The notes under the pieces were generated by a model. That model ran no database searches. It was given only the letters and a program-made list of their open reading frames with translations, and had not been told where the DNA came from. The translations under genes were made by a program, and so were the position numbers. Source: an uncultured Candidatus Saccharibacteria bacterium (lineage in GTDB: Bacteria; Patescibacteriota; Minisyncoccia; Phycocordibacterales; UBA9973). Taken from it: 64,000 nt of DNA. The stretch's first letter is position 1. The number at the start of each line of letters is the position of its first letter. Positions 1 through 64,000 of this stretch are shown here, in pieces. The stretch spans positions 24,910 to 88,909 of the forward strand of contig CAZADR010000003.1 in the NCBI GenBank assembly GCA_964484005.1, given 5' to 3'.

Positions 1-1
1 T

Positions 2-667
2 GGAATAACTAGAAAAATATTAGTTACTAAAACTTCAGAATGTCTCACTTGTAAAAGTTCTGGAGCTAAAGCTGGTTCTAAAATGGAAACTTGTAAACAT
101 TGCAACGGTCAAGGAAAAATTCATGAACAAAAGAGAACAATCTTTGGAACTATTGCCAACACAAAAATCTGCGAGGCTTGTATGGGTGCAGGTGAAGTGC
201 CAAAAGAAATTTGTGAAAAATGTAAAGGCAAAGGAGTGCTCCGCCGAGAAGAAGAAATATCTATTGTTATTCCAGCCGGTATCCGAGATGGTGAGATGAT
301 AAGAATGACTGGTCACGGTGAAGCAATTTTCAAAGGCACTGCCGGAGACTTGTATATCAAAATAAATGTTACTCCTCATCCTGTATTCAAGCGCGAAGGA
401 AGTGACTTGGTGATGAATTTAAATTTGAATCTTTCTGATGCATTACTCGGTACAAAATATCCTATAAAAACTTTAGACGGAGATATTGAAGTTACTATCC
501 CAGAAGGGGTTTCTATTAATGAAATATTAAGGGTGCGAGGTAAAGGTGTGCCAATGTCTAAAAATAAAAGAGGGGATTTGCTTATTAAGCTTCATATAAA
601 ACTTCCCGAAAAACTCTCTCGTAAATCCCGCGAACTCATCGAAGAACTCAAAAAAGAGGGAATATAA
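2..667 (+). CDS. dnaJ: Chaperone DnaJ, C-terminal part (5' end lies outside the window)
   Basis: The frame is open from nt 2. It encodes CxxCxGxG zinc-finger repeats (CLTCKSSG, CKHCNGQG, CEACMGAG, CEKCKGKG) followed by a DnaJ C-terminal domain. Confidence 0.85.
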   Translation, partial: GITRKILVTKTSECLTCKSSGAKAGSKMETCKHCNGQGKIHEQKRTIFGTIANTKICEACMGAGEVPKEICEKCKGKGVLRREEEISIVIPAGIRDGEMIRMTGHGEAIFKGTAGDLYIKINVTPHPVFKREGSDLVMNLNLNLSDALLGTKYPIKTLDGDIEVTIPEGVSINEILRVRGKGVPMSKNKRGDLLIKLHIKLPEKLSRKSRELIEELKKEGI

Positions 668-1257
668 TGGTATTGGAACAAACAATTGCATATGTCGCTA
701 TTTTTATTCAACTGATTGGAGTTTTTTTCTATATAAGGGGAATGTGGAGAGGCTCAACGAAACCCAACCGAGTGACCTGGATAATTTGGGCTCTTGCCCC
801 ACTTATAGGTTCTTGGCTTTCCTGGAAGGCGGGAGCGGGTTTGTCGGTGTTGCCAGTATTTATGGCTGGATTTAATCCGGTCTTAGTTCTTGTCGCATCT
901 TTTGTAATAAAAAATGGATATTGGCATATCACAAAATTTGATATTTATTGTGGAGTTCTTGCAGTTTTTGCATTAATTATTTGGGTTGTTACAAATAATT
1001 TTGCTATATCTATATTGTTTGCAATATTGAGTGACGGGCTGGCTGCTCTTCCAACGATTATTAAATCTTGGAAATATCCAGAAACTGAAACCCCTTCGGC
1101 TTATGTGGGTGGAGTCATCGCAAATATTTTAGGACTTTTAATTATTAAAAAATGGGTATTTTCTATATATTCATTAGGAGTTTACTTTATTTTAGTAAAC
1201 CTTGTGATAATTTTTTCTATATATCGCAAAAAGATTTTATTTTGGTATAATCAATAA
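667..1257 (+). CDS. Hypothetical polytopic membrane protein
   Basis: 196 aa, very hydrophobic, about 6 predicted TM helices. No family recognised. Confidence 0.5.
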   Translation: MVLEQTIAYVAIFIQLIGVFFYIRGMWRGSTKPNRVTWIIWALAPLIGSWLSWKAGAGLSVLPVFMAGFNPVLVLVASFVIKNGYWHITKFDIYCGVLAVFALIIWVVTNNFAISILFAILSDGLAALPTIIKSWKYPETETPSAYVGGVIANILGLLIIKKWVFSIYSLGVYFILVNLVIIFSIYRKKILFWYNQ

Positions 1258-1258
1258 C

Positions 1259-2107
1259 ATGCAAGAAGAAAACGAATTTGATAATTTTTTAGGAATACCA
1301 GAGATTTTACCAGAGGACTCAGATGTCCTCATTTTGCCTATTCCGCTAGAGCTCACTGTGAGCTATGGAAAAGGCACAAAAAACGGCCCAAAGGCAATAA
1401 TAGAAGCCTCAAAGCATGTGGAGCTATATGATCACGAGCTTGGTTATGAGGTAGACAGTAAGGTTAAAATAGCTACCTTGCCTGCAGTCGAAATTAATAC
1501 TGAAGTTCCAGAAGAGGCACAAAAAATCATTTCAAAAGCCATAGAACCATGGACAGAAAAATTTGTTTTAAGTCTAGGAGGAGAACACTCTATCACTCCA
1601 GCGCTCATAAGTGAATATCAAAAAAAATATTCTGATTTATCTATTTTGTATTTCGATGCACATACTGATATGAGAGAGGAATGGGGTGGAACAAAATGGT
1701 CTCATGCTTGTGCGGCACGAAGATGCCAAGAAGGGGGAATAAAAAATATAGTTTGGGTCGGCACCAGAAATACTGCATTATCTGAACAACAATACATAAA
1801 TACTGAACAGGTAAATTATGGAAATAAATACGATTTGAAAAAAATCTTGAGTCAGCTATCTCCAAATGTTTATATTTCTTTTGATATTGATTGTTTTGAT
1901 GTGTCTACTATGCCAGCTACGGGCACACCTGAGCCGGGAGGAATAAGTTGGTATCAAGCGATGGAAATATTTGAAGCTGTGACTAGGGAGAAAAATGTAG
2001 TTGGAGCAGATATCGCTGAATGCGCACCAATAGAAAAACTGCATGGGTATGATTTCTTGGTAGCTAAACTCGCTTTCAAACTAATTGGTTATAAATTTAG
2101 AAAATAG
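1259..2107 (+). CDS. speB: Arginase/agmatinase-family ureohydrolase
   Basis: Ureohydrolase motifs GGEHSIT, DAHTDMR and SFDIDCFD (Mn-binding Asp/His). Confidence 0.65.
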   Translation: MQEENEFDNFLGIPEILPEDSDVLILPIPLELTVSYGKGTKNGPKAIIEASKHVELYDHELGYEVDSKVKIATLPAVEINTEVPEEAQKIISKAIEPWTEKFVLSLGGEHSITPALISEYQKKYSDLSILYFDAHTDMREEWGGTKWSHACAARRCQEGGIKNIVWVGTRNTALSEQQYINTEQVNYGNKYDLKKILSQLSPNVYISFDIDCFDVSTMPATGTPEPGGISWYQAMEIFEAVTREKNVVGADIAECAPIEKLHGYDFLVAKLAFKLIGYKFRK

Positions 2108-2121
2108 AACTATTCCATCGT

Positions 2122-2152
2122 TTGACAAAGCTCTATATCCTTGTAATATAAA
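2122..2152 (+). promoter_or_regulatory. Sigma70-like promoter (TTGACA, 16-17 nt spacer, TAATAT) for the 2205-2642 cassette gene
   Basis: A consensus -35 TTGACA at 2122, then a 16-17 nt spacer and an A/T-rich -10. An AGGAG RBS lies 6 nt before the ATG at 2205. Confidence 0.5.
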
Positions 2153-2204
2153 CACGGGTTAGTTGTTTATATTAACCATTAATTTTCTCTAGAAAGGAGA
2201 AAAC

Positions 2205-2642
2205 ATGAAATTTGGTCTGATTGAAATGGATCGAACGATTCCTCCGACCTACCCCCTTTGGAAGAAAAGGTTGCTCCATCCTGAGCTCGAGTGTGCAGGC
2301 CCTGACGAGTACTACCTTTCGTCCGTTGGACTCTGGCTTCTTGAAGAGCAGAAGCAGAGAGAAGTCAAGGGAAACGTTGTTTTCAATTTCCTGGAAAGTG
2401 CTTCTTTGTTTAAGTCCTGCCTGAACTTGCAGGACGGACTTGCAATCCAGGGAAAGGGCATCATGCCTTTCCGGGAGCTTTTTGGTGGCATGGCTGTATT
2501 CCTCTGGGCCTCCGCCGTGGAGAGTCAGAACGAGCAGGATAGTGTCCCATACCTCTACGAGCAATGGGGTAAAGTTGAAATCGCCTGGCATTGGCTCGAT
2601 GATACCTGGGACCGCTGGCGCCCCGCGCTCATCTTCCAATAA
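2205..2642 (+). CDS. Hypothetical protein, 145 aa, Trp-rich; compositionally foreign (GC around 50%)
   Basis: Strong RBS (aaAGGAGaaaac-ATG), its own promoter and terminator, and codon usage unlike neighbouring genes. No recognisable domain. Confidence 0.6.
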   Translation: MKFGLIEMDRTIPPTYPLWKKRLLHPELECAGPDEYYLSSVGLWLLEEQKQREVKGNVVFNFLESASLFKSCLNLQDGLAIQGKGIMPFRELFGGMAVFLWASAVESQNEQDSVPYLYEQWGKVEIAWHWLDDTWDRWRPALIFQ

Positions 2643-2659
2643 TCTCAGCAGGCATCACA

Positions 2660-2708
2660 ATAGCCCCGAACGCAAAACATCGCGTTTGGGGCTATTTTAT
2701 ATTTTAGA
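2660..2708 (+). terminator. Rho-independent terminator
   Basis: About 14-bp stem (atagccccgaacgc/gcgtttggggctat), loop aaaacat, followed by ttttatatttt. Confidence 0.7.
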
Positions 2709-4064
2709 AATTTTTTGACCCTCTGGTGTGTCTTTTACTTCGTAGCCAAGAGAATTTATTTCACCTCGAAGTTCATCTGATTTTTTGAAATCTTTGTCAT
2801 TGCGAGCTTGTTCTCTTTCTGTAACTATTTTTTTTATATTTTCTGGTATTTCAATTTCTTTTATATTTTCAAAGCCAAGTCCTAACACTTTATCAAAGTC
2901 TAAAATTGTAGCCTTTTTATCTCCATCTGACATATTTTCATCTTTCATTACATCCCAAAGGAGAGCCAATGCTCGAGGGGTGTCTAAGTCGTCTTCTAGG
3001 TATTCCTTGAACTTATTTTGGTATTCCTGGTGGACTTGCCCTAGTGCACTCCCTAGGCCTAAATAAAGGCCATAAAGGCGTTTTAAGGCTGTTTCAGCAC
3101 CTTCTAATGCTTCCCAGACAAAGTTTACTCTGGTGCGGTAATTTGCCATTAAAAGCCAAAATCTATAGGCTAGGGGATTTATTCCTTTTTCTATTAAGTC
3201 TCTCAAAGTAAAAAAATTATTGAAAGATTTTGCCATCTTTTTTTGGTCCACCAAGACCCACTCATTGTGCATCCAATATTTTACAAATTGTTTACCTGTC
3301 GCTCCTTCGGATTGAGCTATTTCATTTTCGTGATGGGGGAAGATATTGTCTACACCACCAGTGTGTAGGTCTATCTGTTCTCCCAAGTTTTTCATAGACA
3401 TAGCCGAGCATTCTATATGCCAGCCGGGTCGGCCTTTACCTAGACTGGTCTCCCAGAAGACATCTCCATCTTTTTCATCCCAAGATTTCCAAAGAGCAAA
3501 ATCTTGAGCGTTGTCTTTTTCGTATTCATCTGTTTTTATTCGGCCAGAAGCATTTTCTTTTTGTTCTTCTAGTACAAGGTGAGAAAGCTCGCCATAATTT
3601 TTAAATTTTTTTATATCAAAATACACACTGCCATCGGGGCTCTTGTAAGCAAGTTCTTTTTCTAAAAGTGTATTTATAATTTTTACCATCTCATCTACAT
3701 AGTCAGTGGCTTTGGTAAATTTTGTTGGTTCTAAGATGTTTAGAGTTTTAATATCTTTGAAAAATTCTGCAGTATAAAACTCTGTAAACTCCTTTAAGCT
3801 TTTGCCTTCTTTTTGAGAGTCACGAATAGTCTTGTCATCTATGTCGGTGATATTCATGATGTGTTTTACTTTATATCCGCTGTAAGTGAGCACACGCTTT
3901 AAAATATCTGCAAAAATATATGCTCTGTAATTTCCGATATGAGGATAATTGTAAACAGTGGGCCCACAAGAATAAAAAGTTACATGTGGAGGATTTATGG
4001 GGGTAAAAGTTTCTTTTGTTCTAGTTAAGGTGTTATAGACTTGCATTTTGTTTAAAGAATTCAT
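2697..4064 (-). CDS. cysS: Cysteine--tRNA ligase
   Basis: HIGN motif (HIGNYRAY) and KMAKS (KMSKS-like). Class I aaRS architecture. The true start may be the internal Met MQVYNTL at about 4046. Confidence 0.9.
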   Translation of the reverse strand: MNSLNKMQVYNTLTRTKETFTPINPPHVTFYSCGPTVYNYPHIGNYRAYIFADILKRVLTYSGYKVKHIMNITDIDDKTIRDSQKEGKSLKEFTEFYTAEFFKDIKTLNILEPTKFTKATDYVDEMVKIINTLLEKELAYKSPDGSVYFDIKKFKNYGELSHLVLEEQKENASGRIKTDEYEKDNAQDFALWKSWDEKDGDVFWETSLGKGRPGWHIECSAMSMKNLGEQIDLHTGGVDNIFPHHENEIAQSEGATGKQFVKYWMHNEWVLVDQKKMAKSFNNFFTLRDLIEKGINPLAYRFWLLMANYRTRVNFVWEALEGAETALKRLYGLYLGLGSALGQVHQEYQNKFKEYLEDDLDTPRALALLWDVMKDENMSDGDKKATILDFDKVLGLGFENIKEIEIPENIKKIVTEREQARNDKDFKKSDELRGEINSLGYEVKDTPEGQKISKI

Positions 4065-5058
4065 TTCGGTATATTGAAATTAGGGTATAGAGCAAGCTGA
4101 CAGTGAGTGGGCCAATCAAGATACCAACAGGGCCCATAAGGGAAATACCTCCGAGTACTGAGAATAGAATAATGATAGAAGGCAGGTGTATCTTTTTGCC
4201 TACAATGAGTGGGCTTAAAAAATTATCTATCATTCCTACAGCAATTACAGACCAAATTATAAGACCGATAGAAGCAGCAGTACTGCCTGTCGCAAAAAGG
4301 AAGATTACAGCAGGGATTGAAACCAAGGCAGTTCCAATCATTGGAAGCAGAGAAGACACAGCAGCTACCACACCCCACAATGCGGGATTTGGTACATTAA
4401 AAATGGAGAGACCGACTCCCATGACTATGCCCTGTACAAGGGCGACAAACATGTATCCTTTTATTACAGCATTTACAGAAGAGGCCAATCTGGAAATAAT
4501 TCTCTCATCTTCTTTGTCTTGTAGGGGAGAGATTAAAACTATGGCTTTTTTCCATCTCGCTCCATCTTTTAAAAGATAAAAGATTATTAGAAGCATTAGT
4601 AAGAATGAAAAGAAGGCGGATACAGTGGAGCTAAAAATATTTGCGATATTCTTTGATAAGTAGGAGATAAATTCTGTGGTTCTTTGGTTTATATCAAAGT
4701 TGATAATTTCTGGTAGGAGATTATTGATTTTATTTTCAATAGAATATAGAAAAGGCTCTGCACTACCTTCGCTTACTACTGCTCTGTATACATCTTGGCT
4801 TTGATTAAAAACAATTGCCCCGATACCTAAAAGTGGTCCGCACAAGAGTAAAATAAAGAGAAGGAGTGTCACTAGGGCGGAGAGCCATTCGGGTAATTTT
4901 CTATTATTTAGCCAAGCATATACAGGATGGAGCACTATAGCAAAAGATATTCCTAAAATAAGAACAATCCAGAAAGGTTGGAAAATAAAAAAAGTAAAAA
5001 TTAAAGTAGCCAATAATAGCCCAAAGAAAAAATATTTCTCTATAATTTTTGGTTGCAT
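4033..5058 (-). CDS. AI-2E family transporter (UPF0118/PerM-like permease)
   Basis: 341 aa, 8 TM topology with the characteristic layout of this family. Confidence 0.7.
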   Translation of the reverse strand: MQPKIIEKYFFFGLLLATLIFTFFIFQPFWIVLILGISFAIVLHPVYAWLNNRKLPEWLSALVTLLLFILLLCGPLLGIGAIVFNQSQDVYRAVVSEGSAEPFLYSIENKINNLLPEIINFDINQRTTEFISYLSKNIANIFSSTVSAFFSFLLMLLIIFYLLKDGARWKKAIVLISPLQDKEDERIISRLASSVNAVIKGYMFVALVQGIVMGVGLSIFNVPNPALWGVVAAVSSLLPMIGTALVSIPAVIFLFATGSTAASIGLIIWSVIAVGMIDNFLSPLIVGKKIHLPSIIILFSVLGGISLMGPVGILIGPLTVSLLYTLISIYRNEFFKQNASL

Positions 5059-5152
5059 ATGGGCATAATTATAGCAGAATTAATGCGGGAGACCAAGTCT
5101 TTTTGGTCCTAGGGTTGCTTTTTTGAGAAATATCATATAATATAAGCCAAGT

Positions 5153-5488
5153 ATGACTAAAACGAAGAAAGATGAATTTGCAGTAATATTTACAGGCGGA
5201 AAGCAATACAAAGTCTCCGAGGGAGGCCTTGTTTCTATTGAGAAAATAAAGGGTGAATACAAAAAAGGGGACAAGTTGTCTTTTGATAAAGTTCTCTTGG
5301 TAGATGACGGCAAAGACACCACAATCGGTACACCTTATATAAAAGGAGCAAAAGTGGATGCTGAAATAGTAGAAATTGGCCGTGCTCGAAAAATATTAGT
5401 TGTAAAATACAAACAAAAATCCCGTTACCTCCGCCGAAACGGCCACCGCCAACCTTTCTTCAAAGTAAAAATAACTTCTATAAAATAA
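5153..5488 (+). CDS. rplU: 50S ribosomal protein L21
   Basis: 111 aa with typical L21 sequence (FAVIFTGGKQYKVSEG...VLLVDDG). Confidence 0.9.
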   Translation: MTKTKKDEFAVIFTGGKQYKVSEGGLVSIEKIKGEYKKGDKLSFDKVLLVDDGKDTTIGTPYIKGAKVDAEIVEIGRARKILVVKYKQKSRYLRRNGHRQPFFKVKITSIK

Positions 5489-5489
5489 A

Positions 5490-5526
5490 TTAAAAAGCCC
5501 CGCAATAAGCACGGGGCTTTTTGTTG
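5490..5526. terminator. Bidirectional rho-independent terminator between rplU and the 5551-5784 gene
   Basis: Hairpin aaagccccg-caataag-cacggggcttt with T-runs on both sides. Confidence 0.7.
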
Positions 5527-5550
5527 CGGGGCGAGATCGATGATCCGGCT

Positions 5551-5784
5551 CTATCTTGGCACGATGTTTCTTGCCCAGAGCTTGCCGTTGTACTTGCACT
5601 TGCTCGGCACGAAGAATACGTCACGGGTCGAGCAAGTTGCGTTGTAGTCGAAGCACATGTCATACAACACACTGGCCTCGTCGTCCTTGACTCGGTAGGT
5701 ATTGCCGTCGTTGGCAATGATTTCCATTACGAACTTGCTTGCGGTGAACTTGCGAAGAACCAGGTCCCCAGTTAACTGACACAT
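5551..5784 (-). CDS. Hypothetical small protein, 77 aa, 4 Cys; compositionally foreign (higher GC)
   Basis: A perfect AGGAGG RBS lies 7 nt upstream of the ATG. The promoter is consensus TTGACA/TATAAT. A terminator follows downstream. No recognisable domain. Confidence 0.6.
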   Translation of the reverse strand: MCQLTGDLVLRKFTASKFVMEIIANDGNTYRVKDDEASVLYDMCFDYNATCSTRDVFFVPSKCKYNGKLWARNIVPR

Positions 5785-5793
5785 TTAAAGACC

Positions 5794-5835
5794 CCTCCTA
5801 ATACACATTATACACCTTTAAGAATATTTTGTCAA
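5794..5835 (-). promoter_or_regulatory. Consensus sigma70 promoter (TTGACA, 16-17 nt spacer, TATAAT) plus AGGAGG RBS of the 5551-5784 gene
   Basis: On the minus strand: TTGACAaaatattctaaaggtgTATAATgtgtattAGGAGGggtctttaaATG. An 8-4-8 palindrome aaatagac-tatt-gtctattt lies just upstream at 5833-5852. Confidence 0.6.
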
Positions 5836-5840
5836 ATAGA

Positions 5841-6452
5841 CTATTGTCTATTTTTGAGAGCGTTTTTGAGAGTGTCGTTGTCTGAATATTCGAGTTCGGT
5901 GCCAGTGGAGAGGCCTTTGCCTAGAGAGGACACTTTTATATTTAATTTTTCTGCAGTGTTTGCGATTTGTTCTCGGACATAAGAATCTGTGTGGTCGCCT
6001 TGGGGACTAATAGAAAAAGCTAAGATAATCTCTTTTAAATCCGCACTCTTTTCAATCCTTTGTTTTAATTCTTCAATACGTACTCGGCTCTTGGTATTTT
6101 TCTCTACTATTGGTACTAGTCCACCCAAAATAAAATATTTTCCATGATAGACTCCGCTCTTGTTTATACTTTCTAAATCAGAATCTTTTTCTACTATCAA
6201 CAAAAGGGAAGAGTCGGTATTTGGACTGCCACAAATCTCACAAATATCTTTTTTGGTTTTACTACCGAGGAAAAATTTATAGCACTCTTTGCATTGAGAA
6301 ACTTCCTTTTTTAATTCTAAGACTAGCTTGGATAAATTGTTGGCATATTCTCCATTTCTAAAAATTAAAAAATAAACAAAACGCTTGGCTTGCCTTTCAC
6401 CAATACCAGGGAATTCTTTAAAAACTTCAGTTAATTTTTCGATAATGTCCAT
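5841..6452 (-). CDS. recR: Recombination protein RecR
   Basis: C4 zinc finger (CKECYKF...CEICGSP) followed by a Toprim domain. 203 aa. Confidence 0.9.
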   Translation of the reverse strand: MDIIEKLTEVFKEFPGIGERQAKRFVYFLIFRNGEYANNLSKLVLELKKEVSQCKECYKFFLGSKTKKDICEICGSPNTDSSLLLIVEKDSDLESINKSGVYHGKYFILGGLVPIVEKNTKSRVRIEELKQRIEKSADLKEIILAFSISPQGDHTDSYVREQIANTAEKLNIKVSSLGKGLSTGTELEYSDNDTLKNALKNRQ

Positions 6453-6459
6453 GTGTTAT

Positions 6460-6571
6460 GAATTCTAAAGTAGCTTCTCTCGAAAAGCAATCTATCTGGC
6501 GCTGTTGCGCCAGCGAACTGCTCGCGCCGTCGCGCTGTGCAAGGCTTTTCTCAAGAACTACTCTAGAATTC
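6460..6571. repeat. GC-rich structured element of about 110 bp, bounded by 14-bp terminal inverted repeats (gaattctaaagtag / ctactctagaattc)
   Basis: Outer inverted repeat matches 13/14. Inner inverted repeat (cttctctcgaaaagc / gcttttctcaagaa) matches 11/14. The GC-rich core has two hairpins (ctggcgc-tgtt-gcgccag and cagcg...cgctg). It overlaps the dnaB stop codon. Confidence 0.45.
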
Positions 6572-7957
6572 GTCAAGATCACCACCAATTTTTGATGGAG
6601 CAAATTCGCTGATGTTGCTCTTTTCAAGGTTCAAGAAGGTGGTGGTTTTTTCGTCGAAGTAGAGCTCTACTTTTCCGGTTGGACCATTGCGGTGTTTTTC
6701 AACTAAAATTTCAGCAATGTTTGTCTTTTCAGATTCATCTTTACCTTTATCTTCGCGGTGGATAAACATTACGACATCGGCGTCTTGTTCGATAGAACCA
6801 GAGTCTCGAAGGTCTGAAAGGCGAGGCTTGCCACCACGAGATTCCACAGCACGAGAAAGCTGAGAAAGAGCCAACACAGGCACATCTAGTTCTTTGGCGA
6901 GACTCTTTAGAGATCTTGAAATTTCAGTGACTTGGTTTACCATAGAATCATAATTTTTTGAAGTTGTCATGAGCTGTAAGTAGTCGACGACGATAAGGTC
7001 TAGTCCTTTTTCGGCTTTTATTCTACGAGACAAAGCTTTCATTCTTACTATAGAGTTTCCTGGAGTATCATCGATAAAGATTTGTGCCTTAGCAAGCTTG
7101 TCTAAAGAATCTCGAAGTTGTGAAAATTCTCTGTCTGAAGACAAGCGTCCGGTGCGCAAGTTCCAAGCATTGACTCTGGATTCTGCAGAGAGCATGCGGT
7201 CTACGAGTTGTTGAGAAGACATTTCTAGCGAGAATATTAAAATGGATTTTTCGTGTATTACTCCTGCCATACGGGCTACATCGAGGGCCAGAGTGGTTTT
7301 ACCCATCGAAGGTCTAGCAGCCAAAATAATAAGATCTGATTTTTGGAAACCTGAAAGCATTGTGTCTAGTTCTTTAAATCCACTAGGAAGACCGCGAAGC
7401 ATTCCTTTATTCTCGTGCAGTTTTTCCATTCGCTCATAAGCTTCAGGTAAGGCGTCTTTTAAATTTACATATTTTTGATTTTTAGGAGAGGATACAACGT
7501 GAAAGATTTTTTTCTCTGCCAAGTCTAAGATATCATCCATGTGGTCATCTCCTTCTTCAAAAGCAAGCTCGGAGACATAATCGGCTGCTTCAATCAAACT
7601 TCGGAGGACATATTTTTTTTGGACAATATCGGCGTAGTGTTTTACGTTTGTAGAAGAGGGAACGACATTTACAATCTCGGCGAGATATTGATTGCCACCA
7701 ATAGCTTCCAGTAATTTTTGTTCACTTAGTTTTGTAGAAAGGGAGAGCATATCTATCGGTTCATTCTTTACTGAAAGGTCGAGCATGGCACTGAAAATCA
7801 TTTTGTGTTTTTCAACATAGAAAGATTCAGCAGTCACCATATCCTCGACTTCATGCATCGCTTCTTTTCGGAGCATAATAGAACCAAGAACTGCTTGTTC
7901 GGATGGTATGCTTTGTGGAGGAATTCGAAGATTATTATTTTTTGCTATTTTTACCAT
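6563..7957 (-). CDS. dnaB: Replicative DNA helicase DnaB
   Basis: DnaB N-terminal domain. Walker A ARPSMGKTTLAL. RecA-like C-terminal domain. 464 aa. Confidence 0.92.
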   Translation of the reverse strand: MVKIAKNNNLRIPPQSIPSEQAVLGSIMLRKEAMHEVEDMVTAESFYVEKHKMIFSAMLDLSVKNEPIDMLSLSTKLSEQKLLEAIGGNQYLAEIVNVVPSSTNVKHYADIVQKKYVLRSLIEAADYVSELAFEEGDDHMDDILDLAEKKIFHVVSSPKNQKYVNLKDALPEAYERMEKLHENKGMLRGLPSGFKELDTMLSGFQKSDLIILAARPSMGKTTLALDVARMAGVIHEKSILIFSLEMSSQQLVDRMLSAESRVNAWNLRTGRLSSDREFSQLRDSLDKLAKAQIFIDDTPGNSIVRMKALSRRIKAEKGLDLIVVDYLQLMTTSKNYDSMVNQVTEISRSLKSLAKELDVPVLALSQLSRAVESRGGKPRLSDLRDSGSIEQDADVVMFIHREDKGKDESEKTNIAEILVEKHRNGPTGKVELYFDEKTTTFLNLEKSNISEFAPSKIGGDLDEF

Positions 7958-8048
7958 GAAGCCATTCTATCACGATAGAAAAATTGTCAAAGTGATAAAG
8001 TTGGTAAAGATGTTATTAAAATGTGAACAAATATGATAATATTTAAGT

Positions 8049-9008
8049 ATGTCAAAAAAGATAGTATTATCAGGGGTTCAGGCTTCAGGTAAGCCTCATA
8101 TTGGTAATTATTTTGGTGCTCTTAGGCAATTTGTGGAGCTATCACAGACCCACGATTGTTTTTTTATGATAGCGGACTATCATGCTTTGCATTCTCTTAG
8201 AAATCCAAAGGAGATGAGTGAAAATATTAAAAATGTTTTACTTGATTATTTAGCTATTGGTCTTGATCCCAAAAATGTAACAATTTTTAAACAAAGTGAT
8301 ATTTTGGAACACACCGAACTCGCTTGGATTTTTGATACGATTATTACCATGCCATATCTGATGCGAGCTCATGCTTTTAAAGATGCGCAAGCAAAAAATA
8401 AAGAAATAGATGTCGGCACCTTCAATTACCCTGTGCTTATGGCTGCAGATATTTTACTCTACAGTCCTGACGTTGTGCCTGTCGGTGCTGATCAAAAACA
8501 ACATGTTGAGATAGCTCGCGACATAGCAGAAAAATTTAATAATGTTTATGGAAACGGAGAAGAAACTTTCAAGCTTCCAGAGCCAATGATATTGAAAGAT
8601 GTAGCGGTGGTGCCCGGAACCGATGGACGCAAGATGAGCAAGAGCTACGGAAACACTATTCCTTTATTTGCTTCTCATGAAGAAATTAAAAAATGCGTGA
8701 TGAGTATCGTCACAGATTCAAGCGGAGAACTTCCTCAAAATGTATATGCTATTCACAAGCTCGTGCGACCCGAAGATGAATTAAAAAAAATATATGCTGA
8801 GAAAGCAGGTAAGTACAAAGAGCTCAAAGAAATGCTCGTAGAAGATTTGGAAAAATTTATCGCACCACTTCGCGAAAAAAGAAAAGAATTTGAAAAAGAT
8901 ATTCCAAAAGCACTTGAAATCTTGAAAATGGGTGGTGAAAAAGCGAAGAGTATCGCTTCTAAGAAGATGCAAGAAGTGCGGGAAAAAATCGGAGTGAATA
9001 TTTATTAG
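8049..9008 (+). CDS. trpS: Tryptophan--tRNA ligase
   Basis: HIGH motif (KPHIGNYFGA) and KMSKS (KMSKSYGN). 319 aa, class Ic. Confidence 0.9.
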   Translation: MSKKIVLSGVQASGKPHIGNYFGALRQFVELSQTHDCFFMIADYHALHSLRNPKEMSENIKNVLLDYLAIGLDPKNVTIFKQSDILEHTELAWIFDTIITMPYLMRAHAFKDAQAKNKEIDVGTFNYPVLMAADILLYSPDVVPVGADQKQHVEIARDIAEKFNNVYGNGEETFKLPEPMILKDVAVVPGTDGRKMSKSYGNTIPLFASHEEIKKCVMSIVTDSSGELPQNVYAIHKLVRPEDELKKIYAEKAGKYKELKEMLVEDLEKFIAPLREKRKEFEKDIPKALEILKMGGEKAKSIASKKMQEVREKIGVNIY

Positions 9009-9040
9009 GATTTATTAAAAGTTCTGTTATTATACTTAAT

Positions 9041-10426
9041 ATGAAAAATCGCATTTATATAAAAGATTTAAAAGACAATGTAGGAAAAGAGGTTACTATT
9101 GCTGGATGGGTGGATGTCAGGCGTGACCAAGGCAAGATGGTCTTTTTTGATATGCGAGACATGACCGGGAAAATTCAATGCGTTACTTTGACAATTCATC
9201 CTGAAGCTTTAGAGAAAGCAAAAGAGATTCGCTCTGAATGGGTTCTCGAAGTTAAAGGTTTAGTCAATGAGCGCAAGGATAAAAATGCAGAAAAGGGTGG
9301 CGGTGTTGAGATTGAAGTTACTGATATTGTTGTCTTAAACAAAGCTGAGACTTCACCTTTTCAAATAAATGAAAGTACTGCAGGCATAAACGAGGATTTG
9401 AGAATGAAATACAAATATCTAGATTTGCGTACAGAGAGAATGCAGAAAAATATTCGTATGCGAGATAAAATAATTTCTTTTTTCCGTAAATATATGCACG
9501 ACAATGATTTTATAGAAATTGAAACTCCTATTTTGATGAAAGGTACACCCGAGGGTTCCAGAGAATATGTAGTACCTTCTAGGCTTTTTAATGGGCAGTT
9601 TTATGTCTTACCCCAATCTCCTCAGCAATTTAAGCAGCTTTGTATGGTGGCTGGATTTGAAAAATATTTTCAAGTAGCTCGTTGCATGAGAGATGAAGAT
9701 ACCAGGGGAGATAGGCAGCCAGAATTTACTCAGTTAGATTTTGAGATGTCTTTTATAACGCAAGAAGAAGTTTTGGAATATACCGAAAAAATGTTTATTG
9801 AGCTTATTAAAAATGTTTATCCTGATAAAAAAATAAGCCAAATTCCTTTTCCGAGAATATCTTATGCAGAATCAATAAAAAAATATGGTTCTGATAAACC
9901 CGATATGAGAATAAATAAAGACGACCCAAACGAGCTAGCTTTTGCTTGGATATTGGATTTCCCAATGTTTGAAAAGACTGACGATGGAGAGCTTCAAGCG
10001 GTGCACCATCCATTTTGCTCAATAAAAGAGGAAGACAAAGAAAAATTTTTAAAAGGAGAAGACTTGTTTTCTATCCGTGCCAACGCTTATGACCTCGTAT
10101 TAAATGGCTATGAACTTTCTTCTGGTAGTATTCGTATTCACGAACGAGAAATTCAAAAACAAGTTTTCAGGCTTTTGAATATTAGTGAAGAAGAACAGCA
10201 AAAGAAATTTGGACACATGCTGGAAGCATTTACTTATGGTGCTCCTCCTCATGGTGGTTTTGCTCCGGGGATAGACCGTATTGTTATGATATTGCAAAAT
10301 GAACCAAATATTAGAGAAGTGATAGCTTTTCCAAAAACTGGAGAAGGAAGAGATTTAATGATGGGCTCTCCAGCACCAATAACTGAAAAGCAATTGAAAG
10401 AACTTGGAATAAAATTAGGTAAGTAA
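9041..10426 (+). CDS. aspS: Aspartate--tRNA ligase (short form lacking the GAD insertion; probably non-discriminating)
   Basis: N-terminal OB fold. Class II motifs FYVLPQSPQQFKQ, RDEDTRGDRQPEFTQLDFEM and GGFAPGIDR. Confidence 0.75.
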   Translation: MKNRIYIKDLKDNVGKEVTIAGWVDVRRDQGKMVFFDMRDMTGKIQCVTLTIHPEALEKAKEIRSEWVLEVKGLVNERKDKNAEKGGGVEIEVTDIVVLNKAETSPFQINESTAGINEDLRMKYKYLDLRTERMQKNIRMRDKIISFFRKYMHDNDFIEIETPILMKGTPEGSREYVVPSRLFNGQFYVLPQSPQQFKQLCMVAGFEKYFQVARCMRDEDTRGDRQPEFTQLDFEMSFITQEEVLEYTEKMFIELIKNVYPDKKISQIPFPRISYAESIKKYGSDKPDMRINKDDPNELAFAWILDFPMFEKTDDGELQAVHHPFCSIKEEDKEKFLKGEDLFSIRANAYDLVLNGYELSSGSIRIHEREIQKQVFRLLNISEEEQQKKFGHMLEAFTYGAPPHGGFAPGIDRIVMILQNEPNIREVIAFPKTGEGRDLMMGSPAPITEKQLKELGIKLGK

Positions 10427-10767
10427 TGAATTACACACTAAAGGGTGTCGTGATAAGGGGAGAAGGATACGGTAGAAAAATTGGTTTTCCTACTGTGAAT
10501 TTAGATGTTAAAAATCAAGAGCTTCCAAAAGATGGAGTGTATGCTGGAGTTGCCACATTAGAAGACAAGAAATATAAGACAGGCATTGTAATCGGTGCAA
10601 AAAATATAATTGGTAAAAAAGTGGAAGCGCACCTGCTCGGTTATAGTGGGGATGCATATGGTAAAGAAGTGACACTCGAGGTAGGAAAATTCTTGCGTGA
10701 ATATAAAAATTTCGACACAGAAATAGAATTAATTACTCAAATAAAAGAGGACATAAAAAGAATCTAG
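10426..10767 (+). CDS. Riboflavin kinase domain protein
   Basis: Motif GRKIGFPTVNL and GY...AHLL, typical of the RibF C-terminal / FMN kinase domain. 113 aa. Confidence 0.75.
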   Translation: MNYTLKGVVIRGEGYGRKIGFPTVNLDVKNQELPKDGVYAGVATLEDKKYKTGIVIGAKNIIGKKVEAHLLGYSGDAYGKEVTLEVGKFLREYKNFDTEIELITQIKEDIKRI

Positions 10768-10772
10768 AAATT

Positions 10773-11690
10773 ATGCAAAAAACTTACAATTACACGGGCC
10801 CTGTATTTATTATCATCGCAGCGATGCTGTGGGCTTTTGATGGTCTTATTCGCCAGCATTTATATTCTCTGCCACCGATTACTATTATTTTCTTTGAGCA
10901 TTTGATTGGGCTAATTATTTTATCTCCTTTTGTCTTTAAGTACATTTTTAAAAATAAACTTTCTCCTCGAGATTGGTGGCTGGTTGTTCTGGTGGCGATT
11001 TTGAGCGGGCTTTTGGGTACGCTTTGGTTTACGACAGCTCTCGGCAAAGTTCATTTTATTTCTATCTCTGTTGTATTTTTATTGCAAAAGCTTCAGCCAA
11101 TTTTTGCTATTACGACTGCTAGGATTTTCCTTAAAGAAAAATTGGACAAAAGATATATCAAATGGGCATTACTCGCAATCGTCTCAGCGTATTTTGTGAC
11201 TTTTCCAAATGGAATAGTAAATTGGAATACTGGAGAGGGAACTATCATAGCCGCACTTTATGCACTCGGTGCTGCTTTTGCTTGGGGTTCTTCCACGACA
11301 TTTTCCAAGATGCTTTTGGGAAGAGTCGATTTTAAAGTGAGTACTTTTTATAGATTTTTAGTCACCGTTCTCGTCGCCTTGCCATTCTTGTATTTTTTCG
11401 GACGAGGGGCGTCCGAAAGTTTAGTAATACCAAACTTTTCACAATTTGGTTTTTTATTTTTAATCGCTGTGTCTACTGGCATGGTGGCACTCCTTATTTA
11501 TTACAAAGGCCTTGCAAAAACTCCTGTACATATTTCTACAATTTTAGAGCTCACTTTTCCGTTTATAGCGATATTTTTGGACATGATAGTAAACGGCACG
11601 GTTCTTTCTGTGTCTCAATGGATTGCTGCTGTTGTTCTAGTGTTTAGCATTTATAAAATTGCAAGACTTAGAGAAAGTGTAAGTTTATGA
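10773..11690 (+). CDS. EamA/DMT-family transporter
   Basis: 305 aa with 10 TM helices arranged as two EamA repeats. Confidence 0.7.
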   Translation: MQKTYNYTGPVFIIIAAMLWAFDGLIRQHLYSLPPITIIFFEHLIGLIILSPFVFKYIFKNKLSPRDWWLVVLVAILSGLLGTLWFTTALGKVHFISISVVFLLQKLQPIFAITTARIFLKEKLDKRYIKWALLAIVSAYFVTFPNGIVNWNTGEGTIIAALYALGAAFAWGSSTTFSKMLLGRVDFKVSTFYRFLVTVLVALPFLYFFGRGASESLVIPNFSQFGFLFLIAVSTGMVALLIYYKGLAKTPVHISTILELTFPFIAIFLDMIVNGTVLSVSQWIAAVVLVFSIYKIARLRESVSL

Positions 11691-11711
11691 CGGATTTAAT
11701 TAAGTAAACAC

Positions 11712-11753
11712 AAAATAAAAGGACGGAGTCGTATGTTTCAACGACTTCCGTCC
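11712..11753 (-). terminator. Rho-independent terminator of the phosphoribosyltransferase gene
   Basis: ggacggaagtcg...cgactccgtcc hairpin followed by ttttatttt on the minus strand. Confidence 0.6.
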
Positions 11754-11757
11754 GAGA

Positions 11758-12381
11758 TTACCCTAAGGCTTCAAGAAAATTTTTCTCAAAACCCTTTTCA
11801 AAATTACGTGCGAAGTAGTTTTGTCTAACAGCTGGGTCGGCAATTAGTGTGGAGAGGGAATTGATAGGGATTTTCTTCCCGTTTATATCCTTTACCACTT
11901 TACAAGAAAAGATTTTTTTAAAGCTTGGTAATTTTTCTTTTCTTGTGACAGGAACAGCTGCATACCAGATGGCACGCGGGAATTTCCAGTTGTTGCGCTC
12001 TCGCACAAGTGCAACAGTTGTTCCGGAACTGATTACGTCGTCAACTACGACAACGTTTTCAATTTCGGAGTTTATACCCCATCCCATTTGGTGAACCAAT
12101 ACAACCGGTTCACTTCCGGGAGACCAAATTCTTTTTGCAAAAACTTCTTGCGAAAGAAAGTGACCATTGAAACCCAAAGATTTCACTCTCTGGGCACTCT
12201 CTCCAGGGTAGATGAAAAGAGTAGATTCTTGTTTTAGTTCCAGTTGCCTAAAGACGGATTCCTGGAGTTCGGCGATTATAGCCTTTTCATCCAAGAACTG
12301 GACCTGTTGAATCCTCGTTTCCATAAACAAGGAGGTTAAGCGGTGAAATGACCTTCCTAGATCGTTAATAATAATTACCAT
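11758..12381 (-). CDS. Phosphoribosyltransferase-family protein (type I PRTase fold)
   Basis: PRPP-binding motif VVVVDDVISSGTT. AGGAGGAG RBS directly upstream of the ATG. GC is higher than in neighbouring genes. Confidence 0.7.
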   Translation of the reverse strand: MVIIINDLGRSFHRLTSLFMETRIQQVQFLDEKAIIAELQESVFRQLELKQESTLFIYPGESAQRVKSLGFNGHFLSQEVFAKRIWSPGSEPVVLVHQMGWGINSEIENVVVVDDVISSGTTVALVRERNNWKFPRAIWYAAVPVTRKEKLPSFKKIFSCKVVKDINGKKIPINSLSTLIADPAVRQNYFARNFEKGFEKNFLEALG

Positions 12382-12475
12382 TTTCTCCTCCTTATGAAGA
12401 AACCCTCTCTTAGAGAGGGGATAAGCGTCCTTTTAAAAAAAGAAAAACTAGCCTCTCTCTATGAAAAAGAGGTTC
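12382..12475 (-). promoter_or_regulatory. Attenuator-like leader with mutually exclusive hairpins upstream of the PRTase gene
   Basis: Minus-strand RNA: cctcttTTTCATagagagagg + U-run (the LOG-gene terminator), then cccctctc-taa-gagaggg + uuucuu about 10 nt before the AGGAGG RBS. The 3' arm of hairpin 1 (tagagagagg) can instead pair with the 5' arm of hairpin 2 (cctctctcta). Confidence 0.35.
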
Positions 12476-12511
12476 TATGTTGTAAATTTAAAATTTTGTA
12501 GATTATTCTTT

Positions 12512-13057
12512 TCATTTTATTGTTGTTTGTTTGATAGCTTTTCTGACTGCGTCTTTTGGGTCTTTGGCCAAAATAATTTTTATTGTTTTTCTTGGGTCAA
12601 GATATTTATCATTTAAAATTTTCCTTGCCCAGCCAAAAGTTTTTTCAATGACAACAATAGGTACTTTGTTTCTATAACTAACACAGATTTCTTGCAGAGT
12701 TCCAGCTCCACCACCGATAACAATAACTGCATCGCACATCAACGGGATAAATACCTCATCAAAACCTGCGATTTTAGAACCCGTGATTATTTCTATGTCT
12801 GTCCATTTATTTGAGGTATTTCTTGGACCAGTAATAACTCCAATAGTAATACCATCATTTTCTTTTGCACCACGAGCCGCATTTTCCATCACTCCTCCCT
12901 TTCCGCCTGTAACAACAATTGCTCCAGCTTTTGCTAATAACGATCCAACTTCCTTGGCAATGATTAATTCTTTTTTTGTCGGTCCACCAATTGGATATTC
13001 TTCAATCCCTGCCCAACCCAATACTCCAATTTGTAATTTTTTTGATATTTTTTTCAT
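12512..13057 (-). CDS. LOG family / TIGR00725 Rossmann-fold nucleotide-binding protein
   Basis: Motifs VVTGGKGGVMENAARGA and VIGGGAGTLQE. 181 aa. Confidence 0.8.
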   Translation of the reverse strand: MKKISKKLQIGVLGWAGIEEYPIGGPTKKELIIAKEVGSLLAKAGAIVVTGGKGGVMENAARGAKENDGITIGVITGPRNTSNKWTDIEIITGSKIAGFDEVFIPLMCDAVIVIGGGAGTLQEICVSYRNKVPIVVIEKTFGWARKILNDKYLDPRKTIKIILAKDPKDAVRKAIKQTTIK

Positions 13058-13106
13058 TTTAGATTATATCTACTTTAGTATAATAAAGTTGTTTAAGTAA
13101 AAAAAA

Positions 13107-13415
13107 TTAATGATTTTCTTTTAATCTTTTTAATATAAGTCTATATCCTCCGATTGGACCTTTGAGCCATTTTGATATTCGGGCTATAGTTGTGGAAGAA
13201 AGGCCAGTATTTTCAATAATGGTGTTGTATTGCACATCTTTGGATAGTAGGCGAGCTGCTTCTAGTCTATTGGAAAATTCTTGTATTTCGCCCTGAGTCA
13301 TTAAATCACGAAGAAAAAACTCAGCTTCTTCGGTATTCTTTAAAGCCAAAACAGCTTCTAATAATTGTTGGTTTTTTTTACTATTCCAATTAACTTCTTT
13401 TTCTATTTCTTTCAT
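13107..13415 (-). CDS. YerC/YecD-family (TrpR-like) DNA-binding protein
   Basis: 102 aa. C-terminal HTH (NTGLSSTTIARISKWL) and overall Trp-repressor-like fold. Confidence 0.65.
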   Translation of the reverse strand: MKEIEKEVNWNSKKNQQLLEAVLALKNTEEAEFFLRDLMTQGEIQEFSNRLEAARLLSKDVQYNTIIENTGLSSTTIARISKWLKGPIGGYRLILKRLKENH

Positions 13416-13417
13416 AC

Positions 13418-13463
13418 TATCTACTTTATCAAACTAAAATACTTTAGTCAAGTAAAGTAGATA
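13418..13463. promoter_or_regulatory. Palindromic operator candidate (tatctacttta ... taaagtagata) upstream of the YerC-like gene
   Basis: An 11-bp perfect inverted repeat at 13418-13429 and 13453-13463. Two further copies of tactttagt occur at 13440-13448 and 13068-13080 (upstream of the LOG gene). Confidence 0.45.
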
Positions 13464-13488
13464 AGGGGTGTGTGGATAACTTTTTAAT

Positions 13489-15990
13489 TTATTTTTTCTT
13501 TAAAAAATCTGTTATTGTTTTTTTGTCTCTTTTTAACCAAGCAATATTTCCTTCGAGGCGCTCTAGGACTTGCTCTATGGCGCGAGTCGCCCCGGGGGCT
13601 TTGTGGGTAGAGAAGAATTTCTTAAACGACTTAAAATGTTTTTCTTCAGCACTTCCACTGATAGCTTTTATAGCTTTTGCTAGGGTGAGTCCGCCTTCGC
13701 CATAATGGGAGACTAGTGTCTGCCAATTTTTCTGTATAAAATTCCACCAAATATCTCTGCCGTTTGGATTTGCGCCAACACTGGAAAGTATTGAGACGGT
13801 ATCTTGGATGCGAACCTCCTTAGACATAGCAAACTTGCAAGTCTTTTCCAAAAGTTGTGAATAAGAAAAATCTCCTAAGGCATTGCCGATGCGATTTTTC
13901 TCTTCATGTAGAGTTTCTTTTTGATACATTTTAACTAGAATACCGTGTTCTTTTGGTCCACCCCAAGTTGCTATTATCCCATATACTGCCCCACGAATAT
14001 CTGGTGAAAGGTTTTTTCTAGTAAGTGCTAGTTGAAATTTCTTTTTAGCTTCAGTAATTATTTTTTTATCACCCGCACGTCCAGCACGAGAAATCGCGAG
14101 AGATCGGAGAAGTGTGTCTGTGTGCTTTTCATTTTCTTTTTTATTCCAGCCGAGTCTGTGTGCAACAGGGGAGAATAGCTCTATTGTGAGTTTATTTATA
14201 TTGTCTACCGAAGTAGTTTTTGTTAAAAGTTGTTCTAGTTTGGCGAGACCTGTTGCTATCTCTAACCACACAGTATAATTGTCCTCATTTTTATATGCTG
14301 TTAGAAACTCCAAAGCATCTGTGGTTGGTACAATTCCCGCCTCAGATAAGGCAAAAAGGTCTCGAATTATACCTAATCTGTCTAGTGGACTTAGGGTCTT
14401 TTTTAAAACAGGTTCCACTAATCTGCTCAAAAGCTCTTTGTCATAAGCCGTACGATAAAATCCAGTTTCCCCATAATTTACTTTATTGTTTTTAAAAGTT
14501 ATAGGGATTTCCCATTTTGTTTTATCTTTACTTTTTGCCTTAGAAATGGGACTAGCGAAGAATCTATTTTGAGAGAAATTTATTTTGCCGTTTAATTTTT
14601 GAGCCCTGATGACGGGGTAGCCGGGCTTGCTCGTCAAACTACGCATCATTTTCGCAACTGGCTTTTTAGATATTTTTTCAAAGGCTTGCCAGAGATGTAT
14701 CGTCTCGGTATTTTTGTAGCTATGCTTTTTTAAATAATATCGGAGTCCGTCTCGGAAATCTTTTTCTCCTAAGTAGTCCGCCAGCATGCGAATGACTGAA
14801 GCTCCTTTTGAGTAGGAAACTTCATCAAAAATTTCTCCAATCTCATCTGGATTGTGCACCTCTACTTCTATGGGGTGAGTGCTAGTAAGTGAATCTAATC
14901 GTAGTGCTACATTTAGGTCGCTAGTAGCAAACTGGGTCCAAATATCCCACTTAGGAAACATTTTATCTACCGCCAAATATTCTATATACGAAGCAAATCC
15001 TTCATTAAGCCAGAGATGCGTCCACCACTCCATAGTCACCAAATTGCCAAACCATTGGTGCGCTAGCTCATGTGCTATGACGAGAGCTACCCACTGTTTG
15101 TTTGAAATAGAGGAATTTTCTTCATCCACTAAGATTGCACTCTCACGATAAGTAACTGCACCCCAGTTTTCCATAGCACCTGAAGCAAAATCTGGAATAG
15201 CTATCATGTCTAGGACAGGCAAGGGGTAGGGAATATCAAAATATTTTTCATAAAATTGAATAGTTCTTACTGCACAATCTAGGGCAAACTTTGCTTGGTG
15301 AATTTTTCCTGGCGTCGTGAATACTCGAATCAGGGTACCTCTATTTGTTTTTTTCTCTATGTTTTCAAAATTTCCAATGATAAAAGCCAAAAGGTAAGTA
15401 GACATTTTTGGTGTCGGCATAAACTTTACGATTTTATACTCGGCTTCGTGTTCTAACACTGAGACAGGTAGAGTGTTTGAAATAGCGGTTTTGTTTTTTG
15501 GTATGATGAGGGATACATGGAATACTGCCTTGTGGGCTGGTTCGTCAAAACAGGGGAAGGCTCTTCTAGCATCTGTGGCTTCAAATTGCGTCGTCGCCAT
15601 AATGCTCTCTTTTCCTTTGACTAAATATTTGCTGCGATAAAAACCACGCATTTTGTCATTTAATATTCCTTGAAAAATAATTATTAAGTTAACTTTCCCT
15701 TTTTCAATTATTTTAGGAAATAAAAAAGTAACAGTTTCACTCTTTTTGTTATAAGAAATTTTTCCTGCAAATATCTTATTTTTCCACATGTCAGACATGT
15801 GGGCAGTTTCTATGTCTATTTCTTTTGAATGCAGGGTCAAGGTTTTTGTCTTCTTTAGAACTTCTAGGGTGATAGTTTCTTTGCCCGAAAAGGTAAAATT
15901 CTCTAAATCTGGCTTGAGTTCAATTTTATATTCTTTTGGAATGACATCTTTTGATAGTCTGACTGATTTTGTGAGATTTTTCTTTTGCAT
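13489..15990 (-). CDS. pepN: Aminopeptidase N (M1 family)
   Basis: GAMEN motif (GAMENWG). HEXXH-18-E zinc site (HELAHQWFGN...LWLNEGFA). 833 aa. Confidence 0.9.
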   Translation of the reverse strand: MQKKNLTKSVRLSKDVIPKEYKIELKPDLENFTFSGKETITLEVLKKTKTLTLHSKEIDIETAHMSDMWKNKIFAGKISYNKKSETVTFLFPKIIEKGKVNLIIIFQGILNDKMRGFYRSKYLVKGKESIMATTQFEATDARRAFPCFDEPAHKAVFHVSLIIPKNKTAISNTLPVSVLEHEAEYKIVKFMPTPKMSTYLLAFIIGNFENIEKKTNRGTLIRVFTTPGKIHQAKFALDCAVRTIQFYEKYFDIPYPLPVLDMIAIPDFASGAMENWGAVTYRESAILVDEENSSISNKQWVALVIAHELAHQWFGNLVTMEWWTHLWLNEGFASYIEYLAVDKMFPKWDIWTQFATSDLNVALRLDSLTSTHPIEVEVHNPDEIGEIFDEVSYSKGASVIRMLADYLGEKDFRDGLRYYLKKHSYKNTETIHLWQAFEKISKKPVAKMMRSLTSKPGYPVIRAQKLNGKINFSQNRFFASPISKAKSKDKTKWEIPITFKNNKVNYGETGFYRTAYDKELLSRLVEPVLKKTLSPLDRLGIIRDLFALSEAGIVPTTDALEFLTAYKNEDNYTVWLEIATGLAKLEQLLTKTTSVDNINKLTIELFSPVAHRLGWNKKENEKHTDTLLRSLAISRAGRAGDKKIITEAKKKFQLALTRKNLSPDIRGAVYGIIATWGGPKEHGILVKMYQKETLHEEKNRIGNALGDFSYSQLLEKTCKFAMSKEVRIQDTVSILSSVGANPNGRDIWWNFIQKNWQTLVSHYGEGGLTLAKAIKAISGSAEEKHFKSFKKFFSTHKAPGATRAIEQVLERLEGNIAWLKRDKKTITDFLKKK

Positions 15991-16012
15991 AAAGAAATGT
16001 TAGCATATAAGG

Positions 16013-16774
16013 GTGGAAACAGAAAGTTACACCATAAAAACAGCTGGTTTTGAAGGCCCCCTTGGGCTTCTTTTGGGTCTTATAGAGAAGCATAAGCTCT
16101 TTATCAATGATGTGTCCTTGGCGCAGGTGACCGAAGATTATTTGAATTACATGAATAAACTAGGTGGCTTGCCTCCCTCAGAGGTTTCAAGTTTTGTTCT
16201 TGTGGCCTCCACCTTGCTTTTAATTAAATCAAAATCTCTTTTGCCTAATTTGGATTTAACCTCTGAAGAAGAGGGAGATATAAAAGACCTCGAAGAGAGA
16301 CTCAGGCTTTATAAAATTTTTACAAAACTTGGCGGAAATATAAAAAATGATTTTGGTAAGAAAATTATTTTTGCTCCGCTAGAGAGAAAAAATGAGTTTT
16401 TGGTATTTTTGCCTGACAACCAAATCACCAGAGACTCTATGATGACTTTTGCACGAAATGTTTTGGGGGCGATGCCGAAAAAAGTATTCTTGCCAGAAGT
16501 GGAAGTAAGGAAAGTCATCAGTCTAGAAGAAATGATAGATAAATTGACCGATAGAATAAAAGATTCTCTCAAAATGAGCTTTAAGGATTTACATGGACAT
16601 GGGGGTGGAGTAAAGACAAAAGAAGAAAAGATATTTGTGATTGTTGGATTTCTTGCTATGCTAGAGTTGGTAAAGCAGGGGACAATAAGTGCGACCCAAG
16701 AAGAGGATGTAGGGGATATTTTTATAGAAAAAACTGAAGTAATAATTGAAACTAATACATCTAGTTATGAATAA
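16013..16774 (+). CDS. scpA: Segregation and condensation protein A
   Basis: ScpA family N-terminal and C-terminal motifs. Its stop overlaps the start of scpB. Confidence 0.85.
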   Translation: METESYTIKTAGFEGPLGLLLGLIEKHKLFINDVSLAQVTEDYLNYMNKLGGLPPSEVSSFVLVASTLLLIKSKSLLPNLDLTSEEEGDIKDLEERLRLYKIFTKLGGNIKNDFGKKIIFAPLERKNEFLVFLPDNQITRDSMMTFARNVLGAMPKKVFLPEVEVRKVISLEEMIDKLTDRIKDSLKMSFKDLHGHGGGVKTKEEKIFVIVGFLAMLELVKQGTISATQEEDVGDIFIEKTEVIIETNTSSYE

Positions 16775-17330
16775 CAATTTAGAAAACAAAATAGAAGCAA
16801 TACTTTTTTTTAAAGGTGAACCTGTTTCTTTTAAGAAATTAGAAGATATTTTGAAAGTTTCAGAAGGTGAAATTAAAGATGCAGTTTTTAATTTAAAAAA
16901 TAATTTACAGAATAGGGGAATAGTCTTAATGGAAAATGACTCTGAGATTACTCTCGGCACTGCACCGGAGCAGGCAGAGCTCATAGAGCATTTACAGAAA
17001 GAGGAATTAAATAAAGAGCTCTCAAAAGCTAGCCTAGAGACATTATCTATCGTTCTTTATAAAAACGGAGCCAGTAGGGCTGAGATAGATTATATTCGAG
17101 GAGTAAACTCTAGCTTCACCCTTCGTGCTTTATCTGTGCGAGGACTCGTAGAAAAAACTATAGACCCAAGCGACAGCCGAAGATATATTTATAAACCAAG
17201 CTTTGAGCTTTTGTCTTTTATGGGAGTGAGTTCGGTAGAAGAATTGCCCGACTGGGGAATTTTAAATAGTTCAGTAGAAACAGCTGCAAAAGAATTTGAA
17301 GACAGCACTAAGCAAGAAGGTGATAATTAA
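16746..17330 (+). CDS. scpB: Segregation and condensation protein B
   Basis: Tandem winged-helix ScpB (IEAILFFKGEPVSFKKL). 194 aa. Confidence 0.85.
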   Translation: MKLIHLVMNNNLENKIEAILFFKGEPVSFKKLEDILKVSEGEIKDAVFNLKNNLQNRGIVLMENDSEITLGTAPEQAELIEHLQKEELNKELSKASLETLSIVLYKNGASRAEIDYIRGVNSSFTLRALSVRGLVEKTIDPSDSRRYIYKPSFELLSFMGVSSVEELPDWGILNSSVETAAKEFEDSTKQEGDN

Positions 17331-18151
17331 ATACAATCTTTATTTATTCCGAGCACAAAATCATTTATTAAGTCTTGTTCGACTACATATTCTTCTCCCA
17401 TGAAGCCACTTATGTCTTCTTCTTTTACTAGTCTTAAATAATTTTTTGTAAAATCTCCTGAAAGTGGTAGATAAGACCAATGCCATTTTTCTTCGTTGTA
17501 GCCCGTGGTTCTTTCAAAGTCTTTTAAATTATAAACTTGGCAAAAACCAAAAACCGCAGCATTTTTTACAAGCCATTCGTATTCTTTTGCACCTTTTTCT
17601 CCCAAAAAATAGGCAGGATTTGCGTCGTTTATATCTATGTCTGTGCCCCAATGGTGCCTAGAAGTACCTGGTGCTGAGCTATATTCTAGAATTTTTTTAA
17701 ATCTTTCCAATCCATCAGGAATACTTTTTGATAGGTCTTTGTTCTCTACTAGAGTGTAGCCAGACCATTTATTATTCCAAAGATTTTTTTGATAATCAAA
17801 GTTTCTAGTAGCGGAAGCAATTTTTAAATGTATATTTTCTTTTTTAGCAGCAGCAGCCATTTCTAGAAAAGCAGACCATGTTTCTTTTCTAAGATACATT
17901 TTGTACCCACCTATGTTGTATTCTTCAGTAACAAAAACAAAATCTTTGTGTAAAGTAGGATCAAATTTACCCATTAAATATAGTTTTTCCTCAGCATCCT
18001 TTTTAGCTTTTTCTTCTAGGAGGTTTTTTTCATAAAGTTCTCTGTCTTTTTTTTCTTGTTTAAAGTCCGCAATAGAGGATGTTATTATGGGAATAAAAAG
18101 AAGACTTAGGACCAAGATTATTACTACATTTTTTAGGGTTATTTTGTTCAC
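17327..18151 (-). CDS. M15-family D-Ala-D-Ala carboxypeptidase-like peptidase, membrane anchored
   Basis: N-terminal TM helix, a coiled region, then the M15 zinc site SRHHWGTDIDIN. Confidence 0.7.
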   Translation of the reverse strand: MNKITLKNVVIILVLSLLFIPIITSSIADFKQEKKDRELYEKNLLEEKAKKDAEEKLYLMGKFDPTLHKDFVFVTEEYNIGGYKMYLRKETWSAFLEMAAAAKKENIHLKIASATRNFDYQKNLWNNKWSGYTLVENKDLSKSIPDGLERFKKILEYSSAPGTSRHHWGTDIDINDANPAYFLGEKGAKEYEWLVKNAAVFGFCQVYNLKDFERTTGYNEEKWHWSYLPLSGDFTKNYLRLVKEEDISGFMGEEYVVEQDLINDFVLGINKDCI

Positions 18152-18211
18152 CCCCGAACAATATCACAAGGATGTGTTTTAATCAAAAAGATTAAGTGGT
18201 ATAATGACTTT

Positions 18212-19267
18212 ATGCTTTTAAATTTAGTTAAAATTTCAATACCTACGGCTTTTGCCTTTTTTTTGGCTCTTTCCATTACCCCTATCGCGACTCATTTCTT
18301 TTACAAATATAAAATGTGGAAAAAATATTCTAGGAGCGTCAGCGCCTCGCAGTCAGATTTTCATAAAATTCACAATGAACAAGAAGAATTAAAAACTCCT
18401 CGCGTCGGAGGAATTATTATTTGGGTTTCAGTATTGCTCTCTACTCTTATATTTTTTTTAACTTCGATTATTTTTCCATCTGAAAATACTGAAAAAATGA
18501 ATTTCTTGAGTCGAAATCAAACATTCATTCCATTTTTCACACTTCTTTTGGGTTCACTTATAGGTCTCTGGGATGATTTAATACAAATTTATGGCAGTGG
18601 AAAGTTTGCTAGAGATGATAAGTCTTGGCGTAAGTGGAAAGCTTTTTTGGTAATGCTTGTTTCCTTGTTTATTGGAATATGGTTTTTTTATAAACTTGGA
18701 ATGACCTCAATTCATATTCCTTTTGGTGGTGAATTATATTTAGGTATTTTAATTATTCCTTTTTTTATACTGGTGGCTTTAGCTACTTTTTCTGGAGGAG
18801 TGATAGATGGTATAGATGGACTTTCTGGAGGAGTACTCGCATCTATTTTCGGTGCATATTCGATTATTGCTTTTGCAAACAATCAGATAGACTTGGCTGC
18901 TTTCTCTGGGGTAGTAACAGGCGTGATACTAGCATTTCTTTGGTTCAATATTCCACCAGCAAGATTTTATATGGGGGAGACGGGGATAATGGGGCTCACT
19001 ATTACCTTGGCTACTATTGCCTTTCTAACAGACTCAGTTCTGATTCTTCCTATTGTAGCCCTTCCACTTGTTATAACTTCTGGTTCAGTTATATTGCAAC
19101 TTCTCTCTAAGAGATTTAGAGAAGGAAAGAGGTTGTTTAAGCTCGCTCCGATACATCATCATTTTGAAGCCAGTGGGTGGTCTCAATACAAAGTCACTAT
19201 GCGTTTTTGGATTCTGTCAATTATTTTTGCTATTGTTGGAATAATTTTAGCAATTGTTAGTCGATAG
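18212..19267 (+). CDS. mraY: Phospho-N-acetylmuramoyl-pentapeptide transferase
   Basis: 10 TM helices. Motifs DDLIQI, VIDGIDGLSGG and NIPPARFYMGETG. Located upstream of ftsW-murG. Confidence 0.85.
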   Translation: MLLNLVKISIPTAFAFFLALSITPIATHFFYKYKMWKKYSRSVSASQSDFHKIHNEQEELKTPRVGGIIIWVSVLLSTLIFFLTSIIFPSENTEKMNFLSRNQTFIPFFTLLLGSLIGLWDDLIQIYGSGKFARDDKSWRKWKAFLVMLVSLFIGIWFFYKLGMTSIHIPFGGELYLGILIIPFFILVALATFSGGVIDGIDGLSGGVLASIFGAYSIIAFANNQIDLAAFSGVVTGVILAFLWFNIPPARFYMGETGIMGLTITLATIAFLTDSVLILPIVALPLVITSGSVILQLLSKRFREGKRLFKLAPIHHHFEASGWSQYKVTMRFWILSIIFAIVGIILAIVSR

Positions 19268-19273
19268 TTAGGT

Positions 19274-20371
19274 ATGAAAGGAAAAAAAGTAGATAAATTT
19301 TTTTTAATAGTAGTAGGTATATTACTAGCACTTGGAGTTGCTATGTTTATCTCTGCGTCTCTAGGGGTTTTGGATAGAAATCAGGAAACTTTCCGTGGAG
19401 TACTATTTAGTCAGCTGATTTTGGGCCTTGGTTTGGGGCTCTTCGGAATGTTTATTTCTTCTAAGATTGATTACAAACTTTGGCGAAAATTTTCTTTTAT
19501 TTTATTTATTGGTTCAATTCTACTCACCGCTGCTGTTTTTATTCCTTCTTTGGGTTGGAGCCATGGTGGAGCCGAAAGATGGTTACAGATTGGAACTTTT
19601 ACATTTCAACCTGTTGAATTTTTAAAATTTGGTTTTGTAATTTATTTTGCAGCTTGGCTCTCTTGGGCCAAACAGAGAGTACAAGATTTTAAATTTGGAA
19701 TTTTACCTTTTGCTATAATGCTTGGAGTTATTGCTCTTATTTTATTAAACCAACCAGACACAAAAAGTTTTATTTTAATCACGGTTACTGGAATATTGAT
19801 GCTTTTTATATCAGGAGCTCCTATTAAATATATTTTTTGGATTGGATTAGGTTTAACAATTTTATTTGGAGTTTTACTTTATTTCAAGCCATATTTACAA
19901 GAACGAGTAAAAACTTTTATTAATCCAGCTCAGGACTCTCAAGGTTCTTCTTATCAGATTCAGCAATCTTTTATTGCTCTTGGATCAGGAGGTATATTTG
20001 GTAGGGGTTTTGGGCAAAGTGTTCAGAAGTTTAGCTATCTTCCAGAACCACAGGGGGATTCTATCTTTGCTGTTTTGGGAGAAGAAATTGGTTTTGTCGG
20101 GGCCTTTATTACTATTTTTCTTTACTTACTTTTTATTCTGCGTGGATTTCATATAGCCAATCGGTCTCCAGATTATTTTAGTAGACTTTTAGTCTATGGA
20201 ATTGTTATACTTATTACAGTGCAATCTTTTATGCACATGGCCTCAGTCTCGGGAGTTTTTCCTTTGACGGGTGTGCCACTTGTTTTTATGAGTCAGGGCG
20301 GAACTTCGCTTATGGTTTATCTTGTGGCAGTTGGAATCGTTCTAAATATATCAAGATTTAGTAAAAATTAA
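19274..20371 (+). CDS. ftsW: SEDS-family peptidoglycan glycosyltransferase FtsW/RodA
   Basis: 365 aa polytopic SEDS protein sitting between mraY and murG. Confidence 0.85.
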   Translation: MKGKKVDKFFLIVVGILLALGVAMFISASLGVLDRNQETFRGVLFSQLILGLGLGLFGMFISSKIDYKLWRKFSFILFIGSILLTAAVFIPSLGWSHGGAERWLQIGTFTFQPVEFLKFGFVIYFAAWLSWAKQRVQDFKFGILPFAIMLGVIALILLNQPDTKSFILITVTGILMLFISGAPIKYIFWIGLGLTILFGVLLYFKPYLQERVKTFINPAQDSQGSSYQIQQSFIALGSGGIFGRGFGQSVQKFSYLPEPQGDSIFAVLGEEIGFVGAFITIFLYLLFILRGFHIANRSPDYFSRLLVYGIVILITVQSFMHMASVSGVFPLTGVPLVFMSQGGTSLMVYLVAVGIVLNISRFSKN

Positions 20372-20384
20372 CGAATAATTAGTC

Positions 20385-21518
20385 ATGAAAATAGTTTTTA
20401 CAGGAGGAGGAACAGGCGGTCATTTTTATCCGATAATAGCCGTTGTACAAAGAGTAAATCAAATAATAGACAAAGAACATATAATAGGAGCCAAGCTCTA
20501 CTATGTTTCTGATAGTCCTTATGATAAAGAAATACTAGTAGAAAATAGATTATTTTATGAGGAAGTTGTTTCTGGTAAAATGCGTACTTATTTTTCTATA
20601 AAGAATTTCTTTGATATTTTTAAAATTTTCTTTGGAACAATAAATGCAATTTATAAATTATTTTCTATTTATCCCGATGTGGTTTTTGGCAAAGGTGGCT
20701 ATGCGTCTTTTCCTGCTATTTTTGCTGCCAAGATTTTGCGCATTCCAATTTTAATTCACGAATCAGACTCGGCTCCAGGGCGTGTAAATAAATGGGCAGG
20801 GCGTTTTGCAAAAAAAGTAGCTGTTTCTTTTCCAGAAGCTGCAGAATATTTCCCAGCCAAGACAGTAGCTTGGACTGGCCAGCCGATAAGAACTGAAATA
20901 GAACACGGGGCTTCAAAAAAAGAAGCCTTAGAATATTTTAAATTAGAAGAAGATTTGCCAGTGATTTTAATTTTAGGTGGATCGCAGGGGGCAGAATTAA
21001 TCAACAATGCTGTCTTAGATGCACTTCCTAGATTGGTTGGAAATTATCAAATTATTCATCAAACAGGAGTAAAAAATTTCAAAACAGTTTCCGGACAGTC
21101 TGATGTTGTGTTGGTAGAAAATAAATTTAAGTTTAGATACACACCGTTCGCTTTCTTAAATTCTCTACAGATGAAAATGGCGGCTGGTGCAGCAACAATA
21201 ATAATCTCCCGCGCGGGCTCAACTATCTTTGAGATAGCTTCTTGGGGTGTTCCGTCTATTTTGATTCCTTTTAATAATTCAAACGCAGATCATTCTAGAA
21301 AAAATGCTTTTTCTTATGCACGAGCTGGTGGATGTAGTGTAATTGAGGAAGCCAACATGACTGCAAACATTTTAATTTCAGAAATAGAAAGAACACTAGA
21401 AAACAAATCCAGCTATGAGACAATGGTTCAAAATGCAAAAGTTTTTGGCAAAGAAGGCGCAGCTGAAAAAATCGCTCGAGAACTTGTAAATATGGCTTTG
21501 AGTCATGAAGAAAAATAA
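20385..21518 (+). CDS. murG: UDP-GlcNAc:lipid I N-acetylglucosaminyltransferase MurG
   Basis: N-terminal G-loop (FTGGGTGGHFYP). GT28 fold. 377 aa. Confidence 0.9.
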   Translation: MKIVFTGGGTGGHFYPIIAVVQRVNQIIDKEHIIGAKLYYVSDSPYDKEILVENRLFYEEVVSGKMRTYFSIKNFFDIFKIFFGTINAIYKLFSIYPDVVFGKGGYASFPAIFAAKILRIPILIHESDSAPGRVNKWAGRFAKKVAVSFPEAAEYFPAKTVAWTGQPIRTEIEHGASKKEALEYFKLEEDLPVILILGGSQGAELINNAVLDALPRLVGNYQIIHQTGVKNFKTVSGQSDVVLVENKFKFRYTPFAFLNSLQMKMAAGAATIIISRAGSTIFEIASWGVPSILIPFNNSNADHSRKNAFSYARAGGCSVIEEANMTANILISEIERTLENKSSYETMVQNAKVFGKEGAAEKIARELVNMALSHEEK

Positions 21519-21556
21519 AGGTTACTTTTACTCAAATTAAATGCTAAAATAGAAGA

Positions 21557-22981
21557 ATGGATAATAAAGTTGTAACTAGATTTGCGCCTAGCCCTACGGG
21601 TTTTATGCATGTGGGCAACTTACGCACGGGTCTTTTTGCTTGGCTTTGGGCTCGTAAAAATAAAGGAACTTTTATACTGAGAATAGAAGATACTGATAAA
21701 AAAAGAGAAGTAGAAGGTTCGATTGAGCATATAAAAGAATCTCTGAAATGGATAGGGGTTGATTGGGACCAAGGCCCGGATATCGGGGGGCCGTATGCGC
21801 CATATGTACAATCTGAAAGGTTAGATTTATATAAATCTTACGGAGAAAAATTAGTTGCTAAAGGTTTGGCATTTGCAGATCCTTATACGGAAGAAGAACT
21901 AAACGCATTCAGAAAACAAGCTGAGGCAGACAAAAAACCATTTTTATATCGCGAGCATCGACCCGAGAATCCGCCAAAGTGGGACGGCAGTATGCCTCTT
22001 CGTTTTAAGGTGCCAGAAATAAAAAAATATTCTTGGACAGACGCAGTTTGGGGAGAGCTTTCTGCGGGTCCTGAAGCGTTGGATGATTTTATTTTGATAA
22101 AGAGCGACGGATATCCTACATATAATTTTGCCCATCTAGTAGATGACATAGAGATGGGGGTGACACATGTGATGCGCGGGCAGGAGTTTATATCTTCAAC
22201 GCCAAAGTATCTTTCTGTGTACGAAGCGCTTGGAGTGAAGCCACCGATATTTGCGACTACTCCGCCGGTTATGTCCGAAGAAGGAAAAAAGAAATTAGGA
22301 AAAAGAGACGGAGCAAAAGACGTTCTCGAGTATGCCAAGAAAGGATACTTACCGCAAGCAATGCTTAATTTTCTCGCGCTTTTGGGCTGGAACCCTGGGG
22401 GAGAAAAAGAAGTTTTCACTAAAGATGAGCTTATAGAACTTTTTAGTTTAGAAAAAATCCAGCACTCTGGCGGGCAATTTGGTGATGAAAAATTAGATTG
22501 GCTGAATAAAGAGCATATAAAGTTATTGCCTCATGAAGAAATAGAAAAAAATATTTTAAAATTCTTGCCAGAAAATATGCAAAATGAAATAGGTAAAAAA
22601 TTGGTAACAATCATTTTAGAGAGGATTTCTAAATGGGCAGATGTGAGAGATATGGCTGAAAGAGGGGAGTTGGACTTTTTCTTTACGGCTCCACAAGTTG
22701 AGAAACAAAAATTAATTTATAAAAATGTTTCTCTGGAAAAAATAGGACAAAATTTAAAACAAGCTGTAGAAGTCTTAGAAAAAATAGATGTGAAAGATTT
22801 TACTTTAGAAAACATAAAAAATGGTTTGATGTCAATAGCGGATAAATTGGAAAGTAGGGGAGAGCTCCTCCACCCTGTTCGTTTTGCCCTTTCTGGCTTA
22901 GATAAATCCCCAGACCCTTTTACAATAGCTTCGATTATAGGAAAAAATGAAACTTTACTTAGATTACAAAAAGCTATTTAG
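21557..22981 (+). CDS. gltX: Glutamate--tRNA ligase
   Basis: HIGH region (PSPTGFMHVGNLRT). KLSKR (KMSKS-like). 474 aa. Confidence 0.9.
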   Translation: MDNKVVTRFAPSPTGFMHVGNLRTGLFAWLWARKNKGTFILRIEDTDKKREVEGSIEHIKESLKWIGVDWDQGPDIGGPYAPYVQSERLDLYKSYGEKLVAKGLAFADPYTEEELNAFRKQAEADKKPFLYREHRPENPPKWDGSMPLRFKVPEIKKYSWTDAVWGELSAGPEALDDFILIKSDGYPTYNFAHLVDDIEMGVTHVMRGQEFISSTPKYLSVYEALGVKPPIFATTPPVMSEEGKKKLGKRDGAKDVLEYAKKGYLPQAMLNFLALLGWNPGGEKEVFTKDELIELFSLEKIQHSGGQFGDEKLDWLNKEHIKLLPHEEIEKNILKFLPENMQNEIGKKLVTIILERISKWADVRDMAERGELDFFFTAPQVEKQKLIYKNVSLEKIGQNLKQAVEVLEKIDVKDFTLENIKNGLMSIADKLESRGELLHPVRFALSGLDKSPDPFTIASIIGKNETLLRLQKAI

Positions 22982-24209
22982 TTTTCTTTTGTTGGGGTTT
23001 TTTCTTTTAACCCCAGCCTTTTTTTCTTATGGGCAAAGTGCCGAAGAAATAAGAAATAAAATAAATGATAAAAGTGAGGAGATAGCTCTGCTAGAGAGGC
23101 AAATAAAAGAATATCAAGCCGAATTAAACACACTGGGAAAACAAAAAGATTCTCTTAGTGTTTCTTTAAAAGAACTTGATATTACTAAAAAAAAATTAAA
23201 TGCTGATATTTCGGTAACTCAAAATAAAATCGATAAAACAAATTTACAAATTAAAAATTTATCTAGCGACATTGGAGACAAGGAAAGCTCTATCGCTCTC
23301 AATGTGGATTCCATAAAACTTGAAATAAAAAAAATAAATGAATTTCAAAATACAAGCTTTGTAGAAACCTTTCTTTCGAATGATGATTTTTCTGTTGTTT
23401 GGAATGATATAGACAACATTATGACAGTGCGTGAATCTATGAGAGAAAACATTAAAAGACTCAAAGAAACAAAAACAGTATTAGAAGACACGAGAGGAAA
23501 AACAATTGCCGCAAAAAATGAATTAACAAGATTGAAAACTCAACTCTCTGATCAGCAAAAAATAATTATTCAAAATACTAATGAAAAAAATAAATTACTT
23601 GCTCAAACAAAAAACAACGAAGCAAACTATCAAAAATTAGTAAAAGAACAACTCGCTAAAAAGGTAGCTTTTGAAGCAGAATTGGAAAATTATGAATCAC
23701 AACTAAAATTTATTTTAGATCCTTCGTCCATCCCTTCTGGTAGAGTTTTAAGTTGGCCATTAGACAGTATATATGTGACTTCGCCTTATGCTCCAAGATG
23801 GGGAGGATTTCATCGTGGGACAGACTTTCGAGCTTCAGTGGGAACAGCGGTCAAAGCTATGGCTGATGGCGTCGTACAGGGCACGGGAGATACAGATGCA
23901 TGTTGTCCTGGAGCATCTTTTGGTAAGTGGGTATTTATTGAATATAGCAATGGACTTTCGAGTACTTATGGTCATCTTTCGTTAATTTCTACGAGTAAAG
24001 GAAATCAAGTAAAAAGAGGACAAGTAGTGGGGTATAGCGGGAATACCGGCTCGTCTACAGGTCCACATTTACATGTCTCACTCTATGTATCAAATGGCGT
24101 AGAAGTAGCTTCTTTCCCAAGTAAGTCATATCCTGGTAAGACTTTAATTCAACCTATTTCGGCCACAGAGGCTTATCTTGATCCAATGAAATACTTACCG
24201 GCACTGTAA
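22947..24209 (+). CDS. M23-family peptidase with N-terminal coiled-coil (EnvC-like)
   Basis: Signal peptide, long coiled-coil, then the LytM site HRGTDF...GHLS...HLHVSLY. Confidence 0.8.
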   Translation: MKLYLDYKKLFSFLLLGFFLLTPAFFSYGQSAEEIRNKINDKSEEIALLERQIKEYQAELNTLGKQKDSLSVSLKELDITKKKLNADISVTQNKIDKTNLQIKNLSSDIGDKESSIALNVDSIKLEIKKINEFQNTSFVETFLSNDDFSVVWNDIDNIMTVRESMRENIKRLKETKTVLEDTRGKTIAAKNELTRLKTQLSDQQKIIIQNTNEKNKLLAQTKNNEANYQKLVKEQLAKKVAFEAELENYESQLKFILDPSSIPSGRVLSWPLDSIYVTSPYAPRWGGFHRGTDFRASVGTAVKAMADGVVQGTGDTDACCPGASFGKWVFIEYSNGLSSTYGHLSLISTSKGNQVKRGQVVGYSGNTGSSTGPHLHVSLYVSNGVEVASFPSKSYPGKTLIQPISATEAYLDPMKYLPAL

Positions 24210-24251
24210 GAATTTACATTCTTTATTAATTTGTAGTAAAATATAAATAAC

Positions 24252-24422
24252 ATGCAAAATAAAATACTTGTCCCGTCCATGGCGGGGAAAAATAAAGAAG
24301 GTGGCTTTCTCCAAATAATAATCCTTATTATTATTGCATTACTTATTATGAAATATCTTGGGATAACTGTCTCTGGGTTGATAGATTGGTTTTCGTCCTT
24401 TTTTGCAAGTGTTTTAAGATAA
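24252..24422 (+). CDS. Hypothetical small membrane protein (56 aa; below the ORF-track cutoff)
   Basis: ATG at 24252 with a single TM segment (GGFLQIIILIIIALLIM). Sits just before a second small TM protein gene. Confidence 0.35.
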   Translation: MQNKILVPSMAGKNKEGGFLQIIILIIIALLIMKYLGITVSGLIDWFSSFFASVLR

Positions 24423-24428
24423 AATAAA

Positions 24429-24752
24429 ATGAAAAAATTAGGTCAACAGCAAGGCATAAGCATACTAGGAATCATTTTTTTTGGGTTTATTATTGTCTTA
24501 ATACTTAGCTACTTCAATGTTAGTATAAAAGCTGTCGTAGAGAGCCCTACTGGGCAAGAAAATATAAACTATGTAGGGGAGACCACCAAGAGCTTTTGGG
24601 CCACTTATTTAGAAGAACCAGCTTCTTATTTATGGAATGATATTTGGATAAATATTTTTTGGAAAAGTTTTATCTATAACATGGAGAGAATAAGAGACGG
24701 ACAACCGACAGATGTAGATGCTGCAGCAGAAAATCTAAAAATTGCTCAATAA
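24429..24752 (+). CDS. Hypothetical membrane-anchored protein
   Basis: 107 aa with an N-terminal TM helix (ISILGIIFFGFIIVLIL). Confidence 0.45.
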   Translation: MKKLGQQQGISILGIIFFGFIIVLILSYFNVSIKAVVESPTGQENINYVGETTKSFWATYLEEPASYLWNDIWINIFWKSFIYNMERIRDGQPTDVDAAAENLKIAQ

Positions 24753-24836
24753 TAGGGGGAGTGCTTTTCTCGTTATGTTGTATGTTTATATAGAATACAA
24801 CTGCACCCAACATATATTGTGCGACACGATACATAT

Positions 24837-25220
24837 TTAAATACATGAGCTAGAAAGCGTGTATCCAGATGCTTCTGCTTCTTCCCCTGTTGCAAAATAG
24901 ACACGATTTTCTTGTTTTATAGTTTTACCCGCAGAACAACCAATAGAATAATATTTACTCCCCCTATTTGAAGCAAAAAAACTTTTTTCTTTTAATCCAG
25001 TTGTCTCCTTAGGCACATTTGCTGAAATTGAGCTTGCAGGCTGGTTGTACAAGCTCTGCGGTACATTGGTGCCCTTATATTCGATTTTAAGGCCCGAGGA
25101 GCTGTTTTCTTTAGATAATCTACCTAACTCAAATGACCCCAACCCAACTAAAATAACTATCAGAACTATCATGATATCTTTTCCCTTTTCGCTATTTATA
25201 AAATGCTTGATTTTTTCCAT
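24837..25220 (-). CDS. Membrane-anchored protein with a C-terminal Ada-like metal-binding domain
   Basis: N-terminal TM helix. C-terminal KYYSIGCSAGK...NRVYFATGEEAEASGYTLSSSC resembles the Ada_Zn_binding pattern (Y..C...K...N.V.F....A...G....C). Confidence 0.4.
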   Translation of the reverse strand: MEKIKHFINSEKGKDIMIVLIVILVGLGSFELGRLSKENSSSGLKIEYKGTNVPQSLYNQPASSISANVPKETTGLKEKSFFASNRGSKYYSIGCSAGKTIKQENRVYFATGEEAEASGYTLSSSCI

Positions 25221-25267
25221 GGAATTGTTTATACTCTACTGGCGTTTAATTATAGCATTAAAACAAT

Positions 25268-25540
25268 ATGGCACATAGAAAAGCCGGCGGAACCGCCAAA
25301 AACTTAAGAGACTCACAACCAAAGTACCTAGGTATAAAGCTTGCTGATGGCCAAAAGGCTCAATCAGGCTCAATTATCGTTCGTCAGCGTGGTACAGCTA
25401 TTCTAGCGGGTACCAATGTATCTACTGGAAAGGACCATACCCTCTTTGCCCTCAAGGACGGCACAGTAAAATTTGGATCAAAACGTAAGACTTCTTTTCA
25501 CGGAAGAACAGCCGTCAAGAAAACTGTGAATGTAATATAA
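25268..25540 (+). CDS. rpmA: 50S ribosomal protein L27
   Basis: [24 protein letters not shown]... is a canonical L27 N-terminus. 90 aa. Confidence 0.9.
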
Positions 25541-25552
25541 TAAATAAAACTA

Positions 25553-25590
25553 ATTAAAAATCCCCACCAAGCGTGGGGATTTTTATATTT
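25553..25590. terminator. Bidirectional rho-independent terminator (rpmA / rplI)
   Basis: Hairpin atccccac-caagc-gtggggat flanked by A-run and T-run. Confidence 0.7.
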
Positions 25591-26026
25591 TCTCTATAAC
25601 CAATTTAAAAGAAGATTTTTTCTTTTTTATCTCAATTTGTATTTCATGCTCCCCTACTTCTTTTACTGGTTTTTCTAAAACAATAAATTCTTCACTTATG
25701 TCTACATGGTTCTGTTTTTTCATTTCCTCTAAAATCTCTTTTTTGTGAATAGCCGAGAAAAGATGACCTTGTTCATTTGCTTTACCTTTTATGGTGATGG
25801 TCTTCCCTTTTATCTCTTCTAAATTTTTCATCAAGAGATCTTCTTGAACTTCTCTTTCAATCTCTATATTCTTTTTTCTTTTTTCTAATTCTGCGGTGGA
25901 GCTAGGAGTAGCGAGCTCTGCTAACTTTCGAGGAATAAGAAAATTCATAGCATAACCACTGTTTACTTCTTTTATGTCATGTTTTTTGCCTATTCTGGGG
26001 ACATCTTGTAGAAAAATTACTTTCAT
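25583..26026 (-). CDS. rplI: 50S ribosomal protein L9
   Basis: MKVIFLQDVPRIGKKHDIKEV... 147 aa. Confidence 0.9.
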   Translation of the reverse strand: MKVIFLQDVPRIGKKHDIKEVNSGYAMNFLIPRKLAELATPSSTAELEKRKKNIEIEREVQEDLLMKNLEEIKGKTITIKGKANEQGHLFSAIHKKEILEEMKKQNHVDISEEFIVLEKPVKEVGEHEIQIEIKKKKSSFKLVIEKI

Positions 26027-26036
26027 ATATGTATGT

Positions 26037-27254
26037 TTACTTGTTTAATAATTCTACAGCTTTTTCAAGTTGAGGATCTCTTTTTGCGTCGACATCTTTT
26101 TGGGTAAACTCTACGACATAATCAGGAGTAAGTCCTGTTTCAGAAATAGAAGTTCCATTTGGAGTAAGCCATTTTGCAACAGTTATTTTTAAAAGAGTAT
26201 CTGGTGTGATTTTGATAACTTCTTGTACAGAACCTTTGCCAAAGCTTTGAGTTCCCACTAACTTGGCTCGTCCGCTATCTTGCATAGCTCCAGCTAATAT
26301 TTCTGAGGCAGAGGCTGAACCTCCGTCTATTAATATAACAAATTTTAAATTGTCATTAAAAATATCGTAACCTTTACTTCGGAATACTTCTGATGGGCTA
26401 TTTTCTCCATAATCTTCTGTCACTACTACTTTTCCTCCCGCCAAGAACCAACTAGCCATGTCTACTGATGCATCAAGATATCCCCCAGGGTTGCCTCGTA
26501 AGTCTAGGAGAAGTTTTCCACTCTTAGAATCGATAAATTCTTTCATTGCATTTCTGAAAAGATTTATAGAATTTGCAGAAAAGCTGTAGAGCTTGATAAC
26601 AAAGATTCCATCTTCTCGCAATTCTGTGTCTAGAGTAGGAATGTTTATTGTGTCTCTGGTAATTTCTATTACCTTGGGCTTGTCTAAGCCTTCACGAAAA
26701 ATAGTTAGGCTCACCGTTGTTCCCTTTGGACCCCTAATCATTTTTACCGCCTCTTCTACACTTAGACCCGAGGTGGTTTTGTCGTTAATCTCTAAAATTT
26801 TATCCCCAGACTTAATGCCAGCCCTGAAAGCAGGAGTATCTTTTAGGGGTGCAATAACAGTCAGAACTTTGTCTTTCATTCCTACTTCCATTCCAATTCC
26901 CTCAAAATTTCCAGCGATTTCTTCTTCAAATGACTTAGCTTCTTCTGGAGCAAAAAAGACGCTATATGGGTCATCCAGGGAGCTTAGAAGGCCAGAAATA
27001 GCCCCATAGACTCGAGCTTGGTCGGTTATTTTAGAAGCACTAGGGTATTTTTCATTTATTGTATTCCAAGCTTTCCAGAACGGTGAAAAATCGACATCGG
27101 TAGCAACTGCAGTTTCTTTTCCGGTAATTCCTTCGACTTTCTCTATTTCAGGACGACTTTTGTCTCCAATATAGATACCAAATATAAAAGATACTATTAC
27201 AAAAAAAATAGTAACAGCCAGTGTGATGCGTTTTGTTTTAAAAAATTCTTTCAT
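26037..27254 (-). CDS. ctpA: S41-family C-terminal processing peptidase (with PDZ domain)
   Basis: PDZ domain plus S41 catalytic region (GNPGG...DGGSASASEILAGAMQD). N-terminal TM helix. Confidence 0.85.
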   Translation of the reverse strand: MKEFFKTKRITLAVTIFFVIVSFIFGIYIGDKSRPEIEKVEGITGKETAVATDVDFSPFWKAWNTINEKYPSASKITDQARVYGAISGLLSSLDDPYSVFFAPEEAKSFEEEIAGNFEGIGMEVGMKDKVLTVIAPLKDTPAFRAGIKSGDKILEINDKTTSGLSVEEAVKMIRGPKGTTVSLTIFREGLDKPKVIEITRDTINIPTLDTELREDGIFVIKLYSFSANSINLFRNAMKEFIDSKSGKLLLDLRGNPGGYLDASVDMASWFLAGGKVVVTEDYGENSPSEVFRSKGYDIFNDNLKFVILIDGGSASASEILAGAMQDSGRAKLVGTQSFGKGSVQEVIKITPDTLLKITVAKWLTPNGTSISETGLTPDYVVEFTQKDVDAKRDPQLEKAVELLNK

Positions 27255-27262
27255 GAGATGTT

Positions 27263-27541
27263 TTATTGCAGTGTATCTTCTTCTCTGTATAATCTTTCTT
27301 CCTCTACTGGTTCCCTCTCTCTTCCTTTAAAATCACTATTTTCTGAAAAATTATCAAAGTTTTTTACTTTTTTCTTTTTTTCTTTGTATAAAGAATAACT
27401 AACATAAATTACACCCAAACCCGAAAGACTAAAAAGGATATCTTTCCAAGAATAAGGAAAACCCAAAAAGGGCAAAATCGCTATCCAGGTTCCTAAAATT
27501 AAAAGAATTCGTGCTTTGCTCATCCGTCTATTATATTTCAT
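27263..27541 (-). CDS. Hypothetical small membrane protein
   Basis: 92 aa, two TM helices, acidic C-terminal tail. Confidence 0.4.
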   Translation of the reverse strand: MKYNRRMSKARILLILGTWIAILPFLGFPYSWKDILFSLSGLGVIYVSYSLYKEKKKKVKNFDNFSENSDFKGREREPVEEERLYREEDTLQ

Positions 27542-27577
27542 GCATACCCTAAATGCAAATGTACTTTGTGTGGGTTA

Positions 27578-29284
27578 TTATTCAAAATATTCAGGTGTAT
27601 TTAAAGACATCCAATCCAACAAACCTCCCATTATAGAAGAAGCTCCCACGCTAGTGGTATTGGGGCCTGCTTCCATCATTATGGTAAAAGCGTATTTAGG
27701 ATTTTCATATGGGAAGAATCCTACTATCCAAGAATTTACTTTATTTTTTGCGACTCCGATTTGAGCAGTACCAGTTTTTGCTGCAACTTCTACATAGGGT
27801 ACATTTAGGGCTACTGCTGTGCCATAAGTCACAGCTTGCCTCATTCCGTCATGCACGATGTCGTAATGCTCCTTTTTAAAATCGAGTGTAGACACAATGT
27901 TTTCTTTTTCGATATCGCTCAACACAAAATGAGGAGTTAATAATTTCCCATTGTTTGCTAGGGCACCCACCGCTCGAACCATCTCTATCGGAGTCACCTG
28001 AAAGCCGTATTGTCCTATCGATGTATGGTAAGTATTTCCTACTCGCCAAGGATCTCCATTAAAATTTTTAAGCTTCCATTCTGGGCTAGGTATTACCCCT
28101 TGTTTTTCGTCTGGTAAGTCAACTCCAGTTTTTTCATCAAAACCAAAAAGCTTTGAATATTTTTCGATATTAGCTATTCCTAAACCTTTTTGACCTTCAA
28201 ATCCCCCGCCGATTTCATAAAAATAGATGTCAGAAGATACGGCGATAGCTTCCATCATGTTGGTCCAGCCGTTCACTCTCCAGTCTTTAAAGACAGTTTT
28301 TTGGTCTGGAAAATAAGGATTTGGAATTGAGATAGACCCAGTGGAGAGAATCTCGGTGTTGGGGTCTATGATACCCTCTGCTAAGGCCGCTAAAGCAAAA
28401 AAAGGTTTTACAATGGAACCAGGTGTGTATAATCCAGAGATGTCTCTATCTAGAAAGAACTTTCTTTTATCTGTGAGATAAGTTTTTATTTTATCTGAAT
28501 CTTTTCCAAAAGAAAGAGTTTCAGAATTATATTCAGGAAAACTTGTGGAAGTTAAAATTTCTCCATTTTGTACGTTCATAATTATTCCTGCTCCCCCGGT
28601 AAATGATTGTTTTTCTGATAGATCTTTTATGAGTGTGTACAATTCTTTTTGAATGCGCGAATCTATAGTGGTGACTAAGTCGCTGCCTTCTTTTGGTGTG
28701 TTTACAATATTTTCTGAATAGACTCTACCTAGGGCGTCTGTCTCTATTATTTTTGAGCCATTTTCTCCCTTAAGTTTTTCATTGTATTGTTTTTCTAGTC
28801 CATCTTTTCCTATAAAATCTCCTTGCCAAAAGATACCCTTACTGTCTTTAGTCGGATAGCTTACATAACCCAAAAGATGTGAAAACCCTGGTGAAATATA
28901 TGCTCGGGTGGGAACAGAAGTAGAATCTTTGTTTTCTTCAGTCTTTTTGTTCCAAGCCAGCTCTACTTTATTGCGGTCATAGATTATCCCCCTGTCGCTG
29001 AATAAGATGTCTTTTTCGAGCGTGTTATTTTGACTCCTTTGGAAATAGGCTTCACCTTTTTCTATTTGAAGATAAAAAAGACGAGTTCCAAAGACTCCAG
29101 TAAAAAATAAAAATAAAATGCCTAAAAGGATAATAGTTTTCTTTGGTATTGGTTTTTCAATACGACCTTCAAATTGTTGTCGGTCAAAATTTTGCAAATT
29201 TGTAGAATCTAAAAAAATTTCGTCGGGTTCTACAAAAGAGCTACCATTTCTAATTTTATTTTTTTTAATAATCCTGTTTATCAT
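27578..29284 (-). CDS. mrdA: Penicillin-binding protein 2 / peptidoglycan D,D-transpeptidase
   Basis: N-terminal TM helix, PBP dimerisation domain, and transpeptidase motifs S-I-V-K, SSD and KTGT. Confidence 0.85.
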   Translation of the reverse strand: MINRIIKKNKIRNGSSFVEPDEIFLDSTNLQNFDRQQFEGRIEKPIPKKTIILLGILFLFFTGVFGTRLFYLQIEKGEAYFQRSQNNTLEKDILFSDRGIIYDRNKVELAWNKKTEENKDSTSVPTRAYISPGFSHLLGYVSYPTKDSKGIFWQGDFIGKDGLEKQYNEKLKGENGSKIIETDALGRVYSENIVNTPKEGSDLVTTIDSRIQKELYTLIKDLSEKQSFTGGAGIIMNVQNGEILTSTSFPEYNSETLSFGKDSDKIKTYLTDKRKFFLDRDISGLYTPGSIVKPFFALAALAEGIIDPNTEILSTGSISIPNPYFPDQKTVFKDWRVNGWTNMMEAIAVSSDIYFYEIGGGFEGQKGLGIANIEKYSKLFGFDEKTGVDLPDEKQGVIPSPEWKLKNFNGDPWRVGNTYHTSIGQYGFQVTPIEMVRAVGALANNGKLLTPHFVLSDIEKENIVSTLDFKKEHYDIVHDGMRQAVTYGTAVALNVPYVEVAAKTGTAQIGVAKNKVNSWIVGFFPYENPKYAFTIMMEAGPNTTSVGASSIMGGLLDWMSLNTPEYFE

Positions 29285-29285
29285 T

Positions 29286-29549
29286 TTATTTATAAAACTT
29301 CAATTTCTTTTTAAGAATTTCTATCAATATCAATAATACTAGAGACAAGAAAAAAGAAACAAAAAGCATATCAAAAAATCTTGCTTCTTTTGTGCCATAG
29401 AGTAAGTCTGACAAAAAGAACAATAAAACTGCTTCAAAGTAGGTAGAAAAATAAAACATACAAACTATAGCAAGTATGACAGAAACCCAAAAGGGCATAA
29501 AAAATATAGAAAATGCTAAGACAATAAAGGCAAAAATTCTCTGAGGCAT
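29286..29549 (-). CDS. Small hydrophobic protein, possibly MreD-like
   Basis: 87 aa with 3 TM helices, immediately upstream of PBP2 (the position MreD occupies in mreBCD-mrdAB operons). Confidence 0.3.
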   Translation of the reverse strand: MPQRIFAFIVLAFSIFFMPFWVSVILAIVCMFYFSTYFEAVLLFFLSDLLYGTKEARFFDMLFVSFFLSLVLLILIEILKKKLKFYK

Positions 29550-29588
29550 ACCCTCATATTACACGCTTAATTTTAAAATACAAATCCT

Positions 29589-30659
29589 TTATTCGCCCAC
29601 ATCATATTTTTCTAAATATGATGTTAAGAGTCTATTCACTTTCAAAAAAGTTGCTCTTTTGGGAAATTCTTTTAGCTGCCTAGCTCCAATATAAGTAGAG
29701 GTGCTTCTAAGCGATCCCATTAGGTCTTGGATGAAATCATGGATGTCTCCCTTGTGAGGAATGAGAGTGTATCTGCCTTCGCTCGCTCTGTGAATATCTT
29801 TTTTACCATAAAATTCTTTCATGGCTTTGTTTGAAGAAGAGCCAAAATATTCTTTGAATTTTTTACCATCTTTTAAGACGGTTTCACCTCCGCTTTGTTC
29901 AAAACCAGAAAATAACGAACCACACATATTAAAATCTGCTCCGCCACAAAATGCCTTTGCTATGTCTGAAGTATATTGTTGACCACCATCTGCAATTATT
30001 CTTCCGACCCCTCTTTCATTAGCGACTCCGTGAGCAGAATCTGCACATTCTATGACGGCTGAGAGTTGAGGATATCCTACACCCGTCATCTTTCTGGTGG
30101 TGCAGGCGGAGCCGGGACCAATCCCTATCTTTACTATGTCGGCTCCAGCTAAAATAATCTCTTCAGTCATTTCGTTGGTGACAACATTTCCTGCAATTAT
30201 TATATGTTTTGGGCAAATTTTTCTAACCTCTTTTATTACTTCTAGAAAAATTTGTAGATAACCATTTGGCACATCCAAACAAATAAAAGAGAATTTTTCC
30301 AATAAACCCTTTTTCTTCATCAATTTTAATTGCTGGATATCTTTTTCCCTAATACCTAATGTGTAGCAAATATAATCTGGGTTTTTGAAACTTTTTAAAA
30401 ATTTTTCGTAATCTTTTATAGTGTAGTATTTATGAAAGGCTGTCAGCATCTTGTATTTTGAAAGTTCTTTTGCCATTTCAAATGTTCCACAAGTTGCCAT
30501 ATTGGAGGCAAAGATTGGGAGACCTGTCCATTTTTTGGGAGAATGATAAAAAGTAAAAGTTCTTTCAAGAAGAACATCTTTTCTTGATTCCAAGGTACTT
30601 CTCTTTGGTCTGAGTAGTACGTCTTGATAATCCAATTTTACATCATCTAATATTCTCAT
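29589..30659 (-). CDS. guaC: GMP reductase
   Basis: N-terminus MRILDDVKLDYQDVLLRPKRSTLESR is almost collinear with E. coli GuaC. IMPDH/GMPR TIM barrel with GIGPGSACTTR. Confidence 0.85.
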   Translation of the reverse strand: MRILDDVKLDYQDVLLRPKRSTLESRKDVLLERTFTFYHSPKKWTGLPIFASNMATCGTFEMAKELSKYKMLTAFHKYYTIKDYEKFLKSFKNPDYICYTLGIREKDIQQLKLMKKKGLLEKFSFICLDVPNGYLQIFLEVIKEVRKICPKHIIIAGNVVTNEMTEEIILAGADIVKIGIGPGSACTTRKMTGVGYPQLSAVIECADSAHGVANERGVGRIIADGGQQYTSDIAKAFCGGADFNMCGSLFSGFEQSGGETVLKDGKKFKEYFGSSSNKAMKEFYGKKDIHRASEGRYTLIPHKGDIHDFIQDLMGSLRSTSTYIGARQLKEFPKRATFLKVNRLLTSYLEKYDVGE

Positions 30660-31079
30660 TTATTTTTTTAGCCAGATTTTGTCTAGAGACCAAGAGTCTA
30701 TTCCATTTAAGAAAATTGAAAACATTGCCATTGTGAGTCCAAAATCACGAACTCCTACACCTGTATAGCCTACTACAGTCGTGATATGAAGCAAGTGTAG
30801 AGCTAGAACAAGTGATACTACTCTTGTAAAAAGGCCCAACAAGAGACAAGAGGCAAAAATAACCTCAAATACTCCATTTATATAAACTAAAGTGACAGCA
30901 GACATACCAGACATAGAAATAATCCAATCTGGAATCAAGCTCGTCCATGCGTTGGTATTTAAAAGCTGTTGTGAACCAAACCATAAAAACACTAAAGATA
31001 AACCAATACGAACAACTACAGGTGCAAAAGACTTCATTTTTTCTGCCCAATTTTTATTTTGATTATATATTTCTTCCAT
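30660..31079 (-). CDS. DoxX-family membrane protein
   Basis: 139 aa with 4 TM helices and DoxX-like N-terminal VVVRIGLSLVFLWFG. Confidence 0.65.
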   Translation of the reverse strand: MEEIYNQNKNWAEKMKSFAPVVVRIGLSLVFLWFGSQQLLNTNAWTSLIPDWIISMSGMSAVTLVYINGVFEVIFASCLLLGLFTRVVSLVLALHLLHITTVVGYTGVGVRDFGLTMAMFSIFLNGIDSWSLDKIWLKK

Positions 31080-31080
31080 T

Positions 31081-31560
31081 TTATTTTTTATAAGTTCCTA
31101 TTAAAAAAGTTTCTAATTTAGATTCTTGTTTTTCTTTACCACCATGTTGTCCTTCAAAAGCGAGGGTTCCATCCTTACCACAAATTTTAAGAATATTTTC
31201 TTCTCCGCCTGGGTGCATATTTATCCACGGGGTTAAATCATATACATTATCTTTTACTATGGTCCAGCAGCTTGCTGCACCACCATGAGCTGTTACTTCT
31301 GCCAAAGTGTAAGCTTTGGTGATTGCGGGTGTTTCTGTATTATTTTGAATCTGTATATTTGAAATATTTTCTTCTACAGGTTTTATGTCCTCCACAATTT
31401 CTGGAACAGTTTCAACTGAGGTTGGTTTGTCTTTAGTATATTTTAACCCAAATACGATTGCTATTATTAATACAAACAAGGAAACTAAAAAAATGATTGT
31501 TGATTTCATAGGTTTGTATTTTAACATTTTCACAAAAAAATGTGAATTTTTATTTTTCAA
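31081..31560 (-). CDS. Membrane-anchored cytochrome b5-like heme-binding domain protein
   Basis: N-terminal TM helix. C-terminal cyt-b5 fold with HPGG and a second His (FEGQHGG). Confidence 0.7.
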   Translation of the reverse strand: MKNKNSHFFVKMLKYKPMKSTIIFLVSLFVLIIAIVFGLKYTKDKPTSVETVPEIVEDIKPVEENISNIQIQNNTETPAITKAYTLAEVTAHGGAASCWTIVKDNVYDLTPWINMHPGGEENILKICGKDGTLAFEGQHGGKEKQESKLETFLIGTYKK

Positions 31561-32167
31561 CCAAAACTGCGGTCACCACTAGGCGTTTGTCGTGTGTTTT
31601 GTAGTCTTGAATCCAAGTTCCTGTGCAAGTAATAAGTTTTATTAATTTTTGATCATTACCAGTGAAGACCTCACTTAATCTTGAGTCGAAATTAAAAACA
31701 TCTGTTTTTGTTACTGAAAAATGTAAAAGCTGACCGTCTTCTCTCTTTATATAAATATCGTCTCCTTCTTGGAGTTCTTCTAGTCTGCTAAAAACAGCCG
31801 GAAGAGCGATACCGTTGTTTACATGGCCTGCTATTATGGCACTACCACTATTTCCCGGTATTACTCCGTATTTATACCATCCTACATCTGTAAAGTTATT
31901 TGGGGCTGCCATATTGCCTTTTTTAGAGATACCAACTTTTTGAATTTCCGTGTCTATTTCAAGTTTTGGAATAGAAATATATGCTGGATATTCTGGCGTT
32001 GTGGATGTTTTGGTACTGTCGGTATTTATGACACTATCTTGTATATTTTCTATGGCCTGTGGATCTAGTGGTATTTCGTCATTTGGGGCATAGAAAAAAG
32101 TCCTAATTAAAACTAGACAAAAAACAAAAATTATAAAGATACTTGTTAATAGTTTTATTGTGCGCAT
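31550..32167 (-). CDS. Sortase-family transpeptidase
   Basis: N-terminal TM anchor, catalytic His (IIAGHVN), TLxTC-type motif (LIKLITCTG) and conserved Arg (RLVVTA). Confidence 0.85.
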   Translation of the reverse strand: MRTIKLLTSIFIIFVFCLVLIRTFFYAPNDEIPLDPQAIENIQDSVINTDSTKTSTTPEYPAYISIPKLEIDTEIQKVGISKKGNMAAPNNFTDVGWYKYGVIPGNSGSAIIAGHVNNGIALPAVFSRLEELQEGDDIYIKREDGQLLHFSVTKTDVFNFDSRLSEVFTGNDQKLIKLITCTGTWIQDYKTHDKRLVVTAVLVEK

Positions 32168-32201
32168 TATAATTTTTAGGGTTTTTTAAAGTAAGAACAA
32201 A

Positions 32202-32232
32202 GAACGAGTATCATTTTTTTTGATACTCGTTC
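32202..32232 (-). terminator. Perfect 12-bp hairpin between the sortase-substrate gene and the sortase gene
   Basis: gaacgagtatca-ttttttt-tgatactcgttc, followed by a U-rich tract on the minus strand. Confidence 0.5.
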
Positions 32233-32246
32233 CTGTCCTTTTCAGT

Positions 32247-32741
32247 TTAAGATTTACGAGATAAACGGGTAAGATGCAAGAAACCAAAACTTGCAGCAAT
32301 TCCCAAGCCTATAAGCAGTAAGATGTTTTGAAGAGTATTTCCTCCAAAACCTGTGACAGGAAAGCCAACGGATGATGTTGTTCCTCCGCCAGCAGGCCCA
32401 AATATGGTTCCATTACATGCCCAACCATTTATCGTGCTGTACCCAAGTGTGGATGAACACCCAGCTAGATAAGAAAATAGAGCGACAGAGCCTCCACTAC
32501 ACGGTGCCCCATTTGCTGTACTATATCCCAATGCGGATGAAGAACATCCGGACAAAAATCCCATATAGGCAGCCGAACTGCCATTACAAGGATTTCCAGT
32601 CGTCACGCTGTATCCGAGGCCGGATGCACAACCTGAAGGAAATGAAGCAGTCTGAGCATTGGCTTTAGATACTCCAACGAATCCAACTCCAGCAACAATA
32701 ATTGCTAAAGAAAGAAAAAGATAAAAAGTTTTTGTTTTCAT
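32247..32741 (-). CDS. Predicted sortase substrate: secreted 4x Cys-repeat protein with C-terminal FPVTG sorting signal
   Basis: Signal peptide. Four repeats of about 27 aa (GC.S.LGYS..NG.PC.G), giving 8 Cys. C-terminal FPVTG + hydrophobic segment + RLSRKS tail. Confidence 0.7.
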   Translation of the reverse strand: MKTKTFYLFLSLAIIVAGVGFVGVSKANAQTASFPSGCASGLGYSVTTGNPCNGSSAAYMGFLSGCSSSALGYSTANGAPCSGGSVALFSYLAGCSSTLGYSTINGWACNGTIFGPAGGGTTSSVGFPVTGFGGNTLQNILLLIGLGIAASFGFLHLTRLSRKS

Positions 32742-32861
32742 AAAATTAATAATCTTTCTGTTACAGAGTTGATAATATTATTAACTAATAAATACGACCT
32801 TTATATCTATGTAATTATAGACCTAAAGTGTCAATTTAGCACTAGTAGCTAGGAAAAACCC

Positions 32862-33305
32862 TTATTTTTCAACAAAAGAGAGATCTTTGTCGTCGAGCTG
32901 TTTTGCCATTTCTTCTCTGGTATAGCCTTGGATATTTTTTGTATTGTAGTGGTATATATTTCCACCGTTATAAGCCAAAGTTACGCAATCACTGCCGTTT
33001 TTGCATGAAGCATGAATTACAAGATGAATATCTTTTGGAGAGATGCCTTGCTCTAGCCACTCTTTTCTAAGAGTTTCTATTAGGGCAACTGTGTCTTCTG
33101 TGCTGTTTAGATATCCTCCTAATTTATTTCTTTCATCTTCTTGTCTTAATTTTTCAGCGAGTTCTTCTGCTTCTGGATTTGCTAAATCAATTGAAACTAG
33201 CTCTACTCCACTTTCAGCGGCTACTTCTTCTTCAGAAGGAAGCTCTGAAGGCATTCCTAGGTCTTTTAACTTCCCTTCCCATTCATTCATTGATTCCATG
33301 TTCAT
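32862..33305 (-). CDS. Hypothetical acidic protein
   Basis: 147 aa. No recognisable family. Confidence 0.4.
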   Translation of the reverse strand: MNMESMNEWEGKLKDLGMPSELPSEEEVAAESGVELVSIDLANPEAEELAEKLRQEDERNKLGGYLNSTEDTVALIETLRKEWLEQGISPKDIHLVIHASCKNGSDCVTLAYNGGNIYHYNTKNIQGYTREEMAKQLDDKDLSFVEK

Positions 33306-33334
33306 ATTTTTATTATAGCACTGTTAATATGCCC

Positions 33335-33994
33335 CTAGTCACTGTTTATTAAAAATTTAAAGCTCTGTATTATTTTTTCAAGTTCATTTTGAATTTTGAG
33401 TTTATTAAACTCTGTGATTCCTTGGTCTCCCGAATAGTTTTCAATATTTGTGGAATGAATAGTATATTCAATAGCATAACAATCCCCATCCACTATACCC
33501 TTGTAACTCGTGGAGTCATAGAAATTTCCCACAGCGCCTTCACTAAATGTAAATTTTTTGAATTGAAAATTGTCTACAGTCACAAAACCATTGTCGCTAT
33601 AGCTATCTAGTGTTTTGTTTAAGCAATTATTTATGGCATTTGGTTTAGTAGATCTTCCTACGGTGAGAAAGGCATTAGAGAAATTTGTATTTGGCATATA
33701 TTCTTTTGGAACATTTATTCTTGTAAGGACAATGCCGAGCTCTTTTGCATTCAAACTCCATTCTATCGTGGGGATTTGTGCTCCCTCTGTATTTGTAAAA
33801 GATGAGTTGTAATTAAAAGAAAAAACATTATTGGAGTCGGTAAAATTTTTGTCTTCAGGTAAAGAGCTAGAGACAGCCTCTGTCTCTGTCGATAAAATTT
33901 TATCAACTAATTTGGGCACCCAGATTTTTTGAGTAAATAGTAAAGCTATTCCGATAATTATTAAAATCAATAAAAATATTCTTAATGTTTTCAT
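33335..33994 (-). CDS. Hypothetical secreted/membrane-anchored protein
   Basis: 219 aa, N-terminal TM helix or signal anchor. No recognisable family. Confidence 0.45.
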   Translation of the reverse strand: MKTLRIFLLILIIIGIALLFTQKIWVPKLVDKILSTETEAVSSSLPEDKNFTDSNNVFSFNYNSSFTNTEGAQIPTIEWSLNAKELGIVLTRINVPKEYMPNTNFSNAFLTVGRSTKPNAINNCLNKTLDSYSDNGFVTVDNFQFKKFTFSEGAVGNFYDSTSYKGIVDGDCYAIEYTIHSTNIENYSGDQGITEFNKLKIQNELEKIIQSFKFLINSD

Positions 33995-34029
33995 ATTTTA
34001 TATTATAGCAAAAATTAGAACTTTACTCC

Positions 34030-34308
34030 TTACTTTTTAAGTAAGGCAAGTTTGGTTTTAGTGCCACCTTTTCCAGAATATCCACCAATGGAGCCATCAC
34101 TCCTTATTACTCTATGACAAGGTATTTTTATTGTTACAGGATTAGCTCCGACAGCATTTGCTACGGCCCTGATTGCTTTTGGCTTATTTATTTTTTTCGC
34201 GAGTTCTTTATAGGTAATAGTTTTTCCTTTTGGAATTTGAAGCAAAGACTTCCAAACCTTTTTCTGAAAGTCTGTGCCTTTTAATTTATTAATATTTATA
34301 TTCGGCAT
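34030..34308 (-). CDS. ogt: Methylated-DNA--protein-cysteine methyltransferase (DNA-binding/active-site domain only)
   Basis: Active-site PCHRVI motif. 92 aa, so a C-terminal MGMT domain alone. Confidence 0.8.
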   Translation of the reverse strand: MPNININKLKGTDFQKKVWKSLLQIPKGKTITYKELAKKINKPKAIRAVANAVGANPVTIKIPCHRVIRSDGSIGGYSGKGGTKTKLALLKK

Positions 34309-34314
34309 AAATTT

Positions 34315-34662
34315 TTAGTAAAAGGATAAAATTATTCTGAGTATTACTATCAATAAACCAGTGATAAAAATGGTTCCAAAAATCTGCTTGTTGTATTTTG
34401 CTAATTTTTCTGGAAGATAAATATCAAAATTAGCTTCCCTGTTCTCGGTATATTTCATTGCCATTGGCGTCAAAGGACAAAACCATTTATTTACAAATAG
34501 TACTAGAGATTCTAAAACTAAAAGCCCTATCGAAATCCAGAGCCAGATAGAAAATATTCCGATTACTCCTGCGTAGAATATATATATTGTAGCCGAGGCC
34601 ATAACCACCCAAACTGCCGTATGTAAGATTTTTATAAGAGCAAGTACGGTTTCATTTTTCAT
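34315..34662 (-). CDS. Hypothetical membrane protein
   Basis: 115 aa with 3 TM helices and a WFCPLTP motif. Confidence 0.45.
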   Translation of the reverse strand: MKNETVLALIKILHTAVWVVMASATIYIFYAGVIGIFSIWLWISIGLLVLESLVLFVNKWFCPLTPMAMKYTENREANFDIYLPEKLAKYNKQIFGTIFITGLLIVILRIILSFY

Positions 34663-34675
34663 TGTTTTATTATAT

Positions 34676-34709
34676 CAAAAAAGAAAAAGCAGACCTATGC
34701 CAGATCTGC
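34676..34709 (-). terminator. Rho-independent terminator of the 34695-34955 gene (its hairpin contains the stop codon)
   Basis: gcagatctggcataggtctgc hairpin followed by tttttcttttttt on the minus strand. Confidence 0.65.
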
Positions 34710-34955
34710 TTTGTTTTGAAAAACTTGAATGTCAGCTTCATTGATTTCCCAGTGTATGGTGCATCGATCCTCCTCATTGGGATCACAGCAGTCACACTCC
34801 CAGTCATCTTCCCACGCGAAAAATTTTCCGTTGGGGGTTTTGATGACATGTATGTCATGATTCCTGCCCTTGAGGATGCACTCAGCCAAGTAGCCTTCAC
34901 TCGGGTAATAGCCAGTCATCTGCCATTGCCTTGGAGCAATCTTTCCACAAGTCAT
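34695..34955 (-). CDS. Hypothetical Cys-rich small protein, 86 aa (CDCC...C cluster); compositionally foreign
   Basis: AGGAGG RBS 6 nt upstream of the ATG (aaAGGAGGctcttt-ATG). Its own promoter and terminator. GC is well above neighbouring genes. Confidence 0.6.
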   Translation of the reverse strand: MTCGKIAPRQWQMTGYYPSEGYLAECILKGRNHDIHVIKTPNGKFFAWEDDWECDCCDPNEEDRCTIHWEINEADIQVFQNKADLA

Positions 34956-35067
34956 AAAGAGCCTCCTTTCTGAAATTATCCTAGCTTATGACACAACAAG
35001 AAGCAAATAAGAATCTGATGGATTTTTACTCAGATTTATGTTATAAATTATAATGTTTTTAAGAAAT

Positions 35068-35138
35068 TGGGAGATCGTCTAACGGTAGGACAGCGGCCTT
35101 TGAAGCCGTGAATCTTGGTTCGATTCCAAGTCTCCCAG
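35068..35138 (+). tRNA. tRNA-Gln (anticodon UUG)
   Basis: Cloverleaf: acceptor tgggaga/tctccca (U1-A72, as in bacterial tRNA-Gln), anticodon loop cTTTGaa, T-loop ttcgatt. No CCA encoded. Confidence 0.85.
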
Positions 35139-35160
35139 CAAATTCTGGTATAATAAAAAC

Positions 35161-35784
35161 ATGCCAAAAGAAAATTGGGATACCCAACACATAAAATATG
35201 CAGAAGCTGAATGGATAGATAAACCTAGTATATTTGCGCAAAATGCAATTAAATTTTTTCCAGATACTGGGAATATTGTTGACTTGGGTTGTGGTCAAGG
35301 ACAGGACTCAAGATTTTTTGCTCAACATGGCTACAATGTTGTAGGGGCAGATTTTTCAAGTGAAGCAATTAAAATTGCTAAGGAAAAAAGTAAAGATTTA
35401 GATTTTAAAGTTTTAGACATTTCAAAACCTCTTCCTTTCGAAGATACATCTTTTGATGTTGTGTATTCCCATCTTGCTGTCCACTATTTTAATAAAGAAA
35501 CAACAGAATTAATTTTCAAAGAATTATCTCGTATCCTAAAAAAGGATGGTGTCCTAGCAATTTTTGTTAATTCAGTGAATGATCCAGAGTATGGAACTGG
35601 CACACAAATTGAAGAAGACTATTTTGCTATTGGAAACATGCAGAAACGTTATTTTAGCCAAGAATCCCTAAAGCATTATGTTGAGGGATTTGAACCTTTG
35701 CTATTAGACGAGAAAGGTGAAACATATAAAGACAGGGCAGTTGGTGTTTCAAACTTAGTCCAGTTCATAGGAAGAAAGATTTAA
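35161..35784 (+). CDS. Class I SAM-dependent methyltransferase
   Basis: Motif I VDLGCGQGQD. Methyltransf_11-like fold. 207 aa. Confidence 0.8.
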   Translation: MPKENWDTQHIKYAEAEWIDKPSIFAQNAIKFFPDTGNIVDLGCGQGQDSRFFAQHGYNVVGADFSSEAIKIAKEKSKDLDFKVLDISKPLPFEDTSFDVVYSHLAVHYFNKETTELIFKELSRILKKDGVLAIFVNSVNDPEYGTGTQIEEDYFAIGNMQKRYFSQESLKHYVEGFEPLLLDEKGETYKDRAVGVSNLVQFIGRKI

Positions 35785-35868
35785 GGCGGTTCCAACGTCG
35801 TGCCAGACTCCCAGCTCGTCGTTTAAGCTATATAAAATAATATAAATAGGTTTAATCCTAAATAATTT

Positions 35869-36036
35869 TTAACTCAATTTTTTCCATCTATGAGTCTTTT
35901 TTCTATTACTGCAATTGGCACATTTGAAATCATCAGGAACATCTTCCCATTTGGTGCCAGGTGCTATTCCTCTTTCGGGATATCCTTTTATTTCGTCATA
36001 TATCCACCCGCAATCTGAACATTGATATTTAGACAT
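35869..36036 (-). CDS. Rubredoxin-like protein (55 aa; below the ORF-track cutoff)
   Basis: MSKYQCSDCGWIYDE...GIAPGTKWEDVPDDFKCANCS: the first motif CxxCG is canonical, and the second is CANCS where CPxCG is usual. Sits immediately downstream of dnaX on the same strand. Confidence 0.65.
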   Translation of the reverse strand: MSKYQCSDCGWIYDEIKGYPERGIAPGTKWEDVPDDFKCANCSNRKKTHRWKKLS

Positions 36037-36041
36037 AAATT

Positions 36042-37082
36042 TTATTTATCTTCTGAAATTATTTTTACAAGTGCAAGTTCTAACGGCAATTCGGTGATAA
36101 AGGCATTGTCCATATTTTGATATGCTTCTAGAAGTATAGATAGTGCCGGTGAGCGCAGCATACCGTCTTTATCATCTTTTACGAGCTTTTTTAGAAATTC
36201 TAAATCACCTTCTGAAAGGTCTCCGGTCATTTCTTCTTGCAGTTTTGGAGCATAGCGCAGGATTATCGCCATACGAAATTTTTGCAGGATGAGCTTGAAG
36301 TATAATTGCATATCTAAATTTGCTTCGGAAGCAATTCTTACCGCTCCTATTCCCTTTTCTATATTCTTTTCGGCGATGGCGGAAATAAAATCATTTACTA
36401 AAACTGTTTTTGGTGCGCCAGTAATCTTTTCTATATCTTCTCTTGATATTTTCTTTCCTTTTGAGAAGTTTAAAACTTTCTGAAGCTCACCTAAGGCATC
36501 TCGGAATGAACCATCTGCTAATATTGCAAGGAGCTCGGCGCTTCCGGCATCCATTTCAAATCCTTCCTTTTTGGCGACATCGAGGAGCATCTTTTTGCAG
36601 ACAGTGTCAGACGCTTTTTTAAATGTAAAAACCTGACAGCGAGAAATAATTGTATCCGGGACTTTGTGAAATTCTGTTGTAGCTAAAATAAAGATGACAT
36701 GCTTTGGGGGTTCTTCCAGAGTTTTCAAAAGCGCACCCCAAGCATCTTTGGAGAGCATGTGCACCTCGTCTATGATGTAGACTTTGTATTTTGAATCAAA
36801 AGGTAATACTCGCACTCCATCTCGTAATTCTTTGATATCTTCAATTCCTCTGTTTGATGCAGCGTCTATTTCATATAAATCATTTACAGATACTCCGATG
36901 CTCGTTGCAAAGATTCTGGCCACAGAAGTCTTACCTGTGCCCCTAGAGCCAACAAATAGATAAGCATGGGAGACTTTGTTTGTGTCCACAGAGCTCTCCA
37001 AAACTTTTGTAATATGGTCTTGTCCGAGGACTTCTTTAAAGCTTTTTGGCCTGTATTTACGATATAAAGCTAAATCATGCAT
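36042..37082 (-). CDS. dnaX: DNA polymerase III subunit gamma/tau (short form)
   Basis: Walker A GSRGTGKTS. AAA+ clamp-loader motifs. 346 aa. Confidence 0.88.
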   Translation of the reverse strand: MHDLALYRKYRPKSFKEVLGQDHITKVLESSVDTNKVSHAYLFVGSRGTGKTSVARIFATSIGVSVNDLYEIDAASNRGIEDIKELRDGVRVLPFDSKYKVYIIDEVHMLSKDAWGALLKTLEEPPKHVIFILATTEFHKVPDTIISRCQVFTFKKASDTVCKKMLLDVAKKEGFEMDAGSAELLAILADGSFRDALGELQKVLNFSKGKKISREDIEKITGAPKTVLVNDFISAIAEKNIEKGIGAVRIASEANLDMQLYFKLILQKFRMAIILRYAPKLQEEMTGDLSEGDLEFLKKLVKDDKDGMLRSPALSILLEAYQNMDNAFITELPLELALVKIISEDK

Positions 37083-37094
37083 ATTTTTATTATA

Positions 37095-38099
37095 CTAGAT
37101 TTTCTTTAGAAAATCATTAATAATTTTTTCTACTTGTTTGGAATTTTCAGTTTCCATTAGCTTTACTCGGAGTTCTTTGGCACCATCAAAACCATTTACA
37201 TAAGCTTTGAGATGTTTCTTCATCACAGCAAAGTTTTTATATTTAGGTTTCAAAAGTTCTTTTTCAAAAACCTGTGTATGTTCTATCAGCACCCTCAATT
37301 TATCTTCAGCTGAAATATCTTTTTTTTCTTCTAATAAAAAGAACCAAGGATTTCCGAAAACTCCCCTGCCAATCATTACGCCATCACAGCTATACTCCAG
37401 AGCTTTCTCTTCTGCATCTTTCATACTCAAGACATCTCCATTTCCTATCAGCAATATTTCTTTGCCACTTTTCTGAATGAGTTCTTTTATTTTTTTAAGA
37501 TGGCTCCAATTTGCAGGTACGAGTGAAAGCTCTTTTACTGTGCGCAAGTGAATCGTCAAAGCCGAAATATCTTCTTTCAATAATTCTGGAATCCAAGTAT
37601 CTATCTCTTCTTTATTAAAACCAATTCTTGTTTTCACCGAGACTGGGATATCTTGCCCTGCGGCAGCTATACCAGCGTGGGCAGCTTGGATTATCTTTCT
37701 AGCGAGCGCTGGAGTCTTTATAAGGCCTCCACCAGCTCCTTGGCTGACCACAGACCTATCAGGACAGCCCATGTTTATATCTATACCATCAAAACCAAGG
37801 CTCGCGATATATTGGCATGCCTTCTGCATGTTTTCAGGATTAGCGCCGAAAACTTGTGCCACAATTGGCTTTTCATTTTTTGAAAATTTTAAAATATGTG
37901 AGAGCTTTTTCTTGGCGAGCTTGTTGCACAAGCCATCTGCGGCCACAAATTCTGTCCAGAAGACGACTCGGTCCTTGTTCTCTCTATTTTTGCCGTATTT
38001 TGCCAAGATATGGCGAAAAGCAATATCAGTCACATCTGACATGGGGGCTAAGCAGAAAAAAGGTTTATTTAGTTTTTCCCAAAAGCCTAATTTACTCAT
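37095..38099 (-). CDS. dusB: tRNA-dihydrouridine synthase
   Basis: FMN-binding TIM barrel with LAPMSDVTD N-terminal motif. The ORF extends to 38138, but Met at 38099 (MSKLGF...) is the likely start. Confidence 0.8.
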   Translation of the reverse strand: MSKLGFWEKLNKPFFCLAPMSDVTDIAFRHILAKYGKNRENKDRVVFWTEFVAADGLCNKLAKKKLSHILKFSKNEKPIVAQVFGANPENMQKACQYIASLGFDGIDINMGCPDRSVVSQGAGGGLIKTPALARKIIQAAHAGIAAAGQDIPVSVKTRIGFNKEEIDTWIPELLKEDISALTIHLRTVKELSLVPANWSHLKKIKELIQKSGKEILLIGNGDVLSMKDAEEKALEYSCDGVMIGRGVFGNPWFFLLEEKKDISAEDKLRVLIEHTQVFEKELLKPKYKNFAVMKKHLKAYVNGFDGAKELRVKLMETENSKQVEKIINDFLKKI

Positions 38100-39033
38100 T
38101 GAACTTAAAGTAAACCTTATTTCCGAAGCGTAAGTCAATATACTGCAATAAGGAGTATTTATTTTTCATTTTTGATTTTAAGGGTTCGGTAGTTATGGCA
38201 GCGTCTAAGTTTTCAGCAACATTTTGGAAGTCGGCATCAATCTTTAAAAGTATCTTTGGATTTTCGGATGAAAGTGCTCCTTTTGAAAGATATATTTCTA
38301 CATCACCATCTTCTTTTATATAAAGTTGTGTTGGTTTTAGTTTTAGATCAGATAAAAAGTTCTTAAAGAAGACAAGCTGGCTAAAACTTTGTTCTGAAAA
38401 ATAAGAACCTTGTGGATTTTCAATATTTAAATTATTTTTGCCATAAAATTTGAAATAAACTTCACCAGAAAAATATGGAGCTTCAACAAAAGTAAAACCC
38501 TCTTCATCTAAAAAGTAGCATTTCTCTTCGGTATTTTCTTCTGTGGGTATAGATGCTCCGCACCACAAGTATTTTGCAGTTCTTTCATCTAAAGATACTG
38601 TGAGGATTTTGTTATCTTTTATGGTTAGGTTTATGTTCTTTAATCTTTTAAAGTTATTTTCTAGGGCACTTTGTATAGAATTTTTAGGATAAGACAAGAC
38701 ATTTGTTTTAGGAAAGAGCCAGAGATATTTTCCAGATATTTCTTTCAATATTGTTTCTTCTAATAAAACAGTTTCAATTGTTTTATTACCTACAATTTCT
38801 ATTTTTGAAATATTTAGTTTTTCTATACGAGAGACATAAGCTAAAAAAGCAAAAATCGCCGTAAGTCCGAACAGCGAAATAAAAATCTTGCTCCAAATAG
38901 CCTTCTTTCGGCTCTTTTTTAATTCCAAAAGGCGTGGAGAATTTAAAACATTTCTTTTTTGCATTGATTTCGCGAAATCATGCCGCGCAACCGTCCATTT
39001 TAGCGCGGCTTTACTTGATAAACTCTTTTCCAC
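38092..39033 (-). CDS. FtsQ/DivIB-like cell-division protein (TM + POTRA)
   Basis: Cytoplasmic N-terminus, one TM helix, POTRA-like ISKIEIVGNKTI..., beta-rich C-terminus. Confidence 0.5.
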   Translation of the reverse strand: MEKSLSSKAALKWTVARHDFAKSMQKRNVLNSPRLLELKKSRKKAIWSKIFISLFGLTAIFAFLAYVSRIEKLNISKIEIVGNKTIETVLLEETILKEISGKYLWLFPKTNVLSYPKNSIQSALENNFKRLKNINLTIKDNKILTVSLDERTAKYLWCGASIPTEENTEEKCYFLDEEGFTFVEAPYFSGEVYFKFYGKNNLNIENPQGSYFSEQSFSQLVFFKNFLSDLKLKPTQLYIKEDGDVEIYLSKGALSSENPKILLKIDADFQNVAENLDAAITTEPLKSKMKNKYSLLQYIDLRFGNKVYFKFNE

Positions 39034-40318
39034 CCATGTAAGGCTTCAATACGGGAGGAATCTTTATAGAACCATCTTCTTGCTGATAGTTTTCAATGAT
39101 AGCAATCAAAGTACGGCCGATAGCGATAACAGTGGCATCGTTCATATGTACGGGTTCTATTTTCCCATCACTTCTTCGTACTCTGGTATTTAGGCGACGA
39201 GATTGAAATCCTCCAGTAGAATCTGAGCTATGAGTTTCTCTGTATTTATTTTGTCCTGGCATCCATGTTTCAACATCAATCTGTCTATTGTCTGGAAAGC
39301 CCATGTCTCCAGTACACACAGCCACTACTTGATAAGGTAGATTTAAAACTTTTAAAACATGTTCTTGTATTGCAACAAGAAAATTTTGTTCTTGCATTGA
39401 ATTTTCGGGTAAAGAAAAAACTTCCATTTCCAATTTATCAAATTGGTGTTGTCGTAAAATACCATTTGTGTCTTTTCCTGCGGCACCAGCTTCCCTCCTG
39501 AATGCAGTCGAATATCCAGCATATCTAATTGGTAAATCTTTTTCTTCAAAAATTTTATTCATATGCATTGAACCGAGAGTATGTTCAGCGCTTCCTATCA
39601 GCATCAAGTTGTCGTTTGGGAACATATAATGTTCTTCTGGGGTCATAAATCGAGCCATCTTTACTTGAACAATAGGACGAATAAAAACGGGTGGAATGAT
39701 AGGTAGAAATTTTGAAGGAGTTATGGACACTTTTGCTTCTTCTGCTATTTTTTTGAGAGTTTCTTCATTGGTAAGGATTTCTAAACACATTTGTATTAAA
39801 GCAAATTGCATTATAACCAAATCCCCTTTTAGATATGAATATCTTGCACCTGCAACATCTGCGGCAGTCTCGGTATCTATTATCCCCAAAGCTTTTCCTA
39901 ATTCAAAATGTTCTTTTGGTGTAAAAGAAAATTGTGTTTTTTCTCCCCAATTTCTTATTACTTGGTTTCCACTATCGTCAGGACCTTCGGGCGTATCAAC
40001 AGAAGGAATGTTTGGTATTTTCAACATTATTTTCTGCCACTCGTCCATGGTTTCTTTTAATTTTTCTTCTTTTGCCTTGATGTCGTCTTTGACGAGGCGC
40101 ATCTCTTCTATCAACTGGATTTTGAGGGCGGAATCTTGATTGCGGCCAATGTCGTTTGAGACGCGGTTTACTTCACTGCGTAAGTCTTCCACTTCTTTTA
40201 ATTCTTTTAATCGCAAATCGTCCAAGGTAATCAACTTTTCAATATCAATTTCAATGCGCTTTTTCTTGGCGCCTGCCTGTACTATGTCTTTGTTTTCACG
40301 AATAAATTTTATGTCTAA
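39011..40318 (-). CDS. serS: Serine--tRNA ligase
   Basis: N-terminal coiled coil. Class II catalytic core. The canonical start is MLDIKFIREN at 40318; the ORF extends to 40342. Confidence 0.9.
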   Translation of the reverse strand, partial: LDIKFIRENKDIVQAGAKKKRIEIDIEKLITLDDLRLKELKEVEDLRSEVNRVSNDIGRNQDSALKIQLIEEMRLVKDDIKAKEEKLKETMDEWQKIMLKIPNIPSVDTPEGPDDSGNQVIRNWGEKTQFSFTPKEHFELGKALGIIDTETAADVAGARYSYLKGDLVIMQFALIQMCLEILTNEETLKKIAEEAKVSITPSKFLPIIPPVFIRPIVQVKMARFMTPEEHYMFPNDNLMLIGSAEHTLGSMHMNKIFEEKDLPIRYAGYSTAFRREAGAAGKDTNGILRQHQFDKLEMEVFSLPENSMQEQNFLVAIQEHVLKVLNLPYQVVAVCTGDMGFPDNRQIDVETWMPGQNKYRETHSSDSTGGFQSRRLNTRVRRSDGKIEPVHMNDATVIAIGRTLIAIIENYQQEDGSIKIPPVLKPYMGGKEFIK

Positions 40319-40360
40319 CATGATTAGTAGTATATAATACAATTGTCATAATTACAAAAC

Positions 40361-41227
40361 ATGAAATTTAACCTAAAAGTTTTAGAGAAAAATAAGATAC
40401 CAAAAGATTTACGCGAAATTCCTCAACCTCCAAAAAAACTTTATATCTGCGGAAACCTGCCACCAGAAGATATGGTGTGCTTGGCAGTAGTTGGCTCTAG
40501 AAAAGCGACTAGCTATGGCAAAGATGTAGTCAAGAAATTAATTTCTGGGTTAAAAGGCTACCCTATCGCTATAGTTTCTGGGTTGGCCATCGGCATAGAT
40601 TCTTTTGCCCATGAGGCTGCGCTCGATGCCGGCCTCTTTCCTGTTGCTTTTCCTGGTTCTGGTATTTCTGAAAATACTCTTTATCCAATTTCAAATTTGC
40701 GTTTGGCAGAAAAAATAATTATTGCGGGAGGATGTATTATTTCAGAATTTCCACCAGAGATGAAAGCTGAACTTTTTACTTTTCCAATGCGTAATCGCCT
40801 GATGGCTGGTCTCTCCAGGGCGTCGCTCATAATAGAAGCGCAAGAAAAGTCTGGTACGCTCATCACTGCGAGGATGGCCCTCGATTACAATAGAGATGTC
40901 TTGGCCGTACCAGGGCCAATCAATTCTATTTATTCAAAAGGTACAAATAGGCTTATAAGACAGGGCGCTACTCCGGTAACTTGTAGTGATGATATTTTGG
41001 AAGCGCTTGGTTTTAAAGTAGACAATGAAAGTAAGCAAAAAAGCCTTTTTGATGACGCATCACCAGAAGAAAAAAAGATATTAAAAATACTTACAGAACC
41101 CCTTGAGAGAGACGAGCTAATCCGCACGATGAAAATGCCTACAGGGCAAGCTAATGCGATACTCTCTATCATGGAGATCAAAGGTTTAATCAAAGAAGAA
41201 CTCGGTGAAATCCGCGCTAGTTTTTAA
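40361..41227 (+). CDS. dprA: DNA-processing protein DprA (Smf)
   Basis: Rossmann-like DprA domain (GLAIGIDSFAHEAAL) with a C-terminal winged helix. 288 aa. Confidence 0.85.
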   Translation: MKFNLKVLEKNKIPKDLREIPQPPKKLYICGNLPPEDMVCLAVVGSRKATSYGKDVVKKLISGLKGYPIAIVSGLAIGIDSFAHEAALDAGLFPVAFPGSGISENTLYPISNLRLAEKIIIAGGCIISEFPPEMKAELFTFPMRNRLMAGLSRASLIIEAQEKSGTLITARMALDYNRDVLAVPGPINSIYSKGTNRLIRQGATPVTCSDDILEALGFKVDNESKQKSLFDDASPEEKKILKILTEPLERDELIRTMKMPTGQANAILSIMEIKGLIKEELGEIRASF

Positions 41228-41297
41228 TATTATTTTTTAATAAAAATCATTTTGTAATTTGCGTTTAAAATATATTTCGTGTAATACTTGGAAAGTC

Positions 41298-43514
41298 ATG
41301 AAACTTTTAATTGTCGAATCACCATCAAAAGCAAAGACTATCGAGAAATATCTCGAAGGCGCTTTTACTGTGCGCGCATCCGTTGGGCACATTCGTGATT
41401 TGCCAAAATCAAATAAACAAGCGATAAATATCGAAGCAGGATTTGTGCCTCATTATGAGATTTCAAGAGGTAAAGAAAAGATTGTGCACGAGCTCCAGGG
41501 TTTGGCTGAAAAAGCGACAGAGATAATGCTAGCGACAGACCCCGACCGTGAAGGAGAAGCAATAGCTTGGCACATTGAGACTTTACTTAAACAAGATAAA
41601 AAAGTTAAAGCAAAAATCGAAAGAGTAGCTTTCCATGAGATTACAAAAGATGCAGTAGAAGAAGCATTAAAGCATCCGAGAAAAATAGATACTGACCTTC
41701 GTAAGGCTCAAGAAGCCAGAAGGGTGCTAGACAGGCTTGTTGGTTATGATTTATCTGGATTGATTTGGAAGAAGGTACGCTATGGCCTCTCTGCGGGACG
41801 AGTGCAATCCCCTGCGCTTCGCATAATAATGGAACGCGAAAGAGAAATCCGTGCTTTTGTGCCAGAAAAATATTGGCGGATTTTAGGATTATTTGAAACA
41901 AAAAATACAGATAAAATAACCTTAGAATGTTCTGAAGAACCTCGTGATGAAAAATTAGTGGAAAAGATAATGACCGAGGGCAAGAAAGGTTCTTGGAAAA
42001 TTAAAAGGGTCAAAGAAAGTGAACAAAAGCGTTCACCTCGTGCACCATTTACTACTTCTACATTACAGCAGACTGCGAGCTCAAGACTCGGCTACTCTCC
42101 TTCGCGTACTATGCAGATAGCGCAAAAGCTCTATGAGGCTGGGCATATTACTTATATGAGAACAGACAGCACCAATCTCTCGGCCGTGGCTCAAGGACAA
42201 ATTATATCTTTTGTAAAAAAAGAATACGGAGACAATTATGCTGAGGCACATGTTTATAAAACTAAATCTAAAAATGCTCAAGAGGCGCACGAAGCCATCC
42301 GTCCTACACATATAGAGAAATTACACACTGGACACGATGATTTTGATAGACTTTATCGTCTCATCTGGGAGCGCGCAGTTTCTTCACAGATGTCTGATGC
42401 AAAATTATTGAAGACAAAAATTACTGCTGTTATTGAGGGGCACGAAGATTTACCTCCGTTTGGAGCAAATGGTTCTCGCCTTTTGTTTCCCGGCTGGCTG
42501 GCTGTGGACACTGGAGCTAGGGGTGAAGATGTGGAGCTTCCTATTTGTAAAGAAGGAGATAATATAAAATTATTAAATTTAAATAGTGAAGAAAAATTTA
42601 CTGAACCGCCAGGCAGATATAGTGAAGCTGGACTCGTAAAAGAGCTAGAGGCTCGAGGGATAGGCAGACCTTCTACTTATGCGTCTATCATGAAGACGAT
42701 AGAAGAACGAGGATATGTAAACAAAGAAAACAAAACATTGTTCCCTACTGATGTGGGTGAAGTCGTGTCTGATTTTTTGGAAAAACATTTTGCAAATTAT
42801 ATTTCGGATACTTTTACGGCAGAAATGGAAGATGAACTTGATGAGATATCTAGAGGTGAACGCGAATATGAAAAAACTCTAAAGGATTTCTATACACCTT
42901 TTTCTAAAGATGTAAAATCAAAAGAGAAATTAGAAAAAGCTACAAACTTAGGAGATGCACCAGAAAATATAAAATGTCCTAAATGTGGAAGCTCAATGAT
43001 AATCAAACTTTCTCGTGCAGGTAAGTTTTATTCTTGTTCAAAATATCCAGATTGTGATGGAGCACTCATGCTCGATGGAACGGAGCTCAAAGACCCAGCA
43101 GAGACTGGAGAGATGTGTCCTTTGTGTGGGGAAAAGAAAGGAAAGTCTGGCGGAGGCAAACTTGTCGTGAAAGAGAGACGAGATGGCACTGGTACTTTTA
43201 TTTCTTGCTCTAGGTATCCAAAATGTAAATTTATAAAACAAGATGAAGCCGAACTGGCCAGAAAAAGAACCGGAGTACTTTGTCCTACATGCAAGACTGG
43301 AGATATTTCTGAAAGACGCGGACGCTTTGGAATATTTTATTCTTGTTCAAATTATCCAGATTGTAAATTTGCTATCAAAGCAAAGCCAACAGGAAATATC
43401 TGTAAAGAATGTGGAAGTCTAATGATGGAAGGCACAAAAACTATCCCTGAACGATGTAGTAACAAGGCTTGTAAGATGCACAACCCTCACAAGATACCTA
43501 AAATAGATCCATAA
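41298..43514 (+). CDS. topA: DNA topoisomerase I with C-terminal zinc ribbons
   Basis: Toprim (MKLLIVESPSKAKTI), catalytic Tyr region and three C4 zinc ribbons. The ORF extends to 41259, but the canonical start is at 41298. Confidence 0.9.
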   Translation: MKLLIVESPSKAKTIEKYLEGAFTVRASVGHIRDLPKSNKQAINIEAGFVPHYEISRGKEKIVHELQGLAEKATEIMLATDPDREGEAIAWHIETLLKQDKKVKAKIERVAFHEITKDAVEEALKHPRKIDTDLRKAQEARRVLDRLVGYDLSGLIWKKVRYGLSAGRVQSPALRIIMEREREIRAFVPEKYWRILGLFETKNTDKITLECSEEPRDEKLVEKIMTEGKKGSWKIKRVKESEQKRSPRAPFTTSTLQQTASSRLGYSPSRTMQIAQKLYEAGHITYMRTDSTNLSAVAQGQIISFVKKEYGDNYAEAHVYKTKSKNAQEAHEAIRPTHIEKLHTGHDDFDRLYRLIWERAVSSQMSDAKLLKTKITAVIEGHEDLPPFGANGSRLLFPGWLAVDTGARGEDVELPICKEGDNIKLLNLNSEEKFTEPPGRYSEAGLVKELEARGIGRPSTYASIMKTIEERGYVNKENKTLFPTDVGEVVSDFLEKHFANYISDTFTAEMEDELDEISRGEREYEKTLKDFYTPFSKDVKSKEKLEKATNLGDAPENIKCPKCGSSMIIKLSRAGKFYSCSKYPDCDGALMLDGTELKDPAETGEMCPLCGEKKGKSGGGKLVVKERRDGTGTFISCSRYPKCKFIKQDEAELARKRTGVLCPTCKTGDISERRGRFGIFYSCSNYPDCKFAIKAKPTGNICKECGSLMMEGTKTIPERCSNKACKMHNPHKIPKIDP

Positions 43515-43556
43515 ACAACTTTTCCAAGATTCCAAAAGAAGTGTTATAATCCCTTA

Positions 43557-45026
43557 ATGTATGATGTTGGGGAAATAATAAGTCTTATAGAGGGTGGTAT
43601 AAACAAAAAAGAAGAAGACCTTATAAATAAGGCTTTTAAATTTGCTGAAAAGGCACATGAGGGTCAAAAAAGGTTGAGTGGAGAGCCATATTTTGTGCAT
43701 GCTTTTGAGGTATCTAAAACTTTAGCTAGGCTCGGTATGGATGCGCAGACAATATCTGCAGGGCTTCTGCATGATGTCTTGGAAGACACAGAGATAACAG
43801 AAGAAGAAATTCAAAAAGAATTTGGAGATGATATTGTATTTTTAATAAAAGGTGTGACTAAGCTCGGAACTCTAAAGTATCGAGGACATGAAAGACACGT
43901 AGAATCATTAAGAAAATTCTTTGTCGCTATGGCAAATGATTTGCGGGTGGTCATTATAAAATTTGCAGATAGATTACACAATTTAAAAACGCTAGAGCAT
44001 ATACGTGAAGATAAAAGAAATAGAATTGCAGTAGAATCTATCGAAGTCTATGCTCCTCTTGCCAATCGTCTTGGAATGGGAAAGCTAAAAGGAGAAATCG
44101 AAGATGCTGCTTTTCCATATGCATTTCCAAAAGAGTATGCACAGGTGGAAGAAATAATAAAAGAGAAAAAAGAGTCTTTTAAGAAAAATCTTGCTGAAGT
44201 CAGTGAAAAACTAGAAAAAGAATTAAAGAAAAATAAAATTAAATTTGCGGAGATTGATTATAGAATAAAACATAAATATAGTCTCTATAAAAAACTTCTT
44301 AAATATGAGATGGATATAGAGAAAATTTATGACATTGTGGCACTTCGAGTGGTGGTAGATACTATAGAAGAATGTTATCGAGTTCTCGGATTAGTGCACT
44401 CTATCTGGAACCCTTTACCTGGTAGAATAAAAGACTATATTGCTGTACCAAAGCCAAATGGCTATCGCTCTATACACACCACTATCTTTACTGGTCTTGG
44501 TAGAGTCGCTGAAATACAAATAAAGACAAGAGAAATGCACGCTGAAGCGGCTTATGGTATCGCTGCACACTTTGCTTACAAAGAACAAGGAAATAAAAAA
44601 GCAAAAGACGATAAAAATAAATTTAAATGGATTGAAGAATTAAAAGAATTAAAATATTTACCAAATGATCCTAAAAAGTTTATAGACCACCTCAAAATGG
44701 ATTTCTTTAATGATAGAATTTTCGTTTTTACTCCACAGGGAGATGTTATAGACTTACCAGAAGATTCTTCGCCGATTGATTTTGCTTATTCTATTCACTC
44801 AGATATCGGAGACCATACTTCTAGCGCAAAGATAAACAATAAAATGTCCCCACTTTATACAAAGCTAAAGAATGGAGACATTGTAGAGATAGCAACCAAA
44901 AAAGACGCCAAACCATCTGACAAATGGGCTGATAATGTCAAAACATCTATAGCAAAGAAACATATCAAGGCTTATCTAGAAAAACATAGCTTGTTGGCTA
45001 AATTAAAATCTTTTGGACGTAGCTAA
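43557..45026 (+). CDS. RelA/SpoT-family (p)ppGpp synthetase/hydrolase, HD + synthetase domains only
   Basis: HD motif (HAFEV...LLHDVLEDT) and synthetase motif (DYIAVPKPNGYRSIHT). No TGS/ACT C-terminus at 489 aa. Confidence 0.8.
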   Translation: MYDVGEIISLIEGGINKKEEDLINKAFKFAEKAHEGQKRLSGEPYFVHAFEVSKTLARLGMDAQTISAGLLHDVLEDTEITEEEIQKEFGDDIVFLIKGVTKLGTLKYRGHERHVESLRKFFVAMANDLRVVIIKFADRLHNLKTLEHIREDKRNRIAVESIEVYAPLANRLGMGKLKGEIEDAAFPYAFPKEYAQVEEIIKEKKESFKKNLAEVSEKLEKELKKNKIKFAEIDYRIKHKYSLYKKLLKYEMDIEKIYDIVALRVVVDTIEECYRVLGLVHSIWNPLPGRIKDYIAVPKPNGYRSIHTTIFTGLGRVAEIQIKTREMHAEAAYGIAAHFAYKEQGNKKAKDDKNKFKWIEELKELKYLPNDPKKFIDHLKMDFFNDRIFVFTPQGDVIDLPEDSSPIDFAYSIHSDIGDHTSSAKINNKMSPLYTKLKNGDIVEIATKKDAKPSDKWADNVKTSIAKKHIKAYLEKHSLLAKLKSFGRS

Positions 45027-45030
45027 AGAA

Positions 45031-46014
45031 TTAGACGCTAAAATTTGAAATATTATAGAGCTCTGTATCATCTTCCTGTTTCTCTTCTTTGTCTCTATCA
45101 TCGACAGGAGCTTCTTCGGGTGCTACATTTTCAGCCTCACTCTTGGCAATATGGTTGTCTAGCATGTCTCCTGGGTTTTTATTTATTTCCCCTCTTTGAA
45201 TCAAATCTAGGATTGTTCTTAAGTCTTCCGTAGAGAAAAAATCTATCTTTATTTGTCCGCCAAGCTCTGTTCTGTCGATGTGTACACGAGTACCGAGTTT
45301 TTCTTGAAACTCTTCTTCGAGTTCATTTATCTCTGGATCAGGCATAAACTCTTTCTTTCTTACCCGGTCAAAAGCTACTTTTCTAGCTATTTTTTCTGCT
45401 TCACGAACAGTAATTTTTTTGTAAATTATTTCCTTAAACAATACTTGTTGTTCTTCTGGGTAGTCTACGAGCATCAAGATGGGTCTGGTGTGACCTTCAG
45501 TCATCTTGCCTTCTGATAAAGCATTCAATATTTCTTCTGGCAAAGACAAAATACGCAAAGAGTTTGAGACATATTCCCTACTCTTACCCATTTTCTTGGC
45601 AATTTCGTTGTGAGTAAATTTGAACTCAGACACTAATCTAAAAAAGGCACGGGCTCTATCTACGGCATTTAGGTCTTCGCGTTGAAGGTTTTCTATTATA
45701 GCGAGCTCCAACTTCATTATGGTCGTATCTCCGGTACGGATGACGGCTGGAACTTGAGATACTTGGGCGAGTTTGGCTGCTCGGAGCCTGCGTTCTCCTG
45801 CAATCAGTTCATATTCTGTCACCATTCCTTCCCCACCTTCTTTTTCTACTTCTACCCTAGAGACAATCAGCGGTTGGAGGACTCCATATTGCTTGATTGA
45901 GTCTGCTAAGTCTTGCAACCTAGCTTCGTCAAATTCTCGCCTTGGTTGAAAAGGGTTTGGTTTGATCTTGTCGGTGTCAATCCAGAAAATTGAATTTGAA
46001 TATAAATTAGACAT
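45031..46014 (-). CDS. parB: ParB/Spo0J-family partition protein
   Basis: ParB box GERRLRAA and HTH, with an acidic C-terminal tail. No parA is adjacent. Confidence 0.85.
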   Translation of the reverse strand: MSNLYSNSIFWIDTDKIKPNPFQPRREFDEARLQDLADSIKQYGVLQPLIVSRVEVEKEGGEGMVTEYELIAGERRLRAAKLAQVSQVPAVIRTGDTTIMKLELAIIENLQREDLNAVDRARAFFRLVSEFKFTHNEIAKKMGKSREYVSNSLRILSLPEEILNALSEGKMTEGHTRPILMLVDYPEEQQVLFKEIIYKKITVREAEKIARKVAFDRVRKKEFMPDPEINELEEEFQEKLGTRVHIDRTELGGQIKIDFFSTEDLRTILDLIQRGEINKNPGDMLDNHIAKSEAENVAPEEAPVDDRDKEEKQEDDTELYNISNFSV

Positions 46015-46098
46015 GAATTGATTCTAGCACAAAGGATTTATTTTTAACAATTGATTTTTAAGCGTATTTTGTGTAAAATGTGTGAATTGATGTGGAAT

Positions 46099-46182
46099 GC
46101 CCAGGTGGCGGAATTGGTAGACGCGATAGACTCAAAATCTATTGATGGCAACATCATGAGAGTTCGATTCTCTCCCTGGGCA
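46099..46182 (+). tRNA. tRNA-Leu (anticodon CAA)
   Basis: Acceptor gcccagg/cctgggc, anticodon loop ctCAAaa, long variable arm (gatggcaacatc), T-loop ttcgatt. A promoter TTGATT-17-TAAAAT lies upstream. Confidence 0.85.
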
Positions 46183-46277
46183 CAGAGTAAGCAAACTAAT
46201 TTGCTTACGTGGAGGAATCGAAAGGATTTTCGTTGCTGAACATCGTGAAGCCGAAAATCACCTGGATATGTAATATC

Positions 46278-46297
46278 CGATTCTCTCCCTGGGCACA
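46278..46297 (+). repeat. 20-nt direct repeat of the tRNA-Leu 3' end (cgattctctccctgggcaca)
   Basis: Identical to 46165-46184, which is the 3' T-arm and acceptor part of tRNA-Leu. Lies 9 nt before the murA ATG. Confidence 0.7.
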
Positions 46298-46306
46298 CGA
46301 TATAAT

Positions 46307-47638
46307 ATGAAAAAAGAAAAAATACAAATAAGCCACTCAATTGATTTTCAAGTAAACGGAGGTAAGAAATTAAGTGGAAGTATCAAAACAAATTTTTCAA
46401 AGAACGGTTCTGTCGGCTTGCTTTGTGCTTCTCTTTTAAATAGTGGTACGACTACACTTCATGGTATTGCTCGTATTGAAGAAGTAAATAGAGTAATTGA
46501 AATACTTGAAAGTATCGGAGTATCGGTAAAATGGACAGATCGTAATACTGTAAAGATTACTCCTCCTAAAAAATTTGACTTAAAAAATATAAATGTTGAA
46601 TCAGCTATAAAGACTCGTTCCATAGTAATGCTTATGGGTCCCCTTATTCACAAATTTTCTTCTTTTTCTCTTCCTCATGCTCAAGGATGCAATCTCGGCA
46701 AGCGAACTATCGCCGCTCATACCTTTGCCCTCAATGAACTTGGTGTAAAGATAAAAACAAATTCAGCAGACTATGCGATTAGCCATAAAAAACTGAAGGG
46801 GGCAGAAATCGTGATGTATGAATCCGGAGACACTGCTTGTGAAAATGTTTTGACAGCTTCGGCATTAGTAGATGGAATGACCACTATCTCTTTTGCTAGT
46901 GCAAACTACATGGTTCAGGAAATTTGTTTCTTTCTGGAAGCCTTGGGGGTAAAAATAGATGGTATTGGTACTTCTACCTTAATCGTTCATGGACTCAAAG
47001 AAATAAATAAAAATATAGAGTATTGGAACAGTGAAGATCCTATTGAATCTATGATGTTTATCTCTGCTTGTATCGTCACAGACTCTAGACTCACCATCAC
47101 CAGATGCCCGATAGATTTTCTTTCTCTTGAATTGGAAAAATTAAAGAGAATGAATTTGAAATATAAAATATTAAAAAGATATTATTCAAACAATGGACGA
47201 ACCAAGCTCGCAGATATTGAAATCTTACCAAGCAAACTAAAAGCTTTAGTAGATAAAATACATTCAAACCCTTACCCAGGTATAAATATAGACAACTTGC
47301 CTTTTTTTGTGCCTATCGCCATCCGCGCTAAGGGTCAGACCATGATACATGACTGGGTTTATGAAAATCGGGCTATTTATTTTACTGAATTAAATCGACT
47401 TGGAGCCAATATATCTTTGGCTGATCCACACCGAGTATATATTACAGGTGGAACTTCTCTTTATGCTGCGCAAGTAGTCTGCCCTCCTGCCCTACGCCCA
47501 TCGATGGTAATACTCATTTCCATGTTAGCCGCAAAGGGCACTTCTATCCTTCGAAATGTATATATGATAAATCGAGGTTATGAAGAAATAGCGGAACGCC
47601 TAAACTCTATCGGTGCAGATATTAAAATAATTCATTAA
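46307..47638 (+). CDS. murA: UDP-N-acetylglucosamine 1-carboxyvinyltransferase
   Basis: EPSP-synthase fold. N-terminus aligns with MurA (KIQISHS...GSVGLLCASLL). 443 aa. Confidence 0.9.
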   Translation: MKKEKIQISHSIDFQVNGGKKLSGSIKTNFSKNGSVGLLCASLLNSGTTTLHGIARIEEVNRVIEILESIGVSVKWTDRNTVKITPPKKFDLKNINVESAIKTRSIVMLMGPLIHKFSSFSLPHAQGCNLGKRTIAAHTFALNELGVKIKTNSADYAISHKKLKGAEIVMYESGDTACENVLTASALVDGMTTISFASANYMVQEICFFLEALGVKIDGIGTSTLIVHGLKEINKNIEYWNSEDPIESMMFISACIVTDSRLTITRCPIDFLSLELEKLKRMNLKYKILKRYYSNNGRTKLADIEILPSKLKALVDKIHSNPYPGINIDNLPFFVPIAIRAKGQTMIHDWVYENRAIYFTELNRLGANISLADPHRVYITGGTSLYAAQVVCPPALRPSMVILISMLAAKGTSILRNVYMINRGYEEIAERLNSIGADIKIIH

Positions 47639-47644
47639 TTTATT

Positions 47645-48487
47645 TTGAAAAAAGTTATTGTAATTTTAGGACAAACAGCCACAGGCAAAAGTGACTTGGC
47701 AGTAAAAATAGCAAAAAAGATAAATGGAGAAATAATCTCAGCTGATTCAAGGCAGGTGTATAAAAACTTAGATATTGGCACAGGAAAAATATCTAAGAGA
47801 GAGATGAAGGGTGTTTCCCACTATCTGCTTGATATAATGAATCCCAAAAAGAAATTTACAGTAGCAGAATATAAAAAACTCGCTGAAGAAAAAATAAAGG
47901 AAATAATTTCCCGAGATAAAACACCTATTATTTGTGGAGGCACAGGGTTTTATATAGATGCTGTTACTAAAGGTGTTGTTTTTCCCGAAGTTCCTCCAAA
48001 TGTAAAATTAAGAAAAATTTTAGAAAAAAAAGAAGCTCCAGAGCTCTTAAAGATCTTAATAAAATTAGATAAAGTCAGGGCCAAAAATATAGATATAAAC
48101 AATAAAGTCAGATTAATCAGGGCTATTGAGATAGCTAAAGCTCTGGGGAAAGTTCCAAAAATCAAAGAAACAAAACCTTTGTATAAATTTATAAAAATTG
48201 GCCTGTATTTGCCGGCAGAAAAACTAGAAAAGAAAGTAGAGAAAAGAGTGGCTAAAATGTTTCAAGCTGGCTTGTTAAATGAAATTAAAAAGTTAAAAAA
48301 GCTGGGAGTATCTGATAAGAGATTAAAGGAATTTGGTTTTGAATACTTTGAACCTACCAAAGATAAGGTGATTTTGGGAACTATTAAATACGCCAAACGC
48401 CAAATGACTTGGTTTAAACGCGACAAGCAAATAAAGTGGTTTGATGTTTCAAAAAAAGTTGACCGTGATATAATAAAACTATTATGA
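47645..48487 (+). CDS. miaA: tRNA dimethylallyltransferase
   Basis: P-loop GQTATGKS and IISADSRQVYK motif. TTG start. 280 aa. Confidence 0.85.
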   Translation: MKKVIVILGQTATGKSDLAVKIAKKINGEIISADSRQVYKNLDIGTGKISKREMKGVSHYLLDIMNPKKKFTVAEYKKLAEEKIKEIISRDKTPIICGGTGFYIDAVTKGVVFPEVPPNVKLRKILEKKEAPELLKILIKLDKVRAKNIDINNKVRLIRAIEIAKALGKVPKIKETKPLYKFIKIGLYLPAEKLEKKVEKRVAKMFQAGLLNEIKKLKKLGVSDKRLKEFGFEYFEPTKDKVILGTIKYAKRQMTWFKRDKQIKWFDVSKKVDRDIIKLL

Positions 48488-48822
48488 AAACAATAATACA
48501 TTGGCTTATATCAGCCTTAGCTATATTAGTAACAGCGTATTTATTACCAGGGGTTCATGTGGATGGTCTGCTCGCAGCGTTTATATTAGCAATAGTTTTG
48601 GGAGCGATAAATACATTTTTGCGCCCAATATTAGTCTTGCTAACATTGCCACTCACTGTGGTGTCCTTGGGACTCTTTGTGTTGTTTATAAATGGATTTT
48701 TGGTAATCTTAGCGACATATATAGTTCCAGGATTTTCAGTTACAAACTATTGGTGGGCATTCCTATTTGGAATAGTCCTAGCTATTGTGAGCTATGTTCT
48801 AGAAATTTTTGAGAAAGAATAA
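48484..48822 (+). CDS. DUF360 / phage-holin-family-4-like small membrane protein
   Basis: 112 aa with 4 TM helices and LLPGVHVDG / IVPGFSVTNYW motifs typical of this family. Confidence 0.6.
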   Translation: MKTIIHWLISALAILVTAYLLPGVHVDGLLAAFILAIVLGAINTFLRPILVLLTLPLTVVSLGLFVLFINGFLVILATYIVPGFSVTNYWWAFLFGIVLAIVSYVLEIFEKE

Positions 48823-48884
48823 AAGCTTTTGACTTTTTGTTCCGAAAATATCACAATCAAAGCATTATAATCTAATAAAAACAA

Positions 48885-49349
48885 ATGCATCCAGAAAAAA
48901 AATTAGGAGCAATATTTCCAAGGAGAGAAAAAACTGAAGATCAGATTACAATTGATTTATCCAATCTAGAAAATTACGAAGAAATGCTTCAGTGGATGAA
49001 AAGCGAGGTGGAAAGCTTCGCTAAAGAGCACAGTGATTACATGTCTAAAAGCATGCTTAAGGAACAATTTGAAAAAATTGCTCGGTCTTTGGCAAAAAAA
49101 TTAAATATAACAATAGAACAACTTAACATTGATGCTATCGTTAAATGTGACGAAGAAACAAATTACCCACCCGACGAACCTGAGAGCGGAACCACTGAGG
49201 GAACATTTTCATTACTAGGTAAAAATATTTTTGATTATTATTCATTCTCTGACGGTTATAACTTTAGAATAACAGGGTGGCTAGATAGTGAGTTAAAGAC
49301 TGCACTGCCTCTATTGATTCAATATTTAAAAGATCAAGGTAAAAATTAA
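48885..49349 (+). CDS. Hypothetical acidic protein
   Basis: 154 aa. No recognisable family. Confidence 0.4.
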   Translation: MHPEKKLGAIFPRREKTEDQITIDLSNLENYEEMLQWMKSEVESFAKEHSDYMSKSMLKEQFEKIARSLAKKLNITIEQLNIDAIVKCDEETNYPPDEPESGTTEGTFSLLGKNIFDYYSFSDGYNFRITGWLDSELKTALPLLIQYLKDQGKN

Positions 49350-49515
49350 GGAGATTGCAATAAGGAAAACGCGAGTACGCTTTCGGTCACGAGTATTTTT
49401 CTGTTGAAAAATCTCTCGATCCCGCCTCGCACCGTCGTGCTCTGGCTTTCGATTCCCTATCTCCACGCGCAGAAGAATACTCAGATAGCATTTAGCTATC
49501 TTGCGTATTTCTTTG
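49350..49515. ncRNA. GC-rich intergenic region of about 165 nt, candidate structured ncRNA (strand and identity unresolved)
   Basis: GC is far above the local background. There is no protein-coding potential (the best ORF is 34 aa). It ends with hairpin agatagc-attta-gctatct and abuts the tRNA-Trp 3' end. Confidence 0.3.
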
Positions 49516-49586
49516 CGGGCGATGAGGGAATCGAACCCCCGCCAGCGGTTTTGGAGACCGCTGTTCTACCACTAAACTAATCGCCC
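49516..49586 (-). tRNA. tRNA-Trp (anticodon CCA)
   Basis: Minus strand: acceptor gggcgat/atcgccc, anticodon stem gcggt/accgc, loop cuCCAaa, T-loop ttcgatt. Confidence 0.85.
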
Positions 49587-49664
49587 TTTCAATATAAACT
49601 TGAGCTCCATATAACAAAAAACGACCTTAGGCCGTCTTTAGTATAGCAGAAAAGCAGAGAAAAT

Positions 49665-49823
49665 CTATTTTTTGATCTCTTTGTGCTTGGTCTGCTTTCG
49701 GCACCATTTGCAGAATTTTTTAAGCTCGATTTTTTTAGTAACGAGTTTCTTGTTCTTGCTGGACCAATAATTTATGTGTTTGCAAGTTCCACAGGCGAGT
49801 TTTATAAGTCTATCTTGTGACAT
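49665..49823 (-). CDS. rpmG: 50S ribosomal protein L33 (52 aa; below the ORF-track cutoff)
   Basis: MSQDRLIKLACGTCKHINYWSSKNKK...LKKFCKWCRKQTKHKEIK: L33 zinc-ribbon pattern CxxC...CxxC. The classic rpmG/tRNA-Trp linkage holds here. Confidence 0.8.
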   Translation of the reverse strand: MSQDRLIKLACGTCKHINYWSSKNKKLVTKKIELKKFCKWCRKQTKHKEIKK

Positions 49824-49859
49824 ATCTATACATTAATACATTTTTTACTAAAATGCAAA

Positions 49860-51044
49860 TTATTTTATAATCCTTTTTACCAGAGGATTTATACGGTAAA
49901 AACGCTTGATTATAGGGTTTATGCGAGTAGTAATCTCATAATTTATGGTGTCTGAGTCTTGCGCCATGATGTCTGCCTCTGCGTAATGCCCATAATCACC
50001 TCCAATAATGGCGACTTCATCCCCCACTTTTGCTTTTATGCCGGTCAAATCTATGGCAATCATGTCCATAGACACTCGTCCGATGAGTTTTACTTTCTTG
50101 CCGTTTACATTAAATACTCCTTTTCCTGATAGAAGTCGTGGATACCCATGCCAATACCCTACTGGCACGATTCCTAATACAGAATTATGTTTTAATTGTT
50201 CCGTCAGGTCATAACCAATCTTTGTTCCCTTTGGTAAATTTTTTGTTTCTGTGATGATTGCTTTCCAAGAAAGAACTGGGTAAAGTTTGTATTTTTTATT
50301 CATGGCAACTTTTGTTTCCGGAGAAGGCCAAAGACCATACATGCCGATTCCAACTCTCACCATATCAAAATGTAATTCAGGGAAAAACATTGTAGAAGAA
50401 GTGGCAGAAATATGTTTTAAGGGTTTGTGTCCAAGTTTTCTGAACTCTTCGTGCCACTTTTCCAGCTTTTCTGCTTGAAGCATGGTATATTCTCTTCCTT
50501 CTAGTGCTTCGCCTACTGCCAGGTGGCTATACAAACCTTCTATTTCTATGTGTTTAGTTTTATTTTTGTCTTTAAAGAAATTTAGAACTTTGACCATGTC
50601 GTGCATCAAAAATCCCTGACGTCCCAATCCAGTATCAGCTTTTAAATGAATTTTTATTTTCTTACCAGATTTATTTTTTATTTTCAAGAGAGCACTAAGA
50701 GCAGGAAAACTAGAAATCGTAATAGAAATATTTTTTCTTATAGCTTCATCATAAAAAGCTCCTGAAACATAGCCAAAAACCATAATTTTTGTTTTTATGC
50801 CTGCCTTTCGTAGCTCTAGTGCTTCATCAAAAGAGTCTACTCCTAAAAATTTAATTCCTTGTTTTACAATTTCTTTTGAAAAAGGAACAAGGCCGTGCCC
50901 GTAGGCATTGGACTTTACTACAGCCATCAAGATGCATTTGTTCCCTATTATTTTTTTGAAAGTTTCAAAATTCTTTTTTATAGATGCCCTGTCGAGCTCT
51001 ACCCAAGTACGTAGTTTTGTTTTTTCTATTTGAGAAAGGCTCAT
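49860..51044 (-). CDS. alr: Alanine racemase
   Basis: PLP-lysine motif VVKSNAYGHG. 394 aa. Upstream of ddl on the same strand. Confidence 0.88.
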   Translation of the reverse strand: MSLSQIEKTKLRTWVELDRASIKKNFETFKKIIGNKCILMAVVKSNAYGHGLVPFSKEIVKQGIKFLGVDSFDEALELRKAGIKTKIMVFGYVSGAFYDEAIRKNISITISSFPALSALLKIKNKSGKKIKIHLKADTGLGRQGFLMHDMVKVLNFFKDKNKTKHIEIEGLYSHLAVGEALEGREYTMLQAEKLEKWHEEFRKLGHKPLKHISATSSTMFFPELHFDMVRVGIGMYGLWPSPETKVAMNKKYKLYPVLSWKAIITETKNLPKGTKIGYDLTEQLKHNSVLGIVPVGYWHGYPRLLSGKGVFNVNGKKVKLIGRVSMDMIAIDLTGIKAKVGDEVAIIGGDYGHYAEADIMAQDSDTINYEITTRINPIIKRFYRINPLVKRIIK

Positions 51045-52132
51045 ATGCTAGTCTTTAAATTTTTTTCTCTTTCAAATCTCTCTAGGGCGAGTTCAATCAA
51101 TTTATCTAAGAGCTTTGGTAGAGGTAAACCACTCGCTTCCCATAACTTAGGGTACATACTAATGGAAGTAAATCCGGGAATTGTATTTATTTCATTAACA
51201 TAAACCTTACCACTCTTTGTTAGAAAACTGTCCACTCTACCAAATCCTTCGCAATTTAGAACTTTAAAAGTCTTTACGGCAAGTTGTTGAACTATTTTTA
51301 TTTCTTTCTTAGAAATTTTAGCCGGAATTTCTGCGACAGATCCCTCATCTATATACTTCGCATCGTAAGAATAAAATTCCTGATTTGCAATAATTTCGCC
51401 CGGTATAGATGCTTTGGGATTATTATTTCCTAGCACCGAGCACTCTACTTCGCGTCCATTAATAAATTCCTCAATTATGACTTTTGTATCAAATTCAAAT
51501 GCTTCTTTTACTGCTTTATTAAACTCGTTTTTGTTTTTGACCTTACTCACTCCTACAGAAGAGCCCATATTTGCCGGCTTAATAAAAAGTGGCAAACCCA
51601 AGTCTTTTTTTGCTTTCTCAAAACTAACTTTTTCTCCATATCTCAAAGTAATAAATTTACCTATAGGAATACCAGCGTCTCGCATAAGGCATTTCATTAC
51701 ATCTTTATCCATTCCAACCGCAGATCCTAAAACACTCGCACCAACGAAAGGAATATTTGCCAGTTTCAACATTCCTTGCACCGTACCGTCTTCACCAAAA
51801 GGTCCATGCAACACCGGAAAAACAACATCAATGAAAGTTTTTGAATTAGTATTGCTTAAATTGGAAATCATCCCGCCTCCTTGCGGAACAAGAGCAACGC
51901 TATCACTGTTTGCAGAATTTAGTTTGTAAAGTTTCGGATTAGTTTTATCTAAAAGTTTTATTGAAGAATTACCAAGTATCCATTTGCCTTTCTTGTCTAT
52001 ACCAATCAACACTACTTCATATTTATTTTTATCAAGAGCATTAAAAACATTTTCCGCAGAGCGCAGAGAGACTTCGTGCTCTGCCGACTTTCCCCCAAAA
52101 AGTATTCCAATTTGTAATTTATCTTTTTTCAT
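51041..52132 (-). CDS. ddl: D-alanine--D-alanine ligase
   Basis: ATP-grasp fold. N-terminus [15 protein letters not shown]. 363 aa. Confidence 0.9.
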
Positions 52133-52137
52133 ATTAC

Positions 52138-53268
52138 CTAAAACAACTTAATTACGTCGTGGTAAGTGATGAGAAGCATGAAGAATATCAAAATAGAAAA
52201 ACCGATTGCATTAGCAGTGTTGGCAACTTTTGGTTTTATAGGAGAGCCTTTAATTTTTTCAATTAAAAGAAAGAATAAACGGCCACCATCGAGTGCTGGA
52301 AAAGGCAGTATGTTAATGATTGCAAGATTGATTGAAATAAGTGCCGCAAAGGACATTAAATAAACAAAACCAAATTCATAAGCATCTCCGACGATGCCGA
52401 CCATTCCCACAGGTCCTGTGACTGAATCAAAGCTCCCGTTGCCCTTTATGGCCTCAGAAATAAGCGTATAAAGCCCTACAGCGGTACTTTTGGTCATAAA
52501 CCAGTTCAAACGCAGACCTTGCCAAAATGCCTGAAATAGAGGCAATTTAGCCGTACCAATTTGATCCATAGATATGCCTATAAATAGCTCGTCTGCTGCA
52601 TTTTTTTCAGGAAGAAGTACGGTATTTTTTACTTCTTGGTCTTTACCTCGAATATACCCAATATTAATTTCTTTTCCCTCACTTCCTACTACAAAAGATT
52701 TTACAGTCTCTGGACTAATATAAGAAGTGGAAATACCTTCTCTTTCAATATTTACAATCTTATCACCTGTCTTGAGTCCAGCATCATACGCAGGAGATAG
52801 AGGTAAGACAGAAGTAACTACTAGATTTATATCTTTTAATTCAAAATTGGCCAACTCACTGTTTACCGAAGTAGGAAGTCCAGACATAAGACCAAAAGAA
52901 AACAAAACCCAAGCTAATAAGAAATTGGAGAAGATTCCAGCAAAAAGAACTATCGCTTGTTTCCATTTTGCCTTGTGTACAAAACTTCTAGATAAATCTG
53001 GCTTTATTTTTTTGTCATCTTCCAAAAAGCCGACTTCTACAAAGTCAGCTTCTTCAAAACTTTCTCCAAAAATTTTAACAAATCCACCAAGGGGTAATAA
53101 ATTGAAACTATATTCTGTCTCCCCTATTTTTTTACTGAATAATTTTGGCGGAAAACCAAAACCAAATTCATCTACTCTGATACCAAATTTTTTCGCAGCA
53201 AAAAAATGCCCAAACTCATGCACTAAAACCAAAACCAATAATATTATTATAAAAATTAATATATTCAT
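52138..53268 (-). CDS. rseP: RIP metalloprotease RseP (site-2 protease) with PDZ
   Basis: [10 protein letters not shown] zinc motif in TM1, a PDZ domain and a C-terminal LDGG motif. Confidence 0.85.
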
Positions 53269-53274
53269 GCGTTT

Positions 53275-53826
53275 TTAACCCATCACTTCCTTTTCTTTCT
53301 TTTTAAAGACAGCTTCTAGGTTGCTATTTACTTCGTTGATAATCTTTTGAAGTTCTTCTTTGGCTCGAAATCTCTCGTCTTCTGTCATTTTCCCTTCTTT
53401 TTCTTTTTCTTCAATATCGCTCATTACTGCTTCACGTTCTTTGCGAACAGTAATTCTACTTTCTTCCAATTTTTCTTTTAAAACTTTTACGAGAGTTTGC
53501 CTGGTTTCGGTAGTAAGTTGGGGAAAAATAACTCTTATGCCCATATCATCGGTGGCTACGGATAAGCCCAAGTTTGAACCGATAATTGCTTTTTCAATAT
53601 TTTTGACCAAGCTTTTATCCCAAGGTGCGATGCGTAATGTTTTAGAATCTTCAATAGAAACAGAGGCGGTGTTTTTTAATGGAACAAAAGAGCCATAGGA
53701 CTCTACCGAGACTCCATCTAAAACCATAGGTGAAGCCCTGCCTATGTTTAACTGAGTATATTCTTTGCTTAAATAATCCTCTACTTTTTTGAGTTCGTTC
53801 TTAAAATTTGAAAAATTGTATTGCAT
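53275..53826 (-). CDS. frr: Ribosome recycling factor
   Basis: 183 aa RRF with typical N-terminus and a C-terminal helical bundle. Confidence 0.9.
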   Translation of the reverse strand: MQYNFSNFKNELKKVEDYLSKEYTQLNIGRASPMVLDGVSVESYGSFVPLKNTASVSIEDSKTLRIAPWDKSLVKNIEKAIIGSNLGLSVATDDMGIRVIFPQLTTETRQTLVKVLKEKLEESRITVRKEREAVMSDIEEKEKEGKMTEDERFRAKEELQKIINEVNSNLEAVFKKKEKEVMG

Positions 53827-53847
53827 ATATTTCTAGTATAACAGAAA

Positions 53848-54576
53848 TTAAAAAATGGGGGTAATTAGGGCTACGGATTCCATTAAAGTCTTAGTAGAGC
53901 TTCCTGGCATGCGTAAAAATTCACGAACTTTGAAAAAATGCTCCAAACAAGCTATGTGAGATTTATACCATTCAGAATTCTTTAATAGTTTGTTGTAAAC
54001 AACAGCCTCAAGTGTGTTTAAGAATTTCAATGATTTTGAGCGTGCTGAGTCTAAAATCATAATTTTGTTTCCCTCTTCATCTTTTTCTTCGGGATCATTT
54101 AATAATTCTTTTATGAAATCTATTCTTTCTCGAAGTGACATGGAGATAAATTTTTCTATTTCTTTTACATTTTCCCCTAAGCCCGGTTTAGGGGAAATAA
54201 AGTAAAATCTAGAAATAAGGGTTTTTAATAAAACACCTGTATCTGGAATTACTAAAAAGAAATGAGTATTTTCAATCGGCTCTTCAAACATTTTCAGTAA
54301 GACATTTTGGGCATCAAGGGTAATAGTATTAATACAAATTAAAAATACTTTTTTTGTTACAGAAAAACTTTTATCAGAAGACATCGCTCGTAAAGAAAAT
54401 GCTTCATCAATTTTAAAATTATCTATTGTAATATGACAAAAGTCCGGGTTGCCCACAGTGCTCAAGCCCATTAGTTTAGATAATTCTATTATTTCTGGAA
54501 CAATTTCGTCTCGTACACCCTCTATCAAATATGCATGGTGCAGATTTTCTTTATCTAAATGTTGTAAAATATTCAT
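53848..54576 (-). CDS. holB: DNA polymerase III delta' subunit-like clamp-loader protein
   Basis: AAA+-like fold with LLKMFEEP (the LLKTLEEP-box equivalent) and sensor ISRF. 242 aa. Confidence 0.6.
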   Translation of the reverse strand: MNILQHLDKENLHHAYLIEGVRDEIVPEIIELSKLMGLSTVGNPDFCHITIDNFKIDEAFSLRAMSSDKSFSVTKKVFLICINTITLDAQNVLLKMFEEPIENTHFFLVIPDTGVLLKTLISRFYFISPKPGLGENVKEIEKFISMSLRERIDFIKELLNDPEEKDEEGNKIMILDSARSKSLKFLNTLEAVVYNKLLKNSEWYKSHIACLEHFFKVREFLRMPGSSTKTLMESVALITPIF

Positions 54577-54578
54577 TA

Positions 54579-55592
54579 CTATTTTTTACTTAAAACAGTT
54601 TTTTTGTAGACATCAAGATGTTCTAATGCGATACCTGTTCCCTTTACTACGCAAAACAATGCATCATCTGCCAAGGTAGCTTTTACTCCTGTCTTTCTGA
54701 AAACCAAATCGGTAAGGTTTCTAAGTTGAGACGAGCCACCAGTCATAATAATTCCATGATCTATGATATCAGAAGCTAGTTCGGGAGGAGTTTCCTGCAA
54801 AACATCTTTTATGGCCTTGATTATTTGTCTAAGTTCGGGATCAATAGCTTTTACTATTTCATTGGTTCCAACTTGGGCTGATCTTGGAAGTCCTTGAATA
54901 AAATCTCTTCCTTTTATCGTTACTCGGAGTTCTTCGTCGAGTTGAACAGCAGCACCAATTTTTATTTTTACTTCTTCAGCTGTTCTGTCTCCGATAGCAA
55001 GGTTAAAGGTTTTTTTAATATAATCTGCGATGGCTTGATCAATTTTATTTCCAGCAAATTTTACGGAGGTAGAAGCTACTATTCCTCCAAGGGAGATCAC
55101 GGCTACGTCTGTCGTGCCTCCACCTATGTCTACTACCATGTATCCCTTTGATTCATAAATAGGAATACCTGCGCCGATGGCAGCTAAAATTGGCTCTTTG
55201 ACTACATATGCATTTTTTGCTCCTGCGCGGATAGCTGCTTCTACTACGGCTCGTCTTTCAGTAGAAGTTACTCCTGCAGGTACAGAAACCATAACATCTG
55301 GTTTGAAGAAACTAAATTTTCCCATTGCCTTACTAATAAAATAACGAAGCATCGCTTCGGTTACTCGATAATCTGCGATTACTCCGTCTTTCATTGGACA
55401 ATATGTAATAATAGAATCTGGCGTTTTACCAACCATGTCTTTTGCCTCAAATCCAATAGCCAAGATTTTGTTGTCTTGCTCAGATACAGCAACAACAGAA
55501 GGTTCATTTAAAACTATGCCTTTGCCAGGCACAAAAACAAGCGTGTTGGCTGTGCCTAAATCTATACCTAATTTACGCGAAAAAAATCCCAT
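54579..55592 (-). CDS. mreB: Rod-shape determining protein MreB
   Basis: Actin-like ATPase. Start at MGFFSRKLGIDLGTANT. The ORF extends upstream to 55685, but the canonical MreB N-terminus begins at 55592. Confidence 0.9.
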   Translation of the reverse strand: MGFFSRKLGIDLGTANTLVFVPGKGIVLNEPSVVAVSEQDNKILAIGFEAKDMVGKTPDSIITYCPMKDGVIADYRVTEAMLRYFISKAMGKFSFFKPDVMVSVPAGVTSTERRAVVEAAIRAGAKNAYVVKEPILAAIGAGIPIYESKGYMVVDIGGGTTDVAVISLGGIVASTSVKFAGNKIDQAIADYIKKTFNLAIGDRTAEEVKIKIGAAVQLDEELRVTIKGRDFIQGLPRSAQVGTNEIVKAIDPELRQIIKAIKDVLQETPPELASDIIDHGIIMTGGSSQLRNLTDLVFRKTGVKATLADDALFCVVKGTGIALEHLDVYKKTVLSKK

Positions 55593-55660
55593 AAAGCTAA
55601 TATAACATATATTTATGTTAGAATGAAGTTGTAAAAAGGTTATAAAAACATTCAAAAAAC

Positions 55661-57604
55661 ATGAAAATAGTATCGGTAATACCATTTAAAAAAGGAATTC
55701 CAAAGGGAGATTTGACCTATTTTACCAGCTTAGACATACATCTGGGTAATATTGTGTCTGTTCCCGTAAGAAGCAAGGAAACTCTTGCCTTAGTTGTTTC
55801 TATTGAAGAGCTTAAGGAAACAAAGAGCAACATCAAAGGAATGAATTTTAAATTAAGAAAAGTAACCGAAGACAAAGGTGACTCAGTTTTTTTGAAAGAA
55901 TTAATGTATACAATTTTTGATATAAATAAATTTTTTGCACAACATCAAAATAATTCCATCTCTTCTTTAATTCCCAATATATTTATAGAAAAATACGACA
56001 AAATATTAAAAATAAAAAATAAAGAAGAAAAAATAATTGATGACAAGAGAAATCTTCGAGCTGAAAAATTCCTTTTTCAATATGGAATCAAGGAGCGTAT
56101 ATCTGTATATAAAACCCTTGTTCGTGAATCATTTGCAAGAGGAAAGTCTGTTTTTATGGTTTTACCTACTGAGTTTGATATAGAAATATTTTACAAAGAA
56201 CTCTCGAGGGGTATCGAGCAGTTCACCTTTTCTGTACATAGTGGAATTACCCCAAAGAAAAACTTAACGGCTTATGAAGAAATCATTACTTCATCTCACC
56301 CTGTCCTTATAATAGGGACTCCCCCATTTTTGGCTATTCCCAGGAGAGATATCGGAACTATCATCTTGGAACACGAAAATTCTAATGCATACAAGATGAT
56401 AAGACGACCATATTTTGACCTAAGGGTATTTGTGGAAACTTATGCTTCTAAAATAAAAGCTAGATTGATAATGGCAGATGAGATACTTCGATTTGAAACA
56501 ATTGGCAGAATGGAAAGAGATAATTTTTTACCCCTACACCCTCTTTCTTTTCGAATAGATTTTGATGGAAAAATAGAAGTTGTAGAGGCTGCATATGGAG
56601 AGAAGGAAAGAAAAGAAAAAGAATTTAGAATATTTAGTGACGAAACAATTGAAGAAATAACGCAAGTTTTAAAAAGTAGAAAAAATGTTTTTATTTTTTC
56701 TTTGCGAAAAGGTCTTGCCACGATGACCGTCTGTAGGGATTGCGGAGAAAGTGTAAATTGCGAAGAATGCCAAGCTCCTTTGGTTTTATATTTATCACAC
56801 AAGGGAGATAAGAGGATGTTTGTATGCAACCGATGTGAGACAGACAGAGGTGGTGAAAAATTGTGTGATAAGTGTGGTAGTTGGAATTTGATGCCACTTG
56901 GTATTGGCACTGATACGGTATACGAAGAAATAAATAAGTTTTTCCCTAAAGAGAAGATTTTAAAACTCGATAAAGAGTCTGCTAAAACAGCATTGGGAGC
57001 CAAAAAAATCGTAAAAGATTTTAATGAAAACAAAGGTTCAATATTAATAGGAACTGAAATGGCTTTTTTCTATCTAAAAAATAAAATACCTCTGTCTTTA
57101 ATTTCTTCATTTGATTCTCTTTGGAGTATACCAAACTTTAAAATGAGTGAAAAAATAATTCAAATTGTACTTTCTGCGATAGGCAATACTACAGAAAAAC
57201 TTATTATACAGACCAAAAATGAAAAAGATGGGGCAATTTTAGCTATAAAATCTGGAAATCTGCTGTCTTTTGTTCGTGAGGAATTAGAAATAAGAAAAAA
57301 ACTTGGCTATCCACCATTTAAACGATTTATAAAAATTGTATTCCAGGGAGACAAAACAGAAACCCTAAAAGCTAAAAAAATATTAGAGGAAATGTTTGAA
57401 GAATATTCTCCTTTAATTTACAACGGATTTGTTCCTCGTCTTAAAGATAAATATGTAACAAATGCATTAATAAAGATTGATCCATTAAACTGGTCATTGC
57501 CAGAATTTTCTCTAAACTCTTCTTTTGATGAAAATCTTTTTGTAAAAATTTCTTCACTTCCTAGTTCTTTTGAAGTATTGGTCGACCCAGAAGATTTGCT
57601 CTAA
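55661..57604 (+). CDS. Primosomal protein N' (PriA)-like, helicase motifs degenerate
   Basis: N-terminal 3' DNA-binding-domain-like region and a PriA Cys-rich zinc region (CRDCGESVNCEECQ...CNRCE...CDKCGS). No intact Walker A GxGKT. Confidence 0.55.
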   Translation: MKIVSVIPFKKGIPKGDLTYFTSLDIHLGNIVSVPVRSKETLALVVSIEELKETKSNIKGMNFKLRKVTEDKGDSVFLKELMYTIFDINKFFAQHQNNSISSLIPNIFIEKYDKILKIKNKEEKIIDDKRNLRAEKFLFQYGIKERISVYKTLVRESFARGKSVFMVLPTEFDIEIFYKELSRGIEQFTFSVHSGITPKKNLTAYEEIITSSHPVLIIGTPPFLAIPRRDIGTIILEHENSNAYKMIRRPYFDLRVFVETYASKIKARLIMADEILRFETIGRMERDNFLPLHPLSFRIDFDGKIEVVEAAYGEKERKEKEFRIFSDETIEEITQVLKSRKNVFIFSLRKGLATMTVCRDCGESVNCEECQAPLVLYLSHKGDKRMFVCNRCETDRGGEKLCDKCGSWNLMPLGIGTDTVYEEINKFFPKEKILKLDKESAKTALGAKKIVKDFNENKGSILIGTEMAFFYLKNKIPLSLISSFDSLWSIPNFKMSEKIIQIVLSAIGNTTEKLIIQTKNEKDGAILAIKSGNLLSFVREELEIRKKLGYPPFKRFIKIVFQGDKTETLKAKKILEEMFEEYSPLIYNGFVPRLKDKYVTNALIKIDPLNWSLPEFSLNSSFDENLFVKISSLPSSFEVLVDPEDLL

Positions 57605-57607
57605 AAA

Positions 57608-58282
57608 TTAGGCAACGATAACAGTAAACTCCCCTTTTTGTTTTACGGGATTTTTTATTAAATAGTCCAATATTTCTTTTGGTGTACCAGTTTTAAATTC
57701 TTCATAAATTTTAGTAAGTTCTCGAGCAATACAAACTTTTTTTTCTGGACAAAATTTATCTAAGGATTCAAGTGTTTTTAAAATTCTATGTGGAGATTCA
57801 TAAAAAACCATGGTGCGTTTCGCATTACTAATTTCTTTAAATAAAGTCTCTCTACCTTTTTTATGAGGCAAAAAACCCAGAAAAGTAAATTCATGGGTTG
57901 GTAAACCTGAAGCAGAGAGTGCTGTGATTACAGCCGTAACACCTGGAATAGGAACAACTTGAACAGTGTCACCAAGCCTTTCTTTAATTTGAGAAACGAG
58001 TAGTGCTCCGGGATCAGAGATTCCAGGAGTTCCTGCGTCAGAAACCAATGCTAAATCTTTTCCCTCCTCTAATAAAAGAAAAATTTTGTCCATTTTTGCG
58101 AGCTTGCTTTGAGCATGATAGCTCATGGTTGTATTGTTTATGTTGTATTTATCTAAGATTTTCTTTGTCTCTCGTGTGTCTTCACACAATATCAAATCAA
58201 CACTTTTCAATGTTTCAATTGCTCGGAGAGTAATGTCTCCCATATTTCCTATTGGTGTCGCCACTACATAAAATTTAGACAT
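57608..58282 (-). CDS. rsmI: 16S rRNA (cytidine1402-2'-O)-methyltransferase
   Basis: Tetrapyrrole-methylase fold (YVVATPIGNMGDITLRAIETL, LCEDTR). Likely start MSKFYV at 58282; the ORF extends to 58342. Confidence 0.85.
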   Translation of the reverse strand: MSKFYVVATPIGNMGDITLRAIETLKSVDLILCEDTRETKKILDKYNINNTTMSYHAQSKLAKMDKIFLLLEEGKDLALVSDAGTPGISDPGALLVSQIKERLGDTVQVVPIPGVTAVITALSASGLPTHEFTFLGFLPHKKGRETLFKEISNAKRTMVFYESPHRILKTLESLDKFCPEKKVCIARELTKIYEEFKTGTPKEILDYLIKNPVKQKGEFTVIVA

Positions 58283-58310
58283 ATGTTTTGAGTATAGCAA
58301 AATATAACTA

Positions 58311-58350
58311 TAAAAGAAAAAGCCTTGGGCACTGTGGCCCAAGGCTTAAA
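58311..58350 (-). terminator. Rho-independent terminator of the 58370-58903 gene
   Basis: aagccttgggc-caca-gtgcccaaggctt hairpin followed by tttttctttt on the minus strand. Confidence 0.7.
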
Positions 58351-58369
58351 TCATTCGATGTTAAAAAAA

Positions 58370-58903
58370 CTAAACAACCAACTTGAAGACAAAGATATCT
58401 TCACCATCCCACACATACCAAGGTGGGGCAAAGAGTGCATCGAGAGATAGAGTTCCGTCTTCTTTGCACTCTACTACAAACACATCACCGACATCTACTG
58501 TCTCCTTGACTGGAATTGGCTCCATCGCAATTCGGGGGAATTTGTTTTTTGGGTTTATCTCCATGTACTGGTCCAAATATTGGTCTCGCAAAGCAGGACC
58601 AACTTCTGCCGGACATAGATCTCCGACCCTTTTGATGGCATCGAAGATTTCTGTGGTGGTGGCAATCATTTTGCCGGTAAGGTCCACCACGCTTGCTCGG
58701 CAAAGAAAAATCTTCTGCTCCTTTTGGGCCAACGCAAAAGCGGGCTGGCACAAAAAAGCTAAAACCTCTTTCTTAATTTTGAACTTTTCCATTGAAAGAA
58801 GTAGGATTTCAAGTCTCTTGTAGAGACCAATCGTTACTGATCTCCATAGAGAAAACCGTACTTCATGAGTCTGAACTTCCTGTTCAACTGCATGCAAGCT
58901 CAT
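58370..58903 (-). CDS. Hypothetical protein, 177 aa; compositionally foreign (GC around 50%)
   Basis: AAGGAG RBS 5 nt upstream of the ATG at 58903 (MSLHAVEQ...). Its own promoter/operator and terminator. No recognisable domain. The ORF track extends to 58948 without an RBS. Confidence 0.55.
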   Translation of the reverse strand: MSLHAVEQEVQTHEVRFSLWRSVTIGLYKRLEILLLSMEKFKIKKEVLAFLCQPAFALAQKEQKIFLCRASVVDLTGKMIATTTEIFDAIKRVGDLCPAEVGPALRDQYLDQYMEINPKNKFPRIAMEPIPVKETVDVGDVFVVECKEDGTLSLDALFAPPWYVWDGEDIFVFKLVV

Positions 58904-58944
58904 TCTTTCTCCTTTTGTTGTTGTTTTGGTGCAAATATCTAAAA

Positions 58945-58976
58945 ACACAATAACACATATTGTGTAATTGTGTCAA
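58945..58976 (-). promoter_or_regulatory. Promoter -35 (TTGACA) overlapping an operator-like inverted repeat acacaat/attgtgt (x2)
   Basis: acacaat at 58945-58951. attgtgt at 58959-58965 and 58967-58973. tgtcaa (the -35 on the minus strand) at 58971-58976. Confidence 0.4.
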
Positions 58977-58998
58977 TCTAGAATGTATTATACTATTT

Positions 58999-59445
58999 CT
59001 ACTTTCGATACTTTCGAGTGCGCCACTTGTCGGCAATTTTTACTCGAGTAAGTGAGCGTTCTAATTCAGCTTCAAAGTGTTCAAAGTCAACATGTTCTTT
59101 ATTTTCCATCAATTTCTTTAATTCTTCTGCTCGAGTTTTAGCTTTTTCTACAGCTAATTCTGAAAGCTCTCCTATGTGCTCGGCAAAATCTGCCAAGACA
59201 GCAACTTCAGTATCCCCTTTTTCATTTTGTTTTATTTCAACAAAGCCTCCTACCACTGCCATTGGAACATGTTCTCCATTGGTATAAGCCACCACATCTC
59301 CAGAAGTAAGTTTTGTTATTAAGGGTACGTGGTTTGGTAAAACTGTAATTTCACCTAGAGTTGTAGGCAAAGACACTTGTTCTACAAGTTCTTCGAGAAC
59401 TAATTTTTCAGGTGTTACTATTTTTAATTTTAATTGTTTAGACAT
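58999..59445 (-). CDS. atpC: F-type ATP synthase epsilon subunit
   Basis: N-terminal beta-sandwich and C-terminal helical hairpin. 148 aa. Downstream of atpD. Confidence 0.85.
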   Translation of the reverse strand: MSKQLKLKIVTPEKLVLEELVEQVSLPTTLGEITVLPNHVPLITKLTSGDVVAYTNGEHVPMAVVGGFVEIKQNEKGDTEVAVLADFAEHIGELSELAVEKAKTRAEELKKLMENKEHVDFEHFEAELERSLTRVKIADKWRTRKYRK

Positions 59446-59465
59446 TGATTTTGTGAAATCTTTTA

Positions 59466-60836
<1,371 letters not shown>

Positions 60837-60868
60837 TTAATAATTGATTTAACGAAGTTGCTAATAAT

Positions 60869-61795
60869 TTAACTTACACTTGCCATTCCGGCGCTAATTT
60901 CTGATATTTCCCTGGTAATGTTTGCTTGTCTTGCTTTGTTAAACATTAGGGTCAAGTCATCTATCATCTCTCCTGAGGCCTCACTGGCGTTTTTCATTGC
61001 CATCATTCTGGAAGATTGCTCTGAGGCATTTGATTCTAAGAACATCTGATACACTTGCATCCTGGTAAGTTTTTCTGCTAATGAAGTAATCAATTCGTCT
61101 TGGTCCCCTTCAAATAAATAATCTATCTTTTTCTCTGAGTCTTTTTTTATCTTTTCTTTTTCTAGAACATCTTCTGCTAAATTTTCTCCCAAAGTATCTA
61201 TAAATTCTTTTAGGCTTGCTTTGGAGATTGGTAGAATTTGTTTAATGTTTGGTTTTTGAGTTAAAGCAGACACAAAGTCTGTATAACTTATTAAAACTTT
61301 GTCGTAACGAAGTGAATTGTATTCATCGGTTATAAGCTTCGAAATTGGGACAATATCAGAGAGAGAAATATTATCAGGCAAATCAGTAAAGCTCGCTATT
61401 ATATTTTTCCCGACTCTCCTCATAGCTGTGTCACCCTTTTTTCCTATAGCGATAAAATCAATATTAATATTTTTATTTTCAATTTTTAACAATGCGATAG
61501 CTTTTTTAATAACTTGCGCATTATATGCACCACAAAGTCCACGATTTGAAGTAATCAAAACCATTAATATGTTTTTTACTTCTCTGTTTAGGAAAAAGGG
61601 ATTTGTTGATTCTTCTAAATTTTGAGAAACAGAAGTTAAAATTTCCCATGAATATTCTGCATACAGCCGAGAGGACAAAGTAGAAGAAACTGCTCGTTTC
61701 ATCTTTGAAGCAGCCACCAGCTCCATCGCTTTGGTGATTTTTTTTGTGTTTTTAACACTTTTTATTCTTCTTTTAATTTCTTTTGTCCCTGCCAT
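60869..61795 (-). CDS. atpG: F-type ATP synthase gamma subunit
   Basis: 308 aa gamma-subunit architecture, located between the alpha and beta genes. Confidence 0.88.
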   Translation of the reverse strand: MAGTKEIKRRIKSVKNTKKITKAMELVAASKMKRAVSSTLSSRLYAEYSWEILTSVSQNLEESTNPFFLNREVKNILMVLITSNRGLCGAYNAQVIKKAIALLKIENKNINIDFIAIGKKGDTAMRRVGKNIIASFTDLPDNISLSDIVPISKLITDEYNSLRYDKVLISYTDFVSALTQKPNIKQILPISKASLKEFIDTLGENLAEDVLEKEKIKKDSEKKIDYLFEGDQDELITSLAEKLTRMQVYQMFLESNASEQSSRMMAMKNASEASGEMIDDLTLMFNKARQANITREISEISAGMASVS

Positions 61796-61799
61796 TTGA

Positions 61800-63305
61800 T
61801 TAGCTTTTAGTAATATTAGCTTTAAAATCTTCTATTACTTTTTTTAATTCTTCTTCCCCTTTATCGCTCCACATTTTCTTTTCCAACACTTCTTTGTAGA
61901 AAACTTTTGCATTACGCTCGCTGTAATCTATGAGTCCTTTTTCAAACTCTTTAATCTTGGAAATTTCCACATCATCCATATAACCCTTGATAAGAGCAAA
62001 AAGGGTGACGACTTGGTGTTGGAGTTTTACTGGAGCATATTGTAGCTGTTTCAACACTTCCACAGCCCTTTTGCCTCTTTCAAGTTGTCTTTTAGTAGAA
62101 TCATCTAAATCAGAACCGAATTGAGAAAATGCCTCTAATTCCCTAAATTGAGCTAGATCAAGCTTTAGAGTTCCAGCCACTTTTTTCATTGCTTTTATTT
62201 GAGCACTAGAACCTACGCGAGACACAGAACTACCGACATTTACCGCAGGACGAATTCCTTTGTAAAACAAATCTGTTTCAAGGAATATTTGTCCGTCAGT
62301 AATAGAAATAACATTTGTAGGAATATAGGCAGAAATGTCTCCAGCTTGAGTTTCGATTATTGGGAAAGCAGTAATAGAACCTCCTCCATATTTTTCATTT
62401 CGGCGACAAGCTCTTTCTAGTAAACGAGAGTGCAAATAGAAAACATCTCCTGGGTAAGCCTCGCGACCTGGTGGACGACGAAGAAGAAGAGAAATTTCGC
62501 GATAAGCAACTGCGTGTTTTGAAAGATCATCATAAATAATTAATACATCTTTTCCTTGATCCATAAAATACTCTGCGATTGAAACTCCAGTGTATGGAGC
62601 AATATAAGAAAGAGATGCAGCTTCAGATGCACCAGCGGAAACGATGACTGTATAAGCCATAGCACCACCCTCTTCTAATCTCGCTTCTATTTTTCTTAAT
62701 TTTGAATCTTTTTGTCCAATAGATACATAAACACAAATCATATCTTGACCTTTTTGGTTTAAAATTGTGTCTATGGCTATAGCAGTTTTACCAGTTTGTC
62801 TGTCTCCGATGATAAGCTCTCGTTGACCGCGTCCGACAGGAATAATGGCATCGATAACTTTGATACCAGTGGCAACTGGTTGATCGACAGAAAGACGAGT
62901 AACGACTCCAGGAGCAACTTTTTCTATAGGGTATGTCTTGTCTGCTTTTATTGGTCCCTTGCCGTCTATTGGTATACCGATAGCATTTACTACACGACCT
63001 AAAATATTGTCTGAAACTGGAATTTCTAAGATTCTACCCGTGGCAACGACATCATCGTTTTCTTTAATTTTTGAAAAATCTCCCAAAATAATGACTCCGA
63101 CAGCATCTTCTTCTAGGTTAAGGGCAACTCCTCTTTCACCATTTGGAAAAGTAACCATTTCGGAAGACTTTATATCTGACAATCCAGAAACTTTTGCGAT
63201 ACCATCAAATACTTCCAACACCTTACCTACTTTTTCTACCTTAACTTGAGCAGAAAAGTTTTCTATTTCTTTTTTTAAATTTTCTACGATGTTGTTTGTA
63301 CTCAT
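61800..63305 (-). CDS. atpA: F-type ATP synthase alpha subunit
   Basis: P-loop GDRQTGKT. 501 aa. Confidence 0.95.
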
Positions 63306-63712
63306 ATGTTACTTGTTAAATGTTCTTGTAATTTCTTCATCCTGTTTCGTAGTGTCAGGTCTATTATTTCATTATTTACTTCTATCTTTAGCCCACCGAT
63401 TAGTTTTTTGTCTAAAATCTCTACTAACTTTATTTCTCTAACTGAATACCTTTTTATCAATGCTTGAATCAATTCTCTGCCAGTCTTTTCGTTTATTTTT
63501 TCACTACTGTAAACCTTTGCCTCTAGTACTCCCTCATGTTCATTTATAATTTTTTTCAAGTGAGAGAGAATATCTTTTGTTTTTGATAGTAGTCTTTTTT
63601 TAATCAAAAACTGAAGAGTCTTTTTTGCCACCAAAGATTGCTCTTCGTTATTTTTATCTTTTGACGCTAAATATATAGCGTGGGCTATGTTTTTATTTGA
63701 AACTGCGGTCAT
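63302..63712 (-). CDS. atpH: F-type ATP synthase delta (OSCP) subunit, short
   Basis: 136 aa helical protein between atpF and atpA. Its stop overlaps the atpA start. Confidence 0.7.
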
Positions 63713-63714
63713 TT

Positions 63715-64000
63715 TTATAAATTATTCAAATCTTGCTTACTATTAAGTAATTTTTCTGTAGCCACCATAGTTAAAGACACAATTTCCTTTTTAGCTTCTT
63801 CCACTATTTTCATCTTTTCTATTTCTAATGTTTTTTTGCCATTTTCTATTGTTGTTGCTACTTCTTGTTTTGCTTTTTCTAGCATTGATATTTTTTCATT
63901 TTCAGCTTCCTTTTTTGTATCTTGAAATATTTTATTCGCTTCCGCACGAGCTTGCGTTAAAACTGCATCATACTCAGCACGAGTTTTTACTAAAAGACTT
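63715..64000 (-). CDS. atpF: F-type ATP synthase subunit b (C-terminal part; 5' end lies outside the window)
   Basis: The open frame runs to the window edge. It is Lys/Glu/Ala-rich coiled coil (…EAENEKISMLEKAKQEVATTIENGKK…) ending LLNSKQDLNNL* just before atpH. Confidence 0.7.
   Translation of the reverse strand, partial: SLLVKTRAEYDAVLTQARAEANKIFQDTKKEAENEKISMLEKAKQEVATTIENGKKTLEIEKMKIVEEAKKEIVSLTMVATEKLLNSKQDLNNL

What the first reader, a model, noticed from the sequence alone, without database searches (positions are those of the whole stretch)
2108..2708. Foreign-looking single-gene cassette 1: 145-aa Trp-rich protein with strong promoter, AGGAG RBS and terminator
The 438-nt ORF has GC near 50% and GC-biased codons (ctc, gag, ggc, ccc, cgc), whereas its neighbours use aaa/tta/ata-type codons. 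A sigma70 promoter (TTGACA, 16-17 nt spacer, TAATAT at about 2122-2150) lies upstream. An AGGAG RBS sits 6 nt before the ATG. A 14-bp-stem terminator follows immediately. Native genes in this window mostly lack any Shine-Dalgarno sequence, so the whole unit looks imported or engineered. The product (…YEQWGKVEIAWHWLDDTWDRWRPALIF) has no domain I recognise. Candidate roles include an immunity, anti-defence or effector protein.
Basis: partly seen in the sequence, partly recalled or inferred. Interest (0 to 1): 0.65.

Follow-up and report, generated by a model that had tools for sequence, protein, structure and literature searches.

The report
Orphaned, frozen DGR variable-protein gene cassette
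This GC-rich, self-contained gene in an AT-rich candidate-phyla-radiation (CPR, Patescibacteria-type) genome is a real imported insert, and it encodes a small binding protein from a family that retroelements normally hypermutate, but this copy has no retroelement and its once-variable surface is now fixed and conserved.

Summary
ORF 2205-2642 (145 aa) has GC 0.516 against 0.362 for the window, and GC3 0.61 against 0.287±0.045 for native ORFs. It has a TTGACA-16-TAATAT promoter, an AGGAG Shine-Dalgarno (SD) ribosome-binding site and a 15-bp terminator hairpin. Native genes are SD-poor and often look leaderless.

It is an insertion. In seven related contigs the convergent agmatinase and cysS stop codons lie 3-6 nt apart. 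Only two very close relatives carry an orthologue.

The protein has no Pfam, PHROG or PADLOC match. It belongs to a large Patescibacteria family (1104 clusters at 50% identity). The typical members are variable proteins of diversity-generating retroelements (DGRs). In six homologous loci the last ~127 nt (the variable region, VR) are repeated 334-415 nt downstream as a template repeat (TR), and 14-23 mismatches fall almost only on TR adenines. Four of these loci also show Avd and a reverse transcriptase (RT).

The window copy has no TR, Avd, RT or the family's post-VR hairpin. Its former hypervariable codons are conserved among three orthologues (dN/dS about 0.1). The sequence is identical in eight assemblies.

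The predicted fold is a divergent C-type lectin (CLec) fold. GC-richness is a family-wide trait.

Best reading: an orphaned, frozen DGR-derived binding protein, expressed from its own cassette. An immunity or anti-defence role is unsupported.

The parts
2108..2696 (+). Whole inserted cassette (589 bp). It fills exactly the gap between the agmatinase stop codon (2105-2107) and the cysS stop codon (2697-2699, minus strand).
   Evidence: The site is empty in L038, L039, L040, L044, L050, L051 and L054, where the two stop codons are 3-6 nt apart. The cassette is present in L036 and L037.
2122..2149 (+). Sigma-70-type promoter, TTGACA-16-TAATAT.
   Evidence: 10/12 matches. The -35 is identical and the -10 is TAATAT or TAGTAT in orthologues L036 and L037.
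2156..2204 (+). Predicted 5' leader of about 49 nt, with the SD AGGAG at 2195-2199, 5 nt before the ATG. The 5' end is inferred from the -10 box.
   Evidence: Sequence. AGAAAGGAG is conserved in L036 and L037. AGGAG/GGAGG occurs upstream of only 3 of 59 ORFs in the window.
2205..2642 (+). Coding sequence for a 145-aa acidic protein (pI 4.9) with no signal peptide or TM segment. It contains only the domain of a Patescibacterial DGR variable-protein family, and its predicted fold is a divergent C-type lectin fold.
2517..2636 (+). VR-equivalent segment (VESQNEQDSVPYLYEQWGKVEIAWHWLDDTWDRWRPALIF). It is homologous to the adenine-mutagenised variable region of DGR-linked family members, but here it is fixed.
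   Evidence: Aligns to the TR-encoded consensus VQNxNGNLNVPYLYENGxKVVVNWNWLDNNWNSNNPALRF. The 12 family-hypervariable positions are nearly invariant among window, L036 and L037, and they include Q, Q and W, which AAC cannot reach by adenine changes. No TR copy in the window.
2659..2696 (+). Intrinsic-terminator hairpin (15-bp stem, 8-nt loop) followed by a T-run that overlaps the cysS stop and 3' end.
   Evidence: -26.4 kcal/mol, z = -6.9. The stem is kept in L036 and L037 through compensatory changes. It is not homologous to the nested post-VR hairpin of DGR-type members.
1259..2107 (+). Left flank: agmatinase/arginase-family gene with host composition.
   Evidence: Pfam PF00491, E = 1.1e-55. 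GC3 0.27.
2697..4064 (-). Right flank: cysteinyl-tRNA synthetase gene, convergent, with host composition.
   Evidence: Pfam PF01406, E = 3.5e-109. GC3 0.30.

Best explanation
ORF145 is a stand-alone, DGR-less descendant of a DGR variable protein.

The family: it is a large, unannotated family that, apart from two doubtfully labelled bins, is found in Patescibacteria. It consists of small proteins that look cytoplasmic. The C-terminal ~42 residues of a divergent C-type-lectin-fold domain form the variable region. In typical members this region is rewritten by a neighbouring retroelement made of a template repeat (TR), bAvd and a reverse transcriptase.

The window lineage: only the binding-domain gene is present. 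It sits in a 589-bp cassette (promoter, leader, SD, ORF, terminator) inserted exactly between the stop codons of the convergent agmatinase and cysS genes. The TR, Avd, RT and the family's conserved post-VR hairpin are all absent. The formerly hypervariable codons have been frozen and are now kept by purifying selection. I infer that the protein binds one fixed ligand through the former variable face.

Its high GC and GC3 and its SD-dependent translation are inherited traits of the DGR-target gene family, only partly ameliorated toward the host.

Shown: family membership, DGR linkage of homologues, insertion and empty site, absence of DGR parts within 64 kb, absence of variation, and purifying selection.

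Inferred: the CLec fold (moderate support), the ligand-binding function, cytoplasmic location, and the direction of evolution (loss of DGR linkage rather than never having had it).
For: 1. Real gene under selection. There are 38 homologues with 44-73% identity over 97% or more of the length for all but two of them. dN/dS is 0.08-0.10 in both the core and the VR-equivalent among window, L036 and L037.

2. The family is a DGR-target family.
- In L007, L011, L020, L021, L024 and L031 the last 126-129 nt of the gene recur 334-415 nt downstream. TR-adenine mismatches out of all mismatches are 22/23, 18/18, 18/19, 23/24, 16/17 and 14/15. L030 has a partial 62-nt pair.
- The TRs encode AAC-rich VQNxNGNLNVPYLYENGxKVVVNWNWLDNNWNSNNPALRF.
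- bAvd (PF22296, 42 bits) and RVT_1 (E = 1.3e-23) follow in L007. Homologues of both follow in L011, L020 and L021.
- Among 34 other members, the TR-'N' positions carry 9-13 residue types, while scaffold positions are invariant. Close pairs are 85% identical in the core but 61% in the VR.

3. The window lacks the DGR.
- No TR-like repeat.
- No RT or Avd homologue in 64 kb.
- The nested post-VR hairpin is absent. That hairpin is supported by covariation in 15 loci: 81% of cells paired against 40-49% in slid controls.

4. The VR is frozen.
- The same 620 nt occur in eight assemblies: the window plus contigs from seven samples. Exact-string identity was tested on six of those contigs; the seventh was retrieved through an exact match of the neighbouring protein and its 145-aa gene was not compared.
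- The VR-equivalent is as conserved as the core in the clade, 75% against 72%.
- 3 of 12 former hypervariable positions hold Q, Q and W, which AAC cannot reach. In contrast, 101 of 179 family representatives have none.

5. It is an insertion. The site is empty in seven relatives.

6. GC excess is family-wide. Gene GC is 0.50-0.64 against flank GC of 0.31-0.43 in most of 30 loci. The window clade is intermediate between DGR-linked members (GC3 about 0.8-0.9) and host-like members such as L028 and L029.

8. Tree. In an NJ tree of 180 family members the window clade is nested inside a 64-member clade that includes DGR-type sequences.
Against: - Only 64 kb of the genome, plus a few kb of extension, could be inspected. 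DGRs can act on remote targets, so a TR elsewhere cannot be excluded directly.
- About two thirds of the family loci examined lack a TR within their flanks, so DGR linkage is not universal. The window clade could descend from a branch that was never DGR-linked.
- The NJ tree has no support values.
- Synonymous divergence of the ORF among the three orthologues is more than twice that of the flanking genes. This could mean allele replacement by recombination rather than simple vertical descent.
- No ligand, partner or phenotype is known.
Confidence: 0.72

Rival explanations
1. The gene is still an active DGR target, diversified in trans by a DGR located elsewhere in the genome (a remote target).
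For: Remote targets are documented for some DGRs (PMC5758913). Several family loci (L012, L014, L018) have no TR within about 10 kb downstream, yet they keep the post-VR hairpin and a DGR-like residue repertoire. The rest of this genome could not be searched.
Against: - The same cassette sequence occurs in eight assemblies.
- The hypervariable positions are conserved among three orthologues whose synonymous sites are saturated.
- Q, Q and W sit at former AAC positions, and scaffold positions have changed: 121 W against G in 29 of 34 other members, 137 R against S in 28, 143 I/V against R in 31.
- The conserved post-VR hairpin is missing and is replaced by a plain terminator.
Confidence: 0.07
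2. The window clade represents a branch of the family that was never DGR-linked. It would be an ordinary small binding protein that DGRs recruited elsewhere, acquired here by horizontal transfer from a GC-richer donor.
For: About two thirds of the loci examined show no TR. 34 of 179 family representatives have two or more residues unreachable from AAC at the 12 positions. The nearest tree neighbours (P0128, P0038, P0179, P0150) are also of this kind.
Against: - The clade is nested within a clade that contains DGR-type sequences.
- It keeps the exact VR scaffold (VPYLYE..KV..W.W.D..W...PAL.F), and 9 of 12 positions hold AAC-reachable residues.
- Its intermediate GC3 fits amelioration from the GC3-rich DGR-linked state.
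Confidence: 0.12
3. A phage- or mobile-element-derived immunity, anti-defence or effector gene unrelated to DGR biology.
For: The unit is foreign in composition, has its own promoter and terminator, and sits in an insertion hotspot. Unrelated cassettes occupy the same site in L055 and in L041/L042.
Against: - No PADLOC or PHROG hit.
- No family member in 2.9 million viral contigs, and no BFVD structural match.
- No integrase, toxin or partner gene is adjacent.
- Homology to DGR variable proteins fully accounts for the sequence.
Confidence: 0.06
4. Not a protein gene. Instead a GC-rich structured non-coding RNA (as often stands out in AT-rich genomes), or an assembly or engineering artefact.
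For: A GC-rich island bounded by a promoter and a terminator in an AT-rich genome is the typical signature of a structured RNA.
Against: - No Rfam match at gathering threshold, and none with E below 0.15.
- Homologues align as protein without frameshifts at 44-73% identity.
- dN/dS is about 0.1 with saturated synonymous sites.
- The locus is found in eight independent assemblies and in two diverged orthologous loci.
Confidence: 0.02

Closest known systems
DGR variable proteins with a C-type lectin fold: Mtd of Bordetella phage BPP-1, TvpA of Treponema denticola, the archaeal AvpA and Thermus TaqVP (PMC2408619, PMC5006420, PMC6328139)
   Different: - No detectable sequence similarity to any of them or to FGE-sulfatase/DUF1566 Pfam models.
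- Structural similarity is weak.
- The window gene itself has no TR, Avd or RT and no variation.
Patescibacteria/CPR-restricted cellular DGRs ('clade 2' of Roux et al. 2021, PMC8144416; also Paul et al. 2017, not readable here)
   Same: Homologue-bearing genomes are almost all Patescibacteria MAGs. As reported for that clade, the targets lack recognisable transmembrane or conserved domains. The paper predicted that such uncharacterised VR domains are new CLec variants, which my model supports.
   Different: I could not check whether this exact protein cluster is in their catalogue. The window copy is a DGR-less derivative, which their RT-anchored approach would not have detected.
DGR target-recognition hairpin/cruciform downstream of the VR (Guo et al. 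2011, PMC3240598)
   Same: DGR-type family members carry a covarying hairpin starting 6-10 nt after the stop codon. This is the position where BPP-1-type DGRs need a hairpin for retrohoming.
   Different: The family element is a three-tiered hairpin of about 42 nt with a U-rich loop. It is not a 7-10 bp GC stem with a GRNA tetraloop. The window has only a plain terminator hairpin, with no homology to the family element.
Genomic islets: horizontally acquired single-gene insertions at convergent-gene junctions
   Same: Precise insertion between two stop codons, deviant GC3, own promoter and terminator, and different inserts at the same site in relatives.
   Different: No integrase, att repeats, target-site duplication or IS ends were found. 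The integration mechanism is unknown.

Membership tests
Active DGR target (variable protein of a functioning DGR) | VR paired with a TR that differs only at TR adenines | tested here: not met
   No second copy of 2440-2670 anywhere in the 64-kb window by permissive blastn or by tblastn with the TR consensus peptide. The feature is met in homologous loci L007, L011, L020, L021, L024 and L031.
Active DGR target (variable protein of a functioning DGR) | DGR reverse transcriptase and Avd accessory gene in the neighbourhood | tested here: not met
   tblastn with the L007 RT and Avd finds L011, L020 and L021 but nothing in the window at E of 1e-3 or below. The flanks are agmatinase and cysS. The rest of the genome could not be tested.
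Active DGR target (variable protein of a functioning DGR) | Hairpin/cruciform recognition element just downstream of the VR | tested here: not met
   The family's nested hairpin (15 loci, covariation score 0.278 against 0.035-0.111 in slid controls) is absent. The window, L036 and L037 have an unrelated terminator hairpin.
Active DGR target (variable protein of a functioning DGR) | Sequence hypervariation of the VR between strains or populations | tested here: not met
   The same 620 nt occur in contigs from seven samples besides the window; exact identity was tested on six of them. VR-equivalent identity is 75% against 72% for the core among three orthologues, and dN/dS in the VR-equivalent is 0.04-0.07 where calculable. 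Read-level variation was not testable.
Patescibacterial DGR variable-protein family (homology) | Significant full-length sequence similarity and the conserved motifs (HPELECxGP, SCLNLQDGLAIQxKG, FLW.S, VPYLYE, W.W, PAL.F) | tested here: met
   phmmer E of 1e-27 to 1e-69 over 97% or more of the query for 35 homologues, weaker or shorter for two. 17 invariant columns. The profile search scores P0001 at 7e-61 among 1104 representatives.
C-type lectin fold (as used by DGR variable proteins and FGE-like domains) | Three-dimensional similarity to CLec-fold structures | tested here: inconclusive
Known structured RNA families (Rfam 15) | Covariance-model match at or near gathering score | tested here: not met
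   Only tRNAs in the window at gathering threshold. The best hit in 1900-2900 has E = 0.15 and is far below its cut-off.
Anti-phage defence, anti-defence or phage protein families | Match to PADLOC or PHROG models, or presence on viral contigs | tested here: not met
   No PADLOC hit, no PHROG hit, no relative in IMG/VR and no BFVD structural match.
Horizontally inserted cassette | Empty site in related genomes plus deviant composition | tested here: met
   Seven syntenic relatives have the two stop codons 3-6 nt apart. GC3 is about 7 SD above native genes.

The most novel reading that the evidence does not exclude
A DGR 'matured' a binding specificity. The resulting variable-protein gene was then copied away from its retroelement as a self-sufficient expression cassette and fixed. 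This would be a bacterial analogue of hard-wiring one selected receptor.

In this reading it is one of several GC-rich, SD-dependent single-gene cassettes that turn over at convergent-gene junctions in otherwise SD-poor, leaderless Patescibacteria genomes, by an unknown integrase-independent route.

A linked possibility is that the strong synonymous GC enrichment of DGR target genes, but not of their own RT and Avd genes, is actively maintained while the gene is DGR-linked and decays after orphaning. That would be an unrecognised constraint or by-product of mutagenic retrohoming.
Probability: 0.25. Interest if true: 0.65.

Novelty: new variant of a known kind. Interest (0 to 1): 0.45.

Why it matters
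It turns an apparent ORFan into a member of a very large, unannotated protein family (1104 clusters at 50% identity) that serves as DGR targets in Patescibacteria.

It also gives a clear natural example of what happens to a hypervariable receptor gene once it leaves its retroelement. The variable face is frozen and then conserved, and the composition drifts toward the host.

The three-orthologue clade, set beside its DGR-linked relatives, offers a contrast for asking which ligands these CPR proteins bind.

Two side observations could be checked on existing DGR catalogues:
- target genes are synonymously GC-rich while their own RT and Avd genes are not;
- SD-bearing cassettes turn over at junction hotspots in a genome whose native genes mostly look leaderless.

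These bear on DGR mechanism and on gene flow and translation initiation in CPR bacteria.

Tried and rejected
- Structured-RNA hypothesis for the GC island. Rfam at gathering and permissive thresholds gave nothing, and the coding signal is strong. Rejected.
- Library annotation of the protein. Pfam, PHROGs, PADLOC and PDB sequences all gave no hit.
- Foldseek against PDB and BFVD gave nothing significant. The afdb50 library was unavailable.
- My first TR scan used an unsupported blastn scoring set and returned false negatives. I repeated it with valid parameters.
- RNAalifold on the post-VR element predicted only 3 pairs. A manually specified nested structure was then tested and supported with pair counts.
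- Attempts to extend beyond the window to look for a DGR recovered only shorter sibling contigs: about 2.8 kb upstream (a TrwB-like ATPase) and about 4 kb downstream (ATP synthase genes). No RT was found.
- Search for remnants of the ORF145 cassette in the other inserts at the agmatinase-cysS site (L041/L042, L048, L055) found none.
- Search for shared boundary repeats, att sites or target duplications around the cassette found none.
- Paul et al. 2017 (PMC5436926) could not be read. A literature search for 'orphan' or 'remnant' DGR targets found nothing relevant.

Full report
**1. The observation**

- GC is 0.516 against 0.362 for the window. This is z = 4.0 and is the highest 438-nt peak in the 64 kb.
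- The excess sits at synonymous sites. GC1/2/3 are 0.575/0.363/0.61, while 52 native ORFs of 150 aa or more have GC3 of 0.287 ± 0.045 with a maximum of 0.449.
- The promoter TTGACA-16-TAATAT lies at 2122-2149 (10/12 matches).
- AGGAG lies at 2195-2199, 5 nt before the ATG.
- A 15-bp-stem hairpin lies at 2659-2696 (-26.4 kcal/mol, z = -6.9) and is followed by a T-run.

The remark that native genes lack SD sequences is correct and striking.
- Only 7 of 59 ORFs have an SD core, which equals the 10% background.
- Only 3 of 59 have AGGAG or GGAGG.
- 13 of 59 have a TANAAT box ending 2-10 nt before the ATG, against a 2.5% background. Many native genes therefore look leaderless.

**2. Coding or RNA?**

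A GC island bounded by a promoter and a terminator in an AT-rich genome could be a structured RNA. The evidence shows a protein gene under purifying selection.
- Rfam finds nothing there.
- The translation has 38 homologues with 44-73% identity, over 97% or more of its length for all but two, with no frameshifts.
- Among the window and two orthologous loci, dN/dS is 0.08-0.10 with near-saturated synonymous sites.

**3. What the family is**

No Pfam, PHROG, PADLOC or PDB-sequence match exists. The alignment shows a strongly conserved core: HPELECxGP, SCLNLQDGLAIQxKG and FLWxS. It is followed by a C-terminal ~42 residues in which invariant scaffold residues (VP.L, V, W.W, PAL.F) alternate with positions that carry 9-13 different residues, almost only N, D, S, Y, H, G, R, F, L, C, I and V. 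That pattern is the signature of adenine mutagenesis of AAC codons by a diversity-generating retroelement.

Direct evidence for DGRs comes from the homologous loci.
- In L007 the last 127 nt of the homologue (8455-8581) recur at 8991-9117. There are 23 mismatches, and 22 of them lie at adenines of the downstream copy.
- The same holds in L011 (18/18), L020 (18/19), L021 (23/24), L024 (16/17) and L031 (14/15). L030 has a partial pair.
- The template repeats encode VQNxNGNLNVPYLYENGxKVVVNWNWLDNNWNSNNPALRF.
- They are followed by a bAvd-family gene (PF22296) and an RVT_1 reverse transcriptase.
- Homologue-bearing genomes are almost all Patescibacteria MAGs, such as Nomurabacteria, Zambryskibacteria, Moraniibacteria and Paceibacterota.
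- None is on IMG/VR viral contigs. [quoted passage not shown]
- A profile search finds 1104 clusters at 50% identity (817 at E of 1e-10 or below). Most are 145-250 aa with the domain at the C-terminus.

**4. Fold**

An AlphaFold2 model built on the 38-sequence alignment is confident (pLDDT 94.5, pTM 0.88).
- Foldseek finds nothing significant in PDB or BFVD.

The protein has no hydrophobic segment or signal peptide. One relative (P0086) is fused to a ClpX-type zinc finger. Both points are hints of a cytoplasmic location.

**5. The window copy is not a working DGR target**

- There is no TR-like repeat in the 64 kb, and no RT or Avd homologue.
- DGR-type members carry a conserved three-tiered hairpin starting 6-10 nt after the stop codon. 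It has 81% of cells paired against 40-49% in slid controls, and 17 double-change cells. This is the position where DGRs need a hairpin/cruciform for retrohoming (PMC3240598). The window, L036 and L037 lack it and have an unrelated terminator instead.
- The VR-equivalent is VESQNEQDSVPYLYEQWGKVEIAWHWLDDTWDRWRPALIF. It holds Q, Q and W at three of the 12 family-hypervariable positions. AAC cannot reach these residues by changing adenines. In contrast, 101 of 179 family representatives have none.
- Several otherwise near-invariant scaffold positions have changed: 121 W, 137 R and 143 I/V.
- The 12 positions are almost identical in the three orthologues (SNQSQAHDTDWR, SNQSQSRDSDWR, SNQSQAHDTDFR), even though their synonymous sites are saturated.
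- The VR-equivalent is as conserved as the core (75% against 72%). In other close family pairs the core is 85% identical and the VR only 61%.
- The same 620 nt occur in contigs from seven metagenome samples besides the window. Exact identity was tested on six of them.

**6. It is an insertion**

Twenty contigs encode agmatinases related to the window's, 18 of them 76-82% identical and two 89-91%. Those with enough flank keep the dnaJ-membrane protein-agmatinase-cysS-permease-rplU-recR order.
- In L038, L039, L040, L044, L050, L051 and L054 the convergent agmatinase and cysS stop codons are separated by 3-6 nt, for example TAAAGATTA.
- The window cassette (2108-2696, 589 bp) fills exactly that gap.
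- Orthologues occur only in L036 and L037 (agmatinase 97-100% identical). They have the same promoter, SD and hairpin, the hairpin being kept through compensatory changes. Both remain GC-rich at 0.48-0.53.
- Other relatives carry unrelated inserts at the same junction: hairpin-like inserts of 34-97 nt, a 443-nt insert (L041/L042), and in L055 a different GC-rich cassette (GC 0.515) with its own promoter, GAAAGGAG SD, 82-aa ORF and terminator.
- No integrase, repeats or target duplication were seen.

The ORF has diverged more than its flanks. Its dS exceeds 1.7, against 0.45-0.77 for the flanking genes, and its dN is about ten times that of agmatinase. This fits accelerated change during amelioration, or allele replacement by recombination. 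cysS itself is mosaic among relatives.

**7. Composition**

The 'foreign' GC is a family trait rather than a property of this one import.
- In most of 30 loci the gene is 0.50-0.64 GC in flanks of 0.31-0.43.
- In DGR-linked members, third positions are about 80-90% G+C even outside the VR. The Avd and RT genes of the same cassettes are close to host composition, 0.36-0.41 in L007, L011 and L020.
- The window clade (GC3 0.61) lies between these and nearly host-like members (L028, L029). This is consistent with amelioration after loss of DGR linkage.
- Why DGR-linked targets keep GC-rich synonymous sites is unexplained. The effect is not adenine-specific outside the VR.

**8. Conclusion**

ORF145 is best explained as an orphaned, frozen DGR variable-protein homologue. 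It is a compact CLec-type binding module expressed from its own SD-dependent cassette. Its once-variable face is fixed and selectively maintained, and I infer it recognises a single ligand.

'Engineered' and the specific immunity, anti-defence or effector roles are not supported.

Remaining uncertainty:
- a remote DGR elsewhere in the genome (about 7%);
- a branch that was never DGR-linked (about 12%);
- the ligand and biological role are unknown.

An NJ tree places the clade inside a group that contains DGR-type members. Its nearest neighbours also look 'frozen'. The tree has no support values.

Noticed in passing
window 5489-5840 (minus strand): A second GC-rich single-gene cassette with the same architecture. 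It has TTGACA (5834-5829)-17-TATAAT, an AGGAGGGG SD, a 77-aa ORF at 5551-5784 (-) with GC 0.51, and a terminator hairpin at about 5494-5522. There is no Pfam or PADLOC hit. Public gene calls annotate an 84-aa ORF on the plus strand instead, which the signals argue against. The rplU-recR junction is nearly empty in L038 (37 nt) and L040 (about 10 nt). It holds other inserts of 467-834 nt in L043, L048 and L051.
   Followed up: partly
window ~58330-58990 (minus strand): A third cassette of the same type. It has a TTGACA promoter, an AAAAGGAGAA SD, an ORF at 58370-58903 (177 aa, GC 0.44, no Pfam or PADLOC hit) and the terminator AAGCCTTGGGCC..GGCCCAAGGCTTTTT. It lies between the ATP-synthase epsilon gene and a methylase gene.
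   Followed up: partly
window, whole (59 ORFs of 120 aa or more): Native genes are SD-poor: 7 of 59 have an SD core, which equals background. 13 of 59 have a TANAAT box ending 2-10 nt upstream of the ATG, against a 2.5% background. This implies widespread leaderless transcripts. AGGAG-type SDs are nearly confined to the GC-rich cassettes plus one PRTase-like gene (11758-12381, minus strand).
   Followed up: partly
L055 505-873; L041 3690-4132 (= L042 2731-3173); L048 5850-5946: The agmatinase-cysS stop-to-stop junction is an insertion hotspot. L055 carries an unrelated GC-rich (0.515) cassette with a promoter, a GAAAGGAG SD, an 82-aa ORF (576-824) and a terminator. L041 and L042 carry a 443-nt insert that shares a 39-nt piece with the 97-nt insert of L048. 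None derives from the ORF145 cassette.
   Followed up: partly
L007 8592-8633 and the equivalent position in L011-L014, L016-L021, L024, L026, L030, L031: A conserved three-tiered hairpin (GGAC..GGGCA..GTGGTC-UUUUU-GACAC..UGCCC..GUCC) starts 6-10 nt after the stop codon of DGR-type family members and is supported by covariation. It is probably the DGR target-recognition element of this CPR DGR lineage. It differs in form from the BPP-1-type GC stem with a GRNA loop.
   Followed up: yes
L007, L011, L020, L021 (target, Avd and RT genes): The DGR target genes are GC 0.58-0.62 (GC3 about 0.8-0.9, including the non-VR core). The Avd and RT genes of the same cassettes are 0.36-0.49 and the flanks are AT-rich. 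This is a family-wide synonymous GC excess of the target gene only. It is unexplained.
   Followed up: partly
About 90 nt upstream of the start codon in L007, L011, L013, L016, L017, L018, L025: A conserved 5' leader element (TTCTGGCTATGACTAC..GGTCAGAGCTCCATCCTCGGATTAGAGGAAAA) lies upstream of many DGR-type family genes. There is no Rfam match. It is absent from the window cassette.
   Followed up: no
L007 7304-7761, 10667-11338, 11100-12830; also L011, L020, L021: DGR cassettes of this family sit within or next to tRNA gene clusters. In L007 a large serine recombinase (576 aa) lies just downstream, which suggests an integrative island. The L007 RT is split into two overlapping ORFs (9468-9854 and 9797-10549), which is either a frameshift or an assembly error.
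   Followed up: no
P0086, P0039, P0040 (family representatives): One family member has an N-terminal ClpX-type C4 zinc finger (PF06689, E = 1.2e-17) fused to the family domain. Two long proteins (792 and 658 aa) each match the family profile in three stretches, possibly three copies of the domain. The ClpX fusion hints at a cytoplasmic role, possibly as a proteolysis adaptor.
   Followed up: no
L038-L054, cysS genes: cysS is mosaic among close relatives. It is 54-59% aa identical to the window in some contigs and 78-82% in others, at similar agmatinase identity (76-91%). This indicates a recombination breakpoint at the agmatinase-cysS junction.
   Followed up: no
L001 193-1668 and L060 216-1691 (just upstream of the window start): A 491-aa TrwB/T4SS-coupling-protein-like ATPase (weak Pfam hits) lies immediately upstream of dnaJ in sibling contigs of the same genome.
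   Followed up: no
L018 1865-1928 (minus strand): A DUF3800-II RNA motif (Rfam RF02961, 63.9 bits) lies about 300 nt upstream of the family gene in a Nomurabacteria contig.
   Followed up: no

Follow-up and report, generated by a model that had tools for sequence, protein, structure and literature searches.

The window analyzed here, a stretch of DNA of 64,000 nucleotides, holds five genes (C1 to C5) that stand apart from its native genes by strong Shine-Dalgarno (SD) sites, elevated GC, and atypical codon usage. The account that we consider probable is that these are natural accessory genes, that C1 and C4 are orphaned relatives of targets of diversity-generating retroelements (DGRs), and that the signature reflects membership of a Candidate Phyla Radiation (CPR) gene pool rather than a common function.

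Five cassettes differ from the native genes of the window

The comparison set consisted of 72 non-overlapping ORFs in the window, and the five cassettes were set against the other 67. C1 (2205 to 2642, 145 aa) lies on the plus strand. C2 (5551 to 5784, 77 aa), C3 (34695 to 34955, 86 aa), C4 (58370 to 58903, 177 aa), and C5 (11758 to 12381, 207 aa) are minus-strand genes, which means that the positions given for these four in the preliminary description are their stop ends. For C4, a start at GTG 58948 was replaced by ATG 58903.

Among the 72 ORFs, only C1 to C5 showed anti-SD pairing in the upstream 20 nt with a dG of −8.9 kcal/mol or lower, all native genes being at −6.3 or higher. The SD sites were AAGGAG at 2194 to 2199 for C1, AGGAGGGG at 5799 to 5792 for C2, AAGGAGG at 34968 to 34962 for C3, AAGGAG at 58914 to 58909 for C4, and AAGGAGGAG at 12393 to 12385 for C5. 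An exhaustive scan of the window for further intergenic SD sites followed by a start codon and an ORF of at least 25 aa gave none, the remaining matches all being intragenic. GC3 was 0.61, 0.73, 0.51, 0.45, and 0.41 for C1 to C5, respectively (z-scores of 8.4, 11.3, 5.8, 4.3, and 3.1), compared to a native mean of 0.284 (standard deviation, 0.039); the native maximum (0.398) came from a spurious ORF, 46044 to 46340, overlapping tRNA-Leu. The overall GC of C1 was 0.52, and the five lowest CAI values of the set were those of C1 to C5. The signature of SD site, GC3, and codon usage, which had been proposed for these genes before, is thus real. In the native genes, a TATAAT-like hexamer ended 3 to 14 nt 5' of the start codon in 26 of 67 cases (8% at random positions), a placement that points to leaderless mRNAs and that was found in none of the five cassettes.

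The strongest promoter matches in the window belonged to C1 (2122 to 2149, TTGACA-16-TAATAT, a 10/12 match, with a leader of about 55 nt downstream), C2 (5835 to 5807, TTGACA-17-TATAAT, the only perfect 12/12 match), and C4 (58976 to 58947, TTGACA-18-TATTGT with a TG extension, 10/12). C3 had only a −10 element (GATAAT, 34980 to 34975) with a poor −35, and C5 had no recognizable promoter, so the near-consensus promoters ascribed to the cassettes hold for three of the five. The dedicated terminators were borne out, since the hairpins of C1 to C4 were the strongest, the top scorer of each 20 kb segment, or one of its top few, being that of a cassette. They comprised a 15-pair stem with 8 GC pairs and a T run for C1 (2659 to 2696), 13 pairs for C2 (5492 to 5522, bidirectional and common to the convergent rplU), 12 pairs for C3 (34686 to 34712), and 11 pairs, 7 of them GC, for C4 (58320 to 58347); a hairpin and T run also lie 3' of the C5 stop codon (11753 to 11721). 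All five cassettes are monocistronic, and neither an integrase, flanking repeats, nor a common boundary sequence was found around these single-gene units. A tRNA-Gln gene (35068 to 35139) adjoins C3.

The cassettes are natural, lineage-specific accessory genes

Eight independent ENA/Logan contigs, from several sequencing runs, matched the window with 100% identity over the cassette junctions, and NCBI, ENA, and Logan records exist for the exact cassette proteins. Placement of the organism rested on a cluster of ribosomal protein L21 sequences with Candidatus Nomurabacteria and Paceibacterota records among them. The cassettes were also looked for in related assemblies, as had been suggested, and a sister species (JGI 3300034080) carried orthologs of C1, between agmatinase and cysS, and of C4, between atpC and a TP_methylase gene, in the same slots as in the window. 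The C1 promoter and leader were kept as well (L007, 10860 to 10950). Between the two species, C1 was 53% identical at the amino acid level (dN, 0.41) and C4 60% (dN, 0.34), compared to 96 to 98% for flanking genes (dN of about 0.02 to 0.03, dS of 0.7 to 0.9). High GC3 persists in C1 and C4 orthologs whose synonymous sites are saturated.

Among more distant relatives, C1 was missing from L021 and L022/L023, and C2 from L022/L023; in the sister species, the C2 slot held a Y1 transposase and other genes. C5 was missing from the sister species together with its whole three-gene block, which in the window includes a SLOG cluster4 protein (12512 to 13057, minus strand) and a Trp-repressor-like protein (13107 to 13415, minus strand), both of native composition. 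Atypical composition and patchy presence among relatives, as expected of horizontally acquired accessory genes, were thus both found for the cassettes, which are natural, lineage-specific additions.

C1 and C4 belong to two families of DGR targets

A relationship missed earlier is the descent of C1 and C4 from DGR targets. C1 belongs to one CPR family of DGR variable proteins, whose N-terminal module of about 45 aa it lacks, and C4, also N-terminally shortened, is a member of a second such family. Identity to members with a pair of variable repeat (VR) and template repeat (TR) was 44 to 55% for C1 (L010, L026, L032, and L033) and 34 to 41% for C4 (L014 and L015), with L044 as a further C4 relative with a pair. 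In these seven loci, the 3' approximately 130 nt of the homolog was repeated at 81 to 86% identity some 300 to 550 nt downstream and was followed by a reverse transcriptase (RT) gene; one of the loci also contained an Avd-like ORF. VR-TR mismatches fell at adenines of the template repeat in 22 of 23 cases in L010 and in 18 of 21 in L014, and alignments of both families showed N/D/Y/H/S/G/R/C scrambling at fixed C-terminal positions. Alignment with the DGR-active homologs placed the VR-equivalent stretch of C1 at 2517 to 2639 (residues ~105 to 145, ending ...VPYLYEQWGKVEIAWHWLDDTWDRWRPALIFQ) and that of C4 at 58373 to 58513 (residues ~131 to 177).

Both target families are unannotated and lack a Pfam entry as well as a relative of solved structure, and C1 to C4 gave no match with an E-value better than 0.07 against PADLOC, PHROG, Pfam, and NCBIfam models. 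Named records with C1 or C4 relatives were almost all metagenome-assembled genomes of Nomurabacteria, Patescibacteria, Colwellbacteria, or "Saccharibacteria," the sole exception being a 2.7 kb contig labeled Gammaproteobacteria, and some C4-family relatives lay on GC-rich IMG/VR contigs with no host stated. In these records, both families were essentially restricted to Patescibacteria. For 11 of the 14 C1-family genes in GTDB genomes, neither a TR nor an RT lay within 6 kb, making remote or orphan copies the commonest state.

C1 and C4 show no sign of current diversification

Using tblastn with three CPR DGR RTs, no RT was found in the window (best E-values, 0.09 to 0.5), and no cassette was repeated within it. 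We also used an adenine-tolerant degenerate TR search. All six control loci yielded their TR in this search, but none was detected for C1 to C5 in the window, L001, and L019, which together cover about 70 kb of a genome likely to measure several hundred kb. The VR-equivalent was about 70% identical within the C1 subfamily, compared to 73% overall, and within the C4 subfamily it was more conserved than the remaining protein; among the four closest relatives of C4, it was conserved rather than hypervariable. Codons for W, Q, E, and K occur at VR-equivalent positions. Copies from the sister species were the same in different metagenomes except for one SNP; the window population samples were all clonal and hence uninformative on VR microdiversity. 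Since neither a TR nor an RT turned up in the roughly 70 kb covered and hypervariability was lacking, we read C1 and C4 as fixed, orphaned derivatives of DGR targets. They appear to evolve fast along their whole length although hypermutation would have ceased, and by this reasoning from sequence they are most likely binding proteins of fixed specificity.

C2, C3, and C5 are unrelated to each other and to C1 and C4

By hhalign, no relatedness was detected among the five proteins, and none matched a defense or toxin model beyond the weak C5 hits described below. C2 is an ORFan, and C3 is a Cys/His-rich protein from a family of four, with homologs in 0.1 μm-filtered groundwater assemblies; neither C2 nor C3 had a match in phage genomes or in IMG/VR. 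The relatives of C3, and those of C4, were compositionally native within GC-richer contigs, the sole hint of a donor. In C5, direct reading revealed a PRPP-loop motif, VVVVDDVISSGTT. Its matches were weak throughout, at 16.5 bits for Pfam Pribosyltran (cutoff, 26.3), E-values of about 0.02 to 0.04 for NCBIfam models and about 0.05 for HGPRTs in the PDB, and weak hits to a PRTase defense model. We regard C5 as a putative divergent type I phosphoribosyltransferase-like protein, all family matches being below curated thresholds. Pairs of a type I phosphoribosyltransferase and a SLOG-domain protein, known from surveys in comparative genomics, form nucleotide-centered conflict or signaling systems; C5 resembles these pairs in its motif, its weak PRTase matches, and its clear SLOG cluster4 upstream neighbor, and differs in that the matches are all subthreshold. 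C5 showed no relationship to the PRTase-like gene that adjoins the L015 DGR.

Target genes and template repeats are GC-rich next to RT genes of host composition

All seven DGR loci had a GC-rich TR and a target gene that was GC-rich over its whole length, and the RT gene, 1 kb away, was at host composition. Across 14 species, C1-family genes had a GC of 0.44 to 0.64 in surroundings of 0.31 to 0.51. GC-rich, SD-led genes recurred in related loci and included, in L012, genes for a Peptidase_M20 and a nucleoside deoxyribosyltransferase. A simple scheme of recent transfer with incomplete amelioration does not predict the contrast between target and RT or the persistent GC3. It is conceivable, and we put it forward tentatively, that in Nomurabacteria-type CPR the DGR targets over their whole length, with their TRs, form a separate, long-lived, GC-rich, SD-led class within AT-rich, leaderless genomes in which the RT has host composition.

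Comparison with known systems

The closest known systems are the DGR variable proteins with a C-type lectin fold (Bordetella phage Mtd, Treponema TvpA, archaeal AvpA, and Thermus TaqVP) and the CPR-restricted cellular DGRs, described as DGR clade 2 (Roux et al. 2021, PMC8144416) and as the "CPR set," whose VR classes are unclassified (Wu et al. 2018, PMC5758913). The CPR DGRs share the phylum and the target-(avd)-TR-RT layout seen in L010, L014, L015, L026, L032, L033, and L044, and their targets carry no known domains (PMC8144416, PMC5758913), as in the loci studied here. Their atypical GC has been ascribed to transfer of whole DGRs (PMC8144416, PMC5758913), whereas here the target and TR were GC-rich and the RT was not, and of such a locus the window holds only dispersed homologs of the target gene, which appear to be fixed. 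The cassettes also resemble horizontally acquired genes or genomic islets in their outlier GC3 and codon usage, their intergenic slots, their absence from more distant relatives, the tRNA gene next to one of them, and the Y1 transposase in one slot of the sister species. Unlike such islets, they are single-gene units with no integrase, flanking repeats, or common boundary sequence, and C1 and C4 stayed in place through a speciation with their GC offset intact.

Alternative explanations

The textbook promoter-SD-terminator architecture could be taken as the mark of a synthetic insertion or a chimeric contig, both raised in the preliminary description, but the identity of eight independent assemblies across all junctions, the recorded proteins, and the diverged C1 and C4 orthologs in the same slots of another species refute this, and we give it practically no weight. 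A donor in the non-CPR host of an episymbiont, also suggested there, would account for the higher GC and SD use, and some C4-family relatives are on GC-rich IMG/VR contigs. This origin is highly improbable given that, apart from the one Gammaproteobacteria-labeled contig, the named relatives of C1 and C4 are almost all from CPR, and that C3 homologs come from filtered groundwater. Similarly, the common regulatory architecture, the small proteins with no function assigned, and the PRTase defense match and SLOG neighbor of C5 could indicate one dispersed multicomponent system (toxin/immunity, defense, or anti-defense). This too we find very improbable: the proteins are mutually unrelated and scattered as single genes, C1 to C4 lack PADLOC or PHROGs matches, the sister species keeps C1 and C4 and not C2 and C5, and one kind of retroelement takes the C1 and C4 families as alternative targets, so that they are not partners.

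C1 and/or C4 might still be active DGR targets, with a TR and an RT elsewhere in the genome diversifying them in trans. Their homology to proven targets, the existence of remote DGR targets (PMC8144416), the 11 of 14 family genes with no TR/RT nearby, and the ~70 kb of genome covered speak for this. We nevertheless consider it quite unlikely, in view of the negative outcome of the validated TR search and the lack of an RT in the window, the W, Q, E, and K codons in VR-equivalents that are not hypervariable among close relatives, the stable sister-species copies, and the absence of the N-terminal module common to active members. It is also unlikely that the GC-rich, SD-led state is intrinsic to the families and under selection, e.g., for SD-dependent translational control in a genome of leaderless mRNAs or for retrohoming, instead of being left over from recent transfer. 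The target-RT contrast in all seven loci, the offset held across surroundings of GC 0.31 to 0.51, and its survival at saturated synonymous sites would fit such a property, but unrelated genes with the same signature (the two in L012, C2, C3, and C5) are better explained by a general foreign-gene pool, and the C3 and C4 relatives are compositionally native in GC-rich contigs.

The host is an ultra-small, groundwater-type Candidatus Nomurabacteria (Patescibacteria/CPR) whose native genes are AT-rich, have no SD, and are probably largely leaderless. The cassettes occupy intergenic slots as autonomous one-gene units that each combine a leader bearing an SD with a dedicated terminator, with good promoter matches in C1, C2, and C4 and GC-richer codon usage retained in all five. 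Under the gene-pool account, the signature would derive from a GC-richer, SD-led gene pool circulating among CPR genomes and their mobile elements. C2, C3, and C5 would be unrelated acquisitions, and C1 and C4 stand-alone, shortened members of families whose other members are DGR-diversified variable ligand-binding proteins, probably inherited in place since before the sister-species split.

Implications

CPR bacteria carry many DGRs, and to our knowledge almost nothing is known of the role of their target proteins. What the signature marks is a class of acquired genes found repeatedly among CPR genomes, not a multicomponent system, a synthetic insert, or DNA of a non-CPR host. GC3 combined with an SD site, on an SD-less, leaderless background, is a practical marker of this accessory gene pool, and the adenine-tolerant pattern search is a validated tool for locating template repeats. 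The contrast in GC between target and RT inside single DGR loci is directly testable on public data; if the GC-rich class is kept by selection or by biased repair or recombination rather than by recent transfer, this would indicate an unrecognized requirement, possibly of retrohoming or of the control of expression through SD sites, and orphans such as C1 and C4 would be fossils of that state. Two unannotated CPR target families are defined here. In species-representative genomes, most of their members lie more than 6 kb from any retroelement, and some of these, like C1 and C4, have been retained in place through speciation, which suggests that hypervariable binders can be "frozen" and kept.

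Five genes with a distinct composition and translation initiation signature

To the 72 non-overlapping ORFs of the window, comprising five GC-rich, Shine-Dalgarno (SD)-bearing single-gene cassettes (C1 to C5) and 67 others (natives), we assigned scores for GC, third-position GC (GC3), codon adaptation (CAI), and anti-SD pairing of the upstream 20 nt. Native GC3 was 0.284 ± 0.039, and the top five values were those of C1 (2205-2642, plus strand; GC3 0.61, z = 8.4), C2 (5551-5784; 0.73, z = 11.3), C3 (34695-34955; 0.51, z = 5.8), C4 (58370-58903, ATG start at 58903; 0.45, z = 4.3) and C5 (11758-12381; 0.41, z = 3.1), the last four all on the minus strand. The highest value counted as native came from a 98-aa ORF (46044-46340, minus strand) that overlaps a tRNA-Leu gene (46099-46183, plus strand) and is almost certainly spurious. 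C1 to C5 also had the five lowest CAI values in the window and were the only members of the 72-ORF set whose SD duplex energy reached −8.9 kcal/mol or lower, all natives being at −6.3 kcal/mol or above. An exhaustive scan of the window revealed no other intergenic SD followed by a start codon and an ORF of at least 25 aa; the list of five in the preliminary description is therefore complete.

The signature attributed to these genes thus stood for SD, GC3, and codon usage, and for the terminators of C1 to C4, whose 3' hairpins were the strongest, or among the strongest, in their respective 20 kb segments. The near-consensus promoter did not extend to all five: the single perfect TTGACA-17-TATAAT in the window was the C2 promoter, C1 and C4 matched at 10 of 12 positions, C3 had a GATAAT −10 element only, and C5 had no recognisable promoter. 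An Rfam search matched three tRNAs only and revealed no structured leader RNA in any cassette, and no shared boundary repeats or att-like sites were found around the cassettes.

Among the natives, a TATAAT-like hexamer ended 3 to 14 nt before the start codon in 26 of 67 genes (e.g., at starts 35161, 36042-37082, 43557, and 18212), compared to 8% of random positions, with a modal distance of 6 nt. These start-proximal hexamers, together with the lack of SD sites in natives, suggest that transcripts in this genome are leaderless by default.

The cassettes are natural and turn over slot by slot

It had been proposed that the cassettes might be synthetic insertions or the product of a chimeric contig. 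This was refuted by public assembly records of all five exact proteins and by eight independent ENA/Logan contigs, drawn from several runs, that span the C1, C2, C4, and C5 junctions and match the window at 100% identity. Ribosomal protein L21 clustered at 90% identity with records of Candidatus Nomurabacteria and Paceibacterota, which places the window in a genome of the Patescibacteria (Candidate Phyla Radiation, CPR).

In a sister species (JGI metagenome 3300034080), C1 has an ortholog in the same agmatinase-cysS slot (locus L007, 10953-11456), with promoter and leader conserved, and C4 has one in the same atpC-TP_methylase slot (L024, 6544-7056). The proteins flanking C1 and C4 were 96 to 98% identical between the two species (dN about 0.02 to 0.03, dS 0.7 to 0.9), compared to 53% for C1 (dN 0.41) and 60% for C4 (dN 0.34), both with saturated synonymous sites. 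Despite this saturation, GC3 was unchanged and the strong SD was kept in both orthologs. A gene of native composition (667-1257, plus strand, 196 aa) was likewise only 55% identical to its sister ortholog (dN 0.39), so fast protein evolution is not confined to cassettes. Genes for VirB4/TrwB-like ATPases (DUF87, TrwB_AAD_bind; L001, 216-1691; L007, 4834-8310) stand just upstream of the window start, before dnaJ and the agmatinase gene, and are kept in the relatives.

Other slots differed. Where the window has C2, between rplU and recR, the sister species has a Y1 transposase gene, an SD-led gene of 113 aa, and two other ORFs; in that stretch (L040, 1183-3042) the IS200/IS605-type transposase gene has a GC of 0.27, and a 65-aa ORF is SD-led as well. 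The same locus carries a GC-rich, SD-led 52-aa ORF (6292-6450) in the trpS-aspS interval; the window has no such ORF there. The sister species lacks the block formed by C5, a SLOG-domain gene, and a TrpR-like gene, and among more distant relatives C1 is missing in L021 and L022/L023 and C2 in L022/L023. This patchiness indicates that the cassettes are lineage-specific and that turnover differs between slots.

C1 and C4 belong to families of DGR target proteins

Searches returned 37 relatives of C1 and 57 of C4, none of them annotated and the named ones almost all from Patescibacteria. Neither Pfam, PHROGs, PADLOC nor NCBIfam gave a match for C1 to C4, no member of the C1- or C4-family alignments contained a Pfam domain, profile searches of PDB sequences gave nothing, and Foldseek found nothing significant in the PDB for C1. 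Viral and phage searches gave no relatives of C1, C2, or C3.

Seven relatives had the same layout, four in the C1 family (L010, L026, L032, and L033) and three in the C4 family (L014, L015, and L044). In all seven loci the 3'-terminal ~130 nt of the gene recurred ~300 to 550 nt downstream at 81 to 86% identity, followed by a reverse transcriptase (RT) gene. Mismatches between the repeats fell mostly at adenines of the downstream copy (22 of 23 in L010, 18 of 21 in L014), the pattern that defines a diversity-generating retroelement (DGR) with template repeat (TR) and variable repeat (VR). The conserved frameworks, xWxWLDxxWxSxxPALRF in the C1 family and VFxVxxxxxGLWLxAxxxxPxxxWxGxxRFVF in the C4 family, carry N/D/Y/H/S/G/R/C at their x positions, matching the expectation for mutagenesis of AAC codons. 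A match to the accessory protein Avd was obtained for one ORF at one DGR locus, below threshold. Large serine recombinase genes lie 1 to 2 kb past the RT in two loci (L010, 9100-10830; L014, 10828-12105), a hint that integrative elements carry these CPR DGRs.

DGR-linked members of both families share an N-terminal module of ~38 to 40 aa (MKYxxLDLGTIEAxxNKLGGxEGxxRFLxxEL; hhalign probability 89%), read from alignments A2 and A3 (P0015, P0054, and others). Homology between the C1 and C4 families was nevertheless rejected, since this module alone aligns and is absent from the window's C1 and C4.

CPR-restricted, cell-encoded DGRs with largely unclassifiable targets have been described (PMC8144416, PMC5758913). 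In a limited literature search, we found no description of fixed, RT-less homologs of DGR targets retained in synteny.

No evidence that C1 and C4 are diversified in this genome

The window contains no RT gene and no repeat of any cassette. We also ran a degenerate, adenine-tolerant search, with A permitted in place of any VR base; all 6 control loci yielded their TR, and C1 to C5 yielded none in ~70 kb of this genome. A pattern of this type made from the C1 of the sister species had zero hits in a metagenome collection from which L007's own copy was not retrieved either, so that this zero carries no weight. Among the closest relatives, the VR-equivalent of C1 (2517-2639, plus strand) did not vary more than the remainder of the protein, and that of C4 (58373-58513, minus strand) was more conserved. 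Both hold W, Q, E, and K codons, which cannot be reached by adenine mutagenesis of AAC, and the sister species' C1 and C4 copies were essentially the same across different metagenomes. Two samples of that species (L007 and L009) differed by only two SNPs in 5.3 kb, both inside the C1 cassette: one in the −35 hexamer (L007 10866, TTCGAC versus TTTGAC) and an A-to-C change in the VR-equivalent (L007 11327).

We thus found no evidence that C1 and C4 are diversified here. The main live rival holds that a remote TR and RT elsewhere in the genome diversify one or both genes. Of 14 species-representative genomes that carry a C1-family gene, only 3 have a TR and RT within 6 kb; most commonly, therefore, these genes have no retroelement close by. 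Given the conserved VR-equivalents and their unreachable codons, we consider remote diversification improbable. C1 and C4 are best read as derived from DGR variable proteins and now orphaned and fixed, and they probably serve as binders whose specificity no longer changes.

C2, C3, and C5

For C2 (77 aa), a search of 1.84 billion representative proteins gave no credible relative, and DNA-level searches of JGI metagenomes, IMG/VR, and phage genomes gave none either. Gene callers mostly predict an antisense ORF at this position; the minus-strand reading is backed by a perfect promoter, SD, and terminator. An hhalign resemblance had raised the idea that C2 is a truncated C4-like VR module, which was rejected when an HMM of the C4-family C-terminus ranked the real C2 225th of 5001 sequences including shuffles.

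C3 (86 aa) had three relatives, all from 0.1 μm-filtered groundwater assemblies; one lies in a stretch of ~0.5 GC flanked by 0.55 GC, a composition native there. Given the invariant Cys and His residues of the family (C3, C26, H36, C54, C56, C57, and C65), metal binding is a reasonable guess. The predicted model was of moderate confidence, and fold matches were weak.

C5 appears to be a divergent relative of the type I phosphoribosyltransferases and carries a putative PRPP loop (VVVVDDVISSGTT), all family matches being below threshold. The genes directly upstream (12512-13415, minus strand) encode a Trp-repressor-like protein and a clear member of SLOG cluster4 (Pfam E = 1e-34); together with C5, they may form a nucleotide-centred module for signalling or conflict. 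Kinship of C5 with the phosphoribosyltransferase-like gene beside the L015 DGR was rejected (BLASTP E = 0.4).

A GC offset of the target gene and a proposed acquired-gene pool

GC-rich genes with a strong SD recur among AT-rich, SD-less, TATAAT-proximal genes in related CPR loci. In L012, small ORFs belong to this class alongside genes for a peptidase M20 and a nucleoside 2-deoxyribosyltransferase; the stretches 234-461, 1523-2340, and 9098-10504, which include these two genes, have GC 0.57 to 0.61 and a strong SD next to AT-rich, SD-less neighbours. C1-family genes had GC 0.44 to 0.64, compared to 0.31 to 0.51 in their surroundings. Across the seven DGR loci, GC was 0.48 to 0.60 in the target outside the VR, 0.61 to 0.72 in the VR, and 0.50 to 0.60 in the TR, compared to 0.28 to 0.48 in the RT gene and 0.29 to 0.52 in the flanks. 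Within single loci, target gene and TR stood 10 to 28 GC points above the flanks and the RT gene ~1 kb away. The offset is a property of the target gene rather than of the retroelement.

GC-rich TR/VR flanks have been reported, and atypical GC of whole DGRs was taken as evidence of transfer (PMC5758913); a GC split between target gene and RT was not described in the literature covered by our limited search. Simple recent transfer does not explain this offset, which extends over the entire target gene, spares the RT next to it, and has persisted through a speciation in which synonymous sites became saturated. Relatives of the C4 family were also present on GC-rich IMG/VR contigs, and their composition is native there.

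Of the origins put forward in the preliminary description, a non-CPR host as donor lacks support, the named relatives of C1 and C4 being almost all Patescibacteria. The five cassette proteins are mutually unrelated, which leaves a dispersed multi-component system without support and, with their lineage specificity and slot-by-slot turnover, speaks against a common origin as one system. The common architecture is best read as the marker not of a functional system but of a pool of acquired genes that would be moving among CPR genomes and their mobile elements.

Follow-up and report, generated by a model that had tools for sequence, protein, structure and literature searches.

The locus examined here lies in a 64-kb window (the whole stretch of DNA that was analysed) with a GC content of about 36%, from a member of Candidatus Nomurabacteria / Paceibacteria (CPR). 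On the minus strand, dnaB and recR run toward rplU, beyond which follow an AI-2E transporter gene and cysS on the minus strand. The interval between recR and rplU contains a GC-rich patch across which three ORFs are open. One of these, a minus-strand ORF of 77 codons (ORF77), stands behind a predicted promoter and Shine-Dalgarno (SD) sequence and ahead of an intrinsic terminator; another, ORF84, is codon-aligned antisense to it on the plus strand. The features are collected in Table 1.

Table 1. Features at the recR/rplU junction, in positions of the window.
Feature	Position	Strand	Remarks
dnaB	6563-7957	minus	
recR	5841-6452	minus	stop TAG 5843-5841
rplU	5153-5488	plus	convergent with recR/ORF77
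Putative inserted segment, 318 bp	5523-5840	minus	between recR stop codon and ancestral recR/rplU bidirectional terminator
ORF77 CDS	5551-5784	minus	77 aa, ATG start, orphan
-35 hexamer TTGACA	5830-5835 (read 5835-5830)	minus	part of 12/12 consensus promoter
-10 hexamer TATAAT	5807-5812 (read 5812-5807)	minus	17-nt spacer to -35
Shine-Dalgarno AGGAGG	5794-5799 (read 5799-5794)	minus	9 nt upstream of ATG
Bidirectional intrinsic terminator	5492-5532	both	common to convergent rplU
8-4-8 palindrome	5834-5853		overlaps recR stop (5841-5843) and 2 nt of -35; significance doubtful
Antisense shadow ORF, 84 aa (ORF84, P0006)	5521-5775	plus	TTG start inside terminator; judged not a gene

An initial annotation had described this patch as a self-contained cassette in which a 77-aa protein with four Cys residues is driven by textbook expression signals, and the reading frame and promoter are both found as it placed them. 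The predicted promoter agrees with the consensus at all 12 positions across a 17-nt spacer, within the 16-17 nt originally given, and it is the single exact occurrence of TTGACA-N16-18-TATAAT on either strand of the 64 kb, against an expectation of 0.12. Judged from the usual spacing past the -10 element, transcription would start near 5799-5802. The perfect AGGAGG is likewise present, but 9 nt rather than 7 nt separate it from the ATG; these 9 nt close with an in-frame TAA directly before the start codon. On the minus strand, a GC-rich hairpin and T-run begin 18 nt past the ORF77 stop. The terminator is made up of two overlapping hairpins, GCCCCG...CGGGGC and GCCCCGCAACAA...TTATTGCGGGGC, with folding energies of -23.8 kcal/mol on the minus strand (z = -3.4) and -22.9 kcal/mol on the plus strand (z = -3.8). 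Because a hairpin followed by a U-run is encountered in each direction, the terminator is bidirectional, as had been proposed.

The ORF77 segment is foreign in composition. When the composition analysis was repeated, the claim of markedly higher GC than in the flanking genes held, with values of 0.509 for ORF77, 0.372 for rplU and 0.346 for recR. ORF77 lies 5.5 standard deviations above host genes (ORFs of at least 200 aa: mean 0.361 +/- 0.027, maximum 0.417), and just 0.4% of 234-nt windows come up to a GC content of 0.51. Within the inserted segment, which has a GC content of 0.48 overall, the ORF part stands at 0.52 and the promoter and leader part at 0.29. Codon-position GC is 0.42/0.37/0.73 in ORF77 versus 0.46/0.33/0.29 in the host, three-base periodicity is strong (permutation p < 5e-5), and a CAI-like index computed on host usage gives 0.46 for ORF77 versus 0.71 +/- 0.03 for host genes. 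Synonymous choices run against host preference, with AAG used for all 6 Lys, GAC for all 7 Asp and TTC for all 5 Phe codons. Outside this strain, DNA similarity of the cassette is limited to the 3' end of recR. The GC1 of 0.42 additionally falls below that of validated foreign genes of related loci (0.58-0.66), which indicates an AT-genome-like amino-acid make-up together with GC-rich synonymous sites, an odd combination.

The encoded protein would have a mass of 8.9 kDa, a pI of 8.4 and a GRAVY of -0.19, with Cys at positions 2, 44, 51 and 62 and no His. Its sequence contains neither a signal peptide nor a hydrophobic segment, and it would be soluble, mildly basic and probably beta-rich. The absence of a recognisable family, noted at the outset, was borne out across all protein, profile and contig searches. 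A word-index search of 5.8 billion clusters returned the query alone. A full phmmer search of 1.84 billion representatives returned the query and four mutually unrelated repeat sequences (P0002-P0005), of which P0003 is a SprB/CHU_C protein, P0004 a propeller-like repeat and P0005 a HYR_4C protein, while P0002 looks like a translated tandem repeat. Segments of all four align to residues 22-62 of ORF77 at about 27 bits each, and the matches were judged spurious because their E-values arise from summed repeats. Membership of ORF77 in the SprB, HYR or propeller repeats was rejected, there being no significant single-domain match and the Pfam SprB model remaining silent at E <= 1. No matches were obtained in Pfam, PADLOC or NCBIfam at E <= 1 or among PDB sequences at E <= 10, and PHROGs yielded two insignificant matches only, at E of about 0.1. 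Searches by tblastn of phages and plasmids, and pattern scans of viral and metagenome contigs, likewise found no ORF77 match. ORF77 is thus a singleton among about 15 billion proteins, and by these comparisons its only credible match is itself. Two further assignments were considered and set aside: a Hint/intein domain, prompted by the N-terminal MCQLTGD, is ruled out by the lack of His (no TxxH block) and by a length of 77 aa, which is too short, and a zinc ribbon by a Cys spacing without CxxC pairs. A single-sequence AlphaFold2 prediction reached a pLDDT of 43.8, too low for a meaningful fold search. ORF77 is unrelated to ORF86, and alignment with other cassettes reveals no real similarity past generic TTTGACA and SD motifs.

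Comparison with related genomes places the cassette at a site of frequent gain. RecR-based scans yielded 160 loci from Candidatus Nomurabacteria / Paceibacteria with RecR identities of 69-84%, and the junction survey comprised 125 distinct loci in which recR and rplU are both present. The order dnaB-recR / convergent rplU-AI2E-cysS is conserved across these 125 loci. The gap between recR and rplU measures 60 nt or less in 60 of them, where it consists essentially of the bidirectional terminator alone, and 61-150 nt in another 4; at the other 61, about 150-4757 bp of unrelated cargo is present. Sixty occupied gaps were analysed, and their 92 ORFs fall into 60 unrelated clusters. By Pfam, the cargo includes Y1-transposase-like proteins (7 loci), PaaX/Cas2-like proteins (5 loci) and inositol monophosphatase (5 loci), along with DUF3750 and HD hydrolases, adenylosuccinate lyase, SAICAR synthase and RidA; many cargo ORFs belong to no Pfam family. 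The recR/rplU junction is a hypervariable, lineage-wide insertion hot spot and belongs to those convergent-gene junctions at which accessory DNA has built up time and again in Nomurabacteria. No relative of ORF77 was found in the 125 loci, even at a tblastn threshold of E <= 10, and with no carrier among sister genomes there is none in which the gene shows the host-like codon usage that would speak against recent arrival.

The empty sites also define what was gained. In sister genomes lacking cargo, the recR stop leads directly through an A-run, a hairpin and a T-run to the rplU stop; a strain with the empty site would have AAAAAGCCCCG... directly after the recR stop. The same terminator architecture at empty sites indicates that the terminator belongs to the site and not to the import, and alignment with these sites puts the insert at the interval given in Table 1. 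The description of a foreign, self-contained minus-strand cassette is supported, with an ORF behind its own promoter and SD; the terminator that it uses is ancestral. A close strain with the site unoccupied did not turn up, RecR identity reaching 84% at most, so the boundaries and age of the insertion are read from distant relatives. At one of the related loci (L151), the same slot is filled in the same orientation by a GC-rich insert of 352 bp, with a GGGAGG SD and an unrelated 81-aa ORF, showing that the architecture recurs.

The SD itself had been called atypical for a genome poor in such sequences, an assessment that survives a wider comparison. In the window, 50 of 59 long host ORFs have no SD of at least 4 nt ahead of the first ATG, and at core-gene starts of the related loci (rplU, recR, dnaB, AI2E and cysS) an SD of at least 5 nt occurs in 2 of 400 cases. 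Hot-spot cargo divides according to composition, such an SD preceding 1 of 63 ORFs with GC3 below 0.4 and 8 of 18 with GC3 of at least 0.5. Across 1.92 Mb, an SD is present at 9 of 20 ORFs whose GC3 is at least 0.25 above the locus median versus 91 of 1798 host-like ORFs (Fisher p = 3e-7). Since core genes are almost devoid of SDs and GC-rich cargo is often led by them, "textbook" signals mark recent import in this lineage. The SD and high GC3 of ORF77 would accordingly be read as donor-type signals that came with the gene, the donor having probably been a higher-GC, SD-using organism. The window contains no 16S rRNA gene. Nothing usable emerged from the literature on how Patescibacteria use SDs or about run ERR3094295.

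Several other accounts of the GC-rich patch can be weighed against a recently imported gene. An abrupt change of GC within metagenome-derived sequence might point to an assembly chimera, an explanation that deserves practically no credence. Separately assembled contigs of three runs (ERR3094293, ERR3094295 and ERR3094302) match the window at 100% identity across 1.2-4.0 kb, with both junctions covered; this argues that the cassette is not chimeric, as does the coherent arrangement of its functional signals. Seven contigs are present in the index overall; the population looks clonal, with no sequence variants. A different objection concerns the strand. Public records (NCBI, ENA and Logan) annotate ORF84 (P0006) as the gene, and ORF77 (P0001) was called on one short contig only. 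ORF84 also has a CAI-like index of 0.56, closer to the host than that of ORF77, and one of five single-sequence AlphaFold2 models reaches a pLDDT of 58.9, although the remaining four lie at 34-39 and even the best model is too poor for a fold search. Positional GC does not settle the matter: it is symmetric between codon-aligned strands, and validated foreign genes have both GC1 and GC3 high, so that the GC profile of ORF77 was dropped as proof of the minus strand. Because positional GC cannot separate codon-aligned strands, a trained sense/antisense classifier was used instead, a codon log-odds model built on 33 long ORFs of GC at least 0.48 from related loci, with a leave-one-out accuracy of 98.4% on 77-codon windows (127 windows). 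ORF77 scores +13.9, a value reached by no antisense window and close to that of true-sense windows (12.8 +/- 6.5), and ORF84 scores -13.9, outside all 127 true-sense windows. ORF84 could start only at a TTG that lies within the T-run of the rplU terminator, and the ORF has no promoter, SD, ATG or GTG start and no homologues; support for its expression consists of automated gene calls, and the in-phase occurrence of a 12/12 promoter, AGGAGG and ATG on the opposite strand is implausible as chance. That ORF84 is the real gene and ORF77 its antisense shadow is accordingly very unlikely. The classifier together with promoter, SD and ATG favours ORF77, making the minus strand the predicted coding strand, and public records have most likely picked the wrong strand; host-trained gene models may favour frames in which GC1 exceeds GC3. 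Even less probable is a structured non-coding RNA. GC-rich islands between a promoter and a terminator in AT-rich genomes are often RNA genes, and the transcript would here be about 300 nt long, but the strong three-base periodicity and the SD-led ATG ORF speak for a protein. A known RNA family would moreover require a match at its gathering score, and the cassette has none in Rfam, where only generic terminator look-alikes appear at E <= 10; ARAGORN found nothing at the cassette, and the fold z-score is just -1.6 even with the terminator included.

Once a protein is accepted, its role can be asked about, and the initial annotation proposed a small toxin, antitoxin or autoregulated regulator with the palindrome as operator. 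A small, basic product, a strong predicted promoter of its own and a palindrome abutting the -35 element are in keeping with this proposal, which on balance is nonetheless unlikely. The 8-4-8 palindrome exists (arms AAATAGAC/GTCTATTT, hairpin of -7.4 kcal/mol), but its frequency is statistically ordinary, the window containing 24 perfect inverted repeats with 8-nt arms against 15 +/- 5 in Markov-1 simulations. Its left arm, moreover, is conserved coding sequence of recR (AAT AGA CAA and the stop codon) that nearly every sister genome shares. Type II toxin-antitoxin systems consist of two adjacent co-transcribed small genes, at least one of them of a recognisable family, whereas ORF77 is a single gene with no partner ORF and without a match to HTH, RHH, AbrB or toxin families in Pfam, PADLOC or NCBIfam. 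Type I systems combine a small hydrophobic membrane toxin with an overlapping antisense RNA that has its own promoter; ORF77 is not hydrophobic, and no plus-strand promoter-like site lies within 5490-5850. A more serious contender, if still a doubtful one, is that the cassette is expressed but functionless, a transient passenger imported lately and on its way to loss. Its singleton status, completely unameliorated codon usage and low AlphaFold2 confidence would fit such a fate, as would the rapid turnover of cargo in this slot, where every cluster is unrelated to the others. Against it stand the intactness of ORF77, with ideal promoter, SD, ATG and terminator, and the cost that a strongly expressed useless protein should impose on so small a genome.

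The reading that we consider likely is that of a moron-like islet of one gene, acquired recently and lodged between the recR stop and a pre-existing terminator. Foreign DNA of about 318 bp would have been inserted between the recR stop and the bidirectional terminator shared by recR and rplU. Patescibacteria are naturally competent, and entry may have occurred through DNA uptake followed by illegitimate or homology-facilitated recombination. A repeat search of 5400-5950 and inspection of the neighbouring genes brought to light neither a target-site duplication nor terminal inverted repeats nor an integrase. The insert may have been kept because it occupies a site where insertion breaks no operon, and the islet appears to be recent. 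In the host, the consensus sigma-70-type promoter would start an mRNA whose leader, some 16-19 nt long, carries the AGGAGG that would direct translation of the 77-residue protein, and transcription would stop at the terminator common to rplU. Read-through from dnaB-recR might also transcribe ORF77, which is possible because no strong terminator lies between. The predicted promoter and SD may be used in this host.

The islet can be set beside several known classes of small mobile or accessory units. The original definition of phage morons reportedly goes back to Juhala et al. in 2000. Morons are independent transcription units added between prophage genes (PMC3594210). Like a moron, the islet pairs a single small gene with a sigma-70-type promoter of its own and with a terminator of the factor-independent type (both predicted here), stands out in composition (GC 0.51 versus 0.35-0.37 for its neighbours), lies between two otherwise adjacent genes and points to horizontal spread; the function of morons, too, is often unassigned. 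Unlike a moron, it is flanked by the core genes dnaB-recR and rplU-AI-2E-cysS and not by phage genes, it lacks a significant PHROG match, and its terminator is the host's own and not imported. A second comparison is with the core-gene-flanked islets, or hot spots of chromosomal integration, that Oliveira et al. are said to have described in Nat Commun in 2017. The resemblance lies in a single interval that holds different accessory genes in each genome, mostly without recognisable mobile-element machinery. The differences are the very small scale (a single 77-aa ORF), the CPR lineage and the precise placement of insertions, which at a convergent junction fall between a stop codon and the bidirectional terminator. 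Among the classes considered, the cassette fits best with small islets at such core-gene-flanked hot spots.

Other classes agree less well. Like the islet, an integron gene cassette is small, holds one ORF and occupies a slot that is used repeatedly, but integron cassettes are normally promoterless, carry attC and depend on a nearby integrase and attI, whereas ORF77 has its own promoter. A general repeat search revealed no attC-like imperfect inverted repeat at the cassette, the inverted repeats there being the terminator and the palindrome at the recR stop only, and no integron integrase is encoded among its neighbours. Insertion sequences and MITEs are bounded by terminal inverted repeats and a target-site duplication, neither of which borders 5523-5840. 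ORF77 may also be likened to the ORFan or anti-defence-like small genes of mobile elements in being short, without homologues, unameliorated and, by prediction, strongly expressed; it differs from such genes in lacking an aca-like HTH neighbour, a mobile-element setting and a PADLOC match. As a single soluble orphan protein behind a strong predicted promoter, ORF77 would suit the pool of accessory genes that mobile elements carry. Even the best guess at its role, a dispensable accessory protein of the phage- or plasmid-borne kind acting for instance in conflict with phages or the host, is rather improbable, and the chances that it is a neutral, transient passenger are at least equal. More speculative still, and to be regarded as a long shot, is the idea that ORF77 represents a family, so far unsampled, of small effectors with Cys residues that CPR episymbionts would direct against phages or the host. 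In that proposal, convergent-gene terminators (recR/rplU, cysS/agmatinase) would be targets of an unrecognised hairpin-directed gene capture, in which the Y1 (HUH) transposase-like genes and palindromic elements of the same slots may be involved.

Taken alone, the cassette is one more orphan gene from horizontal transfer and a fairly ordinary case; the hot spot, the SD-plus-GC3 signature of import and the wrong-strand annotation are worth more than ORF77 itself. Wrong-strand calls by host-trained gene callers are probably systematic for foreign genes in AT-rich genomes. Genetic work in Patescibacteria might use the convergent recR/rplU terminator as a natural neutral site. For the lineage, the locus points to ongoing import into a reduced, essentially SD-less CPR genome from SD-using, higher-GC donors, such that GC3 and the SD together would provide a simple marker of recent acquisitions there.

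The convergent recR/rplU junction is a Nomurabacteria-wide insertion hot spot. Among 125 distinct loci, 60 have only a bidirectional terminator in the gap, and 61 hold accessory DNA (cargo) of 150-4757 bp. Analysis of 60 occupied gaps yielded 60 ORF clusters unrelated to one another, a repertoire that includes purine-synthesis genes, IMPase, HD hydrolases, RidA, Y1-transposase-like and PaaX/Cas2-like proteins, and numerous orphans. A ~210-aa protein with a weak match to Y1_Tnp (IS200-like or RAYT-like) occurs in the gap at seven loci, with constant slot and orientation and host-like GC; it might conceivably pair with the palindromic elements described below in a REP/RAYT-like system.

Coordinates of the junction, cassette, gene and palindromic element discussed in the text (L-numbers, related loci retrieved by RecR-based scans)
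Feature	Location	Strand or orientation	Remarks
recR/rplU junction	window 5489-5843	convergent genes	compared with the same junction in loci L002-L161
Y1_Tnp-like ~210-aa protein	recR/rplU gap		loci named: L008, L042, L046, L057, L063, L079
Cassette 1	window 2110-2700; ORF 2205-2642	+	architecture like that of the ORF77 cassette
86-aa SD-led gene	window 34695-34955	-	Cys-rich, CDCC motif included
Y-shaped palindromic element	window 6453-6562		~100-110 nt; dnaB-recR intergenic
Y-shaped element, further copies	L094:5893-6000; L010:9893-10000; L071:9883-10000		
Y-shaped element, related copies	L029:10622-10736; L005:10622-10739; L051:6079-6202; L044:3240-3345	L005 opposite	
Y-shaped element, possible related copies	window 49380-49480; L022:950-1050		

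Shine-Dalgarno (SD) sequences are nearly absent from core genes of the Nomurabacteria lineage, with two at 400 starts in the related loci. When the related loci (1.92 Mb) are taken together with the window, an SD precedes 9 of 20 foreign-looking ORFs rich in GC at the third codon position (GC3), versus 91 of the 1798 ORFs that look host-like (p = 3e-7, Fisher); the combination of GC3 and SD thus marks recent imports in Nomurabacteria. In the recR/rplU gap of the window, public records (NCBI, ENA and Logan) pass over ORF77, the 77-aa orphan gene, and annotate instead an 84-aa ORF antisense to it (P0006; window 5521-5775, +). Judging from the expression signals and from a strand classifier, P0006 is probably a gene call on the wrong strand.

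Cassette 1, at the convergent agmatinase-like/cysS junction, bears a -35 TTTGACA, an SD AAGGAG and a terminator around 2660-2695, and encodes a GC-rich (0.52) ORF of 145 aa that has no family in Pfam. Whereas ORF77 lacks relatives elsewhere in Nomurabacteria, the cassette 1 ORF has them in L076 (two copies, 47% identity) and in L048 and L068 (~27%), the latter two likewise 3' of cysS. This junction is also variable, with inserts of 535-1901 bp in 4 of 10 syntenic loci. The 86-aa gene (GC ~0.46), the third of these small SD-led genes, is unrelated to ORF77 and also without a Pfam family, and has the 3' end of AAAGGAGG 6-7 nt upstream of its ATG; it adjoins tRNA-Gln (35068-35139), with a terminator-like hairpin then downstream.

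The Y-shaped element combines a long outer stem with two inner hairpins, one containing a GCGC-GACG-GCGC core, and its minus strand folds as RNA at -46 kcal/mol (z = -5.1). Compensatory changes in both inner hairpins distinguish the window, L094 and L010 copies. The element occurs in both orientations at various intergenic sites, the recR/rplU slot among them, and has no match in Rfam; a MITE/REP-like element and an undescribed RNA are both possible identities. In ~30% of loci the dnaB-recR spacer is filled by palindromic elements of other families.

At rplU itself, a TATAAT lies just 11 nt 5' of the ATG (window 5100-5155, +). Together with the scarcity of SD sequences, this spacing suggests that host genes are expressed from leaderless or very short mRNAs.
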